This document shows positions 1 through 64,000 of a stretch of DNA of 64,000 nt, piece after piece (the stretch's first letter is position 1; each line of letters begins with the position of its first letter). The stretch is from contig JBBTBW010000006.1 in assembly GCA_038043525.1 (NCBI GenBank), positions 77,442-141,441 on the forward strand. Direction: 5' to 3'. The notes under the pieces were generated by a model. The model was not told the origin of the DNA. It was given only the letters and a program-made list of their open reading frames with translations, and made no database searches. The position numbers and the translations under genes are program-made. The DNA comes from Deltaproteobacteria bacterium. Its GTDB lineage: Bacteria > Desulfobacterota > GWC2-55-46.

Positions 1-72
1 GGCCAGCACGTCAGGTTGCTTAGCGCCTCTGAGCCGGATTAACCGATCGACCCCATCCGGCCTGATGGTCAT
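1..72 (-). CDS. 5' fragment of an unknown gene (MTIRPDGVDRLIRLRGAKQPDVLA...) running off the window start
   Basis: ATG at 72..70 on the minus strand, with the reading frame open to the window edge. The start lies immediately downstream of the histidine-kinase stop codon. Only 24 codons are visible. Confidence 0.2.
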   Translation of the reverse strand, partial: MTIRPDGVDRLIRLRGAKQPDVLA

Positions 73-164
73 CCTGCCATCAGAGGTCTTGCCGCTCCCT
101 CTTCAATTCCCCCTGAACGCCGCGCGATAAGCTTAAGGCAAGCGTCCTTTATGCGGATACTCGT

Positions 165-2108
165 CTATTGGTCCGCAAGCGGCAGATCGCCGTATCCGGG
201 TTGATTATTCTGGTCTGTTTTTTCTTCACTGCTGATGGCCGGCAGGTATATGGAAAAGGACGTCCCCTTGCCCGGAGAACTCTCGACGGTTATCCAGCCG
301 CCATGGTCTTTTATTATGCCGTAGACCATCGAAAGACCGAACCCGAAGCCCGTGCCCTCTTCTTTAGTAGTGAAAAAAGGCTCGAATATCTGCTCGACAA
401 GGTCTTTGTCCATGCCGATGCCTGTATCTGATATGCTGAGCCTGACCGCCTCGCATGGGTGTGCGCCGGGGATGGATGCGGACTGTGCGAACGATACCGT
501 GGTGTTCTCTGTCTTTATTGTAAGTGTGCCGCCTCCTGACATCGCATCCCTTGCGTTTCCGGCAAGATTCATTATCACCTGCCCGATACTGCTCGCGTCA
601 GCCGTTATGGAGTATGGGCGCTCCTCAAACTCGGTCCTGACCTCGATGCCTGAGCCTATAAGCCTTGTGACCATCCCCAATATTTCCGTGACGGCCTTGT
701 TTATGTCTATGGGCCTTTTTTCTTCCGCGTGCCCCTTGGCGAATATCATAAGCTGTTTGACGAGTCTGGAAGCGCTGGCAGCCGAGAGCAGTATCCCTTC
801 TATCCTCTTTTTCAGAGGGTCGCTCTCACCCATCGTTTCGAACGCAAGCTCGGCGTTGCCTTCTATCGAGGTGAGGATATTGTTAAAGTCATGCGCTATG
901 CCGCCGGCAAACCTGCCTACCGCCTCCATCTTGGCCGCCTGATAAAGACGACGCTGTGCTAATTCTTTCTCCCGTTCAGCGCGTTTGCGCTCGGTTATGT
1001 CCCTTATGGTCCCGGTAAAGTTTTTCCCTCCTGCGCATGAAAAACTTCCCAGTGCGATCTCTATGGGGAATACCTCCCCGTTTTTTCTCAGGCCCTCAAG
1101 TTCGAGTATCCGCCCCTGGGCTGAGGTCGATCCGGTATCCAAGAACCTGTGGAGCGCCTTGCTGTGCCTCTTCCTGTAAGGCTCCGGCATGAGGCGTATT
1201 ACCATCATACCGATAAGCTCTTCCCGACGATACCCGAATATCCTCTCGGCTGTCGAGTTTACGTCTATGATTGTATCAGTGGTATCAGCCGTGATTATAG
1301 CGTCGAAGGCCGTGTCATGGACGAGCCGGTAGCGCGCCTCGCTCTGCCTGAGGGCGTTTTCAGCGTACTTGCGCTCTGTGATGTCCTCTCCGGAGCTTAA
1401 TGTCCCGGTAGGCCGTCCGTCTTCCTTGAGAACGGTATTATGCCAGAGTATGATCTTTTCATGCCCGTCAGCAGTGAGGACCGCGTTCTCATAGTACCCG
1501 GCGTACTCGTAGTCGCCGTTCATCAGACTTCTGAATACGGCCCGTATCTCATGGCGCGACCTTTCAGGCACGAATGATGATATCCAGTCCTTCCCGAGGA
1601 TATCAGCCTCACTACAGCCCAGTATTTCAAGCCCTTTTTTGTTGATGAGCGTTACCCTGGCATCCGTGTCGAGTACGACTATCACCACCCCGGCTATATC
1701 AAGATAACCCTGTGCCAGCTCACGCTCGCGTCCTTTGCTTTCTTCTGCGGCCGCAACCTGAGAGACCATCTTTATGAGCGGACGGAACAGGAAAAAATAG
1801 AGTATCGGTGAGAGCGTGGCGACGAGGAGGAGCGGGTCGAGGAAGATTCGCCACACAGTGGAAAGACCGGGGAAGGCCTCGAGGCCGAGCATGACGATCA
1901 TCTCTGTGATGATAATGGAGAGTGCGATTACAGCCAGGGTCCGTCTGGGTTCTGTATAGGCGCCGCGCCTCTCTGATTGTTTTTTCAGGGCCGTCGTCTT
2001 ATCTCCAGGTCTCAGTACCACGGCATATCTCCGATGATTGTATATGTGAGTAAGTCTGGAAGAACGCACCTGACGGGATATTCTCACGGCCAACGGCCTG
2101 CCAGGCAA
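165..2108 (-). CDS. Sensor histidine kinase with two TM helices, two PAS domains, HisKA and HATPase_c
   Basis: The 647-aa ORF has an H-box (GIAHDFNNILTSIEG), an N-box/G-boxes (NLAGNARDA, DTGIGMD, GTGFGFGL), PAS-like segments and two N-terminal hydrophobic helices. The exact start is uncertain. Confidence 0.85.
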   Translation of the reverse strand: MPGRPLAVRISRQVRSSRLTHIYNHRRYAVVLRPGDKTTALKKQSERRGAYTEPRRTLAVIALSIIITEMIVMLGLEAFPGLSTVWRIFLDPLLLVATLSPILYFFLFRPLIKMVSQVAAAEESKGRERELAQGYLDIAGVVIVVLDTDARVTLINKKGLEILGCSEADILGKDWISSFVPERSRHEIRAVFRSLMNGDYEYAGYYENAVLTADGHEKIILWHNTVLKEDGRPTGTLSSGEDITERKYAENALRQSEARYRLVHDTAFDAIITADTTDTIIDVNSTAERIFGYRREELIGMMVIRLMPEPYRKRHSKALHRFLDTGSTSAQGRILELEGLRKNGEVFPIEIALGSFSCAGGKNFTGTIRDITERKRAEREKELAQRRLYQAAKMEAVGRFAGGIAHDFNNILTSIEGNAELAFETMGESDPLKKRIEGILLSAASASRLVKQLMIFAKGHAEEKRPIDINKAVTEILGMVTRLIGSGIEVRTEFEERPYSITADASSIGQVIMNLAGNARDAMSGGGTLTIKTENTTVSFAQSASIPGAHPCEAVRLSISDTGIGMDKDLVEQIFEPFFTTKEEGTGFGFGLSMVYGIIKDHGGWITVESSPGKGTSFSIYLPAISSEEKTDQNNQPGYGDLPLADQ

Positions 2109-2345
2109 CTTATGCAGGACTTCATTGAGAGTATATATCGTAAAAGACGGTTGTGCCGCCTGCCTTAAGAGATTTTTTTACAGGAGGGTCCCTTGACACC
2201 GGGTTTTTTTTGTGTAAGTTTGAGCTGTGTATTAGAGGCTGAACTCGCCGTAAGCGGTCCCGCTCCTGAAACTCCGCACTCTTTAAGAGTCAAAAGGGTT
2301 CTTCGCACAGCTGGAAAATAATGATCAAAGGGAGGTTTTGAAAGG

Positions 2346-3122
2346 ATGAAAAGGACTAAGATGATGATCTTATTCGTATCCGCGCTGTCTCTTATTCTGC
2401 CGTCTATTGCCGCGGCGTATCCCAACGGGACCCCGATGTATGTTACCGACGCCGCGCCGTTTTGCGCCTCGTGCCACTCGGCGGCAAAGGCACAGTACAT
2501 GCCGGAACTGCCTGCTGAGGCGGCCAGAAAAGAGACCCCTGAGTTCAAGCATTATTCTCTTGTGAAGATGCCTGTGATGCCTTCGCCGTACGCGGAGCTG
2601 ACGGTTGAACAGAAGGAGAGGCTCATTAAAAATGCTCAGCAGATAGATTCCAGGTCGAGTGTCATTGTCAGCGCGCCGTTGAAGGCCAAGGCAGGTCAGA
2701 CCATAACCGTTACAGTCAAGGCGGCCGGAGGCAACGGCCCTGCGATAGGCATCATGCTTGTCGACGGGGCTTTGCGGTTTCAGTCGAGTCCGATCTCAGC
2801 TTCAGGCTGGACGATAGTCGGTGAACCTGAGGTGAGGGGGCAGGGTGGAAAGATACAGACCGAGTGGCTGGATAAGCGGCTTAAGGGCCTCTCCAGGTCC
2901 ATTAATTATGTAAATATCGAGGGGCAGGCCTTTGATCCGTCTAAAGAGATATACCCTGAGGCAACGGTGGTCTACACCTTGCGGGCGCCTTCTCAGCCCG
3001 GAGTCTATGTGATAGCCGCAGCATTTTTGTACGGCACAGAGAACGCCGAGTCAGCAGGTTTTTTCCAGAGGCCGTCCGGGAGGATCCTTTTTTCTGAGGA
3101 GGCCGGGGTGAAGGTGGAGTAG
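2346..3122 (+). CDS. Secreted putative monohaem c-type cytochrome / Ig-like domain protein
   Basis: Signal peptide (MKRTKMMILFVSALSLILPSIAAA) followed by a single CxxCH (CASCH). The remainder is beta-rich. Confidence 0.4.
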   Translation: MKRTKMMILFVSALSLILPSIAAAYPNGTPMYVTDAAPFCASCHSAAKAQYMPELPAEAARKETPEFKHYSLVKMPVMPSPYAELTVEQKERLIKNAQQIDSRSSVIVSAPLKAKAGQTITVTVKAAGGNGPAIGIMLVDGALRFQSSPISASGWTIVGEPEVRGQGGKIQTEWLDKRLKGLSRSINYVNIEGQAFDPSKEIYPEATVVYTLRAPSQPGVYVIAAAFLYGTENAESAGFFQRPSGRILFSEEAGVKVE

Positions 3123-3185
3123 TCTCGGGCAAGGTCCGACAGAGGTTCTTTATAGCAGGCGCAGGTTTTTTCAGGCTTAACGTTA

Positions 3186-3236
3186 ATACAAAGGCCTTAT
3201 TGCGGGCGAGAGCGCCCGCAATAAGGCCTTTGTATT
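3186..3236. terminator. Perfect 51-bp palindrome (24-bp arms) between convergent genes, acting as a bidirectional terminator
   Basis: aatacaaaggccttattgcgggcgagagcgcccgcaataaggcctttgtatt is self-complementary. It lies between the stop of 2346..3122 (+) and the stop of 3286..3459 (-). Confidence 0.6.
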
Positions 3237-3285
3237 TCGCGGTCCTCTTCGGACCGTATTTTTAATGCATCTACGGCAGTCCTGC

Positions 3286-3459
3286 TCAGTTGGCCTTTTC
3301 CAGGCCTTCGACCATCTCAACGAACATATTCGTCCTGATCGTCGTCTTTTCGCCGCAACCCGGGCATTCTAGGATCTTACCGATAGTAAGTTCTTTAGCC
3401 TTTTTCTTGAATTCCTTCTGACATGCAGGGCATGTGATGTTTATTATTACGTCAGCCAT
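3286..3459 (-). CDS. Small zinc-ribbon protein (CPxC...CPGC)
   Basis: MADVIINITCPACQ...ECPGCG has two CxxC pairs. A strong RBS (AAGGAG) sits 8 nt upstream of the ATG at 3459. The longer ORF in the track (to 3546) lacks an RBS. Confidence 0.55.
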   Translation of the reverse strand: MADVIINITCPACQKEFKKKAKELTIGKILECPGCGEKTTIRTNMFVEMVEGLEKAN

Positions 3460-3678
3460 TGTAGTACTCCTTTGATTTGATATTATGAATTTAACATAAA
3501 ATACGGTTCGAATGCAAATCAGGTATATAAAAGGGTCGTGTCCCATGCGGCAAGCTCTTTTTTTTTAGGCTATGATCTGATGATTTTGAACGGGTTGGCT
3601 GGCTTATGGCCATCTTACACCCACGGCGGTATGGAAGGCCTGTTAAAATGCTGGTTCAATTTTGTAAATTGAACACTT

Positions 3679-3741
3679 GGACTCCGTAATCCCTGTCAGG
3701 CCACGGACTTGGGGCTTAGGTTGCGAGCTTGAACCCGCAGA
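3679..3741. repeat. Left copy of a 63-bp imperfect direct repeat (about 90% identity) bounding an AT-rich insert
   Basis: ggactccgtaatccctgtcaggccacggacttggggcttaggttgcgagcttgaacccgcaga matches 4793..4855 with 6 mismatches. Confidence 0.8.
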
Positions 3742-3884
3742 GAATATGTCGGCTTAAATTGACTTTATCAGTCTGTTGAAGTATTTTATCCTGTAAGATC
3801 CTGCAACTTTCTATACAGAAAGAAACAGCTGTGTTTGCCTTTTTATACGGACTGTATAATTGTTGTTATGCATAACGAGGGAGC

Positions 3885-4385
3885 ATGGAAGAGTTTCTGA
3901 ATCAGATTGAGGATTCTTACAAAATTGGTCACTTCTACCTAGCATTGTTCTGTTGTCTTACTCTTCCCGACATTTGCGGGGCGATATCGTCCGACGACGG
4001 AATAGCAACTGGTCAAAAGTACAAGAACTGGTTTAATACTTACGTTGCACCAAATTATGGAGGGAATTTCAATGGAAGCAACTGCTATGCGTTCAGGTGC
4101 GCGGCTCTACACCAAGGTAGGTCTGATCACAGGGATCTTGGTTACGCGAGGATAGTTTTTCTAGTTCCAACCGCTACAAATGAATCGCTCATGCATAACA
4201 ATGTGTTAAACGACTCACTTAATCTAGACGTAGTAGCGTTTTGTCATGATATAGTCGGTGCGGTTCGAACTTGGATGCGCTGCGAAGCGTCGAAGCCGGT
4301 CTTTCAAAGAAATATGGCAACATTTTTAAAACGCCATGAAGGTGGGCTTGAACCATATATCGTTGGTACCGACGTGTTAAGTTAA
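3885..4385 (+). CDS. Hypothetical protein (166 aa) inside the AT-rich insert
   Basis: Clean ORF, low GC relative to its surroundings, and no recognisable motif other than an Rx4H dipeptide pattern (RCAALH). Confidence 0.5.
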   Translation: MEEFLNQIEDSYKIGHFYLALFCCLTLPDICGAISSDDGIATGQKYKNWFNTYVAPNYGGNFNGSNCYAFRCAALHQGRSDHRDLGYARIVFLVPTATNESLMHNNVLNDSLNLDVVAFCHDIVGAVRTWMRCEASKPVFQRNMATFLKRHEGGLEPYIVGTDVLS

Positions 4386-4399
4386 GAGGAGAAAGCTTC

Positions 4400-4732
4400 A
4401 TGCCAATTTACGAATATGAATGCCCAAGTTGCAGCGCGCGCTTTGAGGAACTACGAAAAATAGCAGAACGTGACCAATTGCTTCGGTGCACAGCCTGCGG
4501 ATCAAACGTAGTTCGCGTTTTAAGTTCTCCTAACCTTTTGTTGAATGCGAATAGCAGATCGAGCAAAACCCTAGGGTCATCAGAGTCAGTTGTGGCTGAT
4601 GTTCAGATCACGAACGGCACCTTTAAAAACTCTAACATTGGCATAAGTCTTCCAGAGGGTGCGAAGGTTACGATGAAGGGTAGCAAATTCGAGAATGTTA
4701 AGACTCCGGTGGAGTTTAGAAAGAAGAAGTAA
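4400..4732 (+). CDS. FmdB-family zinc-ribbon protein with a low-complexity tail
   Basis: The N-terminus MPIYEYECPSCSARFE...CTACGS is the canonical FmdB/CxxC-x17-CxxC zinc ribbon. A GAGGAG RBS sits upstream and the gene starts 15 nt after the preceding ORF. Confidence 0.65.
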   Translation: MPIYEYECPSCSARFEELRKIAERDQLLRCTACGSNVVRVLSSPNLLLNANSRSSKTLGSSESVVADVQITNGTFKNSNIGISLPEGAKVTMKGSKFENVKTPVEFRKKK

Positions 4733-4792
4733 TAGCGTGAACGTTGCTACGCATAACCAATCGGTTCCTTCGTCGCTTTGCTTTTTTATGCT

Positions 4793-4855
4793 GGAATCCG
4801 TAATCCCTGTCAGGCCACGGACTTGGGGTTCAGGTTGCAAGCCTAAACCCGCAGA
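4793..4855. repeat. Right copy of the 63-bp direct repeat
   Basis: ggaatccgtaatccctgtcaggccacggacttggggttcaggttgcaagcctaaacccgcaga. Confidence 0.8.
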
Positions 4856-4880
4856 CAGGTTCGCGGCCAAAGCGCGCGTA

Positions 4881-5351
4881 TCAGTCTTCGTCCGGGACCT
4901 TGCAGCCTATCATGGAGAGGAAGTTTCTCTGCTCGGCGGAGAGCCTGTGCTGGCAGACATACCAGCTGACGGTGTGGATGCGCACCCAGCCTATCTTCTC
5001 AAGCTCCGCGACCTTCATCCCAAGGACGCAATGCGCAAGCATGTCATGTAGCCAGGCAGGGCATCCGTAGAACCGCCCTTCCCTTGAGAGCCAGCCTGAG
5101 ATAAGCGTCTGGTTGTGGAGCGGCGTCTTCTTCCAGTCGAGTTCGGTTATGTGGAATACCTCGACCGTCGCGTCTATGACGTCTTCCGGGTGCTTCTCAC
5201 GCCAGAGGCTCTTGACTATGTTCAGCCAGTGCTCGCCCTTATCAAGCATCCAGAAGAAAGGCCTGGGCTGTTCATCCTTTCTGATATGGGGAGAGACAAG
5301 ATGATATATGAGTTTTTCTTCGTTGTGCATCCTGTGTCTCCGCTCCATAGC
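4881..5351 (-). CDS. Hypothetical protein
   Basis: The ORF at 4881..5459 would overlap tRNA-Phe, so the internal Met (MERRHRMHNEEKL) at 5351 was chosen as the start. No family was recognised. Confidence 0.4.
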   Translation of the reverse strand, partial: AMERRHRMHNEEKLIYHLVSPHIRKDEQPRPFFWMLDKGEHWLNIVKSLWREKHPEDVIDATVEVFHITELDWKKTPLHNQTLISGWLSREGRFYGCPAWLHDMLAHCVLGMKVAELEKIGWVRIHTVSWYVCQHRLSAEQRNFLSMIGCKVPDED

Positions 5352-5426
5352 GCCGATGAGCTTCAATGAGAACATGTATGGATAAAAAAAAGGCTCAGGC
5401 GATAGCCGGAACCTTATGAGTTTATA

Positions 5427-5502
<76 letters not shown>

Positions 5503-5935
5503 ATAAGGCATTTGAACGACTATTTTCATGTATGCGCTACTGTTTAAAACGATACGGCCTTGGCACGCGATTTATAGCGCAACTTTAGCCGACCGGTAAA
5601 GAACCATGATTTTAACAGATAGAACGGTTTAGTCAAGGGTTTTGTGGTCTTGGCGAAAGAGGTTTTATCTGGCCGTTTAGAGCCGTTTTTTTGCAGGGGC
5701 TCAGGCGGCGCTTTAGGATTACAATCTTAGGCCCGTCAGATGACGCCACAACGGCATAACAAAGCATCTCATGGCAAGTTCATCGTAAAGGAGGCTTTCC
5801 GGCGCTCTGGCGCGACCGGCCGGGGTATTGCCCGGACGCCTTTCAACTGATAAATGGACAGCGCCTTTCATATCAGCTAAAATATCGTTTTGCCCGCAAG
5901 GGCGATATTATCTTCAGATCAGGGGTTATTTTTTT

Positions 5936-7765
5936 ATGTCGAACGCAGGCAAAAGGACCGGCGCTGTTGCTGGCCCTCTTATACTCATCGCCATAGGCGC
6001 ATTTATGGCCTGGATGAGCTGGCTCAGGTGGCCGGACCTTATCGTGGACTTCGGAAGGGAGGTCTATGTCCCCTGGCAGCTTTCTCTCGGAGAGATCCTC
6101 TACAGGGACATAGCTTATTTCAATGGCCCGTTGTCTCCGTATCTCAACGCCGCTGTCTTCAAGGTCTTTGGCGTTTCTATCCTCGCCATGGAACTAGCGA
6201 ATATTTTCTTCATAGGTCTCATCACATTCGTCGTCTACAGGGTCTTTGAGACTAAAGGCGACAGGGTTGCGCCTGTTATGATCGGGATGATGTTCCTTGT
6301 CATATTCGCCTTTGCCAAGTATTTTCCGATGGGCAGTTATAACTTCGTCGCCCCTTATTCTCATGAGCTTGTTCACGGGACACTTGTCTCGTTTCTAGCG
6401 ATATACATGCTCAAGCGTTATCTGCAGGGCCCAAGTGTTATCTGGATAGGGGCGGCAGGTCTCTTTACCGGGCTTGCGTTGCTTACAAAGGTGGAGGTCG
6501 CAGTCTCTGCTGTCGTTTCGGTGGCCATAGGGCTTATGGTCATCGTCTGGCTTGAGAGGGCGGCGGCCGTACGCGTAAAGAATCTTATACTCGCATTCAT
6601 CGCAGGTCTTCTGGCGCCTCTCGTCGCCTTTATAGGTTTTTTAAGTCTTTATATGGGGCTTGGCAACGCAGTCAAGGGCGCATTCGGATCATGGCTGATC
6701 CTTGCCACTACCGGCATAGCCTCAAGCTCGTTCTATACGCGGATGATGGGCCTTGACAAGGTCGGACAGAACCTGGGGCTGGTCTTCGAGTATGGCCTCT
6801 GGTGGGCCGTTGTCCTTCTTATCCCATTAGCGGCAACATATCTGCTCCGCAATAACCCATTTGCGAAGAGGCACGGCTGGGCCATTGCGTTTGTTATCTC
6901 AGCGGGTGCGGCCATCTACTTCCTCGGCTCGGTATCGTGGCTCTTGATATTCAGGCCTCTCCCGCTCTTTGTCATCGCTATCATCATCGTCCTTTGGGCA
7001 GGTCTCATGCATGCAAGGCATGACAGGGAGTCATGGTCAAGGGCAGTACCGCTCCTTTCAATAGCCGTATTTTCCATTCTGATGCTCCTGAAAATTGTCC
7101 TCAACTCGCAGGTCAATGGCTACGGCTTTGTCTTGGCAATGCCCGGAGCCCTTCTGACCATTTACATGATAATCTCCAGGATGCCTGCGGCATTGGAAAA
7201 GAGGTGGGGATCTTCTTCTACCTTCAGGGGTTCTATCCTTGCTGTCGTCCTTGTCATCTTCGGATGGCATCTGTTGGAGGAGTGGAAGTATTACAGGCCG
7301 CTGACGTATCCTGTAGGCAAGGGCGGCGACACTATCCTCACCTATCCGCCCGAATCGGTAGGAGTCGGCTTCGGCATGAACGTACTCCTTGAAAATATCG
7401 AAAGGATAATGGGGCCTGAAGAGGGTTTTGTCGTAATGCCTGAAGGCGCGCTCGTCAACTATCTCTCAAGGAGGCCGAACCCGACCGGCTTCATCAACTT
7501 CGTACCGGCGGACGTGCAGATGTTCGGCGAGTCAGCTATGCTTGCCGCTTTGAGGAATGCGCCTCCTGAGTTCATGATAATGATCAGCAGGGATACCTCT
7601 GAGTACGGGGCCGCATACCTGGGGCAGGGGTACGGCTACGGTCTCTTCTCGTTTGTCTCGTCAAGATATGAGCCGGTATTGCAGATAGGTAGCCCTGACT
7701 TTCTCGTTGAGTCGAAAGGGTTCAGTCAGCCGCTGGGCATGATAGTTATGAAGCGCATAGAGTAA
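5936..7765 (+). CDS. Polytopic membrane protein with a C-terminal soluble domain; possible GT-C-type glycosyltransferase
   Basis: More than 10 predicted TM helices followed by a roughly 180-aa hydrophilic C-terminus. The ATG at 5936 is preferred over the upstream TTG at 5828. The functional call is weak. Confidence 0.35.
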   Translation: MSNAGKRTGAVAGPLILIAIGAFMAWMSWLRWPDLIVDFGREVYVPWQLSLGEILYRDIAYFNGPLSPYLNAAVFKVFGVSILAMELANIFFIGLITFVVYRVFETKGDRVAPVMIGMMFLVIFAFAKYFPMGSYNFVAPYSHELVHGTLVSFLAIYMLKRYLQGPSVIWIGAAGLFTGLALLTKVEVAVSAVVSVAIGLMVIVWLERAAAVRVKNLILAFIAGLLAPLVAFIGFLSLYMGLGNAVKGAFGSWLILATTGIASSSFYTRMMGLDKVGQNLGLVFEYGLWWAVVLLIPLAATYLLRNNPFAKRHGWAIAFVISAGAAIYFLGSVSWLLIFRPLPLFVIAIIIVLWAGLMHARHDRESWSRAVPLLSIAVFSILMLLKIVLNSQVNGYGFVLAMPGALLTIYMIISRMPAALEKRWGSSSTFRGSILAVVLVIFGWHLLEEWKYYRPLTYPVGKGGDTILTYPPESVGVGFGMNVLLENIERIMGPEEGFVVMPEGALVNYLSRRPNPTGFINFVPADVQMFGESAMLAALRNAPPEFMIMISRDTSEYGAAYLGQGYGYGLFSFVSSRYEPVLQIGSPDFLVESKGFSQPLGMIVMKRIE

Positions 7766-8040
7766 AGAGTACGTCTGCCGTGTTTGTCAGGTTCTTCGAG
7801 GATCGGGCGGCAGAAGTTTGAAACAGCCATCAGAGCGAGCGCTGGCAGATGCTCATTAATTGTTTTATCGGATCGAATAGGGGCTGAAGAGGTCTTTCGG
7901 GATAGACTGTGTCGTATGTTTTTCAGGGCTGTTCGGATGTGGGCGGCCGGGTATGGAGGCAAGGGGCCGGAAGGAATGCGGCTGAGCCTTGGGCAGAGCC
8001 ACGTGATATTTTCAGGTGTAGATCCCTTGGAAGGCCGTAG

Positions 8041-8787
8041 CTACCCGATAGGCTCTCTGAGATCTCCTGTCTCGTATTGTATGATTGCGATTGCGGCCAG
8101 AGCCGCTGTCTCAGCCCGGAGTATCCTGGGCCCGATACTGACTGCGACGAAGCCTGCTTTTTCGGCAGCGGCGACATCTTCGACTGAGAAACCGCCTTCA
8201 GGCCCGACTGCGACGACGATCGCACTGTCAAGGTCGGCGTTTTTAAGTGCCTCTTTTATTGAGATTGTCTTACCAGTACCTTCCCATAGTATCAGTCTGA
8301 TCCCCTCGGTACATCCCATGACCGCGTCTTTGAAGGCGGCTACAGGCGTTAGTTCAGGCAAGCGCGTCCTGCCGCACTGTTTGGCGGCCTCGATAGCGGC
8401 CTTCCTCCACCTTGTCCATTTTGTCTTTGAACCGTTTGATATCGGGATAGTCCTTGAAGTGGTGAAAAACGTGATCGTAGCTGCTCCAAGCTCTGTAGCC
8501 TTTTGGATCACGAACTCCGGCTTGTCTGATTTGAGAAGGCCTTGCAGGAGCCTGATAGCTCTGGGGCTTTCAAGCCTGCCGTAAGCAGTCCCTTCGACAG
8601 AGACGATTGCGCAACCAGCCTCCATCGCCGTGATCCGGCCTTGGACTTCAAGACCCTTGCCGTCAAAGACCGCAAGATCGTCGCCCTGTTTGAGCCTCAA
8701 GACCCTTTTGAGGTGGGTGAACTCGTCACCTGAGATGCGCACAGACTCCGCTCCGGCAGTTATATCTTCCGAGAAAAAACGCCTCAT
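8041..8787 (-). CDS. rsmE: 16S rRNA (uracil1498-N3)-methyltransferase RsmE
   Basis: MRRFF...GDEFTHLKRVLRL...PEGGFS...AVSIGPRILRAETAA matches the RsmE PUA/SPOUT layout. The start overlaps the prmA stop by 4 nt. Confidence 0.8.
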   Translation of the reverse strand: MRRFFSEDITAGAESVRISGDEFTHLKRVLRLKQGDDLAVFDGKGLEVQGRITAMEAGCAIVSVEGTAYGRLESPRAIRLLQGLLKSDKPEFVIQKATELGAATITFFTTSRTIPISNGSKTKWTRWRKAAIEAAKQCGRTRLPELTPVAAFKDAVMGCTEGIRLILWEGTGKTISIKEALKNADLDSAIVVAVGPEGGFSVEDVAAAEKAGFVAVSIGPRILRAETAALAAIAIIQYETGDLREPIG

Positions 8788-9725
8788 CCGAGAGCCTTTT
8801 TGATGATGGTCGCCGCCCACTCGCCTGACGTATAGTCCTTGAACTCCTTGAAGCCGTGCGCCTTGAAGGCGTTTTTTACCGTCTCTCTCTCATGGACGAG
8901 TATGCCGGAGAGTATAAGGAACCCGTTGTCCGCGACCTTTGCCGAGAGGTCCGTTGACATGCGCATAAGGTCTCCGGCGAGTATGTTTGCCGCCACAAGC
9001 GGGAACCTGCCGCGTATTTTTTCAAGGGGCTTGAGCGTCATCAGGACAACGGCCTTGTTCATCCGCGCGTTCTTGCGGGCGACCGTGGCGGCCACATGGT
9101 CTATCTCAGTGCCGACGGCCATTTTTACGCCGAGTTTCTTTGCGGCTATCGCAAGGAGCCCTGTCCCTGTGCCGACGTCGAGCATCCCTGAAAGGAGTCT
9201 TTTCCGTTCACTCCCGAGCAGAAGCGTTGTAACGGCCTTCAGGCACATCCGGGTTGTCGCGTGGCCGCCTGTTCCGAATGCCATGCCCGGGTCGATCTCG
9301 ATCAGTATATCCCCTTTCTTCTTCGTAACGGTCTTCCATGTAGGCTTGACTATGACAGAGACGCCTTTGCACGTGACCTTGACCGTTTTTACGGATGCGC
9401 GCCAGGAGTGCGACCAGTCCCGGTCTTTGTAGTCTGATGTGGCCAGCCTCCAGCCGAGGCTTCTGAGGCGCTCATCGAGCCTTCTGACAAGGCCGGCGTC
9501 CTTTTGCGGGAGGTAGGCCTTGAGTACGGCCTCAGGGCTGTCAGATTCCGTAAAGGCCGGAAGCTCGCCCTCCCAGAGGCTATATGAGACGAGTGTGCCC
9601 ACGGCCGATGGTTTGTCTTCGATCTCTTCGACTCCCGGGCTGCCCGCCTCGATGAGCGCGAGTGTTGCCGCGTCCTTTTCCGGCCTCGGTCCGGCGGCCT
9701 TTATCTCGATCCATTCTTTTATCAC
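8784..9725 (-). CDS. prmA: Ribosomal protein L11 methyltransferase PrmA
   Basis: FGTGGHATTRMCL and the DVGTGTGLLAIAA SAM-binding motif, with PrmA length and layout. Confidence 0.85.
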   Translation of the reverse strand: MIKEWIEIKAAGPRPEKDAATLALIEAGSPGVEEIEDKPSAVGTLVSYSLWEGELPAFTESDSPEAVLKAYLPQKDAGLVRRLDERLRSLGWRLATSDYKDRDWSHSWRASVKTVKVTCKGVSVIVKPTWKTVTKKKGDILIEIDPGMAFGTGGHATTRMCLKAVTTLLLGSERKRLLSGMLDVGTGTGLLAIAAKKLGVKMAVGTEIDHVAATVARKNARMNKAVVLMTLKPLEKIRGRFPLVAANILAGDLMRMSTDLSAKVADNGFLILSGILVHERETVKNAFKAHGFKEFKDYTSGEWAATIIKKALG

Positions 9726-9749
9726 TATCCGTCCTTTGTCGTCCGATGG

Positions 9750-10238
9750 TTACGAGCGCATATTTATGTACTGGAGGTTTATGTCGAAGTCGCGCCCTTT
9801 AAGATCTTGTATCACAGCCTGGAGGTCGTCTATCTTCTTGCCTGTGACCCGTATCTGGTCATCTTGTATCTGCGGCTGGACCTTGACCTTCATCTCTTTT
9901 ATGATCTTGTTGATCTCCTTCGCCTTATCCGTAGGGATGCCCTGGCGGATCTTTACGACCTGCCTCTTCATGGAGCCTGAGGCGTCTTCCACCTTGCCGT
10001 AATCGAGCGATTTAAGAGAGACCCCGCGCTTGACAAACTTGGTCTGGAGTATCTCTATTATGTTCCGGAGCTTGCCGTCGTCATCGGCCAGGATGATGAT
10101 CTCCTCTTTCTTGTCCCACTTTATCTCGCTCTTTGAACCCTTGAAGTCGTACCTCTGCTGGATCTCCTTGATGGCCTGGTTCACTGCGTTGTCGATCTCC
10201 TGCACATCCGCGTTCGAGACGATATCAAATGACGGCAT
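9750..10238 (-). CDS. yajQ: YajQ-family (UPF0234) nucleotide / c-di-GMP-binding protein
   Basis: The MPSFDIVS...YDFKGS N-terminus and 162-aa length are typical of YajQ. Confidence 0.85.
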
Positions 10239-10275
10239 ATCCCACCTCCGTATGGTTTGTCTGGCTTCTAAACTG

Positions 10276-10935
10276 CTATGGCCTGAGTACCTTCGCGCCT
10301 TTAGGCGGGGTGTACTCGAAAAAAGAGTCCTGCCTGGTCTCTCCGGTCTTTATGTTTCTGAAGGTCAGTCTCGTCGTATTCGCGAAAGAGTCTTCTATCG
10401 TCGCCCTTACCGCGAACCAGCTCTTTTTGTCGACCTCTATCGTCAGCCTCATCATATTCGGCTGCGGCGTCCTGGGCACGAGCTTAAGGCTGAAGATAGC
10501 GCCTTTATCCTCTTCCTTTGTTAGCTCGAAGTTCTTTTTTACGCTTCCGAGGCCTGAGAGGAAGTCGATGGCGAGGTTGGACGCGGCCTTGCCGACTTGG
10601 GTCTCGAATACCTGGTTGAGGTCGCTCTGGTATATCCACATCGTCTTGCCGTTGCTGACGATAAAGTCTTTTGTCGGCTTCGCAAAGACCCACTTCATCT
10701 TGCCGGGCTTTTTAAGGTATACGGTCCCTTCGTACTTCTCGGCTGATTTGGTGTGCCTTGATACGACCTCCTGCGTGAACGCGGCTTCGAGCGAATCTAT
10801 CGACTCGTATCTCTTCTGAAGCTCCGTGATGACGCGCTCAGCCTCGGCTGACGCTCCTCCGTGGGCTTCGGTGCAGATCAAGGGAAAGAGCATCATGCAA
10901 AAAACGATGGCGATACGCGCGTATATATTTTTCAT
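10276..10935 (-). CDS. lolA: Outer-membrane lipoprotein carrier protein LolA
   Basis: Signal peptide, the F(T/S)Q motif (AFTQEVV) and LolA length. Confidence 0.75.
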
Positions 10936-10985
10936 CTCAGAGGGCCTTTCCTTTTGATGTTATGGCTGAGTGCGTGTCAGGAGGC

Positions 10986-13196
10986 TCATTGGCTGTCGTA
11001 CTTTTTTATAAGGACCTCTCTGGGGCGCGACCCTTGCGCAGGGCCGACGAGGCCTTCTTTTTCCATCCGTTCGATTATCCTCGCCGCGGTGTTATAACCT
11101 ATGCGGAACCTTCGCTGTATGTATGAGGTCGATATCATCTCCAGAGTTGAGGCGAGTTCTACGGCGTCGAAGTACCTTTTCATGAACTCTTCTCCGAGTT
11201 CCGCCTCTTCCGAGGCCGTCTCGGATTCAGCCGGCTCAGTTATGACGGATTCATCATACTGAGGCGCGCCCTGCGCTTTCCAGAAGTCGGTGACTCGTTT
11301 TATCTCAGGCTCGGAGACGTAAGGCCCGTGTATCCTCTGGAGCTTTGAGGTCCCTGGCGGCAGGAAGAGCATGTCGCCCTGGCCGAGGAGCGTTTCCGCC
11401 CCCCCGGCGTCGAGTATTGTGCGTGAATCGGTCCGGGACGGGAGCTGGAACGCGATCCTTGCCGGGAAGTTTGTTTTGATCAGGCCTGTGACTACGTCGA
11501 CCGACGGCCTCTGGGTAGCTATCATAAGATGAATGCCTGAGGCCCTTGCCATCTGCGAGAGCCTGACAAGGCACTCCTCTACGTCCTTTCCAGATGTCAT
11601 CATCAGGTCTGCAAGCTCGTCTATTATTACGACTATGTAAGGGAGCCTCTTGTTCTTTTCTATCTCGCCGCCGTCGTCTTCGGATGCGCCTTCGAGCGCG
11701 AGATTATACCTCTCGATGTTCTTCGATCCCTTCTCGGCCATCAGCTTATAGCGCCTGCCCATCTCGGTGACTATGCCTCTGAGAGCCCCTGCGGCCTTCT
11801 TCGGGTCTGTTATGACCGGGGTTATGAGGTGCGGTATCCCCTCGTAGGCTGAGAGCTCCAGCATCTTCGGGTCGACCATCAGGAAGCGCACGTCCTCCGG
11901 TGTCGCCTTGTAAAGTATCGAGAGTATCATCGCGTTTACGGATACGCTCTTGCCCGTGCCTGTGGCCCCTGCGACGAGCATGTGAGGCATCTTCGCGAGG
12001 TCCGCCACGTAAGGCGCGCCGCTGATGTCTTTGCCGAGGGCGAGGGAGAGGCGCGAACGGCTTTTCGCGAAGGCAGGGCACTCCATCATCTCCCTGATCA
12101 TGATGGTGTCCCTCTTCTGGTTCGGTATCTCAATGCCTACTACGGCTTTCCCGGGTATCGGAGCTATGATCCTTATAGACATAGCCTTCATGGCAAGGGC
12201 GAGGTCGTCGGAGAGGTTGGTTATCCGCCCGACCTTGACCCCGGGGGCAGGCTCGAACTCGAACATCGTTACAACAGGGCCCGGCATCACTTCGAGGACG
12301 CGCCCCTCTATGCCGAAGTCGAGCAGCGTCTTTTCAAGCACCTTCGAGTTGGCAAGAAGCGCGTTCGAGTCGACTGACTCTGATTTTTCAGGAGCCGGGT
12401 CGAGAAGAGAGGTCGGCGGCAGTTTAAAAAAACCCTTCGGAGAAGTGAATTCGAGGCGCTCATCAGCCTCTTCCATCCGTTCCTTCTTTCCGTGTATCTT
12501 CGGGGCTGATATCTTTGGGGCCGGGGCAGTGGACATAGCGGCAGAAGGCGTCTTGTCTCTTATCGGCTTCTCGGCTTTTAAAGCCTCTTTTTTCGGCTCA
12601 AGTCTTTTTTTATCTGTATCGTCTTCTTCAGCCTCGGAATCTTCCTCGTCTCCGCTATCAGGCCTTCTCATCCGTTCGATTATGGATCTGAAGGCGCTTG
12701 TCGCCGGAGGGGTAAGTTTTACCCCGAGCTGTACAAGGGATATGCCTGTAGCGAGAAGGACTGTGATGAGGACGACAGCGGTGAGCAGTATAACCGAGCC
12801 TGTCACACCCAGGTAGTCGGCTGAGACGTTGCCTATGAACCCTCCGACGAACCCTCCGGCCTCAGGGGCTGAAAAGACAGTGGCAAGAAGGCCGGACGAG
12901 GATATGACAAAGACCGCGAAGCTCGCCAGCACTGCGGCCTTGAGCCTGGTGAACCTCCTCATGAGGAACTCCGCTGATATGACGGCGAGTATCAGCGGGA
13001 GGATGTACGAGGTGTAGCCGATAGAGGCTATGAGCGCCCATTCGAGGTGTCCGCCTATCGCGCCGCCCCAGTTAGAGGCGGCCCCTGAGGAATAGAGGGA
13101 CACGCCCGAGTACAGGGCAAGCGCGAGGATGAGGATGCCTGTTATTTCCTGGCGAGGGCCGCCCTCGGTCTCTTTTGTCTTTACGGTATTGGCCAT
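10986..13196 (-). CDS. ftsK: DNA translocase FtsK/SpoIIIE
   Basis: N-terminal TM helices, a proline/charged linker, Walker A GTGKSVSVNAM, Walker B VVIIDELADL and a C-terminal gamma winged helix (GYNTAARIIERME). Confidence 0.9.
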   Translation of the reverse strand: MANTVKTKETEGGPRQEITGILILALALYSGVSLYSSGAASNWGGAIGGHLEWALIASIGYTSYILPLILAVISAEFLMRRFTRLKAAVLASFAVFVISSSGLLATVFSAPEAGGFVGGFIGNVSADYLGVTGSVILLTAVVLITVLLATGISLVQLGVKLTPPATSAFRSIIERMRRPDSGDEEDSEAEEDDTDKKRLEPKKEALKAEKPIRDKTPSAAMSTAPAPKISAPKIHGKKERMEEADERLEFTSPKGFFKLPPTSLLDPAPEKSESVDSNALLANSKVLEKTLLDFGIEGRVLEVMPGPVVTMFEFEPAPGVKVGRITNLSDDLALAMKAMSIRIIAPIPGKAVVGIEIPNQKRDTIMIREMMECPAFAKSRSRLSLALGKDISGAPYVADLAKMPHMLVAGATGTGKSVSVNAMILSILYKATPEDVRFLMVDPKMLELSAYEGIPHLITPVITDPKKAAGALRGIVTEMGRRYKLMAEKGSKNIERYNLALEGASEDDGGEIEKNKRLPYIVVIIDELADLMMTSGKDVEECLVRLSQMARASGIHLMIATQRPSVDVVTGLIKTNFPARIAFQLPSRTDSRTILDAGGAETLLGQGDMLFLPPGTSKLQRIHGPYVSEPEIKRVTDFWKAQGAPQYDESVITEPAESETASEEAELGEEFMKRYFDAVELASTLEMISTSYIQRRFRIGYNTAARIIERMEKEGLVGPAQGSRPREVLIKKYDSQ

Positions 13197-13325
13197 TCTT
13201 CCTTTTGATGATCCAAGCGGTCATGTGCGCAAGATTACAGGCGCAGCCGGGCCTGATGACTGATGAGATGATGTGTGGCGCTATAAGGAGATCCTGGCCG
13301 CGGAGATCTTCATGGAGGCGCTCTG

Positions 13326-14471
13326 TCAGAGCGCCTTGAACTGCTTGCTGAGCGTGATCGACTGGTACTGGTACGATGAACCTATCTTCGGGCCGTAGAC
13401 CTTCTCCGGCATTTCGCTCATCTTCTCGTAGAAGATCTTGCAGAAGCTCTGTCCGTCGGCGATCATGAAAGGCACGTCATGGGCCCTTACTTCAAGGACA
13501 GCCTTGGTGCCATTGACCTCGCCCTTCATCCCGTAGCCGAAGCCGGGGTCGAAGAAGCCGGCGTAGTGCGTCCTGAGCTCCCCTGAGCCTGCCTCATACG
13601 CGACCATCTCGGCGGCGTACGTGGGCGGGACGCGTATCTTCTCTTTTGATGAGAGTATATAGAATTCCTCAGGCTCCAGGATGAGCGTGCCTTTGCTGTT
13701 CTTCGGCAGAGGGTCCCAGAAGTCGCCTATCCTGTAGTGGTTTTTTTTCGTAAGGTCGACTACGTGGCTGTTCTTCTTCGATCTGTATCCGATTATGCCG
13801 GAATTGTTGTCTCCGCTGAGATCGACCGACATGAAGAGGCCTTTTGATATCCTGACGTCGTCGGCGCCAAGATGGTTGTCTCCGTTGTATAAAAGACGCG
13901 ACGACTTGTTGAGCGCCTTTAGCCCGGCGTCCGTCAGTGTGCAGTCGCCCTGCATCAGCCGGAGCTGGACGAGAGAGAGGCCCTGCTTCACGTTTATCGT
14001 GAACGACCTGGGCATCACCTCTACGAAGAGCTGTCCTTTGTATCCGGCGGCTATATCGTCGAAACGCGGGTTTCTGTCTGTGAGTATGCGCGCGAAGACG
14101 TCGAGCCTGCCGGTAGTCGATTTGGGGTTCGCCCTTCCGTGGACGTTTTTCGGAAGGTCAAGCTCCTCCATGATCGGTATCAGGTAGACGTGCCCCTTCT
14201 CAAGTATGCCGCCGTTCGATATGTCTGTCTCGTACATCACAAGGTCTGAGCCGTATGCGTCAGGGGTGTGGAGCTTCTCTATGACCGAGTGGAACTCAGG
14301 GAGGAAGCTCGATACGAGCCTGTAAGCCTTTGCACCGAGCCTCAAGTCCATGGAAGCGGGCTGGATCTGTTCGTCGGAGATCGGAGACGACGCGCAGTGG
14401 ATATGCTTTTTCGCTATCGCCTTTTTAAGCATCTGACAGCTCAGGACGCCGCCTTTTTCAGGGGTACTCAT
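13326..14471 (-). CDS. 2'-deoxycytidine 5'-triphosphate deaminase-like protein (DCD family, dUTPase fold)
   Basis: PASMDLRLG and KSTTGRLDVF resemble dCTP-deaminase/dUTPase motifs, and the roughly 380-aa length fits the long DCD family. Confidence 0.55.
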   Translation of the reverse strand: MSTPEKGGVLSCQMLKKAIAKKHIHCASSPISDEQIQPASMDLRLGAKAYRLVSSFLPEFHSVIEKLHTPDAYGSDLVMYETDISNGGILEKGHVYLIPIMEELDLPKNVHGRANPKSTTGRLDVFARILTDRNPRFDDIAAGYKGQLFVEVMPRSFTINVKQGLSLVQLRLMQGDCTLTDAGLKALNKSSRLLYNGDNHLGADDVRISKGLFMSVDLSGDNNSGIIGYRSKKNSHVVDLTKKNHYRIGDFWDPLPKNSKGTLILEPEEFYILSSKEKIRVPPTYAAEMVAYEAGSGELRTHYAGFFDPGFGYGMKGEVNGTKAVLEVRAHDVPFMIADGQSFCKIFYEKMSEMPEKVYGPKIGSSYQYQSITLSKQFKAL

Positions 14472-14658
14472 GCCAAGACCTCTTTTTCGGCTCGCCTGAG
14501 GGCGTAACCGGTGATTTTGTCGCTAAAGTATCTGATAGCATACACAAAAGGAAGTCCATTTTAAAGCTAAAATTTTTCTTCCGGATGGAGGTCCAGGCAA
14601 GTAAAAAGCCCCGGCCGGCAAGGCGCGGGGCTTTTTCAGCAGGTCTTGTCTCTCTTGT

Positions 14659-15018
14659 TCAGCAGAACCGCAGTCCTGCCCTTGATATGCCGTATATATG
14701 CCTTGTCCATACTACCTGAGCCTGTTTTACAATGTCGAGGTCTTCTACTGTGACGTTGATCCTCTCATCCTGATTGAATGGGAGGTGGCCGAGCACCTTT
14801 ATGCCGAGGCCGGTATCCGATACGTCGACGGTCTTTACCGGAAGCCTGATGTCGTCTTTCAGGAGATCGCAGATCCTGTGGGTGATCTGGCGGTTGCCGC
14901 CTCTTCTGTCAGACTCAGCGCCTTTTTGCATGAAACCGCAGTATGGACATGGAAGATGTGAGTCTCGTGCCGCGGTAAAGGAGATATTTTCGCATCTCAG
15001 GCAGGTTATTTTATTCAT
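14659..15018 (-). CDS. PilZ-domain c-di-GMP receptor with an N-terminal zinc ribbon
   Basis: CLRC...CPYC zinc ribbon, RRGGNRQ (RxxxR-like) and DVSDTGLG (DxSxxG). Confidence 0.7.
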   Translation of the reverse strand: MNKITCLRCENISFTAARDSHLPCPYCGFMQKGAESDRRGGNRQITHRICDLLKDDIRLPVKTVDVSDTGLGIKVLGHLPFNQDERINVTVEDLDIVKQAQVVWTRHIYGISRAGLRFC

Positions 15019-15268
15019 GTGTACCTGTTCGGGTAATATCCGGTTTATTTTATTGTCGGTAGTCTCTTACATAATAGTCGTTTTCTTTTGGTTGTCAACA
15101 ACTTTTGGGCCTTTTAACATCATTTTAATCGTTTATTTAGATTCGTTCCTCTGGTTGTCGAAAATAAAGGCTCTCGGTCCTTCTTCTGAGGGGACTACAT
15201 GTATTGTATCACAGGCCGTCATGTTCTTTAAACCTCAGGCAATCCGCAGGGTTTTGTCTTAAGAGTCC

Positions 15269-15610
15269 TTGACATTTACGGGTGCATCTGGTACTCGTTA
15301 TCAGGTGAAGAAAGAAAAAAGACTTGACCCGCGCGACAAGAAACTTCTTCTTGCGGCGGCTATCCTGGTCGCGGTGGCGGTCTTTGCCGTCTTTGGCGAC
15401 AACGGCCTCCTTGATGTCTATAAGATGAGGAAAGAGCGCGACGGGATCATTGAGTATAACTCCGCTATGGAGGCCGAGAACAAGGGCCTTGAAGAGCAGA
15501 TATCCCTGCTGAAGACCGATAAGCGCTACATAGGGCGGATCGCGAGAAATGAGCTTGGGATGCTCGGCAAAAACGAGATGATCTACAGATTTGAGGAAGT
15601 GAAAAAGTAG
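15269..15610 (+). CDS. ftsB: Septum formation initiator FtsB/DivIC family
   Basis: Single TM helix, coiled coil and a conserved C-terminus IARNELGMLGKNEMIYRF. Confidence 0.75.
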   Translation: MTFTGASGTRYQVKKEKRLDPRDKKLLLAAAILVAVAVFAVFGDNGLLDVYKMRKERDGIIEYNSAMEAENKGLEEQISLLKTDKRYIGRIARNELGMLGKNEMIYRFEEVKK

Positions 15611-15691
15611 CTTTCCTGAGCGCCGCCTGATCAGAGCCGCTTGCCTCTCAAGTCAGGGGCGCACGCTTTTAAATCTTAAAAAAACGGTGAG

Positions 15692-16525
15692 ATGAAAAAC
15701 ACGCTGAAGACAGCCGGAGTGCAGTTCGCCTGCGTCCGGGACAGAGAGAAAAACCTTGCAAAGGCGCGCTCCCTGATCGAAGTGGCCGCAGGAGAAGGGG
15801 CGAAAATAATAGGGCTTCCACAGCTCTTTAACTCGCACTGGTTCCCAGCCGCCATCGACGAGCATAACTTCTCTCTGGCAGAAGATGGAGATGGCGCTAC
15901 TGTCAATATGTTAAGGGAAGAGTCGGCGAGGCACAAGGTCTGCCTCGTAGGGTCTATATTTGAGATCGACAACAAGGTCCACTACAACACGGCCTTTGTG
16001 ACCGGCCCTGACGGAGCGGTAATCGGCAGGTACAGGAAGGTCCATGTCCCGCAGATCCCGTTGTGGGAGGAAAAGACTTACTTCAGCCCGGGAGACCTCG
16101 GTTTTCCGGTCTTTAAGACGCCGTTTGCGACGATAGGCGTGCAGATATGCTGGGACATATTCTTCCCTGAGGGGTTCAGGATACTCGCGCTCAAGGGGGC
16201 TCAGATGGTATTCGCACCTACAGCCTCGGCCTTCATCCATTCGAGGAAGAAGTGGGAGCGTGCCATCGGCGCTGCCGCGCACGCGAACGGGATATTCATA
16301 TTCAGGGTCAACAGGGTAGGCAAGGAAGAGGCGCAGGAGTTCTACGGCGGCAGTTTCTGCGCAGGCCCTGACGGAGAGTTCGTAGGCGCGCCGTCCGGGG
16401 CTTCTGACGGAGTGGTGCTCGCCGATGTAGACCTCTCGGAGATGACCGAGGCAAGGAACGAATGGGTCTTTTTAAGAGACAGGCGGCCTGAGGAGTACGG
16501 CGATATATCGGGGAGCGGCAGATGA
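15692..16525 (+). CDS. Carbon-nitrogen hydrolase (nitrilase superfamily) amidohydrolase
   Basis: Catalytic triad context: E in IGLPQLFN, K in YRKVHVP, C in QICWDIFFPE. Confidence 0.8.
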   Translation: MKNTLKTAGVQFACVRDREKNLAKARSLIEVAAGEGAKIIGLPQLFNSHWFPAAIDEHNFSLAEDGDGATVNMLREESARHKVCLVGSIFEIDNKVHYNTAFVTGPDGAVIGRYRKVHVPQIPLWEEKTYFSPGDLGFPVFKTPFATIGVQICWDIFFPEGFRILALKGAQMVFAPTASAFIHSRKKWERAIGAAAHANGIFIFRVNRVGKEEAQEFYGGSFCAGPDGEFVGAPSGASDGVVLADVDLSEMTEARNEWVFLRDRRPEEYGDISGSGR

Positions 16526-18186
16526 GGAAAGGTGTTGCTGTAATAGTGACGGACGCGCTCGTCCAGGCGCGCTCTGAGGGGCTTATCCTTGCTCAGGAGT
16601 TTCCATCAGTAATCATAGACAAGCCAAAGAAAGAGGAGTTCGGGGATTTTTCAACGAACATCGCAATGCTCCTGGGTCCTATCGAGAAGAAGGGACCGAG
16701 GCTTGTAGCCGATATCATCGCTGAGAAGATAAGGCTTCAGCCGTTTATCGCGCGTTGTGACGTGGCAGGCCCGGGGTTCATAAATATATTCCTTGAGAAG
16801 TCCTACTGGACTTCAGTCCTTGCGGATATAATATCGAAGGGAGCTGAGTTCGGCAAGTCTGACGCAGGCAAAGGCAGGTCAGTACAAGTCGAGTACGTCT
16901 CCGCCAACCCGACAGGGCCTCTCCACATAGGCCACGGCAGGGGCGCGGCTGTAGGGGATTCGCTCGCCCGCATACTTGCCGCCGTCGGTTTTTCCGTCAA
17001 AAGGGAGTATTACATAAACGACGTAGGCCGCCAGATGAGAACTCTCGGCAGATCTGTATATCTGAGGCACCTTGAGATACTCGGAAAGCAGATAGAGTTC
17101 CCTGAAGACTCATACAAGGGCGATTATATAAAAGACGTTGCAGCGTCGTTTATAGCCGAGCACGGGGAAAAATACAAAAACGTCCCTGAAGATGCCGCTA
17201 TCCCGGCGTTTTCCGAGTTCGCTGGTAGCGCGCTCCTTGCCAACATAAGAACTGACCTCAGGGATTTTTCAATAGAGTTTGACGAGTGGTTCAGCGAGAG
17301 GTCGCTCCACGAAAAAGGCCTTGTAGATAAGACCATTGAAGAACTGAGAAGAAGAGGGCACATCTATGAGTCAGAAGGGGCGCTCTGGTTCAGGACGACT
17401 ACATTCGGAGACGATAAAGACAGGGTCCTTATAAAGGCCGACGGGGCGATGACGTACTTCGCCTCTGACATAGCCTATCACCTTGACAAGCTCGACAGGG
17501 GCTTTGATGTGCTCGTAAACGTCTGGGGGGCGGACCATCACGGCTACGAGGGAAGGATCCGCGCCCTTGTGCTGGCACTTGGCAGGGACGGTTCAGCCCT
17601 TCGCATCATCTTCATTCAGCTTGTGGCCCTCATGAGGGGCGGTGTGCCTGTTGCAATGGGCAAGCGCGAGGGAGAGTTCGTGACGCTCAGGCAAGTCATG
17701 GACGAGGTGGGAAGGGACGCCTGCAGGTTCTTCTTCCTCATGAGGAGGTCGGACGCTCAGCTCGACTTCGACCTTGAGCTTGCAAAGAGCCAGGCCCCTG
17801 AGAACCCCGTCTACTATGTACAGTACTGCCACGCCCGGATAAAGAGCATCATAGGCTTTGCCGCTGAAAAAGGGGCCATCATGCCCGAGACCCCGTCTCT
17901 TGAGATATTAGGCAGGCTTGAACAGAAAGACGAGATGGAGATAATAAGGCACCTCGCCTCTTTTGAAGAGGTCGTCGAGAAGAGTGCTTCGTTGATGGAG
18001 CCCCACAGGGTGAGTTTCTATCTTACGGAGCTTTCCGGCCTATTCCATCCGTATTACAACAAGAACAGGGTGGTTACAGACGACGACGGTCTCACTGGCG
18101 CTCGCCTCCTTTTGTGCGGCGCTGTAGCGACTGTGGTCGCCAACGGACTGAGGCTCCTGGGTGTGAGCGCGCCTGAGAAGATGTAG
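16522..18186 (+). CDS. argS: Arginine--tRNA ligase
   Basis: HIGH motif (PTGPLHIGHGRGAAVGD), an anticodon-binding C-terminus and ArgS length. Confidence 0.9.
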   Translation: MRKGVAVIVTDALVQARSEGLILAQEFPSVIIDKPKKEEFGDFSTNIAMLLGPIEKKGPRLVADIIAEKIRLQPFIARCDVAGPGFINIFLEKSYWTSVLADIISKGAEFGKSDAGKGRSVQVEYVSANPTGPLHIGHGRGAAVGDSLARILAAVGFSVKREYYINDVGRQMRTLGRSVYLRHLEILGKQIEFPEDSYKGDYIKDVAASFIAEHGEKYKNVPEDAAIPAFSEFAGSALLANIRTDLRDFSIEFDEWFSERSLHEKGLVDKTIEELRRRGHIYESEGALWFRTTTFGDDKDRVLIKADGAMTYFASDIAYHLDKLDRGFDVLVNVWGADHHGYEGRIRALVLALGRDGSALRIIFIQLVALMRGGVPVAMGKREGEFVTLRQVMDEVGRDACRFFFLMRRSDAQLDFDLELAKSQAPENPVYYVQYCHARIKSIIGFAAEKGAIMPETPSLEILGRLEQKDEMEIIRHLASFEEVVEKSASLMEPHRVSFYLTELSGLFHPYYNKNRVVTDDDGLTGARLLLCGAVATVVANGLRLLGVSAPEKM

Positions 18187-18301
18187 CGGCAGCGAGGTCT
18201 TCACGATTGGGTCGGGTGTTATATTTTGGCTGATGATGTTTTTTTGGCCTTTATCGGTTGACACGCCCGATAGTTTTTGATACATTATCAAATCTCAGCT
18301 A

Positions 18302-18379
<78 letters not shown>

Positions 18380-18385
18380 AAAATA

Positions 18386-19799
18386 ATCAGGGGTTACGCA
18401 ATTGCGTAACCCCTTTTTTGTTCTCAGAGGGGTTATTAGCTAACATTTTTCTAACAATACAATCTAAAGATACGGGGTATTCTCTTTGCTGGCTCAGATT
18501 TATAACCTGAACCCGCAGTAGAGTGAAATCTATCGAAATAGGTAATGAATTGGGTAGTGACCGATTGGAGAGCAAATGAAAAAATCAGAAGAACATTTGC
18601 TGTTTTCCTTAAGGCGGGCATTGAAAGATTTTAAATCAGATCCGTATGCTGACGGACGTTATGAAAGCCCACATTCTGAAGCAGAACTTGATTTGGACGA
18701 GAATGAACTACCTCTTCCATATATGGTGTTCTTGACATTGGTTACTTTTTCGGGTTTTTCATACTGGGGACGTGAGGAAAAAGTGGCTTGGTCTATACCG
18801 ATCCTCTATAAGGACATTCCTTTTTTATTGGCCTACCGTAAATTTGGATTCGACATAACGACGCCAGCCCTTACGAATGAAACCCGGAAAGCAGCAAAGG
18901 AAATGGTAAGCAAGCTACATAAGGGCATAGTTGTTGCCGACAAACTGCTGAAACCGTTTGCTGAGGCACAAATTAGAAAAAGAAACGTCACCATTCTCAA
19001 TAAATATCATAGTTTTAACAACAGATATCGTTTCTTTCGTGAGCAAGCGGCGCAAAGCTTCTCGAAACTGTCCCAAAGAGGCGCTTTGCAGACGAATAAA
19101 ACAACCAGTACAGTTGAAATATTAAATAACATCTCTACGTTAAGTAACGAAGGTTTCTATCATGCATCAGCTATGCTGGATGCTTATTTTAGTCGCCTGG
19201 AACACGTGCTTGTTTTGTTGCTCGCCTTTACCGATTACAATAGCAAAAAGGACGACCTGGTGAGATTTATAGGCTCCTTTTGGGACGATAAATTCACACG
19301 CATATTTGATATCCAAAAAGATGCTGGGGCAAAGAAATGTTACGATCGATTATGCAATATTAAAGACAGATTCCGGAATCCCCTTTCACATGGAGGTTTT
19401 GAAAGACAGGGAGCATCTCTCAACTTCCATGTACCTGTAGTAGGGGCAATACCTGTTCACCTTTCGAGATTCAAGGATAGTATTCATTATTCCTTTCACC
19501 CGATAGACGAAACCAGCTTCGAAGAGATATGTTCTTTGTTTGACAACGCCGATAAGCTTTTAGAAAACGGAGAAATAAAATTTGGCATGAGATATATAGA
19601 TAGTGGCCTTAACGTAGCCTTTGACGAAGACATGTTAAAGGAGTATCGGCAAGCAATACGATCTGAGAAAGAGATCGAAAATTTTATACAGCATCTGTCT
19701 GATCTATCAGATATGCACACGAATTTGAACTGGTGAGAACCTAACCACTTCATGACCCAATCCTCGCAACTACAGGCTCAGACTAAGTCTTAATGCGAA
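18386..19799. mobile_element. Degenerate tRNA-Met-integrated islet of about 1.4 kb with no integrase
   Basis: Bounded by the tRNA 3'-end direct repeat, with lower GC and a single cargo ORF. Confidence 0.5.
18576..19736 (+). CDS. Hypothetical protein (386 aa) of the tRNA-Met-associated insert; possible HEPN/Abi-like
   Basis: AT-rich ORF with no recognisable family. It contains an Rx4H motif (RNPLSH) of the kind found in HEPN nucleases. Confidence 0.5.
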   Translation: MKKSEEHLLFSLRRALKDFKSDPYADGRYESPHSEAELDLDENELPLPYMVFLTLVTFSGFSYWGREEKVAWSIPILYKDIPFLLAYRKFGFDITTPALTNETRKAAKEMVSKLHKGIVVADKLLKPFAEAQIRKRNVTILNKYHSFNNRYRFFREQAAQSFSKLSQRGALQTNKTTSTVEILNNISTLSNEGFYHASAMLDAYFSRLEHVLVLLLAFTDYNSKKDDLVRFIGSFWDDKFTRIFDIQKDAGAKKCYDRLCNIKDRFRNPLSHGGFERQGASLNFHVPVVGAIPVHLSRFKDSIHYSFHPIDETSFEEICSLFDNADKLLENGEIKFGMRYIDSGLNVAFDEDMLKEYRQAIRSEKEIENFIQHLSDLSDMHTNLNW

Positions 19800-19817
19800 T
19801 CCCCGCTACCAAAAATA
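19800..19817. repeat. 18-bp att-like direct repeat, right copy
   Basis: tccccgctaccaaaaata, followed by a hairpin aagagggtggtattcataccgccctctttt. Confidence 0.75.
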
Positions 19818-20071
19818 TAAAAGAGGGTGGTATTCATACCGCCCTCTTTTCTTATTTCAGGTTGTCAGGGATTGAAAGCAACTGAGGCCAAGAGAGTGGG
19901 AGCGAATGAACGCGGCCAGATCTCCAGGTCACTGATGACGATTTTGCCGCTGAATTTCAGGCCGTGTTTCCTTAAATGGAGACGCGGCTTTTTTCATTTC
20001 ATGCGTATGTTGCTTTGCCTGCGCGTTGGATGTTAATATCCTGAAATATTACGGATGGGACGGAGGCGTCT

Positions 20072-21640
20072 TTGGACCTGATAGTCAGCAATCTGCGCAT
20101 AGCCGTTGAGAGGGACGGAGTAGACGAATATCTGAAGGCCGCCTCTCAGAAGTTGCAGGTCGGCGTGAAGGCATTGAGTTTCGTCAAGATCCTCAGCAAA
20201 TCAATCGACGCGAGGAACAAAAAACAGTTTTTCTATGAGATCGCGATCGTGGTCGCCGTCCCTGAAGGGTTCAACAACCCTGAAGGCTTAGAGGTCTACA
20301 TAGAAAGACCAAAGACGGTCAAGGTGCTCAAAGGCCCTGTTGACAGGCCTATTATCGTAGGCTTCGGCCCTGCTGGTATGTTTGCCGCACTTGAGCTGAT
20401 AGAATACGGGCTCAAGCCGATAATATTCGAGAGAGGCAAAAAGATAGAAGAGCGCTCTGTAGATGTGCGCAGATTTATCAAGGAGAGGGTCCTTGACCCT
20501 GAGTCGAACATCCAGTTCGGCGAGGGCGGCGCAGGCTCATATTCGGATGGAAAGCTGTTTTCCAGGATAAAGAATTCCGAGTACATAGACAAGGTGTTAG
20601 ATACTTTTATCAGGTTCGGCGGACCGGAAGAGATAGGGTATATGCACAAGCCCCATCTCGGAACGGACGTCCTTTGTAAGATTGTCCGCAATATCAGGGA
20701 GCATATACTTGAGAGGGGCGGCCAGATCCATTACAGCTCGCGTATGACGGACATCATCATATCTGACGGCATGGCTTTGGGCGTTGTGATAAACGGCGGA
20801 AGCGAGTACCGTTCATCAAATATCTTCTTAGGCCTCGGCCATTCAGCGCGCGATACCTTCGAGATGCTTCACGCAAAAGGGGTCGCGATCGAGCAAAAGC
20901 CCATCTCCGTCGGCGTAAGGATCGAGCACCCGGCCGAGGTGATCAATGTTATGAGGCACGGAGAGAAGTACAAGTCATTCCCCGGGATCGGTGCGGCGAC
21001 GTATTCCTTGAGCCATAACGACCGTAAGATCGGCCGGGGGATATTTACCTTCTGCATGTGTCCGGGCGGCGAGGTTGTAAACGCCTCGTCAGAGGAAGGG
21101 ATGCATGTTGTAAACGGCATGAGCTACTCGACCAGGTCGTCTCCGTTTTCAAATTCGGCGATAGTCGTGACATGCAATACGGACGACTACGGCTCATCTG
21201 ACCCGCTGGCAGGGTTGGAATTCCAGAAGGCGATAGAGAGAAAGGCGTTTGCCTCTGCTGGGGGTGGATGGCAGGCCCCGGGACAGAACCTGATCGATTT
21301 TATGGCAGGAAGGGTCTCGAAGAGCCTGAATAAGAACTCGTTCGCAATGGGCCTTACTTCAGTTGATATGACGGAGGTCTTCCCGACCTTTGTAAATACA
21401 GCGCTCCTGTCAGCGTTCAACAAATGGAAGGATGCCTACCCGCTTTTCGTCTCGCACCATGCCTTGCTACTTGGTACTGAGACAAGGACGTCAGCCCCTT
21501 TAAGGCTCAAGCGGAGCGAGAGCTACGAGTCGGTAAACGTAAAAAACCTTATTCCGATAGGCGAGGGCTCAGGCTACACCGGAGGGATAACCAGCTCGGC
21601 CGCCGACGCTATAAAGGCTGTTGAGGCGCGGATGGGGTAG
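20072..21640 (+). CDS. FAD-dependent oxidoreductase (COG2509-like uncharacterised FAD-dependent dehydrogenase)
   Basis: Dinucleotide-binding GxGxxG (VGFGPAGMFAALE), an E 19 residues downstream (FERG), and 522-aa length. Confidence 0.6.
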   Translation: MDLIVSNLRIAVERDGVDEYLKAASQKLQVGVKALSFVKILSKSIDARNKKQFFYEIAIVVAVPEGFNNPEGLEVYIERPKTVKVLKGPVDRPIIVGFGPAGMFAALELIEYGLKPIIFERGKKIEERSVDVRRFIKERVLDPESNIQFGEGGAGSYSDGKLFSRIKNSEYIDKVLDTFIRFGGPEEIGYMHKPHLGTDVLCKIVRNIREHILERGGQIHYSSRMTDIIISDGMALGVVINGGSEYRSSNIFLGLGHSARDTFEMLHAKGVAIEQKPISVGVRIEHPAEVINVMRHGEKYKSFPGIGAATYSLSHNDRKIGRGIFTFCMCPGGEVVNASSEEGMHVVNGMSYSTRSSPFSNSAIVVTCNTDDYGSSDPLAGLEFQKAIERKAFASAGGGWQAPGQNLIDFMAGRVSKSLNKNSFAMGLTSVDMTEVFPTFVNTALLSAFNKWKDAYPLFVSHHALLLGTETRTSAPLRLKRSESYESVNVKNLIPIGEGSGYTGGITSSAADAIKAVEARMG

Positions 21641-21654
21641 GGCGCGCAGGTGAG

Positions 21655-21692
21655 GCTAATCCCTCCCGGCCTCACCTTAAATAAGGGGAGGA
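21655..21692. repeat. 38-bp hairpin-containing direct repeat, copy 1 (upstream of DUF559)
   Basis: ctaatccctcccggcctcaccttaaataaggggaggag matches 22158..22195 with 2 mismatches. Confidence 0.8.
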
Positions 21693-21809
21693 GCAAGACA
21701 ATGCCCCTATTTTTTCAAGAGATATTAATAGCGTAGTTGAGACGTTGAAAGAGCGCGCGGAGAAGTAAAGACAAAGCCCCCCTCTTTTTAAAGAGGGGCT
21801 GGGGGAGTT

Positions 21810-22244
21810 ATGAGGTTCCCGCACAACAACCAGAAGCTGAAAAAGAAGAGGCGTGAACTCAGACGGAATCAGACAGACGCTGAAAAGATGCTTTGGGCAC
21901 GGTTACGCAATAAACAATTTTATGGCGTAAAGTTCTTTCGACAATACAGCATGGGTGAGTATGTCCTGGATTTTTACTGCCCATCGCTAAAAGCCGCTAT
22001 AGAGCTGGACGGTGGACAGCACGCTGAAGACGAACAACGTAATCGCGACACTATACGCACAAACTATCTGCAAACGCATGAGATTACAGTCCTGCGATTC
22101 TGGAATAACGACGTACTCTCTAATATGGAGGGCGTCCTTGAGGAAATGTCCACACGACTAACCCCTCCCGGCCTCCCCTTAAATAAGGGGAGGAGTGAAG
22201 AAAAAGAAGAGGCGCAAACTCAGGCGGAAATATATAGGCGGTGA
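21810..22244 (+). CDS. DUF559 endonuclease-domain protein (Vsr-like fold)
   Basis: Hallmark DUF559 block: TDAEKMLWARLRN...FRQY...YVLDFYCPSLKAAIELDGGQH...RD...L...G..VLRF. Confidence 0.8.
   Translation: MRFPHNNQKLKKKRRELRRNQTDAEKMLWARLRNKQFYGVKFFRQYSMGEYVLDFYCPSLKAAIELDGGQHAEDEQRNRDTIRTNYLQTHEITVLRFWNNDVLSNMEGVLEEMSTRLTPPGLPLNKGRSEEKEEAQTQAEIYRR
22158..22195. repeat. 38-bp direct repeat, copy 2 (inside the 3' end of the DUF559 gene)
   Basis: ctaacccctcccggcctccccttaaataaggggaggag. Confidence 0.8.
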
Positions 22245-22619
22245 AAGTTTTTTTTAATCATCAGATTGAATCACGATGTGTATTGACGTAGCTGTTGCGG
22301 TACCTAAGTGGCGCTTAAAAGTTTTTTGGCCATCATCTTGAGATTCGCTGGTTCAGTAGCGAAGTGCAACACTTGGGAGAGCAGAAAGGAAGATTGCCTA
22401 ATCAATAACAGGCCCGGAAAATGCATAGGCTTCAGAAAACCAATCGAAGCAGCTGCTCCCTCCGTTGTACTTTAAGGTTGAATTCGGAGATTGGATCTGC
22501 CGGCCGCTGTCCGGTTCGTGTTCGGGTTGGATTGTCAGTTTCTTTTTTTCGGGTGGATTAACGGCGCTTTCGTGATATTCTGATGGGGTTAGTTTATCGA
22601 CATTCAAAGAGGCGCTACA

Positions 22620-23882
22620 GTGACGGAAGAAATCATAAAATGCCCTTCGTGCGGCTCGAATATCCCGCTTAATGAAACGCTTGCCAATCAGGCGAAGGAG
22701 AGCGCGAGGAAGGAGTTCGAGGCCCGCGGACGTGAAAAGGATAGTGAGATAAAGAGGCGTGAAGAGGAGCTTGAGCGCGCCCGCCAGGAGATCGAGGCCT
22801 CGAAAAAGGCTGTAGCCGAGACCGTTGAAAAGAGGCTCGCCTCCGAGAAGCTGAGGTTGTCCCTGGAAGCAGAAAAGAAAGCGCGCGAAGCGGTGCTTGT
22901 CGAGTTAAACGACCTGAATGCCGCAACAGCCGAGAAGGACAAGCTCCTTGCCGGTGCAAGGGATGCCGAGCTTGAGCAGAGGAAAAAGGCGAGAGACCTT
23001 GGGGAGAGGAACAAGACTCTTGAGCTTGATATGGCAAGAAAGATGGATGAGGAGAGGGAGCGGATAAAGGCCGCGGCTTTTGACACCTTCTCTGAGGAGC
23101 ACAGGCTCAAGGACCTTGAAAAGGACAAACAGCTCGGCGACATGAGAAAGACGATCGATGAGCTGAAGAGAAAGTCAGAGCAGGGATCGATGCAGACGCA
23201 GGGCGAGGTCCTTGAACTCGACCTTGAGTCCATGTTAAAGACAAGGTTCCCTATAGACGCGATAGAGCCGGTGATGAAAGGAAGGCGCGGCGCAGATATA
23301 CTGCACAGGGTCTACACAAGGGGTGGGACTATCTGCGGCACAATAATCTGGGAATTCAAGTCCACAAAGGCATGGTCTGACGACTGGATAGCAAAGCTTA
23401 AGGACGACCAGCGCGAAGAGCGCGCCGATATCGCGGTTATCGTGACAGGGACGATGCCTAAGGGAGTAGCTGCCTTCGCCCTTGTAGAAGGCGTCTGGGT
23501 GACCTCTATAGCCCTTGCCGGGCCTCTTGCCGAGGCGCTCAGGGTAAACCTCATCCAGCTTTCATCTTCGAGGCTCGCCTCGGTTGGCAAGAACGAGAAG
23601 ATGGAGGCGATATATAATTATCTTACCGGTCCCGAGTTCAGGCAAAAGGTGGAGGCGATTGCAGAGGCCTTTACAGCCATGAAAGACGACCTGGAACAAG
23701 AAAAAAGGGCCATGCACAGGATATGGGCCAAGAGGGATAAGCAGATAGAGCGTGTCGTCACGAACACGCTTCGGATGTACGGCGACGTTCAAGGCATCGC
23801 GATGCTCCCTGATATAAAATCGCTTGAGCTTGGTGCAGGCGCTGTTGATTCCGAGTCAGAGGATGGAACTGGGCTTTTTTAG
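22620..23882 (+). CDS. DUF2130-family protein: N-terminal zinc ribbon, long coiled coil, C-terminal PD-(D/E)xK-like domain
   Basis: CPSCGS, a roughly 180-residue E/K/R-rich coiled coil, then GADILHRV...GTIIWEFKS...IAVIVT, consistent with DUF2130. Confidence 0.65.
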   Translation: MTEEIIKCPSCGSNIPLNETLANQAKESARKEFEARGREKDSEIKRREEELERARQEIEASKKAVAETVEKRLASEKLRLSLEAEKKAREAVLVELNDLNAATAEKDKLLAGARDAELEQRKKARDLGERNKTLELDMARKMDEERERIKAAAFDTFSEEHRLKDLEKDKQLGDMRKTIDELKRKSEQGSMQTQGEVLELDLESMLKTRFPIDAIEPVMKGRRGADILHRVYTRGGTICGTIIWEFKSTKAWSDDWIAKLKDDQREERADIAVIVTGTMPKGVAAFALVEGVWVTSIALAGPLAEALRVNLIQLSSSRLASVGKNEKMEAIYNYLTGPEFRQKVEAIAEAFTAMKDDLEQEKRAMHRIWAKRDKQIERVVTNTLRMYGDVQGIAMLPDIKSLELGAGAVDSESEDGTGLF

Positions 23883-23912
23883 AGGCAAAGAAAACAATCA
23901 AAAGACAGGCGG

Positions 23913-24197
23913 GTGGAAATGGGCGTATCGATAGTCATTGTACTGCTGTTCGCGTTCTCGATCGGGATACTTCCGGCCTTCATGGCCTTGAAGATGAAGC
24001 GTAATTTTTTCCTCTGGTGGATATACGGATCGCTTCTTTTTCCGATAGCGTTGGCGCATGTCTACTGGCTTAAAAACGGCTTCCCTATCTTCAGGTCGTC
24101 AGGGACGAAGAGGTGCGGGTTCTGCAGGACCGTGGTAGACGTCAATGCCACGCATTGTACTCACTGCGGGTACGATTTTACGACGATGGGATATTGA
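23913..24197 (+). CDS. Small membrane protein with a C-terminal zinc ribbon
   Basis: Two TM helices, then CGFC...CTHCG. Confidence 0.45.
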   Translation: MEMGVSIVIVLLFAFSIGILPAFMALKMKRNFFLWWIYGSLLFPIALAHVYWLKNGFPIFRSSGTKRCGFCRTVVDVNATHCTHCGYDFTTMGY

Positions 24198-24475
24198 CAG
24201 ACGTCTTTTGAGCTTCCGTGCTTCGGCCATCCTGCGCGGCCGGCCGTGGTTTGGATAGGTTATTAATCGTTATTTTTAGGGCCTTAAAGTCTCGATTATC
24301 CTCTTCGGCAGGCCGTGTCTTTATAGCGCGGCCTGTCGATTTGATGTGAGCTACTCCATCACAGCCTGCCGGTCTTTTGCGCCGTTCGTTCGCATCTAAT
24401 GGTGCCTTTCCAATTCCGCAGAAAATATCAACTCTGAGATGCAAGGCGCTGATCTGTTGACCAGGCTACATCCAT

Positions 24476-25237
24476 CTATTCCAGGTCTATCGTCATTCCG
24501 TCGTAGGCGAGCTCGACTCCCTTAGGCAGAAGCCCGTTGTCTCTCTCGTAGTCGAGGCCGTGGCCGAGGTGCGTAAGGAGCGTCCGCCCGGGTTTGAGCA
24601 TGCCGGCGACCTCTATCGCTTGCTCTATCGTAAAATGCGTTGGATGCGGCTTGTGCCTGAGAGCGCCTATGACAAGGACCTCGATCCCTTCAAGCAGCCT
24701 GATAGATTCGGCAGGTATCGAGCTGCAGTCAGTGACGTACGCGGCTTTGCCTATGCGGTAGCCGAGTATCTGCGCCCTTCCGTGGTATATGTCTATCGGG
24801 GTGATTTTAACGCCTGCCGCTTCGAACGGCCCTGACACCTCAGAGGCCGTAAGGTTGGGCTTCCATCCATCCATGCCGTCGTCGGAGAATATGTAGTCGA
24901 ACATGGTCTTTATGCGCCCTATCGTGAAGGGGTTGCCATAGCATGGTATGGCGTCTTTTTGCACCATGTTGAAGGACCTGAGGTCGTCTATGCCGTGGAT
25001 ATGGTCTGCGTGGGGGTGCGTGAAAAGGACTGCGTCTACCCGCTCGACCCTGTTGGCGAGCGCCTGGGTCCTCAGATCTGTGGATGTGTCTATCAGGAGG
25101 TTCTTGCCGCAGGTATGAACGAGCAGGGATGACCTTGTGCGCTTGTTGCGGGCGTCATCCGAGGAACATACTGTGCAGTGGCAGCCTATGACTGGCACCC
25201 CTGTGGAAGTGCCGCATCCAAGTACGGTCAGTTTCAT
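24476..25237 (-). CDS. MBL-fold metallo-hydrolase (PhnP/ElaC-like)
   Basis: HPHADHIHG metal-binding motif, 253 aa. Confidence 0.8.
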   Translation of the reverse strand: MKLTVLGCGTSTGVPVIGCHCTVCSSDDARNKRTRSSLLVHTCGKNLLIDTSTDLRTQALANRVERVDAVLFTHPHADHIHGIDDLRSFNMVQKDAIPCYGNPFTIGRIKTMFDYIFSDDGMDGWKPNLTASEVSGPFEAAGVKITPIDIYHGRAQILGYRIGKAAYVTDCSSIPAESIRLLEGIEVLVIGALRHKPHPTHFTIEQAIEVAGMLKPGRTLLTHLGHGLDYERDNGLLPKGVELAYDGMTIDLE

Positions 25238-25388
25238 CGGTATGTTATCTGGAGATTGTCAGGCAGGATTGCCGTTAGGCGGCCAGGAACATTTTGCGGC
25301 TTCCTGTTCGCGGTTTACCGATTGGCGCAAAGAGCGTCGGTATTTTTTCGGGCGGCTGATGGCGCTCCCAACAGCTCTATCCGGCAGG

Positions 25389-25622
25389 TCAGGGTTTGTA
25401 TTCGCCTACGACCGTAAGCTCTCCCATGACCTCATCTTCGTGCGGCGCGTCAGACATGAAATCCGTCAGGTCGCTTCCGGCATAGTGCTCGAAGTGCATT
25501 CCGTCGATGAAGAGCGGGTTGTCTGTGACGTCGTATACCTTGCCCTTGTAGGCGATGTATATCGGGGTGTCCGGGTTCGCCCCGTCGAATTTTTTAAGTT
25601 CCGCTTCATTGAAGATTTTCAT
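25389..25622 (-). CDS. Cytochrome b5-like haem/steroid-binding domain protein
   Basis: A 77-aa ORF with the AELKKFDGANPDTPIYIAYKGKVYDVT pattern typical of cyt-b5-like domains. Confidence 0.6.
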   Translation of the reverse strand: MKIFNEAELKKFDGANPDTPIYIAYKGKVYDVTDNPLFIDGMHFEHYAGSDLTDFMSDAPHEDEVMGELTVVGEYKP

Positions 25623-25625
25623 GGA

Positions 25626-26501
25626 CTAAATATAAAACGGCGCCGGCATGAAAGTCAATACAAATACGGCCAGTGCCGCGATGGCTATGACCCTTCTCTT
25701 CCAGTCCAGAGGCTCGCGTTCGTTTTCTATAGGCGGATGGAACAACCCCAGTATCGAGATCAGCGCCGCCCATATAAACCACCCCGGCCAGGCGAAGACC
25801 CCGAGGGCCACCAGGATCGAGATTATCACCGCTGAAAAAGGGCGCTGCCGCCGTCCCAAGAGGGCATACGCGATGTGTCCGCCGTCGAGCTGGCCTATCG
25901 GCAGGAGGTTCATGGCTGTAACGAACATCCCTATCCAGCCTGCGAAGGCGACAGGGTGGAGAGAGACGTCGAGCCCTTCTCTCAAAGGCCCGAACGTAAG
26001 ATAGGTCAAGGCCTCGAATATCAAGGATGATCCGAGGCCGAGGGCTCCGGAGACCGAGCTTTTCTCAATGATCGCTGAGTGGTCGAGACCCCATGATGTG
26101 ACAGCGAGCGCGACTATGAACCCTGCAAGCGGCCCTGAGGCCCCGATCTCGACAAGGGCGTTCTTCGTGGTTATCGGCGACTTGATGCGGATGACGGCCC
26201 CGAAGGTCCCTATCATCGGCGGTATCGGCGGACCGGGTATGAATAAAGGGAACGTGGTTACTACATTATGTCTTTTTGCCGCGAAGAAGTGGCCAAGCTC
26301 GTGCGTGCCCAGTATCAGAAGGAGCGAAAAGGAGAATGGAACTCCTGCGAGCATCAACGACGGGTCGGAGAATATATCAGCCCCTTCAAAGAGAGCGCCG
26401 GCCGCGACCGTAGTCAATACGGTGCAGATGAAGAGCACTAATGGGAGGAGCGCCCTCGGGCCGCGCGCCCGTGAGGATGTCGAATGGTTCTTTCCATTCA
26501 T
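25626..26501 (-). CDS. Site-2 protease family (M50) zinc metalloprotease
   Basis: HELGHFFAAK (HExxH) within a polytopic membrane protein. Confidence 0.8.
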   Translation of the reverse strand: MNGKNHSTSSRARGPRALLPLVLFICTVLTTVAAGALFEGADIFSDPSLMLAGVPFSFSLLLILGTHELGHFFAAKRHNVVTTFPLFIPGPPIPPMIGTFGAVIRIKSPITTKNALVEIGASGPLAGFIVALAVTSWGLDHSAIIEKSSVSGALGLGSSLIFEALTYLTFGPLREGLDVSLHPVAFAGWIGMFVTAMNLLPIGQLDGGHIAYALLGRRQRPFSAVIISILVALGVFAWPGWFIWAALISILGLFHPPIENEREPLDWKRRVIAIAALAVFVLTFMPAPFYI

Positions 26502-26524
26502 GGGAGTCTCATTGCCGCCTGGTC

Positions 26525-27625
26525 CTAGCCCGGCCAGCTGTTCTTCTGTCTTATATGGTCGAGGTATATCTCGATCGCTGTCTGGCCTATGCAGAGTATG
26601 AGCGGGCCGGCGATGATGCCTATGAAGCCGAATACATGCACGGCGCCGAGGATGCTGAAAAAGAGAAGGAGCGGATGGAGGTTTGTCTTGCCGCTCACTA
26701 TGAACGGTCTCAAGAGGTTATCCACAAGCCCTATCACGAAGACCCCCCAGAGGATCAGACCCGCGCCTGCCGCGTAATGCCCTGTGATAAGAAGATAGGC
26801 TGATGCAGGAAGCCATACTATGGCGGAGCCGACCGTCGGGATGAACGAGAAAAAGAACATAACGAAGCCCCATACTATAGCCGCCTGCAGGCCGATGGCC
26901 CAGAACGCGAGGCCGCCTAAGAGCCCCTGGATGAGGGCCACGAAAACTCCGCCGTAGAGGGTCGAGGCTATCACGGAACGGTTGCGCTCTACCACCATCT
27001 CCTTGTCTGTCTCAGACAGTGGGAGCAGGTCTTTTATGAGAGTGAGGACCTTGTCCCCGTCTTTAAAGAGGAAGAACATGGCGAAAAAAGCGAGGATGAT
27101 GTTGAAAATAAACTCGGCGAAGCTTTTTATGAAACCCCTCAGCCCCTCGCCTGCGAACCCGGCGGCCTCTCTTACTATGCCAGCGAAGAAGCCCCTCAGG
27201 TCGACGCTGGATATGTCGACGTACCTGCCGATGAAACTCTCGAATTTGGAAAAAAAGAAGAGAGGCGACTGGTGCGCCCTGCCGGAGACCTCGTTCATGT
27301 AGCCCTCAGCCCAGTGATAGAGGCCGAAAAGCTCGTTCGCCATGGCCGCGCCGATTATCATCATAGGTATCATGATGAAAAGGGCTATTGAAGCGCATGC
27401 CACAAGGGATGCCGCCATCTGCCGGTTGCCGAACTTCTTCAGGAGCCAGATGTAGTAGGGGTAAAAGAGGATGACCAGCGCCGTCGCCCAGAATATCGGG
27501 ATCACAAACGGGACCAGTATCAGGTACGTCAGATAGAGGCCGAGGAACGCAAGTATTATCGCTAGTATGTTTTCTGATTTCATCGCGTGGGCCACCCGCC
27601 CGGAGGCGTTCAGGGGAGCGGACAT
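26525..27625 (-). CDS. AI-2E family transporter (PerM/YhhT-like)
   Basis: 8-TM topology and length typical of AI-2E/UPF0118. Confidence 0.7.
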   Translation of the reverse strand: MSAPLNASGRVAHAMKSENILAIILAFLGLYLTYLILVPFVIPIFWATALVILFYPYYIWLLKKFGNRQMAASLVACASIALFIMIPMMIIGAAMANELFGLYHWAEGYMNEVSGRAHQSPLFFFSKFESFIGRYVDISSVDLRGFFAGIVREAAGFAGEGLRGFIKSFAEFIFNIILAFFAMFFLFKDGDKVLTLIKDLLPLSETDKEMVVERNRSVIASTLYGGVFVALIQGLLGGLAFWAIGLQAAIVWGFVMFFFSFIPTVGSAIVWLPASAYLLITGHYAAGAGLILWGVFVIGLVDNLLRPFIVSGKTNLHPLLLFFSILGAVHVFGFIGIIAGPLILCIGQTAIEIYLDHIRQKNSWPG

Positions 27626-27734
27626 TTATTTTGATTTTCAGCCTGCATCCAAGTATAATTGTATTTTATCATAATACAAGCGGTTTTACCTGTAACAGCA
27701 CTAAAAAAGGCATAATAAAGAGGGTTGATAAGAG

Positions 27735-28757
27735 ATGACTAAGGCTGTAGCGCTACTATCCGGCGGGCTTGACAGCACGCTTGCGGTAAAAATGATGATC
27801 GAGCAGGGCATCGAAGTCTATGCCCTCAACTTCACCTCGGCTTTTTGCACCTGCAACAGCGGTGGGAAGCACCCGGGCGCCGAGGGCGGCGGGTGCAGGA
27901 GTGAGTCCAGGCGGGTCGCCGAAGAGTTCGGTATATCGATAAAGGTCATGTACAAGGGCACGGACTATATAGAGATAGTCCGTAACGCCAGACACGGCTA
28001 CGGCAAGGGGATGAACCCGTGCGTCGACTGCCGGATATATATGTTCAAGGCGGCTAAGGAGTATATGCAGGAGATTGGCGCCTCTTTCGTAATAACCGGA
28101 GAGGTGCTGGGTCAGAGGCCCATGAGCCAGAGGAAGGATGCCTTCAGGATTATAGAGCGTGAAAGCGGCCTTGAAGGGCTGATATTGAGGCCCTTGAGCG
28201 CGAAACAGCTGGAGCCGACCATCCCGGAGACGAGCGGCCTCGTCGACAGGGAGAAGCTCCTTGACGTTCTGGGTAGGTCGAGAAGACAGCAGATAGACCT
28301 TGCCGAGGAGCTCGATGTAAACGACTATCCGTGCCCGTCAGGGGGATGCCTCCTTACCGACAAGATATTCTCAAAGAAAGTGAGGGATCTCCTCGGCCAC
28401 AAGAAGGACGTTACAAAGAGGGACTTATCACTCTTGAAGTCAGGCCGCCACTTCAGGTTCGAGGGCGTCAAGATAGTCATCGGAAGGAACGAGGCTGACA
28501 ACGCAAAGATCAAGGCCCTTGCTCTCGCCGAGGAGACACTGATGGAGCCGTCGGGCTTTTCAGGCCCAGTAGCCCTTATCTGCGGGGAGGCTGGCCCTGT
28601 CGTTACGGCCTTTGCCGCCGGGCTTGTCCTTAGGTACGCGCAGGATAAATCAGTTGAAAAGAAGAGCTTTAACGTCACTGTAAACGGCATCACATCTGTC
28701 TTTGAGGCTGACGTAGCTGTTGAAGAGAGCATGATAGACGAGGTCAGGGTATGTTGA
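27735..28757 (+). CDS. PP-loop ATP-pyrophosphatase, ThiI/MnmA-like sulfur transferase lacking a THUMP domain, Cys-rich
   Basis: SGGLDS PP-loop at residues 9-14. NPCVDCRIYMFKAAKEYMQEIGASFVITGEVLGQ resembles the ThiI/MnmA catalytic region. Additional Cys clusters are present (CTCN, CPSGGC). Confidence 0.6.
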   Translation: MTKAVALLSGGLDSTLAVKMMIEQGIEVYALNFTSAFCTCNSGGKHPGAEGGGCRSESRRVAEEFGISIKVMYKGTDYIEIVRNARHGYGKGMNPCVDCRIYMFKAAKEYMQEIGASFVITGEVLGQRPMSQRKDAFRIIERESGLEGLILRPLSAKQLEPTIPETSGLVDREKLLDVLGRSRRQQIDLAEELDVNDYPCPSGGCLLTDKIFSKKVRDLLGHKKDVTKRDLSLLKSGRHFRFEGVKIVIGRNEADNAKIKALALAEETLMEPSGFSGPVALICGEAGPVVTAFAAGLVLRYAQDKSVEKKSFNVTVNGITSVFEADVAVEESMIDEVRVC

Positions 28758-29659
28758 AGTCAGGGGCTGAGATCGTTGAAAAGACAGCGGTAATCCTTGG
28801 TGCCGCGCTTGACGCTGAGATCGAGGCGGCGGCAAAGGGGCCGGAGGCAGGGGCGCTTGAAAAGCTCGAAGGGCTTAAAAAAATACTGTTGGAGATGCGC
28901 TCTGTACTTGTCGCTTTCTCTGGCGGGGTCGATTCGTCGTTCCTTCTGAAGGTCGCTGTTGACACGCTCGGGGACAAGGCCGGGGCGCTTACAGCGACCT
29001 CGCCGACCTATCCTGAGAGGGAGTTCAATGAGGCCTGCTCCATCGCTGCGAGTCTGTGCGTAAGGCACATAGTGGTCGAGTCCAACGAGCTTGAGATACC
29101 CAACTTCGCGGATAATACAGACAAGAGATGCTACTACTGCAAGAGCGAGCTCTTTCAGATATCGCGTGAAAAGGCGACAGCCTTCGGTTTTGATAACGTA
29201 GCTGACGGCTCAAACGCAGACGACCTGAAGGACTATAGGCCCGGCAAGACCGCCGCAAAGGAGCTTGGCGTCAGAAGCCCTCTGCAGGAGGCCGGCCTCA
29301 ACAAGCTGGAGATAAGAGCTCTTAGCAGGGAGCTGGGGCTTGCTACATGGTCGAAGCCATCCTTTGCCTGTCTTTCTTCCCGCTTCCCATACGGCACCCG
29401 TATCACCGAGGAGAGGCTCGATAAGGTCAGCAGGGGAGAAGAACTTCTCCACGGCCTCGGATTCAGGCAGTTCAGGGTAAGGTATCACGGCGATACTGTC
29501 CGCATCGAGGTCGCCCCTGAACATATAGGTACGTTCCTCTCGGATGACGTCAGGTCCAGTGTCGTGGAAGGATTTAAAGAGATAGGCTTCATATATGTGA
29601 CGCTCGACCTGCAGGGGTACAGGACAGGGTCGATGAACGAGGCGCTGCCGAGGTCGTAA
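28751..29659 (+). CDS. LarE-like PP-loop ATP-dependent sulfur transferase (COG1606 family)
   Basis: SGGVDSS PP-loop after an N-terminal helix. CYYCK plus a third Cys (FACLSSRF) as in Fe-S-type LarE homologs. Overlaps the upstream gene by 7 nt. Confidence 0.6.
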   Translation: MLKSGAEIVEKTAVILGAALDAEIEAAAKGPEAGALEKLEGLKKILLEMRSVLVAFSGGVDSSFLLKVAVDTLGDKAGALTATSPTYPEREFNEACSIAASLCVRHIVVESNELEIPNFADNTDKRCYYCKSELFQISREKATAFGFDNVADGSNADDLKDYRPGKTAAKELGVRSPLQEAGLNKLEIRALSRELGLATWSKPSFACLSSRFPYGTRITEERLDKVSRGEELLHGLGFRQFRVRYHGDTVRIEVAPEHIGTFLSDDVRSSVVEGFKEIGFIYVTLDLQGYRTGSMNEALPRS

Positions 29660-29891
29660 CGGCGCGTTCGTGAGGAGGCAGGTCTTTAATAGGCAGGCCC
29701 GTTTGAAATATGCATAGCCCTGAGAGAACGGATCGTCACGCTATATTTTATATCTGAAGAGCAACTCCGTTACCCTCGAATGGGCTTCCTTGCGGAACTT
29801 TTGAGGTTTGACGGCAAGGCGTCGTCTCTGTGAATAGCAACTGCGCATACTTGCCAGCGTAGGGCTGTTGCATGGGGTGGCGGCTTTTAGT

Positions 29892-32723
29892 TCAGATGCT
29901 TGGGTCTTCGGCGGCTTTTTTCGCTTCTTCTACCCAGTGCCTTGCATGGTGCTTTAATATGGACTTGAAAAACTCGCTCTCAGGGTTTAGCATCTCGTAG
30001 ACCGTAACCGGGGTCGAGGCCTCGAACCCCTTGAATATGACCTCGCCTGCCTTTACGAAGCCTTCTATCTGTTCTATCCCCCTTACGACAACCACCCCGA
30101 ACCGAAACTCCAGCGTCTCAGATGGAAAGAAAAAAGCCTCTCTGATCGACTCGTCAAAATCACTTGTATCGACGGTCTTTTTGAAGAACATCTTCGTGCC
30201 GCGCGTCTCTCTTATGTATGCGTCAAGGGCGCTTTCGCTGAGCGCCTGCCCTTTGTTGTAGATGTCGGTAGACGCGCTTATGAGCCTCAGTGACGTGAAC
30301 GCTTCGCCGGCTATAATCTTCCCGAGGTCGCTTAAAAACTCGTTGGCCATCACCTTGGACATCGCCTTCGCGGTAGCGGGAGTCCCCCGCGAGATCAGCT
30401 TCTCGAAGGCGTTTTCAAGCTCGGGAGGCATCTTTACGGAATAGGTCCTGTCGATATATATGTCGAAAGGATATTTTTTTTCGTGTTTATTCTTGAATCT
30501 TTCGTTCTCCAGCAACATCTCTAGTTTTGCCCGTACAAGCGGGTTTCTGCTCGTCCCTCTGGCCGCCTCGTTGATCTTCTCTCCGATCGAGACCCTGGCC
30601 GGCTCAGTGAACCCGTGTTGCGCTTCGATGACCATCTCTTCGGCCTTTGCCCCGTATGATATGTAAAGGCCTGCCTCCAGCTCGCCTTGGATGGCCGCTT
30701 CGAGCTCGTCCCTGTAGATGTTCTCCAGCCTGTGCTCTTCTTCTCCAAGGGCTACGAGCCTTGATTCGACCACCGGCTCTTTCCTTTCGATCATGAAGTG
30801 CAGCTCGGCCCTTCTATTCTTGAGGTCCTGCTTGCGCGTTTCGAACCTTTTGTTGACCTCTTCAAGCTTTGCCTCGTCATTCGCAGGCGGTAGTTTCCTG
30901 ATGAGCTGGTCCCGGTAGTTACGCGTTATCTTCTGCAGGTCCCTTGCCAGGGCGACGAGATAGCTGACCCCTCCTGAGAATATGGCGGCGTCGCCCGGAA
31001 GGTTCGTGAGCCTAATGCCCCGCTCATCGGCTATTACACCCATGCCGACCTTGTAACCGCTGGCGGCCTTCAGGATAGGCTTGTAGAAGTGGTCCTTCAT
31101 GAACTCGGCCATCGCGATCTCTTTGACCTTGAGCGTCTTTCTCGTGAAGTCTTTCATGTCGATGAAGAGCTGGCCTTCTTCTTCAAGCTCGAGGGTCTTC
31201 AGAAATGGCCTGTCGTCCGTTGAAAACCTGTAAAGCCTGCCTCTGTTGTATTCTTCGAGGAGCATGTTGGCGCCAAACTCTCCCCTTCTGTCCGCCATGC
31301 ACAGGCGCATGGCGCTTGAGTACTTTTCAATGTGCTCATCAAGGCGGAACGCGTAAAAACCGGAGAGAAAACCGTGGAGGGCAGTGAACTCCTCTTTCCT
31401 TGGAGAGCGCAGGAGTCCGCCGAATACCGACCTTTTGAAAGAGGCGAGGTAGCGCTGGAATGCCGCTATGGATTCGCTCCCTGCCGGGTCCTTTACAAAC
31501 CTCTCTCGCACGTCATCGAGCGCTTTGGACAGGTTTGCCGTCTGCTTGGGTTCGGCGAGCAGATTCCTTATCAGGCGGTCCTCGCCGAGTACGGAGTAAA
31601 GTATGTCTCTTGCCTCGCTCCCGGGAATGTCGAGGTCCATCAGGTGCGCTATCGCCTCCTGTCTGAACCTGATGATCTCGCCCTGTTGTCTGAGAGCGTC
31701 GATGCACTCGGCGTCTTCGAGGATCCTTTCCGCGGACATCTTTATAAGGCCTGCCGCGCTCTCGGTATCATTGGAAAACTCCGAGCCGAAAGGCTCGATA
31801 AGGCTGTATATGGCGGCATTGATGCCGTAAGGATTCTGGGAGTTGGACAAGACGGTCGAGGGTATCGCCGCGAAAGCCCTTGGGGTGATCGCGGAGGTTA
31901 TCAGAAGTTCGGTCGATGGGTTGTAAAACGACGCTCCGGATTCCTTGAGCCTGGAGAAGAGATCGGCTACAGCCCCTGAAAACGCGAGGAAGAGCGACAT
32001 GCCAACGGCCAGGTCGATCTTTTCGTAGGTAAGCCCCTTTATCTTACAGCCCTTGATCCGTTCCTTTTTCTTCCGGAGCGTGCCTAATATGGAAAGGAGG
32101 GCGAGGTACGAGGTCTTTTCCTCGCCGGAGAAGCGAGCCTCTTCCTTGAGCGTCTTTTCAAATATGTCAGAGACCCACTTGATGAACTTTTTGCCGTGGC
32201 CTTCCGGTCCGAACCAGTTCAGGAGTATCGCGCTGTCGATGTACGGGACGGAGCAGATGATCTCGGAGGCGAGTTTTTTTTCGATAGACCCGGTGATGAA
32301 GATATCCGTCCGGTAGGTCTTGTCTTTGAGAGGTTGCGCGGTCTGAGAAAACGGCAGAGGCTGAGCGGCTCCTTCCATCAGCCCTTCGCTTGACCCCAAG
32401 CCTTCGTAGCGCTTGGCAAGCATGGCTATAAGGCTCGATATGGCGTTGTCTATGCAGGCTTCATCGTCCGCACCCATGTGGTACGGGACCTTCAGCTCTG
32501 CTATCGACTCGCCGTGCCTGAACCTCATCCGCGTCGGCTCAAGCATCCACGGCCTGCCGTTTACTATGTCCGCGCTCTTTTTAAGGAGCGTATCAAAGAG
32601 CGCCAGGCGCTCCCTGCTGTAATCTTCAGGCATGTCGATACCAGTTTTTGCGTTGGGTGGCGAACCATGCTGTCTCTTTTGATACAGCTTATAATACTTG
32701 TCTTTGTAAAGCAAGTTTGACAT
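29892..32723 (-). CDS. Large hypothetical protein (943 aa) with a central class-III nucleotidyl-cyclase-like palm domain interrupted by a coiled-coil insertion
   Basis: LFIDMKDFT (metal Asp 1), LPGDAAIFSGG (metal Asp 2) and, after about 100 aa of coiled coil, TEPARVSIGEKINEAARG. This last segment aligns to the cyclase YDVWGDTVNLASR motif. The N-terminal 500 aa and C-terminal 200 aa are unassigned. Confidence 0.5.
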   Translation of the reverse strand: MSNLLYKDKYYKLYQKRQHGSPPNAKTGIDMPEDYSRERLALFDTLLKKSADIVNGRPWMLEPTRMRFRHGESIAELKVPYHMGADDEACIDNAISSLIAMLAKRYEGLGSSEGLMEGAAQPLPFSQTAQPLKDKTYRTDIFITGSIEKKLASEIICSVPYIDSAILLNWFGPEGHGKKFIKWVSDIFEKTLKEEARFSGEEKTSYLALLSILGTLRKKKERIKGCKIKGLTYEKIDLAVGMSLFLAFSGAVADLFSRLKESGASFYNPSTELLITSAITPRAFAAIPSTVLSNSQNPYGINAAIYSLIEPFGSEFSNDTESAAGLIKMSAERILEDAECIDALRQQGEIIRFRQEAIAHLMDLDIPGSEARDILYSVLGEDRLIRNLLAEPKQTANLSKALDDVRERFVKDPAGSESIAAFQRYLASFKRSVFGGLLRSPRKEEFTALHGFLSGFYAFRLDEHIEKYSSAMRLCMADRRGEFGANMLLEEYNRGRLYRFSTDDRPFLKTLELEEEGQLFIDMKDFTRKTLKVKEIAMAEFMKDHFYKPILKAASGYKVGMGVIADERGIRLTNLPGDAAIFSGGVSYLVALARDLQKITRNYRDQLIRKLPPANDEAKLEEVNKRFETRKQDLKNRRAELHFMIERKEPVVESRLVALGEEEHRLENIYRDELEAAIQGELEAGLYISYGAKAEEMVIEAQHGFTEPARVSIGEKINEAARGTSRNPLVRAKLEMLLENERFKNKHEKKYPFDIYIDRTYSVKMPPELENAFEKLISRGTPATAKAMSKVMANEFLSDLGKIIAGEAFTSLRLISASTDIYNKGQALSESALDAYIRETRGTKMFFKKTVDTSDFDESIREAFFFPSETLEFRFGVVVVRGIEQIEGFVKAGEVIFKGFEASTPVTVYEMLNPESEFFKSILKHHARHWVEEAKKAAEDPSI

Positions 32724-33059
32724 GGGTTTATCCTTGTAAAACGCGGGGAAGGTAAGATAATATTAACCGCATTGACTCTCTTGCCGCTGTCGTTTGAATG
32801 CGGCCGGTCCCTGTCTTGCCGCATGGAGCGGATCTCGGCGGTCGCGGCGGCCTTCATCCGTAGAAGTGTAGAAGCGCAGAAGGTCCGGGTTGAGAGGTCT
32901 CAGCTATCGCGCCTGAGAGGAGGGTCTTTGCCGGATAGGGCCTTTACACTGTTTTTATCTTATCGCGTGCGATGGTTTTTTTGCGGTGACATCCGTCACC
33001 GCTCTTACGCCTTAAGGCGCAACAGGGTCATAGAACCCATTTGAAGAGACAGATGTGAT

Positions 33060-34859
33060 ATGAGCGGATACCAGCCCGGAAAGACCCGAATAAACCCATA
33101 CTCGGTCGCCTGCGCGTTTATACCGGTCGTACTGGCCTTTCTGGTCTATTACGGCTCGCTTGCTAACGGCTTTGTATATGATGACAACGAGCAGGTCCTG
33201 CGGAATCCCTGGATAACCTCCATCGGATATCTTGACGACATATTCCTCTCCGATTCTTTCGGTTTTTTCAAGGAGACCTTTCAGAAGGTCTCCTACCGTC
33301 CCATTATGTTTGTCGTATACATGGCGGAGTACGCAATGTTCGGTATCTCCCCCTGGGGGTGGCATCTGACAAATGTCCTTCTGCACGGCATAAACGGAAT
33401 GATGGTCTTCCTTGTCATATCCCGCCTGCTCGCTATGCGTGAAGACGGCGCAGGTTTGTCTTCTCCGGCAGTGTATCTGGCCCCGCTCGTCGGCGCTGCG
33501 GTCTTCGTCACGCTTCCGGTAAACGCCGAGGTTGTCTCATGGGTCGGCTGTGTGCCTGAGCTATCCTATACGCTCTTTCTGCTCGTAGCGTTCTACCTCT
33601 ACACGCTGGCGTGGCAGGGTCAGAGAAGTACTTTGCCTCACGTCCTGTCCGCAGTCTTCTTTTTTCTGGCCCTTTTGTCCAAGGAGACAGCCATCATATT
33701 CCCTGTCATGGTATTTCTCTATGACCTTGCGCGGGACCGCTACGAAGGCCTCTTTGCCTCAACGCGGATAGTGCGTTATCTGCCGATGGCGGCGGCCGTG
33801 GCCGTCTATCTTATTGTGAGGTCATACATCATAGGCGGGGTCGCAAGGTCGGGCGGCATTGATACTGGTGTCAGCGATTATCTCTATTTTATCAACGCGT
33901 TTCCGTTGTTCATCAATTATCTTACAGCCCTGGTTCTTCCTGTAAACGACTATCCGCTACAGGTCTTTGAGCCTTTTTTATCAGCGTCAGAGCCTATGGT
34001 TATTATCTCTGTCGTCCTTGTGCTTGCTTTTGCGGTCTTCGCGTTGATATTCAGGAGGCGGTTTTCAGCGCTCCATCTCTTCGCGGTTGTCTGCATCATA
34101 TTGCCTCTTTTGCCGGCACTGTACGTGCCGACCTTCAGCAGGACGCCTTTCGCCGACAGATACCTGTATTTTTCAACCTTCGGGTTCTCGCTCCTTGTCG
34201 CCATGGGAGCGCGTAGCGCCATGATGCACAGAGGCAGGCTTTATGCAGCCGTCCTGGTCTTTCTGCTGATCGTTCTCACCGTAGTCAACTCCGTATGGGC
34301 CGCAGGCAGGAGCCGTATATGGAAGGACGACGCAACTCTGTGGACTTTCGCCGCGAAAGGTTCTGAGAAAAATCATGTGGCCATCCATTCTCTCGGGTAT
34401 CTGGCCATGAAGGCCGGGCGCGTCGACGAGGCTATATCGTTCCTGGAGCGCTCGAAAAGGCTTAACAACGAGTCAAGTTTCCCTGACCGCACCCTTCTTA
34501 TAATGACGCAGAGTATCCTCGGCGCGGGTTATCAGAAAAAAGGTTTGCTCGACAAGGCGGTAAGTGAGTATAATGACGTATTGAGGTTTGCCCCTGAGGA
34601 CTCATTCGTCAACTACAACCTCGGGACGATATACCAGCAGCAGGGTTTTCTTGCCGACGCTGTGGACCTTTACATGACGGCGCTTCTTTTGACAGATGAC
34701 CCTGTCCACAGAAAAGAGATATATGCGAATCTTGGCGGCGCCTATGCTGATCTCGGCAAAAGGGCTGAGGCTCTTGACGCCTACTCTGAGGCGCTTAGAC
34801 TGGCTCCGGATGATCCTGTACTCAGGCAGGCGGCAGAAGGGATGCAGGGGCTGAGATAG
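33060..34859 (+). CDS. TMTC/PMT-like GT-C membrane protein with C-terminal TPR repeats
   Basis: The N-terminal FVYDD motif in the first loop and about 11 TM helices (DUF1736-like), followed by C-terminal TPR repeats. Confidence 0.65.
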   Translation: MSGYQPGKTRINPYSVACAFIPVVLAFLVYYGSLANGFVYDDNEQVLRNPWITSIGYLDDIFLSDSFGFFKETFQKVSYRPIMFVVYMAEYAMFGISPWGWHLTNVLLHGINGMMVFLVISRLLAMREDGAGLSSPAVYLAPLVGAAVFVTLPVNAEVVSWVGCVPELSYTLFLLVAFYLYTLAWQGQRSTLPHVLSAVFFFLALLSKETAIIFPVMVFLYDLARDRYEGLFASTRIVRYLPMAAAVAVYLIVRSYIIGGVARSGGIDTGVSDYLYFINAFPLFINYLTALVLPVNDYPLQVFEPFLSASEPMVIISVVLVLAFAVFALIFRRRFSALHLFAVVCIILPLLPALYVPTFSRTPFADRYLYFSTFGFSLLVAMGARSAMMHRGRLYAAVLVFLLIVLTVVNSVWAAGRSRIWKDDATLWTFAAKGSEKNHVAIHSLGYLAMKAGRVDEAISFLERSKRLNNESSFPDRTLLIMTQSILGAGYQKKGLLDKAVSEYNDVLRFAPEDSFVNYNLGTIYQQQGFLADAVDLYMTALLLTDDPVHRKEIYANLGGAYADLGKRAEALDAYSEALRLAPDDPVLRQAAEGMQGLR

Positions 34860-35005
34860 GGCGTAGGCACGCTACGTTATCCGGCCTCTTAAGATTATGT
34901 TATAATCAACAGATGCGGTTTGGAACCTGGCAAGACGGTTTGATAGTCCGGCGCTCGGGCGATTGAGTTTTAGAAAGACGCTATGCAGTATTTGCTATCC
35001 ATGTT

Positions 35006-35872
35006 TTGAGCGCGCATGAACGATTCATAAGGCTCATTGACATGGAATCTGCCGCAGGAAGGAAGATAGAAAGATCTATGGCTTCTATGAGAGAACAGCT
35101 CGTAAACATGTTTACAAGGATAATGGCCGGCACTGTCACTCGCGAAGAGGGGACGATGCTGATAAATCACCTTGTGCGCGCGAGCCAAGCCGAGGCGGTA
35201 AAGGAGCTCTCTGCCCTTATCGAGACCCCGCCTCCCGGGGTATTCCCGAAGACCATACTCCATACCGTCTCGCTTTCAAGGAACAAGGCCCTGCATAATA
35301 TCATAATCGCAGGGCTTGAACACAAGAACGAGGACGTCTCTATCCTGGCGGCTCAGGAGCTGGCAAGCCAGAAGACTGTCGAGGCGAAGAGCGTCCTTGT
35401 TGAGCATCTTGACAGCGAGGTCTATCATGTCAGAAAGGCGTCGGCGATAGCCCTTGCAAGGGGTTTTGCGGATGATGGCCTGGAGATACTAAAGAGGCAT
35501 CTGCTGGAGCATCAGGAGCCTTTTTTCAGATCGACAACCGCGCAGGCCCTTTTGATGGCAGGGAAAAACGGGGTGGAAACACTCTTGAGCATCCTTTCTA
35601 CCGGCAATACCGGCGCCATGGAGACAGTTTCCGAGGTACTAGTCTCCTCGAACGATGCCATCTCAAGCACTGACATCCCAAAGATCTTCGACGCGTTAAT
35701 GAAGGCAGGGGACAGAAAGGATTCATCTGCCGTTATTGCCTTGCTGAAGGTCGCAGGCTCCCTCGGGTACAGGGCCAAAGGCTATGAAGGTTTTGTGATG
35801 GCCTTTACCGACCATCAGTATGATGTGGTAAGAAAAGAAGCGAATAACGCTCTGAAGCATATCAGGGCGTAA
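35006..35872 (+). CDS. HEAT-repeat protein
   Basis: Repeated alpha-helical HEAT/PBS-lyase-like units. Confidence 0.5.
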   Translation: MSAHERFIRLIDMESAAGRKIERSMASMREQLVNMFTRIMAGTVTREEGTMLINHLVRASQAEAVKELSALIETPPPGVFPKTILHTVSLSRNKALHNIIIAGLEHKNEDVSILAAQELASQKTVEAKSVLVEHLDSEVYHVRKASAIALARGFADDGLEILKRHLLEHQEPFFRSTTAQALLMAGKNGVETLLSILSTGNTGAMETVSEVLVSSNDAISSTDIPKIFDALMKAGDRKDSSAVIALLKVAGSLGYRAKGYEGFVMAFTDHQYDVVRKEANNALKHIRA

Positions 35873-36692
35873 TACCTCTGTAGAGCGCTTCCAGCCTTTC
35901 GCTCGCGTTCTTGTGGGCAGGGTCTATGGCAAGGGCGCTCTGGTAGGCTGTGATCGCCTCCTGGTACATCCCGAGCTTTTCATATCCGGTCCCCATCAAA
36001 TTGTACGCCTCGACCATCTCCGGGTTCAGTCTTGCCGCCATTAACAGCTCGTCGACAGCCTCTTTTGTCCGCCCTTCTTTAAGATGCAGTTCGCCTATCA
36101 GCAGCCACGTCCCGGCCTCTTTCGGATCGTATTTGAGGGCGGCCGACAGATGCGCCTCGGCCTCACTGTTCCTGCCCAGGCTCAGGTACGCGCGCCCTGT
36201 GTTGGCGTGCGCTTTAGCGTACGACGGCTTGAGCCTGAGGGCCACGGCGTACATCTCCAGCGCGTCTTCATGCCTGCCAAGCCCGTAGTAAGCAAAGCCC
36301 AGATTGTTGTAAGCCAATGCAAGGTCAGGCTTTAGCGCTATCGCGATGGAGTATTCCCTGATAGCCTCATCAGTGCGGCCTTTTATCTGGTAGATCGCTC
36401 CGACATTGAAGTGCGCCTTTGCGTACCAGGGATACAGCTCGAGCGCGCGGAGGTTCTCTGCAAGCGCCATATCGAAGCTGCCTGTCTCGGCAAGCACAGT
36501 GGCATAGTTGTAGTGAGGGCGGGGTTTCTGAGGGGCCTTGCCTGTGTTGTCAGCCCATAGCCTTGCCGGACTGACCCATACTTCGTTCCTGCTGTGAGTC
36601 GCCCAGGCCAGAGCGGTCGAGATAATGAGCAGGATGATCGTCGGGTATATGGCGGCAGAGGTCCTGATGCTCACGTCCGGCCTCCTTGTCAT
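35862..36692 (-). CDS. TPR-repeat protein with an N-terminal membrane anchor
   Basis: N-terminal TM helix and at least six 34-residue TPR units. Confidence 0.7.
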   Translation of the reverse strand: MTRRPDVSIRTSAAIYPTIILLIISTALAWATHSRNEVWVSPARLWADNTGKAPQKPRPHYNYATVLAETGSFDMALAENLRALELYPWYAKAHFNVGAIYQIKGRTDEAIREYSIAIALKPDLALAYNNLGFAYYGLGRHEDALEMYAVALRLKPSYAKAHANTGRAYLSLGRNSEAEAHLSAALKYDPKEAGTWLLIGELHLKEGRTKEAVDELLMAARLNPEMVEAYNLMGTGYEKLGMYQEAITAYQSALAIDPAHKNASERLEALYRGITP

Positions 36693-36707
36693 AATCTGCG
36701 CGGCATG

Positions 36708-38639
36708 CTACAGGGACCTTGCGAATGATCTTGCGGCCTTGAACAGGTATATGTTCTCGTTGGAGTCCTGCATATTGGTCTCGTTCAGAATGTACCTGTG
36801 ATCAAGCGAGAAGAGCCATGCCCGGAGCGGATAGACCAGGCTGTTTTGAATGGTAGACGTCCTTGTGAGCTGCCTGTCTTCGCGTTTCTCCGATATGCTT
36901 GAATCAAACTTCCAGGCCATGAGACCTAAAAGAGGCCTGTTGTAACTCGCCCGATACATGGCGGTAGAAGACCTGTCGTTGCCGCCGGCGTATTCGCGCT
37001 CAGTGAGCCTGTATGAAGCGGATAGCTCAAGCGGGCCGCCAAAGAGCACGCTGTTTTGCGAGATGTTCACGCCCTCGGTATCTACGGTTATCCATCCGTT
37101 GGTATCATTGAAAGTCTTGAGGCGCTCGGCGAACCCGGTAAGCGCGGCTGTTTTGAAGAGGTTTGTGCTGGTATCGAGCCTGTATGACTCGGACCTCTGG
37201 TCCATGCCTTCGATCCAGCTTGATGTAGAGCTCTTGTTGGCGCTGCCTGAGACCGAAATATGCTCGACGAAGGCCTTGTTGAAGAAGCTGAGATTGTAGG
37301 TCCTGGTGTTCGTGTTCGTCTTTCCGGTCGTCGATTCGCTCTCGGAAAACGATGCCGACGTGTTAAATCCGATATATTTGTTGAAGTTTATATTGCCCAG
37401 GCTTACCCCGCCGCTTTGGCCTACGGCGGTGCCTTTCTCTTCTCCTACCTCTTCTTCGATGTACGTGCCGCCGTAGGATATGCCCAAAGACGTCCAACTG
37501 AAGGAATCGCCATAGCTGGCTGTTGTAGTGGATGAGAAGGTCTTGTAGTCGCTTGTATTGGTGGATGTGGAATCGCTGGAGTTTGTCTGGCTGTTATTGT
37601 AGTTGACGTTTTCGGAGAGGGATATCGTCCTAGTCAGCTTGTATGTGACGCCTCCGCTTGAGGAGTTGCCGGAAGACTTGCTCTGAGAGCTCTCTGTCTC
37701 GCTCTCGGACTTGTTAAACCCCACAGAGGCACTTGTAGACAGCTCTTTTGAGATGTTGTATGACATGTTTCCTGAATAGGTCGACCCGTTCATGCGCCCG
37801 TCGTCAGAGGTCTTGTAGGCAGAATAGGCATGATGCTGTTGGAAGTCCCTGCTAGGCGCGGAGTTTAGCGAGAAGGAGTAGCCTTCATGCGCTGATTCTC
37901 CGTTTCTGCTGTTCTGTGAGTCGCTCCTTGATCCTCCCGCAGAAAAGGATGTGTTTTTGGAGACTTTGGTTCCGTGGGTCGCGTTTATCTGCCGGGTTGA
38001 CGATCTGTCTCCGGAGCTTGACTTGCTCTCGTTTTTGCGCAGAAATACCTCGTTGGTCGTAGGTCCTATGTCCTTGTCGATGTTCAGGTTAGTAGCGGTA
38101 GTATTATTCTTTGAATTGGCTGATTCCGTCTCCGTGCTGTCGATGGTCAGCTGGAGCTTGGGGAGCTTGGTTGTAAGAAGACGCCACTCGAGCCCGTAGC
38201 CGGTGGTTGTGCCTTTATTCGTGCCGCCGCCGCTGCTGCTTGTGCTCTCTTTTCTTGTCCCGTGCAGGGTCAGCGGGATAGCGGAGTTCGGCAGGATCGT
38301 GGTCTTTACGCGATAGTCAATGTCATCGGTCTCCGTCTCGCTTCCGTTTGTGTCCTGGTTGACGGTTGTGTAAGTAACATTGGCGTCGTATATGAAGACC
38401 TTTCGGGAGACAAGGTTCCCTATAGTGTCAAGCTTATAGCGTTCCGTGAAGTGTGAGTTCTTTGTTTTGTACTGGTCGGTGATGAAGTTTGCTTTTTCGT
38501 ATTCCAGGTATATAGTGCCGGTAAGCGTCCTGTATAAGTAGGGATCCTCTTCGACGCTTAAGCCTTTTGCGGGATAAAAAAGCACCGACGCAAAGGCGGC
38601 TAGAAGCGTTGCCAAATATGTCCATCTGCCGCGGAACAT
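36708..38639 (-). CDS. Secreted Ser/Thr/Asn-rich protein, putative outer-membrane beta-barrel
   Basis: Signal peptide, extreme S/T/N/G bias, alternating hydrophobic patterns typical of amphipathic beta strands, and aromatic residues near the C-terminus. Confidence 0.4.
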   Translation of the reverse strand: MFRGRWTYLATLLAAFASVLFYPAKGLSVEEDPYLYRTLTGTIYLEYEKANFITDQYKTKNSHFTERYKLDTIGNLVSRKVFIYDANVTYTTVNQDTNGSETETDDIDYRVKTTILPNSAIPLTLHGTRKESTSSSGGGTNKGTTTGYGLEWRLLTTKLPKLQLTIDSTETESANSKNNTTATNLNIDKDIGPTTNEVFLRKNESKSSSGDRSSTRQINATHGTKVSKNTSFSAGGSRSDSQNSRNGESAHEGYSFSLNSAPSRDFQQHHAYSAYKTSDDGRMNGSTYSGNMSYNISKELSTSASVGFNKSESETESSQSKSSGNSSSGGVTYKLTRTISLSENVNYNNSQTNSSDSTSTNTSDYKTFSSTTTASYGDSFSWTSLGISYGGTYIEEEVGEEKGTAVGQSGGVSLGNINFNKYIGFNTSASFSESESTTGKTNTNTRTYNLSFFNKAFVEHISVSGSANKSSTSSWIEGMDQRSESYRLDTSTNLFKTAALTGFAERLKTFNDTNGWITVDTEGVNISQNSVLFGGPLELSASYRLTEREYAGGNDRSSTAMYRASYNRPLLGLMAWKFDSSISEKREDRQLTRTSTIQNSLVYPLRAWLFSLDHRYILNETNMQDSNENIYLFKAARSFARSL

Positions 38640-38911
38640 GATCTGAGGTGCGGTCCTTTTGAATAGTTGTAGTAGCAGGCTGCCGAATGAACTTCGACTG
38701 CTTGGCTGGCATCAAATCTCGTTGCCGCTGCGTATACATGGATACGCAGCCTGACCTGCTTCCGGACGCCGCGCATCCGGAGCTTTTTAAGTTGCCTGAA
38801 CAGAACCTGATTTTTTCAGCAAAACGTCAGAGTGATCATAATAGATGTATGCCGGTATCACACCGGCCGCGCGCATCGGGGTAGTACCCGATGCGTTAAT
38901 GATCTCAAGTC

Positions 38912-39727
38912 TTATTTCGACCAGGCGCAACGGAAGCCGACGTCATCGAAGAGGCCTTCCGGTGGGGCGGCGTTCCTGAACGCTGTCCGCACATATACCT
39001 GAAGGTTGTAGTGTCCCATGCCACCCCAGCCGCCGCCGCGCACGACCTTGAACTTCTCGCCGTAGTCCTTGTCGTTAAAGTCGTTTCCGGGATACTGCTT
39101 GTACCAGTCGGAGGTCCATTCCTGCGCGTTTCCGGCCATGTCAAGGAGACCGTACGGGCTCTTGCCTTCTGTGAAAGTACCTACGGGAGTCGTCCCTCCG
39201 TAGGCGCCAAGCGTGTTTACTTTTTTGTCATCGAATTCCGCGCCCCACGGGAACCTGTTGCCGTCAGTACCTCTGGCGGCCTTTTCCCATTCAAGCTCGG
39301 TCGGCAGGCGCTTGCCTTTCCACTGGCAGTAGTCCTGAGCGTCGTACCAGCTGACAAGGATCACAGGGTGGTCGGCGATCTGCGCCGGGTATCCGTTAGC
39401 CCATCCAGCCGGGAGCCTGTGGCTGGTCTTGTCTGCGAACTCCTTGTACATGGCGTTCGTCACTTCAGTCTTATCTATGTAGAACTCGCCTATCGACTCT
39501 TTCCTCTCAGGCCTCTCGTTTGCGTACCAAGGCCGCCTGTCGCCGTACTGGAGCGCCTTTGCCTCTTTATCTACCTCGTTGCTGCCTACGATAGCATCGC
39601 CCTTTGGGATCTGTATCATGTCCTGAGGCGGTTTCTTGCATCCGAACGGCAGAAGAAGTATTGCGGATAGGAAGAGTATTTTAAGGCCTGTCCTTCCAGC
39701 GATAGACTGCATTATTGAGACCTCCAT
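38912..39727 (-). CDS. FGE-sulfatase (SUMF1/EgtB/PvdO) domain lipoprotein
   Basis: WYDAQDYCQWKGKRLPTELEWEKAARG...RGGGW matches the FGE-sulfatase domain signature. N-terminal lipobox PFGC. Confidence 0.75.
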   Translation of the reverse strand: MEVSIMQSIAGRTGLKILFLSAILLLPFGCKKPPQDMIQIPKGDAIVGSNEVDKEAKALQYGDRRPWYANERPERKESIGEFYIDKTEVTNAMYKEFADKTSHRLPAGWANGYPAQIADHPVILVSWYDAQDYCQWKGKRLPTELEWEKAARGTDGNRFPWGAEFDDKKVNTLGAYGGTTPVGTFTEGKSPYGLLDMAGNAQEWTSDWYKQYPGNDFNDKDYGEKFKVVRGGGWGGMGHYNLQVYVRTAFRNAAPPEGLFDDVGFRCAWSK

Positions 39728-39923
39728 GGGAATATTGCATATTGAGATACGATCCGGCGAAGCCTGCGACAGGTAGCCGCAAAGGCCCTGAGCTCATTGG
39801 TTTTTACCCGCGTTCAGGCGGCTTTAATGCCCTCATCTCTTGCCCTCCTTAAAAAGAGGGCAGGGGACGGCGCTTGTTTCGCGTCGTAAAAACCTCTGTG
39901 GCCGGATAGAGTGCGCGCCTTAT

Positions 39924-40946
39924 CTATTTTGCACCGGTAGCGCACCTGAACCCGAAGTTGTTGTTCCTGGTGTGCGGGTGAAAAAATATTCTATTGTAAG
40001 CAGGCGAGCTTATCCCGCACTTGTAGTTTGTGCAGTCGAACCATGACCCGCCTCTTAGGACCTTGAACTTCTCCCCGTAGTTTTCATCCGAGTGGGTATT
40101 GCCTGGGTAGGGCTTGAACCAGTCGTCTACCCATTCGAATGCGTTTCCGGCAAGGTCATAGACGCCGTACGGGCTTTTACCGCTCTCGAAGCTGCCTACC
40201 TGCATGGTGTCTTCGTTGCCGAACTGCGGAGTATTACCTTTGTTCTTGTCGAACTGGTCCCCCCACGGGAACGTTCTTTTGTCTGTGCCTCTGGTGGCCT
40301 TTTCCCACTCGCGTTCTGACGGGAGCCTCTTGCCCTCCCACTTGCAGAAGGCATCAGCGTCATACCAGCTCACGAATACTACGGGATGGTACTCTTTGCC
40401 TTCCGGTATCCTGCCGTCTGTCCAGTGGCCCGGAGCTTTAACCTTGCCGGCATCTACAAATGCCTTATACCGCTTGTTCGTGACCTCATACCTGTCTATA
40501 CGGAAGGCGCCGAGGCTTTCCTTGTGTTCCGGCTGGCTCTTGGGCCACCAGTCGTTAGAACCCATCGTGAACTCGCCGGCAGGCACAAGCGCCATCTCAT
40601 TAAACTGTCTGGCAGATCTCTTTTTTACAGCGCTCATGACCGGTGTCGCGCCGTCCGCGCTGCTCGCCACCATGAATCCGCCTTTAGCGTCATGAGGCGT
40701 CCTGAACCTTTCGTTTATGCTTACATAATTTTCGCTAAGCCCCGGGCCGTGGCATCCTACGCATGTCTCGTCTCTTGTATAATCCGTTGAGTAGCGTCTC
40801 TCCGGAGTGTGGCAGTCCATGCATTTGGGCTCGCCTGTGACCGGGTCGTAATCGCCGCTTTGGGCCCCTGCCTGGTGCGCATAGGCAAAAAGGCCTAAGG
40901 CCAGCGCGAATGCCGGAACAATGGCATACTTGATCTTTTTCTTCAT
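39924..40946 (-). CDS. Dihaem cytochrome c fused to an FGE-sulfatase (SUMF1-like) domain
   Basis: Signal peptide, CMDCH and CVGCH haem-binding motifs, then WYDADAFCKWEGKRLPSEREWEKATRG...RGGSW. Start placed at ATG 40946 with an AGGAAA RBS. Confidence 0.7.
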   Translation of the reverse strand: MKKKIKYAIVPAFALALGLFAYAHQAGAQSGDYDPVTGEPKCMDCHTPERRYSTDYTRDETCVGCHGPGLSENYVSINERFRTPHDAKGGFMVASSADGATPVMSAVKKRSARQFNEMALVPAGEFTMGSNDWWPKSQPEHKESLGAFRIDRYEVTNKRYKAFVDAGKVKAPGHWTDGRIPEGKEYHPVVFVSWYDADAFCKWEGKRLPSEREWEKATRGTDKRTFPWGDQFDKNKGNTPQFGNEDTMQVGSFESGKSPYGVYDLAGNAFEWVDDWFKPYPGNTHSDENYGEKFKVLRGGSWFDCTNYKCGISSPAYNRIFFHPHTRNNNFGFRCATGAK

Positions 40947-41000
40947 GATATTTTCCTGTGCTAGGGCGGCAGACTGCAAAAGTCTTACCCGCCAGGATGG

Positions 41001-41486
41001 TTACTTCTTTGATTCCTCGGCCTGTTTGCCTTCGCGTTCAAGTTGTCTTATGAAGGCCAGCACCGACCACCTCTCTTTTTCCGAGAGTATATCTGCCCAT
41101 CTCGGCATCGACATCGCCTCACCGCCGATTTCCTTGTGTATGCCTAAGGTGATGGATTCATACAACTCATTATCCGTCTTGGACATCCTCTTAGTGTCGG
41201 CTACGAAATCAGCAGGGTGCGGCGTGAGCGCGATGCCGACAGGGCCGTCGCCGCGGCCCTTCTGTCCATGGCAGAAGTGGCAGTACCTGAAGTAGATCTC
41301 TTTTCCAACGACAGTATCGGCTGACGCCTGTGTCGCTGCTTGGCTCGTTACTGTCTGCGGTCCAGTCGCGGCCTTCTCTTTTTTACCGTCTCCGGGCGAA
41401 CATCCGTAGAGTGCCGCTGAGCCGATCAGTAGCACTAACAATGCCGGAAGCCGCGCGGCCGGATAGAACGATCTCTTTATTTTCAT
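41001..41486 (-). CDS. Monohaem class I c-type cytochrome
   Basis: Signal peptide with lipobox-like LYGCS, haem site CHFCHG and a distal Met (SMPRW). Confidence 0.7.
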   Translation of the reverse strand: MKIKRSFYPAARLPALLVLLIGSAALYGCSPGDGKKEKAATGPQTVTSQAATQASADTVVGKEIYFRYCHFCHGQKGRGDGPVGIALTPHPADFVADTKRMSKTDNELYESITLGIHKEIGGEAMSMPRWADILSEKERWSVLAFIRQLEREGKQAEESKK

Positions 41487-41551
41487 GATATGAAGCCCTT
41501 TTCCTGATGGTCTTGCAACCATGCCCGTCCATTATTTCGTATCCAGCCGCC

Positions 41552-42586
41552 CTATTTCTTGTCGAGGTATTCGATCTTGGCGACGCTTTTCATCTCTGTT
41601 ATCCATGCATTCCAGAGCATCTTCTGTTCTTTTGACTCGAGTTCCTTTTCGAGTTTTTCCTTGTTCAGATCTTCAAACTTCTTTTGTGTGGAGACCTTCC
41701 GATCTACCAGCTTGACTATGTGATAGCCGTATATGGTTGAGACAGGCTCGCTGACCTCGCCTGGCTTCATCTTTTCGGCGGCCGCGTCTATCTCATCGAA
41801 GAGGCTTCCTTTGTGCGCCCAGCCCATGTCGCCGCCGTTCTTGGCGTTGGGGTCTTCAGAGTGCAGCTCTGCGATCTTGGCGAAGTCCTCACCGGCCCTT
41901 ATCTGCTTGAGTATGTCCTGCGCCTTTTTAAGAGAGGCGTTCCATGCCTTTTGACCGCCTGACGGGTCGGCCTTTATAAGGATAGACTTCAGGTGTATCT
42001 GTTCCGGCTCCTTGAACTTGGCGAGGTTCTTGTCGTAGTAAGCCTTCATGAATGCTTCGTTTACGGCGTTTTCGGCTTTTTTCTTGAACTCCTCTATCTT
42101 CTTCTGCGAGACGCGGGCTACGAGTATCCCCATCTTCATGTCAAGTTTGAGTTCATCCATCGTCATATTGCTTCTTTTAAGGACGGCCTCGAGCTTATCG
42201 CCTTTGGGCAGGTTTTTCTTTATCACAGCTATCTTGGCGTCGACCTCTTTTGCCTTTACGTCGTCCATCTTATTCTCAACGGCGTACTTGAAGATCAGCT
42301 CGTTGGTGACGATTTTTTCAAGGGCCTGGGCGCGGATCTGCTTGAGGCGCTTCTCGCTGACGGATGAATGGTACGATACGATCGGCATGAGGTTGTTTAT
42401 GGCTATCTCGAGGTCCTCTTTGGTTATGTCCCTGCCATTGACCCTGGCTACGATCTCAGGCGTCCTGGCTGAGACGGCCGCCGGTGCGTCTTTTGCTTGC
42501 ACTGACTCCGCACCGTAAAAACCTGCCGGCGAGAGCAGCATTAGAAAGACGGACATTGCCAACGTTTTTCTGGAAAGATAGGCCAT
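41552..42586 (-). CDS. SurA/PpiD-like periplasmic chaperone with a parvulin PPIase domain
   Basis: Signal peptide, a chaperone domain and a C-terminal parvulin motif GGDMGWAHKGSLFDEIDAAA...GYHIVKL. Confidence 0.75.
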   Translation of the reverse strand: MAYLSRKTLAMSVFLMLLSPAGFYGAESVQAKDAPAAVSARTPEIVARVNGRDITKEDLEIAINNLMPIVSYHSSVSEKRLKQIRAQALEKIVTNELIFKYAVENKMDDVKAKEVDAKIAVIKKNLPKGDKLEAVLKRSNMTMDELKLDMKMGILVARVSQKKIEEFKKKAENAVNEAFMKAYYDKNLAKFKEPEQIHLKSILIKADPSGGQKAWNASLKKAQDILKQIRAGEDFAKIAELHSEDPNAKNGGDMGWAHKGSLFDEIDAAAEKMKPGEVSEPVSTIYGYHIVKLVDRKVSTQKKFEDLNKEKLEKELESKEQKMLWNAWITEMKSVAKIEYLDKK

Positions 42587-42909
42587 TTCGATACCTCCGA
42601 TTTTAATGACTGCTGATTATAATATAAAGTCATGTAAATATAAAACTAAAAAAACAAAGGCTCAGGCTTGAAAAATCTCCGCAATCTGACGCCTGTCTAT
42701 TGTATTCGGAGACCTTTAAATGCGTATTAGTCTTAAATTAAAAATTTTTAATGGGAGGCAGGCCGCTCCAGCGTTCTAAGGCCCGAAAAAACCTCACTGT
42801 AAGTACCTATCGGCTCTGACAGATAGATAATTGAGGAAAATCTGGGCACGGTCTTTCAGCCTTTAAAAAGCAGAGATAACCCATCTTCGATCGTCTGCCG
42901 GTATAGAAA

Positions 42910-42936
42910 AGGAGGGCCGAGAATCGGCCCTCCTTT
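42910..42936. terminator. Intrinsic terminator hairpin, A-run upstream and T-run downstream (bidirectional)
   Basis: aaaa ggagggccgagaatcggccctcc tttt. Confidence 0.6.
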
Positions 42937-42944
42937 TCTGATGC

Positions 42945-43620
42945 GCTATGCGGTTTTGACGCCGCAGAGTTTTTTTTACTTGTTGCGGCAGGTTCTGCAG
43001 AGGCCTGAACCGGAGTTGCCGCTGACCCTTCTGAGGAAGAGACCGTTGGACTCTTCTTCAAGATCGAGCACCGCTACGTTCGTGTAGGTGGAATCCACCT
43101 CGTTGTACACTTGTTGTTGAAGTGCGGGTCGTGGCAGGAAGGAGCATAAAGGAGGCCGACGAGCAGGCTCGGTATCTACTCAGTGCGGGTTCAAGTTTGC
43201 AACTTGAACCCGATAATTCGTCAAGGCGCATTTTGAGATTTATGGAGCAGGTTGCAAACCTGCTCCCGCCATAGGCGTAGACAAGGTTCCGGCCTTTGAA
43301 TTTATCCTTTGTCTTGAAACAAACCCGGGCCATGGCGTAGCGAGCCTGACTGAGAGACGACGAGCAGGCGGCGGGTGTGACCCGCCCTACCGCCTGAAAG
43401 AGAGCGATGCGAGTCATACCCAAAAAGCCGCACGGAAGTGCAAAGCTAAAATCAGACCTATATTTTTTGCAAGGGGCCGTTAGAGCCAAACCAGAAGCTC
43501 ACGGTGGTGCGCAAAAAGAAAATCAGCAAATACATGACCGCTGGAATAGTTGCTTTGTCATTGGCGTCAAACAAAACCCGGACCGTGGCGTAACGAGCCG
43601 TATTAAGCTCAAGTAAGAAA
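42945..43620. repeat. Gene-free region of about 0.7 kb with internal direct repeats and multiple hairpins; candidate structured ncRNA locus
   Basis: The motif aaacaaa(a)cccgg(g/a)cc(a/g)tggcgta(g/a)cgagcc occurs twice, at 43316 and 43567. Hairpins are ggagcaggttgcaaacctgctcc, ggcgggtgtgacccgcc and the palindrome cgggttcaagtttgcaacttgaacccg. No ORF with an RBS is present. Confidence 0.5.
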
Positions 43621-43648
43621 GGGGCGGCCATTGATGGCCGCCCCTTTT
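43621..43648. terminator. Strong intrinsic terminator (GC-rich 10-bp stem plus T4)
   Basis: ggggcggccattgatggccgcccctttt. It serves the NHL gene on the minus strand and any plus-strand transcript from the upstream region. Confidence 0.7.
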
Positions 43649-43669
43649 GAGATCAAAATATAAAGTCTG

Positions 43670-44728
43670 TTACTTCTTCGCCGGTGCGGCTGATGCTGCG
43701 GCCCGTGCCTTAGACTTCTCGCCGAGGAATTCAAATACCTCGACCCTTCTGTTCCATGAGTCGACGATATATATATAGTCGTTTTTGTCTATCGCCGCGC
43801 CGGAAGGAAGCACCATCTGACCGCGCTCGTTGCCGTAGCTGGCGAACGGCAAGAGGATCTGGCCCTCATCATCGAAGATCTGTACGTTGTTGAAGGCCGA
43901 GTCCACGACATAAACATGGCCTTCGCTGTCTACAGCGATGCCTTTAGGCCGCGCGAACATCCCTGCGGCATCGCCGAACTGGCCGAAGGCCCGTATGAAC
44001 TTGCCCTCGGAATCGAATATCTGCACCCTGCCGTTCATCGTATCTACTACGAATACCCTGCCTTTGGGGTCGACCGTTATGTTAGATGGAAAGTTGAAGT
44101 GGCCTTCCTCTTTGCCGCGCTTCCCGATAGTCCTGATAGGCTTGAGCGTTTCAAGGTCGAAGACCCGTATGTCATGCGTGTGCGTGTCCGTTACGTAGAG
44201 CTTCTTGTTGATGTTGTCGGATATTATCCCCGTAGGCTGCTTGAACGGGACATCAGGTGTGATGTTGGTGATGAATTTGCCGCTCGCGTCATAGATCGCG
44301 ACCTTGTCGTCTTGCGAGTCGGTGACGAATATCCTGCCGATGTGGTCGACTGTGACGCCTATAGGCTTGTAAAGGGTCCGAACCCCGCCCATCTCCGAGA
44401 GTGTAGTGGTGGTCTTTTTCTCGGGATCGATTATGAACACGTCGCCAGCGGCCGTATCGGTAACATAGATGCGGCCCTTGTCGTCTGCATATATGCCGTT
44501 TGGCTTTTTAAGGGCTGACGAGGCCTCGGCGCCAAGTAGTATGTCTGCCGCTATGGAGGACTTTTTGAAGTCCAGGTTATCGCTCCCCCTGTAATCCCTT
44601 AGGTATTTTATGCGGGGCTCGTCAGGAGGCGCCGGCCAGTACAGGTCCGGGAGAGGAGGGGCCGCACAGCCGTATACGATAATTGGCAGAGCAACAAGCA
44701 TCAACAGCTTTTTCAGGGTGGCCTTCAT
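43670..44728 (-). CDS. NHL-repeat (six-bladed beta-propeller) lipoprotein
   Basis: Lipobox VYGC and repeated NHL units (YVTDT, FVTDS, YVVDS, YIVDS). Confidence 0.75.
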   Translation of the reverse strand: MKATLKKLLMLVALPIIVYGCAAPPLPDLYWPAPPDEPRIKYLRDYRGSDNLDFKKSSIAADILLGAEASSALKKPNGIYADDKGRIYVTDTAAGDVFIIDPEKKTTTTLSEMGGVRTLYKPIGVTVDHIGRIFVTDSQDDKVAIYDASGKFITNITPDVPFKQPTGIISDNINKKLYVTDTHTHDIRVFDLETLKPIRTIGKRGKEEGHFNFPSNITVDPKGRVFVVDTMNGRVQIFDSEGKFIRAFGQFGDAAGMFARPKGIAVDSEGHVYVVDSAFNNVQIFDDEGQILLPFASYGNERGQMVLPSGAAIDKNDYIYIVDSWNRRVEVFEFLGEKSKARAAASAAPAKK

Positions 44729-44904
44729 GTACTGATCCCTCGCTTTATTGACTGCCGGCGGTCTTTTTTGATATTTCTAACAAGTCGTTCCGTCGGCGGT
44801 ACACTGTTTTTTCAGATAATATTTGGTAACGATGTTTGGATTTTACTATGCCGTTCCGTTTAAAGTCAAGACTTGTATTGGTCCATTGGGATAGTCAAGG
44901 CGTC

Positions 44905-45534
44905 TTATCTCCACCGTTCCCTCTCCATAGACTGTCCTTTAAGCACTATATGGCATCTTATGCAGTTCTCCCTCGGCCAGAAGGTGAAGGCGACCTTGCC
45001 GTGGCATCTGCCGCACCATTGGCCCTGGAATATCTCGTCCATGCTTATCGGGTTGGCGCCGGCCTCAGGGATGAATATCTTTGGATGGCAGTTGTTGCAA
45101 CTCAGCCAGTATGTATGTATCGAGTGAGGAAAAAGGACGTTTGCCATAAGCGGCACCTTTGCCTCAATGAAGATGTTGAGGTGTAAAGGGGCGTCTTCCT
45201 CCACGCCTGGCTCGATGGCGCTCTTCGGGTTAATGTAACCCTGGACAACCGCAGCCGTCCAGTTGACCTCGCCGGCTGTATCTTTTGGAAGCGAGTCAAG
45301 GGCCTCTATCTCGGTCGTGCCGGGCCTGATAGAGGATCTCCTGGCTACCTCTTTGTAAAAGTTCTCGTAATAGTCGTCGAAATTTTGAGGAGGTGCTACA
45401 ACCGGCTTGCTTACATCGGTGCTGACGAGCTGGTCTATGGACTCGCCAAGCCCGCACCCTGTCAATAAGAAAAGGGAAATGACTGCCGCAGCGGCGAGGG
45501 GGAGCGCGTTGAGGTATCTGAAAAATGCTTTCAC
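44905..45534 (-). CDS. Trihaem c-type cytochrome lipoprotein
   Basis: Lipobox LTGC. Three CxxCH motifs (CNNCH, CGRCH, CIRCH) packed into the C-terminal 60 residues, as in c7/c3-type cytochromes. Confidence 0.75.
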   Translation of the reverse strand: MKAFFRYLNALPLAAAAVISLFLLTGCGLGESIDQLVSTDVSKPVVAPPQNFDDYYENFYKEVARRSSIRPGTTEIEALDSLPKDTAGEVNWTAAVVQGYINPKSAIEPGVEEDAPLHLNIFIEAKVPLMANVLFPHSIHTYWLSCNNCHPKIFIPEAGANPISMDEIFQGQWCGRCHGKVAFTFWPRENCIRCHIVLKGQSMERERWR

Positions 45535-45689
45535 TTAAGGTGTCACCGCTAGGTCTGGTTATAGTAATTACACTTTTAAGCCTATATTACTTTTACTATA
45601 GGCGTGTGGTGATTGTCAAGCGATAAGCATGGCTAATAGCTTGAATATTGTTGACAATTTCATTATGAAGCGGTATCTCTATCTGATAA

Positions 45690-46910
45690 ATGTCAGAACA
45701 AAAGGTTATATGGTCATTCGGCGGCGGTAAGGGCTTGATAGAAAAAGGCGTTGCCGTCGCTAATATCGCGTGCGGCCTCGCGCTAAGCGGAGCGCGTGTC
45801 CTTCTTGTCGATGCCGATCCGCTCGGCACAGGAATGCATACCTTTTTCAGCGACGAGAAGCCCTCCTACGGGTTCGATGACTTTCTTAGCGGCAGTGTGG
45901 CAAGCCTGGCGGATGTCTCTTGGGAGACTGGTGTTGACGGCCTTAGGCTGGTATCCGTCGGCACCGGGTTTTTGAGGCTGGCCGACCCGGATTTCCCCAT
46001 GAGAAAAAGGCTTTTAAAAGAGGTTTGGGACCTTGATGTCGGCTATATACTCGTAAACCTCGGTTCAGGCGCTTCCGGGGACATACTTGATTTTTTCTCT
46101 CTGTCAGATGAAGGGATTATTCTCCTTTCGCCAGAGCCTGTGTCAGTCCAGGGCGGGTTTGATTTTCTCAGGGGTTTTGTCTACAGGCGGTTAGCGATCA
46201 TCTTTTCAGATGATCTCGCTGTCTCGGCCCTTATAAGCGAGGCTACAGACGCGAGGGGGCATAACCCGGTAAAGACTTTTTCAGACCTGTGCGAGCGGAT
46301 AGCATCCGTTGACAGGGATGGCGCGCAAAAGGCTATATCGGAAATAAAAAGGTTCGCTCCGCAGTTGCTCCTGAATATGGGTGGCGCTCAGGAAGATGTC
46401 GGTGCGCCAAGCGCCCTTGCTTCAGTCTCAAAGAGGTTTTTGGGTCTCGATACCGGCTTTATCGGGACCATCCATTCAGGGACCGGGGTCGGCTCCGCCG
46501 GAAGGGCGCGTCTGTTCATGCTCGACGGCGGCGAAGCAGATGCGAGCAAGGAAATCGAAGACATTATCTCTTCCCTTATCGGAGAGCGGCAGGAAGCACC
46601 TGTGCCGGTACAATCTATTGTTGGTTCAGGTCCTGGCGCACAGGCGCAGGTCCAAGAGGTGTTCGGTTTTAATGACAACGTATATCATGAGGACTCGGTC
46701 ATGCACGTCCAGACAGAGGTGCAGGGCGGAGAGGACCCGTCCATAGAGACGATCATCTATCATGGCGGAAGGATATTTTTCTCAAAAAAAACACTCTGGT
46801 CGTCTCTTGCCCCTGAAGTGGTAAGCGCTGGGATCAAGGACTTCGCTACGCGCCAGCACAGGGTCGCGATAGCCGCGATAAAACTGAATAAAATAAGTTT
46901 CAAAGGTTGA
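45690..46910 (+). CDS. MinD/ParA-superfamily protein with a degenerate Walker A and a long C-terminal extension
   Basis: SFGGGKGLIEKGVAVANIACGLALSGARVLLVDAD parallels MinD/FlhG (KGGVGKTT...LxDxD), but the P-loop is non-canonical. Confidence 0.5.
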   Translation: MSEQKVIWSFGGGKGLIEKGVAVANIACGLALSGARVLLVDADPLGTGMHTFFSDEKPSYGFDDFLSGSVASLADVSWETGVDGLRLVSVGTGFLRLADPDFPMRKRLLKEVWDLDVGYILVNLGSGASGDILDFFSLSDEGIILLSPEPVSVQGGFDFLRGFVYRRLAIIFSDDLAVSALISEATDARGHNPVKTFSDLCERIASVDRDGAQKAISEIKRFAPQLLLNMGGAQEDVGAPSALASVSKRFLGLDTGFIGTIHSGTGVGSAGRARLFMLDGGEADASKEIEDIISSLIGERQEAPVPVQSIVGSGPGAQAQVQEVFGFNDNVYHEDSVMHVQTEVQGGEDPSIETIIYHGGRIFFSKKTLWSSLAPEVVSAGIKDFATRQHRVAIAAIKLNKISFKG

Positions 46911-46913
46911 TCT

Positions 46914-47615
46914 ATGGGCGCTTTAGTCGGTCTCTTAGGCGGTTCGTTCGAGTTTATAAGCAGGTTTGCAGATCTTTTGCGGGACTGCGGGTTTGATCCG
47001 GTGGTCGGACCGTCCGATGCCGGGCTGTCCAGGGCAGGCGAGGTAAGTATTTATGAGGTCACTGACAGGTCTGTTTGCGAGTCGCTCCTTGAAAAGGACG
47101 GCACAGAACCGTTCTTGGTCTATTCGGACCTTCAATTTACCCCTGAGGAGCTTGTCTCGCTCAAGGCAAAGGGATTTGTAGGCGCGATAACGACAAGGAC
47201 CTCGCCGGAGGATACGGCATTCCTTGTGAATAAGGCGCTTTTTTACTCCAGGATGTTAAAGAGGAATCCGCGCGTTCCGGTAAGCCTGCCGGTGGAGCTG
47301 TCTGTAGGGGTAAGGGTATTAAAGACAACCGCCTCGATGCTCAGCAGGGACGGGATCTTCGTCATCACGATGAACCCTCTGCCGGTAAACTCGCTCTGTG
47401 ATCTTGCATTCAGACTGCCAGGGCCAGAGCATACCTTTAAGACCGTATCAAGAGTCCTGTACAATATAACCATCAACAAGGAACTGGGCATAATCGCAGA
47501 CCCGAGGGACCCGTTCAAAAGGCTTGTGGCGCATCCCGGCATGGCAATGCTCTTCGTTGATATGAGCGTTGATGACAGGGCGCTGATAGAGGCGTATATA
47601 GAGACTATCTCCTGA
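46914..47615 (+). CDS. PilZ-like (non-canonical) domain protein
   Basis: KRNPRVPV...TASMLSRDGIFV approximates the PilZ RxxxR/DxSxxG motifs with substitutions. Lies 4 nt after the MinD-like gene. Confidence 0.35.
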   Translation: MGALVGLLGGSFEFISRFADLLRDCGFDPVVGPSDAGLSRAGEVSIYEVTDRSVCESLLEKDGTEPFLVYSDLQFTPEELVSLKAKGFVGAITTRTSPEDTAFLVNKALFYSRMLKRNPRVPVSLPVELSVGVRVLKTTASMLSRDGIFVITMNPLPVNSLCDLAFRLPGPEHTFKTVSRVLYNITINKELGIIADPRDPFKRLVAHPGMAMLFVDMSVDDRALIEAYIETIS

Positions 47616-47681
47616 GCATCTGCAAGTCATTCTTTTTCGCAGGAGTCGACGTATGCATTCAATATCGCCCCTGCAACGCGA

Positions 47682-48350
47682 CTATCTCTTGACTGCCGCC
47701 TGTTTTTTCACGAACTCTTTTAGTATACTTACCACCTCTGAGTCTTCCACCTGTAGGAAGTCCTCGTAGAGCTGGCTTACCGCGAAAAACGGCTCAGGCA
47801 TCGCAGGACATACGACGGAGTCCACCTCAGCCATCGCCTGGATGATCTCTACCGTATCCGTTGGCCCTCCGGGCACAGCGACAACTATCTTCGCCGCACC
47901 ATCGGCATGCGCGGCCTGGATCGCCGAGACCATCGTTGAGCCTGTCGCAAGGCCGTCATCGATTATCAAGACCGTTTTTTTATTGAGATCGACCTTGTGC
48001 TTGACCTTTCTGTATAGGGCGAGCCGCTCTTTAATAGTCTCAAGGCGCGCCTTTTTTTCCTCTTCGATGTACTCCGGCGGTATGCGCAGGCTTCTTACGG
48101 CGTCAGCGTTGAGATACACCTGTCCGTCTTCAGTGACAGCGCCGATCGCCAGTTCAGGGTTGTACGGGGCCCGCAGTTTGCCTGCCATTATGATGTCTAG
48201 ATCGCACCCGAGCCTGTCTGCGACCTGGGCCGCTACTGTAACGCCGCCTCTAGGCAGACCGATGACAACGATATCTTCGCCTGAATATCTTGTAAGCCTC
48301 TCGGCAAGGAGCTTTCCGGCTTCATGCCTGTCAGCGTATTTTCTGGACAT
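47682..48350 (-). CDS. Phosphoribosyltransferase-family protein (COG1926-like)
   Basis: PRPP-binding loop VLIIDDGLATGSTM. Confidence 0.7.
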   Translation of the reverse strand: MSRKYADRHEAGKLLAERLTRYSGEDIVVIGLPRGGVTVAAQVADRLGCDLDIIMAGKLRAPYNPELAIGAVTEDGQVYLNADAVRSLRIPPEYIEEEKKARLETIKERLALYRKVKHKVDLNKKTVLIIDDGLATGSTMVSAIQAAHADGAAKIVVAVPGGPTDTVEIIQAMAEVDSVVCPAMPEPFFAVSQLYEDFLQVEDSEVVSILKEFVKKQAAVKR

Positions 48351-48773
48351 AGTATCCTCATAACTGCGGATTTTTTTAAATCATATCCCTTGAGGGCGCA
48401 TTGTCAAGAAGCGGTTTCCTCCGGAGAGGACTTGTCCCTACATGGGATCTCAGTTGTGTTGCCTATGTCTGCCTCAATAATAGCTGGTCAGGCCGTTGGC
48501 ATCCAACTTTTTTCCAAGCATGCGTGAAGTTTGGATCGGCACAGTATATGAAGCGAGTTCGGCCGGCCTTGACCTATCTGCTTTCGTCCTGATATACTTC
48601 ATTTCAATGCGAAGTGAGAAGGCGCGATCAAGGCGGTACGTGAACCTTGCGGCAGAGTCTGATAAGAGGCCGAGGTTTTCAATCAGGGGATCGTTTTCAG
48701 CCGTTTTAACCGGCGCTACGACGCATCTATCAATAATAGCCAATAGCCATAGCAGAAGAAGATAAGGGGTGAT

Positions 48774-50168
48774 ATGGAGCTTTCATATTCGTTCGATCCG
48801 TTCAAGGTCATCAGGTCCGCGCTTAAAAACGGCGGCGACTTCGCCGACTTGTATATCGAGGACCTGACTAACACCTCGATAGTCTGCGAAGAAAACAGGA
48901 TAGAGAAGGTCATTACCGGCCGCGACATGGGGTGCGGTATAAGGGTCATAGCAGGCCTTAAGACCTACTACGCGTATACGAATGATATTACCGAGGTTGG
49001 CCTCCTTGAAGTGGCCGGCGTTGTCGCCGCAGGCGTGAGGGACGGGGCCGACAGGGGTGATATCTCTCTGGTTAAAAAGGAGAAGGCCTCTGGTTTCGAT
49101 ATAAAAAGGCCTCCGGCCCTGACCGGCCTTACTGACAAGATAGACCTTGTCAACAGGGCGAATGTAGTTGCGTGGGGGTTTGACAGACGGATAGTGCAGG
49201 TTAAAGTGATCTACGGCGACAGCTTCAAGCGTGTGGCCATAATAAATTCGCTCGGCGAATGGGTAGAAGAAGACAGGACAGGGCTCGTCTTTTTATGTAA
49301 CGCTATTTCAAAAGAGGGTGACGTCATACAGACCGGCTACGAGCCTGTCGGAGGGGCCGTAGGCGTCGAGATACTCGACGAGTTCCCGCCTGAGATGGTA
49401 GCCGAGACAGCCGCCAGAAGGGCGGTTGAGATGCTGGGCGCAAGAAGGGCCCCGGGCGGACGCATGGGCGTAATACTCTCAAGCGAGGCAGGCGGCACGA
49501 TGATACACGAGGCTGTAGGCCACGGCCTTGAAGCAGACCTTGCGCTTCAGAACCTCTCCGTATACTCCGGAAAGATAGGCCTTGAGGTCGCCTCTCCAAA
49601 GATAACGGTCTATGACGACTCGACGATCCCTTTCAAAAGGGGGTCGTTCTTTTTTGATGATGAGGCTGTCCCTTCTGAAAAGACGGTCCTTGTTGAAAAT
49701 GGCATTTTGAAAAGCTATATGTGCGACAGGTTGAATGCCATGCGCTCAGGAGGCCGCTCCACAGGCAACGGCAGGAGGGAATCGTATCACCACAGGCCGA
49801 TCCCGAGGATGACAAATACGATCATAGCGCCGGGCAAGGACGACCCTACCGCCATCATACGCTCGCTTGATAAGGGGCTTTTTGTCAGGAAGATGGGCGG
49901 AGGCCAGGTGAATACGGTAAACGGCGACTTTGTCTTCGAGGTGACCGAAGGCTACATGATAGAAAACGGCAAGGTAGGCGAGCTTGTCAGAGGTGCGACC
50001 CTTACAGGAAACGGCCCGGCTGTGCTAAAAGACATAGACATGGTCGGCACAGACCTCGGGTTCGGGATCGGGACCTGCGGCAAGGACGCGCAGGGCGTGC
50101 CGGTTTCAGACGCCCAGCCGACGCTGCGCATACCTGAGATAGTAGTTGGCGGAGACGTAAAGGGCTGA
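48774..50168 (+). CDS. tldD: TldD/PmbA-family metalloprotease
   Basis: HEAVGHGLE metal motif, 464 aa, and a conserved GxC motif near the C-terminus. Confidence 0.8.
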   Translation: MELSYSFDPFKVIRSALKNGGDFADLYIEDLTNTSIVCEENRIEKVITGRDMGCGIRVIAGLKTYYAYTNDITEVGLLEVAGVVAAGVRDGADRGDISLVKKEKASGFDIKRPPALTGLTDKIDLVNRANVVAWGFDRRIVQVKVIYGDSFKRVAIINSLGEWVEEDRTGLVFLCNAISKEGDVIQTGYEPVGGAVGVEILDEFPPEMVAETAARRAVEMLGARRAPGGRMGVILSSEAGGTMIHEAVGHGLEADLALQNLSVYSGKIGLEVASPKITVYDDSTIPFKRGSFFFDDEAVPSEKTVLVENGILKSYMCDRLNAMRSGGRSTGNGRRESYHHRPIPRMTNTIIAPGKDDPTAIIRSLDKGLFVRKMGGGQVNTVNGDFVFEVTEGYMIENGKVGELVRGATLTGNGPAVLKDIDMVGTDLGFGIGTCGKDAQGVPVSDAQPTLRIPEIVVGGDVKG

Positions 50169-50471
50169 GGGGTATGATGCTGGCGGTTTGCTTTGACGTC
50201 TGACGGCGACTGTGAAGTGTTTACCTGTTGGGGTTTTGATGTATCGCAGGCACACTACGCTCGTGTACCAAAAAATGAAAGGCCACAGCGTCTCAGCTGT
50301 GGCCTTTCATTTTTAATCCGGAGTCTATTGCCGTAGGGCGCAAAGCATCGTGCCCATGCCTGCTTGCCTCTATCAACTCCGATTGACAGCCTGCCAGTGT
50401 TTACTTTAAAATGACATAAGCTCGGAATCTTGCGGAGCAAAAATGTATCTTACGGCAGGGATAAATATCCG

Positions 50472-52424
50472 ATGAAGCCAAGGCATATCGTAACTACTAT
50501 ACTCGCGGCCGTATTCGCCGTATCATTCGGCGTTGCTACGCGCATCATAAACCCGTCCGAGAGCGTCAACGCCCTCTGGCTCGTTGTCGCGGCCGCCTGT
50601 TTTTTTATGATCGCCTACAGGGTCTACGGCGCGTTCCTTGCCGCCAGGATCTTCAGCCTGGATAACAGACGGAGGACCCCGGCGGTAAGGCTGGAAGACG
50701 GCAAGGACTATCACCCGACACATACGCTCGTCCTTTTCGGCCACCACTTCGCGGCCATAGCAGGCGCAGGCCCTCTCATGGGTCCGGTACTCGCCGCGCA
50801 GTTCGGGTACCTGCCAGGCTTCCTCTGGATACTCATCGGAGCGGTCTTTGCCGGGGCTGTGCACGACATGGTCATACTCGCGGCCTCAGTGAGGAGAAAC
50901 GGCTCTTCGCTCTCGACTATGGCAAGAAACGAGGTCGGCCCTGTCGCCGGGTTTACAGCCGCTCTCGCCATACTCTTTATTATAATTGTCGCCCTTGCAG
51001 GTCTCGGCCTTGCCGTCGTAAACGCGCTTTACAAGAGCTCGTGGGGCGCATTCACTGTATCAGCCACGATCCCGATAGCGCTTTTCATGGGCTTTTATCT
51101 CTACAGGTGGAGGCCGGGCAAAGTCTTTGAGGTGAGCGTCATCGGCATCATTCTCCTTTTCGTAGCGGTCATTGGAGGCCGCTACGTGCCGGGATCATCG
51201 ATCGAGCAGTACTTCATGTATGAAAAATCCACGCTTGTCGCGGCCCTTGCGGTCTACGGCTTCATGGCATCAGTACTTCCGGTCTGGATGCTCCTTGCGC
51301 CGAGGGATTATCTCTCCACATACATGAAGATAGGGACCGTTGTCATACTCGCCGCAGGCGTCATATTCCTCGCCCCTGAGATACAGATGCCGGCTGTCAC
51401 GCGCTTTATAGACGGAGGCGGCCCGATAATACCCGGGACCTTGTTCCCGTTCATGTTCATAACGATAGCGTGCGGCGCTATATCAGGGTTCCATTCGCTC
51501 ATAGCCTCAGGCACTACGCCGAAGATGATAGAGAAGGAGTCTGACATAAAGCCGATAGCCTTCGGGGCTATGCTTTGCGAGGGCTTCGTAGCTGTCATAG
51601 CCCTCATAGCGGCGGCAGTTCTGATACCCGGAGACTACTTCGCGATAAACACGATGCTCGGGCCTGATGCGCTTGCCTCATTGGGTTTTCCGTCTGAGAG
51701 GATAGCAGAGCTATCCGAGACGGTAGGTGTGAACGTCGCAAACAGGCCCGGTGGCGCAGTCTCCCTTGCAGTCGGCATGGCGTACATATTCTCGGCGCTT
51801 CCGGGGATGAAAGGGCTGATGCCGTACTGGTACAACTTCGCGCTTATGTTCGAAGCGCTCTTTATACTTACTACTGTCGACGCAGGCACAAGGGTGGCGA
51901 GGTTCATACTGCAGGAGTTCGGCGGATACGTCTATAAGCCGATAGGCCGCACCAACTGGATGCCCGGGGTGGTCATTACGAGCGCGGTCGTGGTCCTGGC
52001 CTGGGCATATCTGATAAACTCAGGGAGTGTGTCGACCATCTGGCCGATGTTCGGGGTCGCAAACCAGCTCCTCGCGGCTCTCGCCCTGTGCGTAGGCACT
52101 ACGATCATTCTCAAGATGGGCAAGTTGAAGTACGTCTGGGTGACCTTTGTGCCGATGGTCTTCATGTTCGTGATGACGCTTGTCGCGGCATGGAAGCTAT
52201 ATTGGATATTCGACGCGAAGGCCTTGGCTGCGGCGCACTCAGATGCCTTCTCTTACAGGCTCGATTCCGTTTTAGTGGCATCAATGGCGCTTCTTGCCGT
52301 CATAGCCCTTCTCGATTCGATCCTTAAGTGGAGGTCCATGTACGTTTCAGGCTCTCTTTTAAGCGGCGCAGTTGTTGAAGATGATGCGATCGAGAGTGAG
52401 ATGGACGCGACCCCCGGATCCTGA
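50472..52424 (+). CDS. cstA: Carbon starvation protein CstA (peptide/pyruvate transporter family)
   Basis: The roughly 650-aa, about 16-TM architecture and conserved N-terminal region are typical of CstA. ATG 50472 is preferred over the upstream alternative. Confidence 0.8.
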   Translation: MKPRHIVTTILAAVFAVSFGVATRIINPSESVNALWLVVAAACFFMIAYRVYGAFLAARIFSLDNRRRTPAVRLEDGKDYHPTHTLVLFGHHFAAIAGAGPLMGPVLAAQFGYLPGFLWILIGAVFAGAVHDMVILAASVRRNGSSLSTMARNEVGPVAGFTAALAILFIIIVALAGLGLAVVNALYKSSWGAFTVSATIPIALFMGFYLYRWRPGKVFEVSVIGIILLFVAVIGGRYVPGSSIEQYFMYEKSTLVAALAVYGFMASVLPVWMLLAPRDYLSTYMKIGTVVILAAGVIFLAPEIQMPAVTRFIDGGGPIIPGTLFPFMFITIACGAISGFHSLIASGTTPKMIEKESDIKPIAFGAMLCEGFVAVIALIAAAVLIPGDYFAINTMLGPDALASLGFPSERIAELSETVGVNVANRPGGAVSLAVGMAYIFSALPGMKGLMPYWYNFALMFEALFILTTVDAGTRVARFILQEFGGYVYKPIGRTNWMPGVVITSAVVVLAWAYLINSGSVSTIWPMFGVANQLLAALALCVGTTIILKMGKLKYVWVTFVPMVFMFVMTLVAAWKLYWIFDAKALAAAHSDAFSYRLDSVLVASMALLAVIALLDSILKWRSMYVSGSLLSGAVVEDDAIESEMDATPGS

Positions 52425-52526
52425 TGAGGACGCTTTACGGTCTCCGATGCTTTATTTGAAAAGAGCCTGACGGCCACAAGGCCTTCAGGCTCTTTCTTTA
52501 CGTATGGAACGTCTAGCCGTCTCATG

Positions 52527-52991
52527 CTACTTGACGTTTATCGTTATCTTTCTCGGTTCGTCCTCTGCCACTTTAGGCATATCCACCGTCAGTATGCCGT
52601 CTTTCAGCGCTGCCGTTATCCTGTCATGGCAGACCTTGAACGGGATGCCAATAGTCCTTGAATAAGAGGTGTACTCCCGCTCCGAGTATCTGCGGTCCTC
52701 TTGGGCCAAGCCCTCTTCAGGCTTTAGCTCTCCTTTGATAGAAAGCGCGTCATCCAGGAATGATATCTCTATATCCTCTTTCTTCACGCCCGGCATCTCC
52801 GCCTTTACGATGACAGATGTCTTGGTCTCGAATATCTCGATCGCCGGGGTCGCAGTCGCCTTGTCAGTCCCGGGCCTTCTCCATGATGGCTCGGTCTTTC
52901 TGCCTGATGGGAAAAGCTCGACCCAGATCTTATCCATCTCCCTCCTCATCGACTCTATCTCTTTAAACGGGCTCCATTTTTCGATAGTCAT
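52527..52991 (-). CDS. Hsp20/alpha-crystallin small heat-shock protein
   Basis: Alpha-crystallin domain with a conserved GILTV-like motif (DGILTVDMPK). Confidence 0.85.
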   Translation of the reverse strand: MTIEKWSPFKEIESMRREMDKIWVELFPSGRKTEPSWRRPGTDKATATPAIEIFETKTSVIVKAEMPGVKKEDIEISFLDDALSIKGELKPEEGLAQEDRRYSEREYTSYSRTIGIPFKVCHDRITAALKDGILTVDMPKVAEDEPRKITINVK

Positions 52992-53158
52992 TTAAGTCTT
53001 TTCTCCTTTTGTTATTCCTGTCATCTCAGGTCTGGTCGTGGCGTATCGCGGAAAGCCTTTAACAAGGTCTTGACCCGGATGGCCTGCGCGCTTTCACAAT
53101 TTAAAAGATAGGTAGGAGACATCTTCTTGTCAAGGGGTGCTTAACAGGAATTGCTTTT

Positions 53159-54058
53159 TCAAAAGAGAAGGGAGATTGCGATGATGATCCCTGTGCAGAA
53201 GTGCGCGAGGATCACCGATTTTATCGCCGGGATAATTCCCGGGCCTTTGTTGTAGTTGTGCAGGAAGACCTTCATGCCCTTAATGATAATAATGAGAGGA
53301 AGGACGGCGGCGAGCGAGATGAGAGGCAGCCACCCGGCCAATACGCCTGAGATGATGGAGAGGTACGCGGCCGATGCGAGTGCGGCAACGTAGTAGCGCG
53401 CCCTTTTGGGGCCGAGCCTTACTACAAGCGTTCGCTTGCCTGTAGCCTTGTCAGCCTCATAGTCCGGGAATTCGTTTATGAAAAGGAGAGTTGAGATCAG
53501 GCACGCTACGGGGATGGAGGCGGCAAGAGGCTTCAGGTCAAAATGCCCGGTCTGCGCGACGTACGTGCCGAGTACGGCGAGTATGCCGAAGTCGAGCCCG
53601 ACCGTTATCTCGCCCAGCCCCCTGCCTGCGAGCGAAAGCGGCGGCGCGGAATAAAAAAAACCTGTAAAGAGCCCTACGCCGCCTATAACGAATAGCCATG
53701 GGGTCGTTGTAAGTGCGAGCCAGATGCCGGCTACGCTGCCGAGGGCGATGAGGCCGAGGCCTATGTCAAGGGTCTCTTTGGGGGAGACAAGCCCTTGTTG
53801 GATGAACCTGCTTCCTCCGGTAAATGGCGTCAGGGCCCCTGTGTTGATGTTATCCGTTCCTCCGAGATAGTCGAAGTAGTCGTTAAGGATGTTCATCCCG
53901 GCGTGATAGGAGATGGCCGCTATGAGGGTGAGCAGAAAAACGCCGGGGGCGAACGAGTCTTCGTTCCATGCCGCGGCAGTGCCGATTAAAACCGGGATTA
54001 TGATGGCCGGAAGGAACTGAGGGCGCACCGAGAGGAAGTATGTCTTGGCTCTGTTCAT
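53159..54058 (-). CDS. menA: 1,4-dihydroxy-2-naphthoate polyprenyltransferase (UbiA superfamily)
   Basis: NDYFDYLGGTD Asp-rich motif and MenA-like topology. Confidence 0.75.
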   Translation of the reverse strand: MNRAKTYFLSVRPQFLPAIIIPVLIGTAAAWNEDSFAPGVFLLTLIAAISYHAGMNILNDYFDYLGGTDNINTGALTPFTGGSRFIQQGLVSPKETLDIGLGLIALGSVAGIWLALTTTPWLFVIGGVGLFTGFFYSAPPLSLAGRGLGEITVGLDFGILAVLGTYVAQTGHFDLKPLAASIPVACLISTLLFINEFPDYEADKATGKRTLVVRLGPKRARYYVAALASAAYLSIISGVLAGWLPLISLAAVLPLIIIIKGMKVFLHNYNKGPGIIPAIKSVILAHFCTGIIIAISLLF

Positions 54059-54178
54059 AGTTTAAGTCCGGCCTTTGGCGTCCGGGCCATGACGTATGGC
54101 CGTTCTACTCGTTCGCGTATATTCAGACGGCCGGCGCCAAATAGGCAGGCAGAGAGCCGCCCAGTGGCGCTTGTGCCG

Positions 54179-55201
54179 TCATGAGCCGATAGTGTAGAGG
54201 ATGATGAATACGAAAAGCAGGTACAGGAAACCGTTAACCAAGAAAAAGCGCGTCGTCAGCTTCTTCTTTTTTATGACAAGCCAGTATATCCATGCCGCAG
54301 CGAAGATGGTTATGATACTGCTTGCCATGACCGTAAGGTTTATCGTCCAGGGCGTAAGGAATATGCCTATCGCAGGCAGAAGGCTCCCCTGGAATACCAT
54401 CGCCCCGGTGATGTTGCCTACGGCAAGCGTGTCTTTCCCTCCCCGCATCCATATTATGGAGTTGAACTTCTCCGGAAGCTCCGTTGCGATCGGCACTATT
54501 AGGAGCGAGAGCGCCATCACAGGGACGCCGAGGACGACGGAGAGCGACTCGACGCCGTGGACGAACCCACGCGCGCCGATGATTATGAGGCTGAGGGCGA
54601 AGAGAAGCTGTAGAACGACTACGGCCATGTGGTCTTTAAGCACGTGCGAGAGGTACAAAGGCTTGCTCTCTTCCGTTGCGTGGCCTCCGTCGACGAGCGA
54701 CGCGCTTGCCTTGATGGTCTCAAGGACGTAGTAGAAGTAGGTCAGCACCAGGATGCACGCTACGAATATGCGCACGAGCCTGTACTCGTACGGGGTGAAG
54801 GCGACGAGAAAGGCGAGTATGAAGGCGAAGAGGAAGAACTCAAGGTCCCTTTTAAGCCCTGTCGGCTCAGGCCTGACACAGTCAGCTCCGCGTTTTTTCA
54901 TGAACTTCCATGCGGAAAACCCGACAAGGAACATGGCGAGCGTTGAGAGCATGAAAGGGGCCCCGAGGATCGCGCCTACGCCTATCTCTTCGCTCACCTT
55001 CGCGGAATTGCCGCCGAAGATGGCGACGAGCGGGACCATGGTTTCGGGAAGGGCCGTGCCGACCGCCGCGAACAGGCTGCCTGTCACTCCTTCGGAGAAG
55101 TTTAGCTTCGAGCCGAGGGCTTCTATTGCGTTAGTGAATATCTCGGCCGCCGCTACTATGACAATCAGATAGAATATAAGGGTCAGTATGTCGAGAGTCA
55201 A
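54179..55201 (-). CDS. Ca2+/cation antiporter (CaCA, YrbG-like) family membrane protein
   Basis: Two alpha-repeat signatures: GTALPE and GNITGAMVFQ. Confidence 0.7.
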   Translation of the reverse strand: MTLDILTLIFYLIVIVAAAEIFTNAIEALGSKLNFSEGVTGSLFAAVGTALPETMVPLVAIFGGNSAKVSEEIGVGAILGAPFMLSTLAMFLVGFSAWKFMKKRGADCVRPEPTGLKRDLEFFLFAFILAFLVAFTPYEYRLVRIFVACILVLTYFYYVLETIKASASLVDGGHATEESKPLYLSHVLKDHMAVVVLQLLFALSLIIIGARGFVHGVESLSVVLGVPVMALSLLIVPIATELPEKFNSIIWMRGGKDTLAVGNITGAMVFQGSLLPAIGIFLTPWTINLTVMASSIITIFAAAWIYWLVIKKKKLTTRFFLVNGFLYLLFVFIILYTIGS

Positions 55202-55319
55202 TTCAAAAGGCCTCCGTAGTTTTTTCCGGGTGCGTCTGCTTGTAGATCTGCTATGTGATGCCTGGCGTCACGCCGTACGTCAGGATCAGAGGGTCTCAGT
55301 CATGCCCTCTTGAATATAT

Positions 55320-56369
55320 TCATCCGTTATTGTCAGGCCTCGGCCTGCGGACGAGTTCCGCGCGTTCGCCCCTGAAAAAGAGGAGTAAGACCATCCCTGC
55401 TACCAGTATCGAAGAGCCGACTATGATGAGCGTGATGCCCGGGTCTTTGTTTATAGTGAGTACGACATACTCTTTCGTATCATAGTCGACGAGGGTTATC
55501 ACCGATCCGGCGAGAGGTACGCTCGCTCCCGGCTCTTTTAAAGGGAGGTACGCGGCGGCTCCGTCAGAAGATACGATCTCCGCGTATGGGTTTACGAACT
55601 CAGGTGTGAGCGAGGTCGGCCTGCCGCCGCTGTCAAGGGCGAAGTCCGGATATACGCCGCCGAACCTGAAGGGTTTTCCGCCCGGCCCTGCGAAGCCGGA
55701 AGAGAATGGGGCGTTGACTTTAAGCCCGTCTATATCGAGCACAAGCCCTTTCGGGGCGCTGCCCTGATCGGCATGGTAGAAGGCGATGCCTTTGTAGATG
55801 AGAGGCCCGTTTATCTCTATCGGCCCGGTCGTTATCTCTTTTTTTTCGCTGTCAAGGAGCGTGACCGTAGTCCTCAGATATTCGAGTCCGCCTTCAGGGC
55901 CGGACCGGGCCTCGAACTTATCGAGCCTGACGAAAAGGCCTTGCGAGCCCGGTACAGGTCTGGCCGTGCCAGCATAGAGCATATTGTCGTAGCTTCTGAA
56001 TCCCCACGCGCTACCGGCGAGGTGTCCGAGCAGGGCAATGAGAAATCCTACATGGACTATGTGCGGGAATAGCGCCTGCCAAGGCTTTTTAGCCTTTATG
56101 ACGGCGTAGACCTTGTCGATCGTGCATACGAGGGTATTCATTCCGAAGGCCGCCGTCAGGAATATAAGCGCCCATATCCAGAGGGTGAGGCCCAGGTACT
56201 TTGTTCCCGCGGAGAAGAGAAGCGGCAAAAGCACGGACTGGTCGAGCGCCATCGAAAAGCGCGGGTTCGCCATGGAGATCAAGGACCCCCATGCCGCTAC
56301 CGTGCATATCAAGACCGCCAGAACGACCGTAAGGTATATGGATGCGAAAAAAGACCAGAGCTTTTTCAT
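55320..56369 (-). CDS. ResB/Ccs1-family cytochrome c biogenesis protein (system II)
   Basis: N-terminal TM, a large periplasmic domain, C-terminal TM helices, and a conserved His in the first helix region. Confidence 0.55.
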   Translation of the reverse strand: MKKLWSFFASIYLTVVLAVLICTVAAWGSLISMANPRFSMALDQSVLLPLLFSAGTKYLGLTLWIWALIFLTAAFGMNTLVCTIDKVYAVIKAKKPWQALFPHIVHVGFLIALLGHLAGSAWGFRSYDNMLYAGTARPVPGSQGLFVRLDKFEARSGPEGGLEYLRTTVTLLDSEKKEITTGPIEINGPLIYKGIAFYHADQGSAPKGLVLDIDGLKVNAPFSSGFAGPGGKPFRFGGVYPDFALDSGGRPTSLTPEFVNPYAEIVSSDGAAAYLPLKEPGASVPLAGSVITLVDYDTKEYVVLTINKDPGITLIIVGSSILVAGMVLLLFFRGERAELVRRPRPDNNG

Positions 56370-56414
56370 TGCTTTTTATTGCCTGCCGTCAGTCCATCCG
56401 GGACCGGTGCGGCA

Positions 56415-57269
56415 TTATTTTTTCGCTGAGAACCAGGACATGATGTTTCCCGCGAGCCTCATGTTGCCGGCCTCTTTCATGAACTTGTTGGCAAACGGCG
56501 CGTCGTCAGCGACTACTACTACTTTCCCGGCCCCTGAGCTGGCGGCCGCCACTATCCCGTATGACTGGATCGGCTCGCCGTGGTCAAAGGCCCTGTTGCG
56601 GTTCAGATCCATCCAGGCTTTCTCCGATGTAGACGCTACGACAGAGGCGCTCCCCTCGGTCATGAGCGCCCACGACCCGAATACCGCTATCTTGCCTACC
56701 CCGGCAGTTACAGGGTGCTCGGCGAGCTTCGTCACGTAAAAGTCCTGCGACTTGCCTTTTATAGTGCCTTCGTGCTCGGCTATGACGAAGTTCGATACCA
56801 GTATGCCGAATGATTCGGTAAGCTGTGCGACAGGAGGGGATATGTGCATGAGGACCAGCAGGTTGCCCCCGTTTTCCACAAAGATGCTCAGCGCGGCTAT
56901 CTCATCTCGCGAGACAGGCTTTGACGGCCCGGCGATGATGTATGTATCGACTCCTTCAAGGGTCTTAAGTGAGATGGCCTCAGCGTTCATGGAGACCTTC
57001 GCGCCGGTCTTTTTGATGGATGTCGTGAAGTTCGAGTAGTGGAGAGGCCCTTTCTTTACAGGTGAGAATATCTCGCCGTGAGAGGTGTCGAATACCACCT
57101 TCGCCGGCCCAGTTGCTACTTCCGGCTTTACAGGCTCCGGCGCTACGGAGACCGCCGGTTGAGATACTTCTGCCGGAATGATCGGCGCAGCCGCCTCTGG
57201 CGTCTGCGCGTAGAGCGGCGCGGCAAGCATGAGCGAGGCTATTATAGTCGTTATGCCGTTTAGTCTCAT
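56415..57269 (-). CDS. Secreted hypothetical protein (DUF4350-like)
   Basis: Signal peptide. No catalytic motifs were recognised. Confidence 0.35.
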   Translation of the reverse strand: MRLNGITTIIASLMLAAPLYAQTPEAAAPIIPAEVSQPAVSVAPEPVKPEVATGPAKVVFDTSHGEIFSPVKKGPLHYSNFTTSIKKTGAKVSMNAEAISLKTLEGVDTYIIAGPSKPVSRDEIAALSIFVENGGNLLVLMHISPPVAQLTESFGILVSNFVIAEHEGTIKGKSQDFYVTKLAEHPVTAGVGKIAVFGSWALMTEGSASVVASTSEKAWMDLNRNRAFDHGEPIQSYGIVAAASSGAGKVVVVADDAPFANKFMKEAGNMRLAGNIMSWFSAKK

Positions 57270-57447
57270 CTGTGGTCTCCGTGGTCTGCGAAGTATTGGT
57301 TTATATGACGGAAAAGACAGCCTTCAGGATATATGGACGGCGGCATATCTGTCAAGCAATAACCGTCAGAACGGCCACAAGACATAAAATCATATTCCGT
57401 CGCATTTTTCTTGATTTTCTACCGAACCCTTGTGTTAAACTCTACTC

Positions 57448-57816
57448 ATGTATGAACTTACGGTAGAACTCCAGTTTTCATCCGCTCACAGCCTCAGAGG
57501 CTACGAAGGCGCCTGCGAAAACCTCCACGGCCACAACTGGAAGGTCGAGGTCACGGTCGAATCGGCCGGCCTTGACAATCTCGGCATGGTAATGGATTTC
57601 AAGAGGATAAAGAGCGAGGCGAAGAAGGTGATAGACGCCCTTGACCACAGGTTCTTAAATGAAGTCCCGCCCTTTGACACCATCAACCCTACCGCTGAAA
57701 ACATCGCGGCCAGCATATACGCAGGGATAGGCACCTCTTTAAACGGCGGCGGTGTCAGGGTCTCCAGGGTCAAGGTATGGGAGTCCGATACCTCTGCCGC
57801 GTCCTACAAGGATTGA
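57448..57816 (+). CDS. queD: 6-carboxy-5,6,7,8-tetrahydropterin synthase QueD
   Basis: CENLHGHNW...H motif (Cys/His zinc site) and 122-aa length. Confidence 0.85.
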   Translation: MYELTVELQFSSAHSLRGYEGACENLHGHNWKVEVTVESAGLDNLGMVMDFKRIKSEAKKVIDALDHRFLNEVPPFDTINPTAENIAASIYAGIGTSLNGGGVRVSRVKVWESDTSAASYKD

Positions 57817-57817
57817 G

Positions 57818-58600
57818 ATGCCAAAGAAGGTCCTGAGGGACATACAAGCCGAGCCTGATCTGAGGCGCATAGCCATCGACAAGGTCGGGGTCAAGGACAT
57901 CCGCTATCCGATCGTCGTGCTTGACAAGAAGAACAAGACGCAGCATACGGTCGCGTCGTTCAATATGTACGTGGACCTGCCGCACCAATTCAAGGGCACG
58001 CACATGTCGAGGTTCGTGGAGATCCTGAACGAGCACAGGCGTGAGATCACGGTCAGGAACTTCCCCGGCATCCTGGAGAAGATGAAAAAGAGGTTTAGCG
58101 CAACGACAGCGCACCTCGACGTCGTATTCCCCTACTTCATCGAAAAGACTGCCCCTGTATCGAAGTCAAAGGGGCTGATGGACTATATGTGCAGGTACTC
58201 CGGGACGCTGGGCGCAGCCAGGGATTTTGTCCTTGAGGTAAAGGTCCCGGTCTCTACGCTTTGCCCGTGTTCCAAGGAGATAAGCGAAAGGGGGGCGCAC
58301 AACCAGCGCGGCATGGTCACTGTCGCCGTGAGGTTTGACGGGTTCGTCTGGATAGAAGACATCATCAAGACGGTGGAGGCATCCGCCTCAAGCCCTGTCT
58401 ATTCGCTCTTAAAGCGCGTCGATGAGAAGTATGTTACAGAGATGAGCTATGACAATCCGATGTTTGTGGAAGACGTGGTAAGAGAGGTGGCGATAAACCT
58501 CGGCAAGATCAAAAAGATATCATGGTTCAGGATAGAGGCGGAGAACTGGGAGTCGATACACAACCACAGCGCGTATGCCTTTTTGGAGAGACGCCGCTGA
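57818..58600 (+). CDS. folE2: GTP cyclohydrolase FolE2/MptA (type IB)
   Basis: The DUF198 family block: DLPHQFKGTHMSRF and a C-terminal CPCS motif. Confidence 0.8.
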   Translation: MPKKVLRDIQAEPDLRRIAIDKVGVKDIRYPIVVLDKKNKTQHTVASFNMYVDLPHQFKGTHMSRFVEILNEHRREITVRNFPGILEKMKKRFSATTAHLDVVFPYFIEKTAPVSKSKGLMDYMCRYSGTLGAARDFVLEVKVPVSTLCPCSKEISERGAHNQRGMVTVAVRFDGFVWIEDIIKTVEASASSPVYSLLKRVDEKYVTEMSYDNPMFVEDVVREVAINLGKIKKISWFRIEAENWESIHNHSAYAFLERRR

Positions 58601-58603
58601 GCC

Positions 58604-59389
58604 TCAGCCCTTGTACATCACCTCGTTTATCTTGAGCTTCAGTTCCTCCGCCCAGAACGGATTGCCTTTCTGTATAAATCCTTTCACATGCATCTCGAAC
58701 CACTTGGGGTCGAGCACCAGATCATCTATGATGTCTTTGCCGGTAGTGACTATGGCGGGGATGTTGTAACCCATCTCCAGAAGCCGCTTAAGAAGGTCTT
58801 CGCCGTCGAGCAAGGCCTCCGGGTCTGTAGGGTTTTTCAGGTAAAGGTCGGTTATGATCAGCTTTACCTCCGTGCCCTTGACGATCCTCAATGCCTGCGC
58901 GGCGTTTTTGACTACGATGAGCCTCATCCCCATGTTTGCCAGCGTGTTTTCCGCCATCTGCCTTGAGAACTTATCATCATCTACCAGAAGCACCGTCTCT
59001 ATCGCCTCTGCCGACGTTTCATCCGTCTCCATTGACGCCTGGTCCTGCTCGGTCATACTGGCAGGTTGATGCTGGCGAGAAGAGACCTCAGCCCCAACGC
59101 CGGAGCGAAGATGCTCGTGTGCGCGCACGGCCTGTTGATCATGGGCTTCGGCCTGCGGCGTCGCGTGAGGCTGGGCAGGGGCTGATACGGCTTCTTTCGG
59201 ATGCGTTTTTATGCCTGTTGCCTTAAAGACGCCTGAGACTTTCCCGATGAGGTGGGGCGCGCCGCACCTTATGCAGTTTATTCTCGCGCCATGCTCCCAC
59301 TCGCCAAGCGTCTCGATGGGGACCCATAGCCTGAACGTCGAACCGCATTCGGCGCAGTGTATCTCAACGGCTTCTTTTTGCATGGCCAT
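58604..59389 (-). CDS. Response-regulator receiver-domain protein with an N-terminal double zinc ribbon
   Basis: CAECG...CIRCG, then REC (VLLVDDD...D...K). Confidence 0.65.
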   Translation of the reverse strand: MAMQKEAVEIHCAECGSTFRLWVPIETLGEWEHGARINCIRCGAPHLIGKVSGVFKATGIKTHPKEAVSAPAQPHATPQAEAHDQQAVRAHEHLRSGVGAEVSSRQHQPASMTEQDQASMETDETSAEAIETVLLVDDDKFSRQMAENTLANMGMRLIVVKNAAQALRIVKGTEVKLIITDLYLKNPTDPEALLDGEDLLKRLLEMGYNIPAIVTTGKDIIDDLVLDPKWFEMHVKGFIQKGNPFWAEELKLKINEVMYKG

Positions 59390-59519
59390 TCTGGTCTGTC
59401 CCGGTTCTGTTGATGCGTCTTTCGGACGATTATAAGGGCTGGATATTGTTCAAATTAGTGTAGCTTATTAAGGATGTAGTGTCAATGGTTCTCAAGGCGC
59501 AGGTCTCTTGGATGCATCC

Positions 59520-61697
59520 TCAGAACTGATCTATGCTTCCCTGTATTCCGGCTATCTTTCCGAGGCCTTTCAGGTTGAAGGTGACGAATACGATCTTCTC
59601 TTCAAGCCTTTCGGTGTATGTAAATACCGTATCCCAGCACTGGTGTTTGTATTCGACCCCGTAGGAGGTCTCAAGCGACCTGTATTCGTCGAAAGAGAAC
59701 CTTTTGAGGTATGTGAGGTCTATCGAGGGTATCACCTTGAGCCTTGTGGAGCCTTCCAGGTAGCTCGCCCCGCCCCGTACGAACCTGTACGATACGTCGA
59801 GCCTGTCGCCGCGCCTGTCGCTTGCGCCGAGCGAGGCGTCGTAGCTCGTGAACCAATGCTCGTATACGTCGTATCTGCCCTTTGCCGTCAGGGTAGTCCA
59901 GTCGGCCGGGTTTACGATAAGCTCTCCTGTCGCCTCTGAAAGAGGGCGTCTCTTATCTGTCGGGCCTGTTAGTTCTCTGGTCGCCTCGCGGATGTTATAT
60001 GTCTGGCTGAGGTCGAGATACGCGTAGTTCTTATAACTGCGGCTGGCGTTTTTTTCAAGCCTCCCTGTCAGAGTGGAGTTAAGCGAGTATGTCAGGCTGT
60101 TGGCCGCTTCGACCCTATCGACCGAATCAAAGCTCGGCATGTCGTCTTGCACCGCCTCCGGTATGTACGTGTATGACAGTTTGGGCCTCACCGTGTTTCT
60201 TATCGCGGTAAGTTCGTTCATATCCGTATAATAGACGCGCGCGAATGTCGTTGTCATCTCTACGTTGGCGTCGTAGAGATATCTGTCAAAGTACCTGCTG
60301 TTCGGATGGTCCGTGACCTCATAAAAAGTCGCCCGGCCTCCCAGCGACGGCTTCAGGTCGAAGTACCCTGCCGCGCTCATCGGCAGGGAGACCCTTGGGT
60401 GCAGGTCGATCCTCTGGCCCCTGACCCCTTCGAGCCTCCAGAAGTTGACGGCGGTATTCTCCGATGAAAGATACAAAGGCGTTGAGCCTATCCGCCTTTC
60501 CATGTTCGTGAAGGATATCTCAGGAAGCCTCTGGAGCGTATCTCTGTCGTGCAGGCTCAGCAGGTTGTTGAAGTGCCTGAACTGCCCGACCAGGTTATAC
60601 CCTGACCAGCTCCTGCTTATCGAGACGTTGCTTTCAATGGATTCCAACGACCTCTCCTGGACGCCTTTGCCGAAGTCGATGAAGTATTCGTCATCGCTCA
60701 CCAGGTCGATGTTGGCCCTCAGGTTTATGTTGTCGCCGAATATCTCGTTGTGCTGCCACTTCATCCGCCATCTGTCGTCAGTTGCGCCAAGCGGCCTTGA
60801 AAGGTTGTTGACGTCTTTTCTGAAGCTTCTGACGCGCTCTATGTCGTTTTCCTTGTAGCTGTACAGATAAAATTCCCCGGAGCTTGCCCGCGTCCTTATG
60901 TATCTGTATTCGAGCGCCTTTCCGATGCCTCTGGCGCTGTCATAGTCGAGATAGAACGTCGCGTCGGTGTTTTTTGATATCGCCCAGAAGAAGGAGTTTT
61001 TGAGGACCAGCCCCCTGAGCGCCGAGTACCCGGGCTTGGGCTGGAGGAACCCTGTCTGCCTGCCCCTTTTTATCGGGACGGAGAGATACGGGGAGTAAAG
61101 CACAGGCACTCCCTTCACGTAAAATACGGCGTTCCATCCGGAGAGGAAGTCCCCTATTACAACGTCCGCTGTGGAAGCGCCGAAGCTCCACGCGGGTTGG
61201 GTACCCGGGTCGCAGTCGCATGTGGTGTAGAGGGTATCTTTCGAGGTGTACGACTCTTTGCCGGTCTTTTTAATGACAGCTCCGGTAATGTGTATATTTT
61301 CTTCCTTGTAAAAGAGCCTGCCCTTGACGACTACCGCAGTCTTGTCGCGCAGGTTCATCTCAAGCGTTTCGCCGAAGAGCGTGTTGCCGCCCTCGTCCAG
61401 CACTCGGACGTTGCCTGCGGCCGTTGCTACGCCTGCTTCCATGTTAAGCATGGCGAAATCAGCCATCAGCGTCGTCGTCTCCTGGACTATTACGACGTTG
61501 CCGGTGGCCAGGTAAGTGTTAAGGGCCTTGTCGTAGCTGATGTTGTCAGCTGTGACGTCGACAGGCGCCTCGCTTTTGAGGAAATCCCCAGAAAGCTCTG
61601 CCGCCGGGCAGATACCGGCACCGAGCGTCAGCCACGCTGCGAGCGTTATGAAAAAACGCGTAATATATCTATTCATCAGCTCCTGATACGTTTTCAA
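59520..61697 (-). CDS. lptD: LPS-assembly protein LptD (OstA)
   Basis: Signal peptide, an N-terminal OstA jellyroll and a C-terminal beta-barrel. Alternative start at 61676. Confidence 0.75.
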   Translation of the reverse strand: MKTYQELMNRYITRFFITLAAWLTLGAGICPAAELSGDFLKSEAPVDVTADNISYDKALNTYLATGNVVIVQETTTLMADFAMLNMEAGVATAAGNVRVLDEGGNTLFGETLEMNLRDKTAVVVKGRLFYKEENIHITGAVIKKTGKESYTSKDTLYTTCDCDPGTQPAWSFGASTADVVIGDFLSGWNAVFYVKGVPVLYSPYLSVPIKRGRQTGFLQPKPGYSALRGLVLKNSFFWAISKNTDATFYLDYDSARGIGKALEYRYIRTRASSGEFYLYSYKENDIERVRSFRKDVNNLSRPLGATDDRWRMKWQHNEIFGDNINLRANIDLVSDDEYFIDFGKGVQERSLESIESNVSISRSWSGYNLVGQFRHFNNLLSLHDRDTLQRLPEISFTNMERRIGSTPLYLSSENTAVNFWRLEGVRGQRIDLHPRVSLPMSAAGYFDLKPSLGGRATFYEVTDHPNSRYFDRYLYDANVEMTTTFARVYYTDMNELTAIRNTVRPKLSYTYIPEAVQDDMPSFDSVDRVEAANSLTYSLNSTLTGRLEKNASRSYKNYAYLDLSQTYNIREATRELTGPTDKRRPLSEATGELIVNPADWTTLTAKGRYDVYEHWFTSYDASLGASDRRGDRLDVSYRFVRGGASYLEGSTRLKVIPSIDLTYLKRFSFDEYRSLETSYGVEYKHQCWDTVFTYTERLEEKIVFVTFNLKGLGKIAGIQGSIDQF

Positions 61698-61783
61698 GGA
61701 TTATATGGGCGAAGGACACCTGCCCGGGCCTGTCCTGAGATACGGCGCGACAGGTTTCTGAACTTAGCATAGGGTGATATATT

Positions 61784-63097
61784 TTACAAGCCCCCGGCCC
61801 TTTTCAGTACGCCTTTAATGGCCCGTTTTGCCTCTCCTACGGTAAATATCGAGCCGGTGACAAGGACCATATCGCTCTTAGCGGCCCTTGCGACGGCCTC
61901 TTTCAGCGCGCCTCGCACGTCTGTCTTTATGACGACTTCTTTTTTGTACGGCGCGATCCGTACCGCAAGGGCAGGGGCCGGCTCTGCCCTGGTGGTCTTT
62001 GGCTCGGTCACGATGACGGTTGAGGCTAAGGGGACAAGGCGCTCAAGGATGCGGTTGATGTCTTTATCCTGCATGACACCGATGACGAGTATGAGCCTTT
62101 TGTAGCGCATATCCTTGAGGGCGCGCTCAAGCGTGGCTGCCCCGTCAGGGTTGTGGGCGCAGTCGAAGACCACCAGCGGATTTTTCGAGACGGTCTCCAT
62201 GCGTCCCGGCCAGACGGCTTTTTTCAGCCCTGCGCGGATCGCAGAGCGCGGTATCCGGAGGCCTTTGGCAACGAGTCCCTCGATAGCGGCGATGGCGCAG
62301 GCCGCGTTCTTTATCTGGTGCGCCCCGGCAAGACCGAGAGAACAGCCCTTCAGCTCAAGCGTGGTCCCGGTGTAATCAAAGGTTGCCCGGCGTCCTTTCG
62401 GTCCGCACAAGGGACTGGCTGAAAAGTCCGCGCCCATGACGCAGAGCCTGGCCTTGGTCTTTCCGGCGTGAGCTTTCATGATCGAAAGGGGGACGGTCTT
62501 ATCCTCGGCAGTAAAAAAAGCAACGCCTTTTTTCATGATGCCCGCCTTTTCGGCGGCGATAGAGCGGATATCGGAGCCGAGGAACTCTTCGTGGTCTATC
62601 CCGATGTTTGTGATGACCCCGGCAACAGGCGTTATGACATTCGTAGCGTCAAGCCTGCCGCCGAGGCCTGTCTCGATGACGGCGATATCGATTTTTTTCT
62701 CCCTGAAGTATTCAAAGGCCATCGCTGTCGTGAACTCGAAGAATGTCGGTTCGTCGCCATCGGCGTCCGGGATTGATGCCGCCTTTTTCACGGAGGCGGC
62801 GAGTCTGCCTATATCCGCGTCAGAGATCATGCGGGAGCCGACGCGTATGCGTTCATTGAACTTTATCAGGTGAGGGGAGGTGTAGACGCCGGTTCTGAAG
62901 CCGGCCTCGATCAGGACAGATGAGATGAAGGCCGAGGTCGAGCCCTTGCCGTTGGTCCCGGCTATGTGTACGCAAGGGTACGCTTCCTGAGGGTCTCCGA
63001 GCGCCGAGAGGAGCCTCTTTATGCGCTCTAGCCCCGGGCGTATCCCGTGTCTTTCAAGGCCGCCTAAGTATTCGAGTATTTTATCAGTGGAGGGCAT
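61784..63097 (-). CDS. folC: Bifunctional folylpolyglutamate synthase / dihydrofolate synthase
   Basis: P-loop GTNGKGST and Mur-ligase layout. Confidence 0.85.
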   Translation of the reverse strand: MPSTDKILEYLGGLERHGIRPGLERIKRLLSALGDPQEAYPCVHIAGTNGKGSTSAFISSVLIEAGFRTGVYTSPHLIKFNERIRVGSRMISDADIGRLAASVKKAASIPDADGDEPTFFEFTTAMAFEYFREKKIDIAVIETGLGGRLDATNVITPVAGVITNIGIDHEEFLGSDIRSIAAEKAGIMKKGVAFFTAEDKTVPLSIMKAHAGKTKARLCVMGADFSASPLCGPKGRRATFDYTGTTLELKGCSLGLAGAHQIKNAACAIAAIEGLVAKGLRIPRSAIRAGLKKAVWPGRMETVSKNPLVVFDCAHNPDGAATLERALKDMRYKRLILVIGVMQDKDINRILERLVPLASTVIVTEPKTTRAEPAPALAVRIAPYKKEVVIKTDVRGALKEAVARAAKSDMVLVTGSIFTVGEAKRAIKGVLKRAGGL

Positions 63098-63174
63098 CTC
63101 AGGAGGACCGTTTTACGGTGTTGTTGCATAGCCGTGACGCTTGAAGGCAAAAGGGATTATGCTGGCCCAGGTTG

Positions 63175-64000
63175 TCACGAGAGCATGGATATGAGCTTCG
63201 AGAGCGTCTCCTTGAGCATCTTTCTTTCTACGATCATGTCTATCATGCCGTGTTCGAGGAGGTATTCAGCCCTCTGGAAGCCTTCAGGGAGCTTCTGTCT
63301 TATCGTCTCAGCTATGACTCTGGGCCCGGCGAACCCGACAAGCGCCCGCGGCTCGGCGATGATCACGTCGCCAAGCATCGCGAAGCTCGCCGTGACCCCT
63401 CCCATCGTCGGGTCGGTTACGACCGATATGTAGGGGAGGCGCGCCTCTCTGAGGCGGCCGAGCGCGGCCGAGGTCTTTGCCATCTGCATGAGCGAGAGTA
63501 TCCCTTCCTGCATGCGCGCTCCGCCTGAAGATGAAAAGATTATCGCGGCCGAGCGTTCAGTGATGGCAAGCTCTATTGCGCGGGTGATCTTTTCACCGGC
63601 TACAGAGCCCATAGACCCGCCCATGAACGCGAACTCGAATGCCGCCGCTACAGCCTTCTGACCGTTTATAAGCCCCTGGCCTGAGATTATCGCGTCGCGC
63701 AGGCCGGTCTCTTTCTGAGCGGCCTTAAGCCTGTCTTTGTACTTCTTGAGGTCCTTGAACTCAAGCGGGTCCTGCGGCTCTATAGCCCGGTCGATCTCCG
63801 TAAATGTGCCTTCGTCGAAGACTATCTTCAGGCGGTCCGTGGCACAGATGCGGAAGTGGTAGTTGCACTTGGGGCAGACATCAAGGTTCCGTTCGACCTC
63901 TTTCTTGTAGATGATCTCTCCGCAGTGATCGCACTTGACCCAGAGACCGAGAGGCACTTTTACGCTTTTGCCTTCGTCCCCGTTGGAAAAGATATCTTTT
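63175..64000 (-). CDS. accD: Acetyl-CoA carboxylase carboxyltransferase subunit beta (5' end beyond the window)
   Basis: Zinc ribbon [23 protein letters not shown] and the carboxyltransferase domain. The reading frame is open upstream to position 64000, and [20 protein letters not shown] aligns to the AccD N-terminus. Confidence 0.85.

Follow-up and report, generated by a model that had tools for sequence, protein, structure and literature searches.

A small lower-GC insertion in a deltaproteobacterial genome carries a conserved gene pair encoding a putative HEPN-like RNase and an FmdB-type zinc-ribbon protein

Two small genes lie between two core genes within the stretch of deltaproteobacterial DNA analysed here (the window, 64 kb in total). 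The first encodes a 166-aa protein and the second a 110-aa protein, and both open reading frames are as described in the initial annotation, except that the gap between them is 14 nt and not 15 nt. GC content is 0.39-0.46 over positions 3751-4800 versus 0.52-0.59 in the flanks, in agreement with the earlier description of a lower-GC segment. The genes are bracketed by two direct repeats that were first reported as 63 bp long and about 90% identical; direct repeats they are, matching at 58 of 64 positions (91%), but each is 64 nt long, and their starts are 1114 nt apart. The features of the locus are as follows, with L023 being a copy of the module in another genome.

3286-3459, minus strand: left flanking core gene, encoding a 57-aa DUF7836 zinc-ribbon protein (PF25206, E 5e-7); outside the insert
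3524-3677, no strand: lineage-specific spacer, in which the acquired or replaced DNA begins; homology is lost between 3524 and ~3583
3678-3741, plus strand: left 64-nt repeat copy, with two small hairpins and a 32-nt core common to the right copy
3742-3804, plus strand: 63 nt that separate the left repeat from the common module, with a weak promoter-like site at 3759-3787; no homology to L023
3805-3884, plus strand: module upstream region, 92% identical to L023 over 3805-3880; travels with the module
3885-4385, plus strand: 166-aa HEPN-like protein, putative RNase effector or toxin; key residues R71-C72-x3-H76 and D29
4400-4732, plus strand: 110-aa FmdB-type partner, putative antitoxin, regulator or sensor; Cys4 zinc ribbon, linker and conserved tail
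4733-4791, plus strand: module 3' tail; L023 homology ends exactly where the right repeat starts
4792-4855, plus strand: right 64-nt repeat copy, ending 2 nt from 4857/4858, where homology to the empty sites restarts
4881-5249, minus strand: right flanking core gene, 122 aa; outside the insert
5427-5502, minus strand: tRNA-Phe (GAA), a neighbour outside the repeat and the insert

Relative to close relatives, the segment is a genuine insertion, as had been claimed. On six contigs from relatives (L013, L016, L017, L019, L021 and L022), with flanking genes that are 90-97.6% identical to the window at the nucleotide level, the neighbouring genes are joined directly by a spacer of 190-219 nt and the module is absent from the same site. 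The identical 57-aa DUF7836 protein is encoded on 23 or more contigs, some with the insert and some without it. A natural experiment is available here, in that near-identical strains of a single groundwater system have this chromosomal site either occupied by the islet or empty. The DUF7836 protein also matches the YgiT-type zinc-finger model TIGR03831 below threshold (E 0.13). The tRNA-Phe gene, which was placed at about 0.6 kb, is 572 nt from the right repeat, is also found at this place in L013, an empty-site genome, and is not part of the repeat.

The edges of the insertion do not coincide fully with the repeats. In alignments, the stretch without homology to the empty sites runs from about 3524/3583 to 4857 (~1.3 kb). 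The repeats had been taken as the bounds of the insert, and this is true of the right copy, which abuts the host junction (2 nt), but the left copy is set back by 95 nt or more from the edge of the non-homologous stretch. One repeat copy had been anticipated at an empty site, yet BLAST finds zero copies in the six empty sites, and shuffle-controlled local alignment of the repeats and their neighbouring segments with the spacers of L013, L019, L021 and L022 gives no significant similarity. Nor is the lineage-specific spacer at 3524-3677 significantly similar to the spacer cores of these four. Given the empty sites without a repeat copy and the extent of the non-homologous stretch, the simple picture of attB duplication is not confirmed.

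The two genes are conserved as a pair that moves horizontally. Both, with a spacer of 12-15 nt, are found in Stieleria varia, in one MAG each of Smithella, Pirellulales and Myxococcales, and on several unassigned metagenome contigs, in contexts that are unrelated to each other across phyla. The pair is present in every close-homologue locus that reaches far enough downstream (L001-L003, L023-L027, L031, L066-L068 and L151), and a single natural fusion of the two genes is found in P0024. Both genes evolve under purifying selection (dN/dS of 0.10-0.22 for the first gene and 0.24-0.81 for the second), with the dN of the partner two to three times that of the first gene. Homology of the window to other module copies is confined to 3805-4792 or less, and the repeats are not common to its copies in other genomes. 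In L023, L024, L025, L067, L068 and L151, the surroundings of the module show no conserved element ends. As read from the sequence, the region 3805-3884 holds a putative promoter of the pair, with a perfect TATAAT at 3855-3860 and a ribosome binding site (GAGGGAG) at 3877-3883, both upstream of the 166-aa ORF, plus inverted motifs (TATACAG/CTGTATA) at 3811-3817 and 3852-3858.

The 166-aa protein was initially described as belonging to no known family. It indeed has no match in Pfam (even at E<=1), NCBIfam or PADLOC, but it does match a family of unknown function, PHROG 18591 (E 6.6e-37). Among 105 family members, R71 is the sole invariant residue (105/105), followed by H76 (103/105). Residue 29, within the helix at 17-35, is acidic in 100 members (D in 94, E in 6); at position 72, 99 members have Cys and four have Asn, and C31 is kept in 95, with Ala substituting in eight. 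The AF2 model is confident (pLDDT 96.6, pTM 0.91), and it places Rx4H at the C-terminal end of the helix at 64-77, with an insert between helices 2 and 3. According to the HEPN survey, in which Rx4-6H ends helix 3, the motif and the insert are expected at these positions (PMC3710099). The Rx4H motif, previously judged too weak to call, is thus placed by a confident model where HEPN domains have it, and no other feature of this large family is as conserved; the conserved acidic residue of HEPN helix 2 is also present. However, the residue after the Arg, which is usually N, D or H in HEPN domains, is Cys in most members here. A profile search of the PDB retrieves no HEPN chain, and a Foldseek search of the PDB returns nothing at E<2. 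In its fold neighbourhood, HEPN matches are more numerous than DinB-like ones and have slightly higher scores. From its sequence and model, we regard the protein as probably a toxin that cuts RNA, from a phage-associated family that has not been described. It would be a metal-independent HEPN-like RNase with an active site of R71 and H76, probably formed across a dimer.

It is also conceivable, if unlikely, that the 166-aa protein is not a nuclease but a metal-binding or regulatory four-helix bundle (DinB-like, using Cys31, Cys72 and His76), and that the pair is a regulatory or stress module. All three residues are well kept and C72 and H76 are one helical turn apart, the family consists mostly of solo genes, which is awkward for a toxin, and FmdB proteins are annotated as putative regulators. 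Yet it is R71 alone that is invariant, while C31 gives way to Ala and C72 to Asn, the canonical HEPN residue, in some members. The motif position, the helix-2 acidic residue and the insert between helices 2 and 3 all fit the description of HEPN domains (PMC3710099), the HEPN matches outnumber and slightly outscore those to DinB-like proteins, and an effector is a better fit to the phage moron and defence-island contexts described below.

The assignment of the second protein to the FmdB-type zinc ribbons is borne out by matches to FmdB/Zn_ribbon_8 (PF09723, E 1.1e-14, and TIGR02605, E 2.9e-16). Residues 1-41 make up a Cys4 zinc ribbon; a linker that is variable and disordered follows (45-69), and the last 40 residues are beta-rich and hardly vary. 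When the partner is modelled alone, the zinc ribbon is confident and the rest has low confidence, including the C-terminal 40 residues (low pLDDT). The conserved C-terminal peptide, carried on the disordered linker, most likely binds the RNase and restrains or regulates it, and the zinc ribbon might bind nucleic acid or a trigger. In the literature on FmdB with HEPN, antitoxin or defence, no description of this gene pair was found. The dedicated partner, together with the natural fusion in the subfamily, makes this a directly testable effector-partner pair.

The wider family is large, with 1761 clusters at 50% identity, and has members on at least 89 IMG/VR contigs, in 44 cultured phages and on 13 plasmids. 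Viral members are located antisense within or beside lysis cassettes, and adjoining integrases. Chromosomal neighbours include AbiEii, DUF3800 with HNH, resolvases, an integrase with IS91, and a HicB-family gene immediately upstream. The family is frequent in phages at moron positions and beside defence and mobile genes, and its absence from Pfam, NCBIfam and PADLOC makes it invisible to current defence-finding pipelines. Distant members are mostly solo, without an FmdB partner, which means that the family is not an obligate toxin-antitoxin pair and makes constitutive toxicity of the enzyme unlikely. In at least five lineages (WOR-3, Bhargavaea, Solirubrobacterales, Stieleria and the deltaproteobacterium studied here), members lie between host-specific direct repeats of 27-90 nt; the direct repeats that bracket L036, L037 and L050 contain terminator-like hairpins. 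The Stieleria repeat is multi-copy, with 3-4 copies in 5 kb, beside a Y1 transposase. Flanking direct repeats occur at four of 24 family members versus three of 48 control positions at other loci, a difference that is suggestive and not significant, and at 0 of 35 control positions in this window.

The two repeat copies in the window share a core of 32 nt without mismatch (3683-3714 and 4797-4828), with the differences between the copies concentrated in one arm. The core occurs twice in the window against zero expected (100 shuffles), and no partial copies of the 64-nt repeat were found elsewhere within the 64 kb. A 23-mer from the core has no match in 185,579 species genomes, JGI metagenomes or IMG/VR, from which it follows that the window's own genome is absent from those collections. 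Downstream of both repeats, and in register, is the 9-mer TATCAGTCT (3766-3774 and 4879-4887); its in-register score is reached in 6-8 of 2000 shuffles, and the stop codon of the right flanking host gene falls within the second occurrence. Each copy folds as two small separate hairpins. With its flanks, the right copy has a folding z of -2.3 to -2.9 relative to shuffles; the flanked left copy is no more stable than shuffled sequence (z of +1.6 for the plus strand and -0.3 for the minus). The possibility that L008 is a circle was rejected, as a k=31 graph break at the identical 32-nt core explains it. Several ~1.14-kb contigs of other homologues were likewise rejected as repeat-bounded units like L008, L066 showing that the similar length is a coincidence.

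The 64-nt repeats would have arrived with the insert, and they are most simply explained as attL/attR-like scars, left when a 1.11-kb unit integrated in Campbell fashion into a spacer allele unsampled among the relatives. The identical 32-nt core, the right copy flush with the host junction, and the in-register 9-mer containing the host stop codon are consistent with such scars. Nine phmmer queries retrieve no recombinase or transposase in the 64-kb window, and neither the genes up to 6 kb on either side of the insert, nor the insert itself with its two small ORFs, include a recombinase. The initial annotation had suggested a miniature integrated element with an integrase that was lost or acts in trans; the insertion stands, but the att test fails and the window has no recombinase-like ORF. 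As the empty sites lack the repeat, the left copy is off the boundary and no recombinase is found, an integrated element with att sites is one hypothesis among several. A broader version, which we consider rather improbable, would have a miniature cassette of ~1.1 kb, lacking an integrase, recombine at the repeats and be mobilised in trans within a wider cassette-type habit distinct from integrons, with a new single-effector anti-phage RNase and an optional zinc-ribbon sensor or antitoxin as its cargo.

Alternatively, the repeats may be not scars but a low-copy intergenic repeat containing hairpins (REP-like or terminator-like), a reading that is possible though doubtful. It would suit the two small hairpins of each copy and the folding of the right copy with its flanks, the hairpin repeats around L036, L037 and L050, the clearly multi-copy Stieleria repeat and the empty sites that lack a copy; islets with only toxin-antitoxin genes and without mobile-element genes have been proposed to spread by homologous recombination (PMC13617665). 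Against this, the repeat occurs just twice in 64 kb and partial copies are absent, the core 23-mer is missing from all the collections searched, and flanking repeats are rare at the control positions, both in the window and at other loci. The right copy also ends at the host junction, and L023 homology stops at its start, as a recombination joint predicts. That the unit is an integron-type cassette between two attC sites (a CALIN, without an integrase), mobilised in trans by an integron integrase, seems very improbable. The length of 64 nt and the hairpin potential are attC-like, the repeats bracket a recombinase-free unit of ~1.1 kb, and integrons are known to carry toxin-antitoxin and HEPN cassettes, with an integron-associated HEPN structure included in the survey (PMC3710099); but an attC identity was rejected by inspection of the box order and by folding. 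The R'' (RYYYAAC) and R' (GTTRRRY) boxes are not in the required order, the sole GTT/AAC pair is a 26-nt hairpin with the order reversed, and there are two separate hairpins instead of one long imperfect hairpin. In addition, the cargo appears to have its own promoter region, module copies elsewhere lack such sites, and an integrase-like ORF is not detected within the window. We give equally little credence to the repeats being two copies of a small ncRNA gene or cis-regulatory RNA with the ORFs merely between them. Hairpin potential is present, and substitutions in the second hairpin partly keep pairing (U-G to G-C, C.A to U-A), although one double change (U-G to C.A) breaks a pair and the left copy folds like shuffled sequence. 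Rfam has no match to the repeats at gathering thresholds or at E<=10; homologues of the repeat are absent from all three collections, and in relatives the repeat sequence is missing altogether.

Taking the putative attL/attR-like scars together with the cargo, we slightly favour a reading of the locus as an acquired islet comprising a HEPN-like RNase effector and a cognate zinc-ribbon antitoxin or regulator. Foreign, lower-GC DNA of ~1.3 kb (~3524/3583-4857) occupies the spacer between two core genes beside tRNA-Phe, with the cargo (3805-4791) as a self-contained two-gene operon that appears to have its own promoter region. As predicted from sequence and model, the module is most likely a toxin-antitoxin or anti-phage system. 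Loss of the partner or a phage cue would lead the pair to shut down translation, in the manner of a toxin-antitoxin or abortive-infection module. A toxin-antitoxin or defence module had been suggested before, and this is still the best-supported reading, but the solo members indicate that the pairing is not obligate. HEPN RNases recur as effectors in CRISPR, toxin-antitoxin and abortive-infection systems. If the repeats are recombination sites, the locus would show how tiny defence or toxin-antitoxin islets move without a recombinase of their own.

Several known systems resemble the pair in part. Tha-Ith is a tail-activated HEPN anti-phage system of Staphylococcus aureus prophages, with an Rx4H HEPN-type RNase (here predicted) that is restrained by a small partner (here putative), and its genes, with their own promoter, lie in or next to the late or lysis genes of the phage, on the opposite strand, where viral members of the present family are similarly located (PMC11087260). 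However, Tha has 301 aa, with a C-terminal HEPN domain and no sequence similarity to the 166-aa protein, and its inhibitor has no zinc ribbon (PMC11087260); the window copy, moreover, is chromosomal and outside a prophage. RAZR (PD-T7-4), the ring-activated zinc-finger RNase, combines a zinc finger at its N-terminus and a DUF4145 HEPN domain at its C-terminus in one polypeptide (PMC13017515), whereas here there are two genes in the reverse order. The window pair lacks a DUF4145 or PADLOC match, and its partner has the additional conserved beta-rich tail. Like type II toxin-antitoxin systems, the locus has two small, adjacent and co-oriented genes that are kept as a pair. It differs from the HEPN-MNT systems (type II/VII) in having a zinc ribbon instead of a nucleotidyltransferase as the partner, and in a 166-aa protein that has no Pfam HEPN match and mostly solo relatives. 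In common with MqsR-MqsA, the putative toxin gene is upstream, the partner has an N-terminal CxxC...CxxC zinc domain, and palindromes over the putative promoter suggest autoregulation. MqsR, though, is an RNase of the RelE fold, MqsA carries an HTH domain at its C-terminus, neither is homologous to the window pair, and TIGR03831 does not match the 110-aa partner. Integron cassettes and CALINs are also small recombinase-free units between similar direct repeats of ~60 nt, but the attC box order and single hairpin are not seen here, the cargo has its own putative promoter region, and no integrase is found nearby. The toxin-antitoxin islets integrated by homologous recombination at core genes are tiny islands between core genes that carry only a TA-like pair and no mobile-element genes, and their presence varies among close relatives, as in the case of this insert; flanking direct repeats of 64 nt are a feature of the window that is not part of that description (PMC13617665).

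The locus reads as a small acquired islet that encodes a new putative family of HEPN-like effectors together with a cognate zinc-ribbon partner, as judged from sequence comparison and structure prediction. Its interest is greater in the proteins than in the repeats that frame them. The features in the window are:

3286-3459, minus strand: 57-aa DUF7836 zinc-ribbon protein, left flanking core gene
3678-3741: direct repeat, left copy, 64 nt
3885-4385, plus strand: 166-aa HEPN-like ORF, between the repeats
4400-4732, plus strand: 110-aa ORF, an FmdB/Zn_ribbon_8 protein, between the repeats
4792-4855: direct repeat, right copy, 64 nt
4881-5249, minus strand: 122-aa core gene, right flank
5427-5502, minus strand: tRNA-Phe

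The initial annotation had described 63-bp, roughly 90% identical direct repeats around a lower-GC segment with two small genes 15 nt apart and a tRNA-Phe about 0.6 kb away. The tRNA, the genes and the repeats are all present, with the gap corrected to 14 nt and the repeat length to 64 nt (58 of 64 positions match; starts 1114 nt apart), and GC is indeed 0.39-0.46 between the repeats versus 0.52-0.59 outside. The copies share an identical 32-nt core (3683-3714 and 4797-4828), which occurs twice in the 64-kb window against zero expected in shuffles, and no partial copies were found elsewhere in the window. No Rfam family matches the repeats, and scans of the genome, metagenome and viral collections gave no hit to a 23-mer of the core. 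In a second strain variant (contigs L005, L007, L008, L010 and L015) the left repeat differs by a single G-to-A loop substitution that brings it nearer to the right copy (92% versus 91%), which could be polymorphism or gene conversion between copies.

Relatives were found by exact look-up of the 57-aa protein, which returned two kinds of contig, identical to the window or module-free. In the module-free contigs (L013 from GCA_040960315.1, L016, L017, L019, L021 and L022) only 190-219 nt of spacer separate the 122-aa gene from the 57-aa gene that comes next. Their flanking genes are 90.7-97.6% identical to the window, and they therefore belong to the same or a sister species. Every contig carrying the exact 166-aa protein shows the context of the window. 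The segment is thus an insertion relative to close relatives, about 1.3 kb standing in place of about 130 nt. On the left, 95% homology to the empty sites runs through 3523 and then decays, and weak resemblance may continue as far as about 3583; on the right, homology returns at 4858, 2 nt beyond the repeat. Both flanking proteins have weak database matches, the 57-aa protein to the PADLOC candidate PDC-M14A (E 1e-5) and the 122-aa protein to PHROG 30541 (E 3.8e-7; no Pfam family). The former is protein-identical across lineages only 95-97% identical in DNA. Between its gene and a convergent 258-aa gene lies a perfect 24-nt inverted repeat with a 4-nt loop (3185-3236), probably a bidirectional terminator. 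On the Hainich contig L007 no gene is called at 2953-4450 (window about 840-2330), where other strains have a PAS histidine kinase; this may be a frameshift or variant.

How the repeats arose is a separate question. The initial annotation likened the segment to a miniature integrated element or cassette and proposed, as a check, to look for an empty site with a single repeat copy. The insertion and the mobility of the gene pair (see below) agree with that reading, but the roughly 130-nt spacer core of the relatives has no significant similarity to the repeat, 3524-3677, 3742-3804 or 4733-4791, so the empty sites hold zero copies. An element with att sites is therefore a possible reading that fails its simplest test with the available genomes, and no recombinase-like ORF was detected in the 64-kb window. 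The repeats would fit, though not prove, the joints of a Campbell-type recombination into an unsampled spacer allele, because the core is identical, the differences between copies cluster in one arm, and the 9-nt TATCAGTCT stands both 24 nt past the left repeat and 23 nt past the right one, where it takes in the stop codon of the 122-aa gene. In 2000 shuffles the score of this shared 9-mer was reached only 6-8 times, so a degenerate part of the repeat may run on into host sequence. An attC site was also considered and rejected, the repeat being by inspection without attC box order and single-hairpin architecture.

Other family members likewise sit between direct repeats (27-90 nt overall), namely in two Stieleria strains and, with repeats of 27-84 nt, at four further loci (L030 5909-5935/6599-6625, L036 5763-5822/6946-7005, L037 5730-5813/8378-8460 and L050 4444-4496/5436-5488). 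They are host-specific, and several include the terminator hairpin of the upstream host gene. The excess over controls (4/24 targets versus 3/48 control positions, and 0/35 control positions in the window) is suggestive only and not significant. In Stieleria varia, copies of a repeat of about 90 nt enclose 4.2 kb of DNA that contains the module (L001 3600-4407 and 8541-8630; L002 4346-4425 and 8541-8630). The two strains differ upstream of this repeat, and in one of them it adjoins a Y1 (IS200/RAYT-like) transposase. Being multi-copy and next to the transposase, the Stieleria repeat is probably REP-like.

The two cargo genes form a pair that is both conserved and mobile. A word-based search gave 42 close clusters of the 166-aa protein at 40-100% identity, among them the Deltaproteobacteria source genome, Smithella and Stieleria varia (Planctomycetota); in one cluster, stop-codon loss has joined it to the FmdB protein as a single 271-aa chain. 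The FmdB gene follows within 12-28 nt in every close locus readable far enough downstream, in unrelated contexts (pilO/pilN, marC, a hydrolase, IS3, a tRNA 3' end). Homology to the closest foreign copy, L023 (88% nucleotide identity), is limited to 3805-4792, beginning 64 nt past the left repeat and stopping exactly at the start of the right one. It takes in 80 nt upstream of the pair (3805-3884) with a perfect TATAAT (3855-3860), inverted heptamers and an RBS. In other copies (L024, L025, L065-L068 and L151) homology spans only 3865 to about 4760, and no flanking repeats were found around them. Compared with four other copies, the 166-aa gene has a dN/dS of 0.10-0.22 and its partner one of 0.24-0.81. 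A tRNA 3' end lies 150 nt upstream of the L023 copy (1-28) and a tRNA-like stretch adjoins that in L028 (5794-5964), echoing the tRNA-Phe 0.57 kb away in the window.

The 166-aa protein, initially assigned to no known family, has no match in Pfam, NCBIfam or PADLOC; it does match PHROG 18591 (E 6.6e-37), itself a family of unknown function, and an exhaustive HMMER search gave 1761 clusters at 50% identity (E<=1e-3). Across 105 aligned members (31-86% identity) only R71 never varies; H76 is present in 103, D/E29 in 100 and C72 in 99 (Asn in 4), and P28, W49 and C31 are likewise highly conserved. The AlphaFold2 model is very confident (pLDDT 96.6, pTM 0.91), with helices at 2-13, 17-35, 43-53, 64-77, 116-134 and 138-144 and a small beta insert at 89-115. 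Helix 64-77 ends, on its C-terminal side, in R71-x4-H76 and comes after an insert behind helix 2, which carries acidic residue 29. The HEPN survey describes the same layout, in which helix 3 ends in the motif, an insert separates helices 2 and 3, and helix 2 has an acidic residue (PMC3710099), and the Rx4H pattern that had seemed too weak to call is thereby strengthened. In BFVD, a near-identical fold occurs in Arthrobacter phage Nandita (TM 0.92).

The 17 close homologues of the partner are all about 109-120 aa, with the four zinc-ribbon Cys invariant, residues 44-68 variable and the last 40 residues most conserved (QITNxTFEN..GISLPEG..V.MKGNKFKNVKTPVEFRKK). Of the AlphaFold2 model only the zinc ribbon is confident (pLDDT 85-90), while the conserved tail has a pLDDT of about 50 and the linker is predicted to be disordered. 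Antitoxins are usually built in this way, with a flexible linker between a folded N-terminal domain and a conserved tail unable to fold by itself, which makes the partner a candidate antitoxin. A zinc ribbon linked to a divergent HEPN domain has a precedent in RAZR (PMC13017515).

Among the family members in 39 species genomes, spanning at least ten phyla, only the closer relatives (L026, L027 and L031) have the FmdB gene beside them, more distant members being solo genes. Because most relatives are solo, a classical addiction module seems less likely than a regulated abortive-infection effector whose partner is specific to the subfamily. The islet's own promoter would drive a putative HEPN-like RNase and the zinc-ribbon protein, which would restrain the RNase or link it to a signal; non-specific RNA cleavage and a growth stop would then follow from the partner's loss or from a phage cue.

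Relatives are also encoded on at least 89 IMG/VR contigs, 13 plasmids and 44 cultured phage records (35 from Arthrobacter phages, others from Gordonia, Acinetobacter, Escherichia and Bacillus phages). One phage member is antisense between holin and endolysin genes (L072 5992-6498) and another adjoins amidase and holin genes (L091 6001-6507). Those of Arthrobacter phage Nandita (L149 3821-4510) and Gordonia phage Bowser (L150 3926-4486) lie beside tyrosine integrases, directly upstream of a "lipase" gene. These positions are moron-type, similar to the one occupied by the prophage HEPN RNase Tha, which has a small inhibitor as its partner (PMC11087260); the recurring link to lysis genes could mark a moron hot spot or a lysis-connected role. 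Elsewhere, neighbours include an AbiEii toxin (L045), DUF3800 and HNH (L054), serine recombinases (L046 and L049) and a tyrosine integrase with an IS91 transposase (L034). A Myxococcales MAG has an arrangement of three genes, in which a HicB-family, antitoxin-type gene (L031 3149-3445) precedes the HEPN-like gene at a distance of 22 nt.

Follow-up and report, generated by a model that had tools for sequence, protein, structure and literature searches.

A dispersed motif in deltaproteobacterial DNA is one end of a REP hairpin from a family associated with RAYT transposase genes

Closely related copies of one short motif at the borders of a small AT-rich insert, near the ORF of a tRNA-Met island and in a large gene-free region of the same 64,000 nt stretch of DNA (the window) raise the question of what they have in common. 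An earlier note had counted four dispersed copies and offered two explanations, a common recombination or recognition site of the inserts or a small REP/MITE-like repeat family. The motif CTTGAACCCGCAG (reverse complement CTGCGGGTTCAAG) consists of the unpaired foot GCG and the outer arm of a hairpin of about 27 nt, a REP (repetitive extragenic palindrome), of which it forms one end. The REP consensus is 5'-yyT-GCG-GGTTCAAG-TTTGYAA-CTTGAACC-C-3', comprising an unpaired GC(G) foot, a stem of 9-10 bp that is variable while remaining paired and, at the centre, the conserved TTTGNAA. The hairpins are palindromic stem-loops of 23-29 nt with a stem of 9-12 bp, and in most loci two of them are inverted around a spacer of 10-90 nt to form a REPIN-like doublet with the outer ends CTGCGGGTTCA... 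and ...TGAACCCGCAG. Because the hairpins of a doublet are inverted, the motif had been noticed in both orientations. As a whole, the observations are very probably explained by a REP/REPIN-type hairpin family associated with the RAYT transposase, an ordinary kind of bacterial repeat that is unusual in being shared almost unchanged across many phyla of uncultured bacteria.

The window carries three inverted hairpin doublets, at 3650-3741, 4792-4855 (truncated) and 43185-43269. These and the neighbouring features are given below with scores for R1, a covariance model that was trained on other genomes only and then run on the window.

3650..3674, plus strand: REP hairpin A1, left half of doublet A (R1 30.8 bits, E 4.8e-7); foot GC at 3650-3651, stem GGTTCAAT / ATTGAAC, centre TTTGTAA at 3661-3667
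3675..3711, plus strand: spacer of doublet A, from 3678 part of a 64-nt direct repeat
3712..3741, minus strand: REP hairpin A2, degenerate, homologous to 4826-4854 via the 64-nt repeat; arms GGGCTTAGG / CTTGAACCC, centre TTGCGAG, then the foot
3742..4791, plus strand: low-GC insert with a two-gene module (43% GC against 53% in the window)
3885-4385: insert gene for a 166-aa protein
4400-4732: insert gene for a 110-aa Zn_ribbon_8 protein
4792..4825, plus strand: spacer of the truncated doublet B, beginning the right 64-nt repeat
4826..4854, minus strand: REP hairpin B2 (R1 24.8 bits, E 3.3e-5); arms GGGTTCAGG / CCTAAACCC, centre TTGCAAG, foot GC at 4851-4852
18491..18518, no strand assigned: possible decayed single REP GGCTCAGATTTATAACCTGAACCCGCAG (R1 10.3 bits, E 0.95)
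43185..43212, plus strand: REP hairpin C1 (R1 51.2 bits, E 2.8e-13); foot GC at 43185-43186
43213..43243, plus strand: spacer of doublet C, containing a small hairpin
43244..43269, minus strand: REP hairpin C2 (R1 39.1 bits, E 1.4e-9); GGAGCAGG-TTGCAAA-CCTGCTCC, then foot CGC

Both copies claimed for the left insert are real, at 3728-3740 and 4842-4854, and the repeat that they end is 64 nt long and 91% identical. The left one is the exact 13-mer CTTGAACCCGCAG inside A2, whose 3' arm and foot are canonical (CTTGAACCCGCAGAG) and whose final 15 nt recur unchanged on the right side of a RAYT gene at another locus (L206), while A2 as a whole (3712-3741) gave no R1 match at E<=10. The right one is the two-mismatch copy CCTAAACCCGCAG inside B2; doublet B lacks its left hairpin and has the same spacer core, CCGTAATCCCTGTCAGGCCACGGACTTGG, as doublet A. 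Two hairpins had been missing from the earlier list, namely A1 with the sequence GGTTCAATTTTGTAAATTGAAC at 3653-3674, which fits the pattern GGTTCAANTTTGNAANTTGAAC, and C2 with the sequence GGAGCAGGTTGCAAACCTGCTCC at 43244-43266. The perfect palindrome of the gene-free region does exist, as CGGGTTCAAG-TTTGCAA-CTTGAACCCG in C1, but it lies at 43186-43212 and not at 43193-43222, and had been quoted with an extra c; if fully paired it has arms of 12 bp and a 3-nt loop. C1 and C2 have the same centre and foot and differ in the stem by compensatory changes, and doublet C matches the doublets of two other MAGs (L053 and L108) at 80% over 85 nt. This doublet adjoins no insert. Predicted folds were stable for 43175-43275 (z -4.3 to -4.8) and for 18491-18518 (z -4.8), and for B2 the minus strand gave the better fold (z -2.5).

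The number of motif copies is by itself a poor guide to their significance. With at most one mismatch the 13-mer CTTGAACCCGCAG occurs 3 times in the window against 0.12 expected, but this is a post hoc test and by our own estimate 64 kb should contain about 150 such 13-mer triples somewhere, so that the count alone proves little. That the similarities are chance matches among unrelated hairpins is also favoured by the many pairs of 27-43 nt at 71-82% identity within the window. Decisive are instead the matches of the other-genome model R1 to four hairpins, at 43179-43219 (51.2 bits, E 3e-13), 43235-43275 (39.1 bits, E 1e-9), 3644-3683 (30.8 bits, E 5e-7) and 4818-4858 (24.8 bits, E 3e-5). The family is also massively over-represented in public genomes. 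Only 10.3 bits (E 0.95) were obtained at 18482-18522. Chance is thereby a very remote explanation of the similarities overall; it is refuted for 3650-3741, 4792-4855 and 43185-43269, and is a fair account of 18491-18518 alone.

Outside the window, species-representative genomes gave at least 117 stretches with the pattern GGTTCAANTTTGNAANTTGAAC, where chance would give about 4; they come from Nitrospirota, Brocadiaceae/Planctomycetota, Deltaproteobacteria/Thermodesulfobacteriota, Patescibacteria, Cloacimonadota and Chloroflexota. These loci contain 184 hairpins with a TTTGNAA/TTNCAAA centre and arms of at least 6 bp, whereas four control centres gave 0-5. The search pattern did not impose the foot, which is nevertheless conserved with G at -11 in 154/176 and C at -10 in 137/176, nor the TT conserved 6-7 nt 3' of the stem. 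Stem variants covary (GGTTCAAG, GGAGCAGG, GGACGGGG, GGAACTGG and others), with double changes in eight of the nine stem pairs and 97.8% paired cells against 81.7% in shuffles, in figures where 6/9 pairs were already required by the selection of hairpins. The hairpins lie outside ORFs in 173 of 181 cases (96%), in loci that are 78% coding, and the genes beside them are unrelated housekeeping genes. Several genomes are multi-copy, one MAG having as many as 7 contigs with an exact match among the matches listed, and seven 120-nt doublets of one Brocadiaceae MAG aligned end to end. These results support a dispersed extragenic repeat family in more than 100 genomes.

RAYT genes adjoin the hairpins in 5 of the at least 117 loci (117 listed), where about 0.5 would be expected. 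Two of the encoded proteins, in L093 and L083, scored 99.8 and 80.2 bits against NCBIfam NF047646 (REP-associated tyrosine transposase; cut-off 80 bits), and inverted hairpins flank both genes. In a reverse search from RAYT homologues hairpins were present in 44 of 80 metagenomic loci, on both sides and in the order '>' gene '<' in 32 of them, and 36/80 had no hairpin by the strict hairpin definition. Five RAYTs from the flanked metagenomic loci scored 83-92 bits against NF047646. The order in L206, read directly, is CCTGCGGGTTCAAG...RAYT...CTTGAACCCGCAGAG, with the right flank exactly as in the window. RAYTs with the same REP are 51-76% identical and come from at least six phyla, mostly from uncultured organisms. 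The proteins match Pfam Y1_Tnp with 24-27 bits, and the score with the NCBIfam IS200 model was only 18 bits, where 55 is the cut-off. No RAYT gene lies within the 64-kb window with its three doublets. The hairpin architecture and its association with RAYT genes are shown by these data and, since the REP hairpins form inverted doublets and flank RAYT genes, the earlier idea of a REP/MITE-like family is supported: inverted REPIN-like pairs, extragenic in more than 100 genomes.

Doublets A and B bracket a foreign 1.1-kb cassette. The 64-nt direct repeat, at 3678-3741 and 4792-4855, has a motif copy at each 3' end and consists of an identical core of 32 nt with one mismatch to its left and five to its right; it is neither tRNA nor tmRNA nor any Rfam family. 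The closest relatives found lack the block 3605-4880, and the cassette block is thereby shown to be an insertion: L135, the closest of these, has 141 unrelated nt in its place, and in L133 the two flanking genes are only 64 nt apart. The two-gene cassette is cargo and stands outside the repeat family, being found in other contexts with no REP in L136, L137 and L139; the block 3805-4792 is 88% identical to the REP-less copy in L136. That homologue is situated directly 3' of a tRNA. The second insert, the tRNA-Met island, has at its boundaries two copies of an 18-nt sequence from the tRNA 3' end, TCCCCGCTACCAAAAATA, at 18368-18385 and 19800-19817, and the motif is absent from this repeat. The copy described as upstream of the island ORF is present as CCTGAACCCGCAG at 18506-18518 with one mismatch, 58 nt upstream of the ORF starting at 18576, but it is inside the island, 121 nt from the edge. 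The surrounding 18491-18518 has the 10-mer GAACCCGCAG in common with 3731-3740 and folds well, yet is at chance level for R1 (E about 1), and its REP membership is uncertain. Neither insert encodes an integrase or recombinase.

The other proposal of the earlier note, that both AT-rich islands share the motif as an att or recognition site for site-specific integration, draws on the motif ending both 64-nt repeats of the first insert and on the similar 13-mer in the second island. Against it speak the separate 18-nt repeat of the tRNA-Met island with its internal, chance-level copy, the lack of an integrase in either insert, the occurrence of the cassette elsewhere without REP, a doublet at 43185-43269 next to no insert, and over 100 genomes in which the same hairpins are found between housekeeping genes; the proposal is contradicted for the tRNA-Met island and is regarded as highly unlikely overall. 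A primary role as functional RNA (terminators, 3'-end stabilisers or protein-binding stem-loops) instead of mobile DNA is improbable. In its favour, the folds are stable, the position is intergenic, the stem is often followed after 5-8 nt by a T-rich stretch, and such secondary roles are ascribed to known REPs (PMC3733652). However, there was no match to an Rfam family, the U-tract is separated from the stem, the doublet has no preferred transcribed strand because it is two-fold symmetric, and the conserved foot and centre are explained by the linkage of the hairpins to RAYT genes.

The small, promoter-less-looking, low-GC cassette, with structured repeats of some 60-90 nt at its borders, also resembles an integron gene cassette between attC sites. 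The taxa involved are known to carry chromosomal integrons. No integron integrase is present, though, the ends CTGCGGGTTCA... and ...TGAACCCGCAG do not fit RYYYAAC...GTTRRRY cores, two local hairpins with locally covarying stems (GGTTCAAG and GGAGCAGG partners in one unit) replace the long R/L-box fold, and the units flank RAYT genes. The attC interpretation is contradicted by the features tested and has next to no probability.

By analogy with RAYT/IS200-type enzymes, the REP doublets would be non-autonomous mobile DNA, acted on by a single-copy RAYT, a Y1 HUH enzyme that has the same hairpins on either side of its own gene. The RAYT would recognise the folded single-stranded hairpin with its foot, and cut and rejoin there. 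How the cassette came to lie between two doublets is a further matter, for which an explanation that complements the main one is that a resident REPIN recombined, homologously or via RAYT, with circular DNA that carried the cassette and part of a REPIN. The intact resident element would be hairpin 3650-3674, spacer and hairpin 4826-4854, and its recombination with the circle within the identical 32-nt core would leave the 64-nt direct repeat behind. Consistent with such an integration site are the absence of block 3605-4880 from relatives, the identical core with its flanking mismatches, one left and five right, and the well-formed hairpins 3650-3674 and 4826-4854 being outermost, as a resident element predicts. 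On the other side, an empty site with an intact REPIN was not seen, the cassette is without REP in L136, L137 and L139, an identity of 32 nt is short for RecA-dependent recombination, and two independent REPIN insertions beside an AT-rich cassette acquired earlier would look alike; the sole basis of the model is how the six mismatches are distributed within the 64-nt repeat. A resident REPIN may have been the landing pad for the 1.1-kb cassette in this lineage, which is a tentative proposal and on balance rather doubtful. More speculative, and unlikely, is a joint reading in which REPINs are portable landing pads or handles for cassettes and the near-identical RAYT/REP pair has passed between at least six phyla by horizontal transfer, the cassette entering via a resident REPIN or RAYT moving a REP-cargo-REP unit. 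If true, it would make of the pair a cross-phylum cargo-mobilising system and not a vertically inherited genomic commensal.

Among known systems, the REP/BIME elements of E. coli with RayT and the REPINs of Pseudomonas (PMC3116915, PMC3337134, PMC3479197, PMC5581495) are alike in being short extragenic palindromes with a conserved unpaired foot where the stem begins, in their inverted pairs with a short spacer, in the many copies per genome and the conservation of whole doublets, and in a Y1/HUH RAYT gene between two inverted REPs, copy number and gene order being seen here in the other genomes. The two REP superfamilies described (PMC3733652) have the foot tags GTAG or CGTC, unlike the GC(G) found here, and in contrast to classical REPs it is the apical centre TTTGNAA that is invariant, with stems that vary. 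REPIN-RAYT systems are described as mostly vertically inherited (PMC5581495); unlike those lineage-specific systems, the present REP is near-identical in at least six phyla, which is unusual. IS200/IS605 elements and their miniature derivatives, the PATEs (PMC6006769), have a related enzyme and sub-terminal hairpins recognised as ssDNA, but here the transposase gene is apparently single-copy and greatly outnumbered by the hairpins, and the hairpins flanking it are inverted and not direct. The tRNA-Met island of the window belongs to the tRNA-targeting islands with att repeats, the motif being outside its att repeat, and unlike such repeats the 64-nt repeat is not derived from tRNA or tmRNA. 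Integron attC sites and cassette arrays likewise have structured repeats of 60-120 nt that bound a small cassette of foreign composition; here, by contrast, there is neither IntI nor any RYYYAAC/GTTRRRY core, each unit has two local hairpins in place of a single long imperfect fold, and the linkage is to RAYT genes and not to an integron integrase. A MITE of a DDE transposon would have a target-site duplication and terminal inverted repeats like those of a DDE insertion sequence; inverted ends are present in the family described here, but as hairpins linked to a Y1 transposase.

The exact 13-mer CTTGAACCCGCAG, which the earlier note had flagged at the insert borders, was located at 3728-3740 by reading the sequence directly, and the copy with two mismatches was present at 4842-4854. 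Each of them closes one copy of a direct repeat of 64 nt (3678-3741 and 4792-4855, 91% identical), and a further copy with one mismatch lies at 18506-18518. The palindrome reported from the gene-free region exists as CGGGTTCAAG-TTTGCAA-CTTGAACCCG, at 43186-43212 rather than at 43193-43222, the sequence quoted for it having been one base too long. Allowing one mismatch, the 13-mer occurs three times in the window versus 0.12 expected, in a post hoc test; by our estimate, some 150 triples of this kind are to be expected when all 13-mers of the 64-kb window are considered, and the repeat finder returned many chance pairs that were equally good, so the window by itself is indecisive on the motif.

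An additional hairpin, GCTGGTTCAATTTTGTAAATTGAAC at 3650-3674, adjoins the left 64-nt repeat and closely resembles the palindrome at 43186. Another, GGAGCAGGTTGCAAACCTGCTCC at 43244-43266, lies 31 nt downstream of the palindrome and has a TTGCAA apex that is also present in hairpins within both 64-nt repeats. Each locus therefore consists of two hairpins in inverted orientation, and the outer ends of the pair, CTGCGGGTTCA... and ...TGAACCCGCAG, are the two orientations of the noted motif. Searches for tRNA, tmRNA and Rfam families gave no match over the hairpin sites, permissive thresholds included. A 41-nt covariance model of this REP (short extragenic hairpin), R1, was trained exclusively on hairpins from other genomes and then applied to the window, all filters disabled.

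R1 matches and REPIN-like doublets (pairs of inverted REPs) in the window
43179-43219, plus strand: R1 match, 51.2 bits, E 3e-13
43235-43275, minus strand: R1 match, 39.1 bits, E 1e-9
3644-3683, plus strand: R1 match, 30.8 bits, E 5e-7
4818-4858, minus strand: R1 match, 24.8 bits, E 3e-5
18482-18522, plus strand: R1 match, 10.3 bits, E 0.95
3650-3741: doublet A
4792-4855: doublet B, left hairpin missing
43185-43269: doublet C

The hairpin at 3712-3741, which carries the exact motif, is too degenerate for an R1 score and is homologous to 4826-4854 via the direct repeat; the R1 matches together with this homology give the window three REPIN-like doublets. A single repeat family thereby accounts for the motif at its scattered sites, for the direct repeat of 64 nt and for some of the "gene-free" region. 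The motif-like copy in the tRNA-Met island scored at chance level with R1; it could be a REP that has decayed or just a coincidence. No gene for a REP-associated tyrosine transposase (RAYT) was found within the 64-kb window.

A scan of 596 Gb, one genome per species, with the pattern GGTTCAANTTTGNAANTTGAAC (19 specified bases) matched at least 117 stretches versus about 4 expected by chance. The records among the matches listed are MAGs and enrichment genomes, several of them matched in up to seven contigs. Their hosts, among the matches listed, are Nitrospirota/Thermodesulfovibrionales, Brocadiaceae and other Planctomycetota, Deltaproteobacteria/Thermodesulfobacteriota, Patescibacteria, Cloacimonadota, Chloroflexota and one Bathyarchaeia MAG; the comparison genomes being mostly MAGs, single phylum assignments could reflect binning errors, although dozens of independent bins, and enrichment-culture genomes as well, show the pattern. 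Conserved in the matches listed, and not part of the search pattern, are a GC dinucleotide directly 5′ of the stem (G in 154 and C in 137 of 176 hairpins) and a TT 6-7 nt 3′ of it. Most loci have a second hairpin, GGTTCAGG-TTRCAAA-CCTGAACC-CGC, 10-90 nt downstream. When the stems were relaxed, the invariant part was the centre TTTGNAA and the foot, and stems such as GGAGCAGG, GTAGGGGCAGG or GCGTTCAAT were each seen with the matching partner strand. The loci, at least 117 in number, hold at least 184 TTTGNAA-centred hairpins versus 0-5 for four control centres, and double changes occur in eight of nine stem pairs (101 distinct hairpins), the pairing of six of these being imposed by selection.

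Coding sequence makes up 78% of the loci among the matches listed, and 173 of their 181 hairpins fall outside ORFs. The adjoining genes are unrelated housekeeping genes, and all-against-all clustering of the 2104 ORFs from the 117 loci listed gave housekeeping families only and no conserved neighbour gene. Seven 120-nt doublets of one Brocadiaceae MAG align over their full length, spacer included; the core shared by the spacers of doublets A and B (GTAATCCCTGTCAGGCCACGGAC) had no matches in the metagenome scan. The hairpin pattern had no matches in viral contigs and there is thus no sign of a phage vector, and a literature text search found no papers with the exact hairpin sequences. Tandem REP units were also observed in some genomes, as three doublets with a 179-nt period (L123:4434-4860), as two doublets with a 199-nt period (L063:12-284) and, with a period of 39 nt, as three single hairpins (L047:3900-4000).

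The link to a transposase came from a BLAST search of all locus ORFs with two query sequences, including E. coli RayT, which picked five proteins; the RAYTs surfaced solely through this targeted search, and Pfam and NCBIfam subsequently confirmed them. Three of the five are Y1_Tnp in Pfam. With NF047646, the NCBIfam equivalog model "REP-associated tyrosine transposase" (cut-off 80 bits), the proteins of loci L093 and L083 scored 99.8 and 80.2 bits, and the remaining three scored lower, one of these being truncated. The L093 RAYT gene stands exactly between two inverted hairpins, and those of L083, L114 and L032 are flanked in much the same way. The three best RAYTs, from Nitrospirae, Gracilibacteria and Peribacteria MAGs, have a mutual identity of 51-59%. 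The L083 protein (877-1452, minus strand) reads NHINL in place of its relatives' NHLHL, and with the second histidine of the HUH motif replaced this copy may be catalytically impaired.

In the reverse test the three best RAYTs were used as queries and retrieved 80 homologous loci from JGI metagenomes, 44 of which have TTTGNAA-centred hairpins and 32 of which have hairpins within 300 nt on both sides. In the flanked loci the GCG foot of the upstream hairpin lies on the same strand as the gene, the hairpin on the downstream side is inverted, and five of these flanked RAYTs scored 83-92 bits with NF047646. At locus L206 the RAYT gene is framed by CCTGCGGGTTCAAGTTTGCAACTTGAACCC and GGTTCAAGTTACAAACTTGAACCCGCAGAG, and the last 15 nt of the right frame are identical to window 3728-3742. 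A RAYT gene of the source genome would be expected to lie between hairpins of the GCG-GGTTCAAG type.

The 1.1-kb insert has a GC content of 43% versus 53% for the window and encodes a 166-aa protein without Pfam match and a Zn_ribbon_8 protein. In L135, the closest relative found (flanking protein 87% identical), the order is tRNA-Phe, 155-aa gene, 285 nt and DUF7836 gene, and 141 unrelated nt replace window 3605-4880; in the more distant L133 merely 64 nt separate the two flanking genes and there is no REP. As the region is different or absent in these relatives, the block of doublet A, cassette and doublet B was inserted in this lineage. This conserved two-gene module also turns up in other organisms, in unrelated surroundings (L136, L137 and L139), directly after a tRNA in L136, where it is 88% identical across window 3805-4792, and beside an IS3-type transposase in L139. 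No REP match better than E 0.4 was found around these three homologues, and the cassette is therefore independent of REPs in general. The pair looks like a small mobile module. The two genes (window 3885-4732) are fused as one 271-aa protein in the comparison protein P0046.

At its left end the 64-nt repeat shows a single mismatch; an identical core of 32 nt comes next, five more mismatches fall in the right hairpin, and the outer hairpins are the two well-formed ones around the cassette. This pattern is compatible with Campbell-type recombination, in which a resident intact REPIN would have recombined with a circular DNA carrying the cassette and a REPIN fragment to give the direct repeat. 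With the REPIN as landing pad, the empty site would read ...ACTCCGTAATCCCTGTCAGGCCACGGACTTGGGGTTCAGG... and the circular or excised cassette ...TATGCTGGAATCCGTAATCC...GGACTTGGGGCTTAGG...; no empty site with an intact REPIN was found, and every contig from this population either has the insert or breaks within the repeat. Alternatively, two independent REPIN insertions may have taken place next to an AT-rich newcomer. From the sequence comparison we infer that the direct repeat may have arisen by Campbell-type recombination at a resident REPIN.

The suggestion that the motif is an att site common to two islands proved a false lead. The tRNA-Met island (18386-19817, 1.43 kb, 40% GC) has a single 386-aa ORF, for which Pfam gave no match, and lacks an integrase. 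Its borders are the two copies of an 18-nt direct repeat, TCCCCGCTACCAAAAATA (18368-18385 and 19800-19817), which is the tRNA-Met 3′ end plus 6 nt, and the motif is without a role at this border. Several public contigs of the same population stop at or within the tRNA, which suggests strain variation at this place. A tRNA or tmRNA fragment as att site, prompted by the T-arm-like GGTTCAA, was rejected by ARAGORN and Rfam, which gave tRNA-Phe and tRNA-Met only, without a match at the repeats when hits up to E 5 were allowed; no Rfam family was found at the hairpins of 18 related loci. Neither the core sites nor the overall fold are those of an integron attC and IntI is absent, the spacing is wrong for a sigma-54 promoter (GG-N10-GC), and a dimeric-repressor operator was rejected by the reasoning that covarying stems favour a folded strand over a duplex half-site.

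Other repeats were noticed in the window. A motif of about 40 nt occurs twice, 250 nt apart, at 43307-43346 (...AAACAAACCCGGGCCATGGCGTAGCGAGCC...) and 43553-43599 (...AAACAAAACCCGGACCGTGGCGTAACGAGCC...), within the same 1.08-kb intergenic region, and a strong terminator-like hairpin (43621-43652) follows the second copy; the pair had no Rfam match and might represent a small RNA, or else a regulatory site that was duplicated. Between the convergent 258-aa and 57-aa DUF7836 genes, at 3185-3236, there is a perfect inverted repeat of 24 bp (4-nt loop) that probably acts as a bidirectional terminator. Two pairs of direct repeats (21656-21693/22158-22195, 38 nt, 95%; 21839-21885/22200-22246, 47 nt, 81%), with copies about 360-500 nt apart, surround the DUF559 ORF 21810-22244 and may represent another small duplication or insertion. 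A 160-nt stretch (39213-39372 and 40231-40390, 71% identity) is shared by the adjacent minus-strand ORFs 38912-39727 and 39924-40979, which are probably tandem paralogues.

REP/RAYT work to date has mostly been done in Proteobacteria. The REP/MITE-like repeat family that had been proposed was borne out, the hairpin doublets and flanked RAYTs being the structural and genetic hallmarks of REP/REPIN-RAYT systems. The covariance model is reusable and can serve to mask these repeats in MAGs and to account for contig breaks. What defines REP/RAYT systems is a RAYT gene flanked by inverted REPs (PMC3116915, PMC3479197, PMC6006769), and the motifs NHLH, WQ and YIHHNP of the L093 RAYT resemble subclass 2.6 of PMC6006769. 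The foot is here GC(G), whereas the REP superfamilies described in PMC3733652 have GTAG or CGTC tags, and the invariant element is the apical centre and not the stem, unlike in known REP/REPIN-RAYT systems. The family combines the GC(G) foot, the conserved TTTGNAA apex and the freely covarying stems with a spread over many phyla, anammox Planctomycetota among them. Inheritance of REPIN-RAYT systems is described as mainly vertical, with horizontal transfer possibly dominant only over long time scales (PMC5581495); in contrast, one REP occurs here with RAYTs 51-76% identical across many phyla, and the family is a test case for whether REPIN-RAYT systems are always vertically inherited.

Follow-up and report, generated by a model that had tools for sequence, protein, structure and literature searches.

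A DUF559 nuclease gene and its flanking palindromic repeats move as a discrete unit of about 420 nucleotides

INTRODUCTION

The partnership between REP/REPIN elements and RAYT transposases has been described previously (Nunvar 2010, PMC2817692; Bertels & Rainey 2011, PMC3116915; Ton-Hoang 2012, PMC3333891). The locus analyzed here, a DUF559 gene between hairpin repeats in a 64-kb stretch of DNA from a Deltaproteobacteria bacterium (the window), resembles that system in that its repeats are short, palindromic, mostly intergenic, and high in copy number, end in a conserved tetranucleotide, and make no target duplication, and in that a single small nuclease gene is flanked by repeats, with many solo copies per gene. 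On the other hand, the DUF559 enzyme is of the Vsr-like PD-(D/E)xK type, whereas RAYTs are HUH/Y1 enzymes; the terminal tags are TAAC/GTTA here and GTAG/CGTC in REP; and here the unit of gene plus hairpins itself moves. RAYTs are typically single-copy and vertically inherited, whereas the DUF559 gene is often present in multiple copies and is common to several phyla.

A second comparison is offered by the EDxHD (Vsr-like) homing endonucleases (Dassa 2009, PMC2677866; Taylor 2011, PMC3239194), whose prototype, I-Bth0305I, is a dimer that cuts a pseudo-palindromic site (PMC3239194). DUF559 has the catalytic E..D..H residues of this group, which is also its second-best structural match after DUF559 itself, and our locus likewise shows a selfish presence/absence polymorphism, with the site being occupied in the window and empty in a close relative (L091). 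However, the window protein is a 117-aa catalytic core with no N-terminal NUMOD/HTH DNA-binding domain, its gene is free-standing and intergenic, outside any intron or intein, and its flanks are repeated palindromes instead of a unique host gene. Vsr and Caulobacter VsrA have the fold superfamily in common with DUF559, but the window gene is mobile, embedded in repeats, and without a PF03852 match or a nearby cytosine methyltransferase. VsrA, an experimentally studied DUF559-domain protein that causes DNA damage in vivo, has been interpreted as a mismatch-repair nuclease (PMC12907096), an interpretation at odds with the explanation that we favor below.

IS200/IS605 elements and integron attC sites likewise have ends that fold as imperfect palindromes and lack target duplication; however, Y1 transposase, TnpB, and integrase are neither present nor recurrent here. 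The locus differs from MITEs and DDE transposons in that the window insertion shows no convincing terminal inverted repeats or target duplication, which are seen in only a subset of loci. Rickettsia palindromic elements (RPE) and cyanobacterial small dispersed repeats are very small palindromic mobile repeats that can lie in frame within genes, and one of our elements (L128, an <A..B> composite as defined below) is similarly in frame inside a leuS-like ORF. To our knowledge, neither of these repeat families has an associated nuclease gene. Our literature searches found no paper tying DUF559 to palindromic repeats.

RESULTS

An intact Vsr-like nuclease gene is bracketed by two types of hairpin

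The DUF559 ORF (Pfam PF04480; 21810-22244, + strand) encodes 144 aa, of which residues 1-117 (21810..22160, +) form a Vsr-like PD-(D/E)xK nuclease core with E65, D67, and H71 intact. The PF04480 match covers residues 9-117 (E 1e-35, 122 bits vs a gathering cutoff of 20.6), and the Vsr model PF03852 was absent among Pfam hits at E <= 0.01. PDB entry 3HRL matches the protein by phmmer (E 3e-20) and is the best Foldseek match (E 6e-8, TM 0.83), followed by the I-Bth0305I homing endonuclease (3R3P; E 7e-4, TM 0.71-0.73), and PHROG homing-endonuclease families match the protein as well. AlphaFold pLDDT is about 90 over the core, and the E-x-D-x3-H residues (E65, D67, H71) are invariant in DUF559 homologues. 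With a dN/dS of 0.06-0.14, the nuclease is under purifying selection.

The 38-nt direct repeat that the first-pass annotation had reported around this gene is present at 21656-21693 and 22158-22195, the copies being 36/38 identical (95%), and its two copies in the 64-kb window compare with 0 expected from shuffles. Copy 1 ('<A', 21656..21693, +) consists of the 5' tail CTAATCCCTCC, CGG, and the stem-loop CCTCACCTT-AAAT-AAGGGGAGG, which has one stem mismatch (DNA dG -6.4, z -1.5). Copy 2 ('<A', 22158..22195, +) consists of the 5' tail TAACCCCTCC (22159-22168), CGG, and the stem-loop CCTCCCCTT-AAAT-AAGGGGAGG (22172-22193), which has a perfect 9-bp stem (DNA dG -9.5, z -3.0). As the same annotation had proposed, copy 2 codes for the C-terminus of the protein: residues 118 onward (TPPGLPLNKGRS...) are read from it, T118-S129 being its translation, and codon 117 overlaps the TAAC of this downstream element. 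The hairpin-encoded TPPxLPxxKGE is nearly invariant among DUF559 homologues, and the tail is disordered in the AlphaFold model (pLDDT <50).

A second type of hairpin, which had been overlooked, precedes the gene. This element ('B>', 21777..21810, +) comprises the stem-loop CCCCTCTT-TTTA-AAGAGGGG (21779-21798) and the 3' tail GGGGGAGTTA (21801-21810), and hairpin plus tail (21779-21810) end on the A of the DUF559 ATG. The upstream repeat copy (A1), B, and the downstream copy (A2) are the only three elements in the 64-kb window, all at the DUF559 locus. Elsewhere, full elements take the form of a 49-nt <A> (TAACCCCTCC-nnn-CCTCCCCTTA-nnn-TAAGGGGAGG-nnnn-GGTGGGGTTA) or of an ~80-nt two-hairpin composite <A..B>, with the termini TAAC...GTTA, and the junction between element ends (GTTA|TAAC) is itself a palindrome, GGGGAGTTA|TAACCCC. 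The two 38-nt repeats are three-quarter copies of this widespread miniature palindromic repeat element.

The gene and its hairpins arrived within an insertion of ~0.89 kb

The bracketed gene lies in an inserted block of ~0.89 kb (21642..22529, +), not noticed in the first-pass annotation, between the stop codon of a FAD-dependent dehydrogenase gene and the conserved region upstream of a DUF2130 gene. In the closest relative, L091, which was located via protein homologues and in which the FAD-dependent protein is 93% identical and synteny is as in the window, the site is empty: window position 21641 is joined to about 22523-22535 in an 84-nt intergenic gap (..GATGGGGTAG|GCAGTCTC..), and there is no element of any kind. 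Since the L091 site has no element, either the insertion needs no resident element or the loss was precise. A relative with 91% DNA identity, L084, has the block without 22264-22493, and a more distant relative has, at the position corresponding to repeat copy 1 and 7 nt past the stop codon of the orthologous gene, a compact, gene-less solo <A..B>. Another candidate empty site (L086; DUF2130 82% identical) was ruled out on account of a different upstream gene, and a metagenome scan for empty sites using the FAD-dependent protein gave no match. No convincing terminal inverted repeats or target duplication were found at the ends of the window insertion, and the right end (~22523-22535) bears only a degenerate resemblance to the end of the dehydrogenase gene.

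Window positions 21778-22195 are 84% identical to one other locus (L085) and 82% identical to a second (L004), both in unrelated contexts, and the homology ends at the two stem-loops, element B bounding the common DNA on the left and repeat copy 2 on the right. B>, the DUF559 gene, and <A (21777-22195, ~420 nt) together make up a discrete unit and move as a single block. The empty site in L091, the recurrence of the ~420-nt unit in unrelated contexts, and the family-wide hairpin-encoded C-terminus bear out the earlier view of DUF559 and its hairpins as a selfish inserted cassette.

Besides this cassette, the window insertion carries debris of one or two further copies. The spacer between A1 and B (21694..21776, +) begins with the conserved linker AGCAAGAC, which is also present in L085, L059, and L109, and ends with GGAGAAGTAAAGAC, which is similar to an A-to-B linker; a DUF559 3' end (..VVETLKERAEK, then a stop codon) may survive in this spacer as a remnant, with an HMM score that is not significant. 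A second remnant, also overlooked earlier and present in L084 too, corresponds to DUF559 N-terminal codons ~10-26 (22200..22246, +; 81% identical to 21839-21885) and provides the last residues and stop codon of the 144-aa ORF. Since HMM searches for decayed DUF559 in the spacers gave non-significant scores only, it is the 81% DNA repeat that identifies this N-terminal remnant. A 229-nt segment (22264..22493, no strand assigned) within the insertion, bounded by TTGAAT repeats and missing in L084, has no Rfam or protein match.

Conserved hairpins flank DUF559 genes in several phyla

Among 82 related DUF559 genes from Nitrospirota, Desulfobacterota, Patescibacteria, and other groups, a hairpin lies within 60 nt upstream in 68 and within 60 nt downstream in 71, and 240 of 332 hairpins fall <=200 nt from a gene end; shuffled DNA gave 1 hairpin. 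The canonical map at these loci is (<A) B> gene <A (B>). This order, B> gene <A, is permuted relative to the solo <A..B>; a simple model of a gene inside an element predicts otherwise, and the permutation counts against the explanation that we favor. The start-codon junction GTTATG is exact in 27/83 DUF559 genes, and the tail lies within 80 nt in 72/83.

Junction sequences picked by position alone were 88% paired, compared with 44-71% in slid controls, and changes on both sides of a stem were seen in 43 cells vs 17.6 in shuffles (0/500); the stems stay palindromic through compensatory changes. For the composite at the repeat-rich locus L059, folding gives a three-way junction (dG -24.6, z -3.7). 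Hairpins are about 92% identical or more, as counted by eye with one-base gaps, compared with 64-68% at third codon positions, and their conservation exceeds that of synonymous sites. Within a locus, flanking copies had a common loop sequence in 9/19 and 9/30 cases, vs 2% between loci, a pattern that suggests local duplication.

DUF559 genes are often multi-copy, at 43-97% identity within one MAG. Two of these (L054 and L072) encode 97% identical proteins in one MAG and have 1.4 kb in common, and because this homology includes the flanks, the pair is uninformative on unit boundaries. At about 10 loci, the cassette is enclosed in a MITE-like element that has terminal inverted repeats of 24 nt and target duplications of 8-9 bp (such features are seen in L047, L011, and L026, with a gene-less copy in L019), and in this subset another transposase may do the moving.

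Most repeat copies are solo, and DUF559 is the only protein family that recurs beside them

A search seeded by the repeat itself returned 129 copies in 120 metagenome contigs. About 108 of the 129 were solo, 2 were at a DUF559 3' end, and 6 were within 1 kb of a DUF559 gene, with a ratio of solo to gene-linked copies of about 15:1. Solo copies occur in either orientation, mostly outside genes, and no target-site duplication was found at them. DUF559 recurred in 80/80 gene-seeded loci and in 7/120 repeat-seeded loci, and no transposase or RAYT family recurred in 200 loci. DUF559 is the only specific protein family recurring beside the repeats.

In cultured bacteria, the architecture of gene and hairpins exists in lineage-specific versions, each with other repeat sequences, in Sphingomonas, Azospirillum, Deinococcus, Picosynechococcus, Sinorhizobium, and apparently at E. 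coli ycjD. At its end, the DUF559 gene ycjD extends into a hairpin and its C-rich tail (..LNRRSPSP in K-12), and 3' of the gene lie a degenerate duplicate of the ycjD 3' end and a hairpin plus GGGTTAGGGTGAGGGG. The flanking repeat, of the CCCTCTCCC/GGGAGAGGG type and unlike the window repeat, is dispersed in every one of the 5,426 complete E. coli genomes, where it occupies 17 places in the median case and 31 at most; ycjD itself is a single gene copy at a fixed position. Judging from copy number, size, and the description of BoxC near fabI, this dispersed repeat is probably BoxC. In E. coli K-12, BoxC has 33 copies of 51-59 bp (PMC5172473, PMC2267715).

DUF2130 is a core neighbor of the insertion

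The DUF2130 gene (22620..23882, +; PF09903, E 2e-71, 240 bits) starts after a gap of 375 nt from the DUF559 gene and lies outside the element. Its catalytic D-E-K is intact, D226...E245-x-K247 being invariant in 30 homologues; AlphaFold models a single helix over residues 17-186 and the nuclease domain at low confidence (pLDDT 40-60). The zinc ribbon ascribed to it does not hold up: because only a single CPxC (C8, C11) is conserved, the motif is a knuckle and not a four-Cys zinc ribbon. Relatives down to 64% identity preserve the gene order DUF2130, 92-aa protein, MBL-fold protein, cyt-b5, M50 protease, AI-2E transporter, ThiI. DUF2130 is present where DUF559 is absent, and it was found at 0/80 other DUF559 loci. 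DUF2130 is an unrelated and presumably vertically inherited core neighbor.

DISCUSSION

We favor, with moderate confidence, the explanation that DUF559 and its hairpins are a mobile unit in which a nuclease is partnered with its repeats, with DUF2130 being unrelated. Action of the nuclease on the repeats is our inference: the 117-aa Vsr-like enzyme, probably as a dimer, would recognize and nick or cut its cognate palindromes or the junction of two of them, and repair or recombination between element copies would then copy the gene into other copies in a homing-like manner, yield tandem arrays, and leave solo elements behind. Such a partnership would be analogous to that of RAYT and REP, built on a PD-(D/E)xK fold. 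Other observations sit uneasily with this explanation, namely that the empty site in L091 is without an element, that about 10 loci are MITE-like, and that the 64-kb window holds only three elements.

A less probable explanation, but one that we take seriously, is that a different activity (a RAYT, an IS transposase, or host recombination) mobilizes the palindromic elements, as repeats of the REP or MITE kind, and that DUF559 is an ordinary Vsr-like repair nuclease whose gene happens to reside in, or travel with, repeat clusters. The excess of solos over gene-linked copies is consistent with this, as is the subset of cassettes with terminal inverted repeats and 8-9-bp target duplications, which, with the gene-less copy in L019, is typical of DDE transposition in trans. 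Caulobacter VsrA, moreover, behaves like a nuclease of the repair type that is genotoxic and linked to cytosine methylation (PMC12907096); however, no methyltransferase gene, C5-cytosine or other, lies within 10 kb either side of the window DUF559 gene. Across the 200 loci, it is DUF559 alone that recurs, not a transposase or RAYT, and the junctions between gene and repeats are exact and conserved, with the ATG inside GTTATG and codon 117 overlapping TAAC. Since the architecture recurs with different repeats in distant DUF559 subfamilies, landing in repeats by chance is hard to credit.

We consider it very improbable that the hairpins work at the RNA level, as terminators, mRNA-stabilizing stem-loops, or translational regulators of DUF559, with their spread being incidental. 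Hairpin A is at the 3' end of the ORF, and hairpin B sequesters the sole purine-rich stretch upstream of the ATG, with GGAG just 2 nt from the ATG, which could throttle translation of a toxic nuclease. However, no T-run follows A or B on the + strand, and a scan found no + strand terminator at A1, B, or A2. The earlier concern that the repeat might be an ordinary, abundant terminator was right as to abundance, in that the family is abundant and mostly solo in metagenomes, but the repeat is no ordinary terminator and is specifically tied to DUF559. The stem sequences themselves, beyond their pairing, are conserved across phyla, stem mismatches have no sense-strand G.U bias (32 vs 34), and most copies are solo and in either orientation, with one in frame within an ORF. 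No Rfam family was matched either: covariance models gave tRNA only in the window region and sub-threshold miRNA noise only at L059.

Equally hard to sustain is an RNA-guided or RNA-partnered nuclease, in which the structure over the 3' end of the ORF would be a non-coding RNA like the omega-RNAs of TnpB and IscB. A conserved structured element that bounds the mobile unit does overlap the 3' end of a nuclease ORF, but the protein is 117 aa without an RNA-binding module, the hairpin is 22 nt of fixed sequence without a variable guide segment, and there is no strand asymmetry.

That the hairpin composite is an attC-type site (RYYYAAC...GTTRRRY) for an integrase is scarcely credible: the TAAC...GTTA termini with a folded imperfect palindrome, the small ORF without its own promoter, and the tandem arrays are reminiscent of integron cassettes, but there is no integrase within 10 kb either side and none recurrent across loci, DUF559 is the sole cargo in place of an array of diverse cassettes, the repeat sequence is conserved across phyla, unlike attC sites, and GTTATGA and GTTACGA fit GTTRRRY poorly.

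The first-pass annotation had joined DUF559, DUF2130, and the tRNA-Met islet into an accessory or defense-like patch, and a rival reading would have the three act jointly against phage; despite the nuclease folds in both proteins, the weak domain-level PADLOC and NCBIfam matches (DpdF, mREase, ProA), and the variable islet adjoining tRNA-Met, this reading fails because DUF2130 is core-syntenic, present without DUF559, and never linked to DUF559 at the other 80 loci, and we give it almost no credence. The PADLOC check yielded no meaningful match, the hits being short nuclease-domain or coiled-coil similarities, and PADLOC, NCBIfam, and PHROGs together gave no defense system but nuclease-domain similarities only; the tRNA islet is 2 kb off, beyond a housekeeping gene.

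Returning to the partnership of nuclease and repeats, a wider possibility, which we put forward tentatively and would not yet lean toward, is that C-rich/G-rich hairpin repeats form a pan-bacterial superfamily, the long-unexplained E. coli BoxC included, to which DUF559 proteins belong as dedicated enzymes, a second partnership of the REP/RAYT kind built on a Vsr-like PD-(D/E)xK fold. If this is true, the ~420-bp hairpin-gene-hairpin cassette would rank among the smallest known autonomous mobile elements. DUF559 is a very large, uncharacterized nuclease family, annotated only as "endonuclease domain-containing" or "very-short-patch-repair endonuclease", and the systematic bracketing by repeats, the mobile ~420-nt unit, and the solo elements give it a concrete, testable role. 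They likewise offer an origin or a partner for a class of small repeats whose range extends from the Nitrospirota and Patescibacteria of groundwater to E. coli. In many DUF559 database entries, an N- or C-terminal extension is nothing but translated hairpin, and such repeats may be in frame inside other genes too. E. coli K-12 ycjD, with its adjacent repeats, would provide a direct testing ground for this idea.

A DUF559 gene framed by two hairpin types

The two copies of a 38-nt repeat in the window (A1, 21656-21693; A2, 22158-22195) are identical at 36 of 38 positions, and a search of all 64 kb found these two only (chance expectation for further copies, 0). Each copy has a pyrimidine 5' tail, (C)TAACCCCTCC, followed by three bases and the stem-loop CCTCCCCTT-AAAT-AAGGGGAGG, which is perfect in A2 (DNA dG -9.5, z -3.0) and has one mismatch in A1. 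The 144-aa ORF between them (21810-22244) matches DUF559 over residues 9-117 (E 1e-35), and its residues from 118 on are the translation of A2. These results bear out the first-pass annotation, which had described a DUF559 gene flanked by repeats, the second encoding its C-terminus. Two features had been overlooked: a second type of hairpin, B (21779-21810; CCCCTCTT-TTTA-AAGAGGGG then GGGGGAGTTA), the last base of which is the A of the DUF559 ATG, and a segment directly 3' of A2 (22200-22246), 81% identical to codons ~10-26, which judging from its sequence appears to be the N-terminal remnant of a second DUF559 copy. One contig of a groundwater MAG (GCA_964356895.1, Hainich H41) matches the window.

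The cassette is a mobile unit

To locate the orthologous site in relatives, we searched with the protein sequence of the FAD-dependent dehydrogenase encoded upstream. In L091 (GCA_040960315.1, a 1.25-Mb contig), where the dehydrogenase orthologue is 93% identical and gene order matches the window on both sides, 84 nt lie between the dehydrogenase stop and the DUF2130 gene, with no equivalent of ~21642-22529 and no repeat element at the site. L092 (GCA_016234855.1; orthologue 82% identical) carries a compact gene-less composite 7 nt past the stop codon (TAACCCCTCC-CGG-TCTCCACTTAAATAAGGGGAGG-AGTAAAAGCGAATA-CCCCCTCTTTTTAAAGAAGGGG-CAG-GGGGAGTTA), and L084 (91% DNA identity) has the insertion minus 22264-22493. 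Across these genomes the spot takes one of three forms: it is empty, holds a solo element or carries a cassette array. Its history is one of either precise loss in L091 or repeated gain at one site, between which parsimony does not choose, and either implies mobility.

The DUF559 gene was also found elsewhere, with the copy in L092's MAG (L004) at another location and a JGI contig copy (L085) between a cytochrome-like and a SurA-like gene. The DNA common to the window and L085/L004 runs only from 21778 to 22195-22201 (84% and 82% identity): it opens at the very start of stem-loop B and closes with the final base of stem-loop A. This ~420-nt piece of stem-loop B, gene and stem-loop A is the unit that moves. 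Purifying selection acts on the nuclease (dN/dS 0.06-0.14). Across those comparisons, identity at third codon positions is 64-68%, and a count by eye with one-base gaps gives no more than 2-3 differences in the two hairpins. The proposal of a selfish inserted cassette was therefore upheld by the empty L091 site and the displaced copies, and considerably extended.

Within the insertion, the 229-nt segment missing from L084 (22264-22493) is bounded by short TTGAAT direct repeats. The right end (22523-22535) weakly resembles the dehydrogenase 3' end (21629-21641), both aligning to L091 11600-11612; it may have arisen by co-amplification of the end of the host gene, as in the L059 array described below.

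DUF2130 belongs to the host context

The DUF2130 gene (22620-23882, E 2e-71) begins 375 nt past the DUF559 ORF. Its earlier description was roughly right: it has a CPxC knuckle and a single long helix (residues 17-186), and alignment showed the catalytic D-E-K to be intact, with D226, E245 and K247 invariant. We found, however, that the reading of DUF559, DUF2130 and the tRNA-Met islet as a defence-like patch must be rejected. The order DUF2130, 92-aa protein, MBL-fold protein, cyt-b5, M50 protease, AI-2E transporter and ThiI is kept in relatives, in full at 64% identity and as far as covered on the shorter contigs of closer relatives, and also where DUF559 is absent; DUF2130 occurs at none of 80 other DUF559 loci; and a PADLOC search of the region returned nothing meaningful and no defence system. 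A housekeeping gene lies between the cassette and the tRNA-Met (18303-18379) with its variable islet (18387-19958). The islet's 386-aa ORF (18576-19736) has no match in Pfam, PADLOC, NCBIfam or PHROG, and its counterpart in L091 is a different, 148-aa ORF. The MBL-fold protein (24476-25237, minus strand) has a precomputed Pfam match to Anti-Pycsar_Apyc1 and is in core synteny in all relatives examined.

Palindromic ends are conserved across the DUF559 family

Homologues sharing about 60% identity usually have 124-129 aa, and nearly all terminate in TPPxLP(L/F)xKGE, with T118, P119, P120 and P123 nearly invariant; this peptide is TAACCCCTCC-nnn-CCTCCCCTTA...TAAGGGGAGG translated in frame. We sampled 80 DUF559 loci (52-75% identity) from GTDB species genomes of Nitrospirota, Desulfobacterota/"Deltaproteobacteria", eleven Patescibacteria and one Myxococcota. 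A pyrimidine/purine hairpin ends within 60 nt upstream of the start in 68/82 genes, and one starts within 60 nt past residue 117 in 71/82. Of 332 hairpins in all, 240 are no more than 200 nt from a gene end, and shuffled DNA gave one hairpin in 571 kb. The usual order is (<A) B> gene <A (B>), where "<" marks a TAAC+pyrimidine tail and ">" a purine+GTTA tail. The register is often exact, with GTTATG overlapping the start codon in 27/83 genes and TAAC starting at the second base of codon 117 in 39/83.

When junction sequences were picked by position alone, the stem was paired in 88% of cells, compared to 44-71% in slid controls, and two-sided changes numbered 43 cells against 17.6 in shuffles (0/500). 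These results show that the palindrome of the conserved ends is kept by compensatory change. The main stem variants, U-A/C-G at the third pair and C-G/U-A at the sixth, correspond to element types A, B and C. Among stem mismatches there was no excess of sense-strand G.U (32 vs 34), so a purely RNA-level role gains no support. Since the encoded tail varies with element type (a B-type element gives TPPIPPLNLRGG), the stop falls at varying points within or after the hairpin loop, and AlphaFold models the tail as disordered (pLDDT <50, residues 124-135), the conserved "C-terminus" is a by-product of conservation of the DNA element. Database DUF559 proteins often bear N- or C-terminal extensions that are translated hairpins (LAKRGLGGV, KGEE...; for example L225 from Sphingomonas, WP_347091088.1, and protein matches P0026, P0097 and P0038), and such extensions are annotation artefacts.

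At about 10 loci the hairpin-DUF559-hairpin cassette is nested in a MITE-like element, whose terminal inverted repeats are 24 nt long (GGTTCTTCCGGCTTTTGTGTGGGT) and which shows target duplications of 8-9 bp (such as TAATTATAA). These carriers include L047 (3926-4440), L009, L011, L026 and L058, and in part L015, L018, L031 and L057; L019 (1358-1585) holds a gene-less derivative.

Solo elements far outnumber genes

Searching JGI metagenome contigs with TAACCCCTCCnnnCCTCCCCTTAnnnTAAGGGGAGG gave at least 120 contigs. Among the matches listed, 129 copies included 2 at a DUF559 3' end, 6 within 1 kb of a DUF559 gene, 108 solos and 13 too close to a contig end for classing. Complete solos are either <A> elements of 48-50 nt, whose tails are complementary (TAACCCCTCC / GGTGGGGTTA), or 76-108-nt <A..B> composites. 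Their ends extend weakly to TCA-TAAC...GTTA-TGA, and no target duplication was found at solo elements. The predicted fold of the L059 composite is a three-way junction (dG -24.6, z -3.7). When every ORF at the 80 gene-seeded loci and on the 120 listed repeat-seeded contigs was considered, DUF559 was the sole recurring specific family (80/80 and 7/120), and no transposase, RAYT or integrase recurred there.

Loop sequence is common to the flanking copies of one locus in 9/19 (A) and 9/30 (B) cases and between loci in about 2%, which indicates local duplication or conversion as the source of the flanks. Tandem arrays and debris are frequent, the remnant after A2 being one case. Within a type I restriction-modification locus of L059 (3100-4700), an intact DUF559 gene is preceded by four tandem 220-nt units, in each of which an hsdS-like 3' end is combined with an <A..B> element and a DUF559 5' remnant. 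The phosphoketolase/acetate kinase intergenic region of L092 (12440-12700) holds several solos of different types in both orientations. In another contig, L128, a leucyl-tRNA-synthetase-like (leuS-like) ORF includes an in-frame <A..B> element spanning about 27 codons (~1300-1390), in a manner similar to Rickettsia palindromic elements.

Similar architecture in other lineages

The gene-plus-hairpin architecture recurs with lineage-specific repeat sequences at GC-rich DUF559 relatives on IMG/VR contigs and in Sphingomonas, where the RefSeq DUF559 CDS runs on over hairpins, Azospirillum, Deinococcus, Picosynechococcus PCC 7002 (plasmid pAQ6) and Sinorhizobium. In E. coli K-12 (L231, NC_000913.3 1351040-1351460), the 3' end of the DUF559 gene ycjD reads into a C-rich hairpin (TCACCCTCTCCC-TGAAA-GAGCGAGGGG), followed by a decayed copy of the ycjD 3' end and then CCCCTCGCCCCTC-TG-GGGAGAGGG-TTAGGGTGAGGGG. 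The BoxC family comprises 33 copies of 51-59 bp in E. coli K-12 (PMC5172473, PMC2267715). All 5,426 complete E. coli genomes carry the ycjD-flanking repeat, in a median of 17 and at most 31 places per genome. BoxC was first described near fabI, the neighbour gene of ycjD, and by copy number, size and this location the ycjD-flanking repeat is probably BoxC.

A probable mechanism

This protein has the DUF559 fold (3HRL), and its second structural match is the Vsr-like homing endonuclease I-Bth0305I, a stable dimer that cuts a pseudo-palindromic site (PMC3239194). E65, D67 and H71 are invariant in DUF559 homologues, and the gene invariably sits where two elements meet in a palindromic GTTA|TAAC junction. 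DUF559 probably recognises and nicks or cuts its cognate palindromes, or this junction. Repair of the break with the outer element copies as homology would turn a solo A..B into A..B-gene-A..B, and recombination between the flanking direct repeats would yield solos and circles again. Three observations weaken the suggestion that DUF559 cuts the repeats: the empty L091 site lacks an element, some cassettes lie inside MITE-like elements, and no solo elements of this genome were found in the 64-kb window.

In Legionella, DUF559-containing repeats are hot spots of intragenomic recombination, and Caulobacter VsrA (DUF559) sets off the SOS response (PMC12907096); both fit a recombinogenic, DNA-damaging enzyme, though they do not prove it. 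This nuclease-repeat relation is like that of RAYT and REP, but the nuclease fold here is different, and in the literature searched we found no paper tying DUF559 to palindromic repeats. Overall, our analysis suggests a system that resembles both REP/RAYT and homing and has a Vsr-fold nuclease as its enzyme, a variant that appears to be new.
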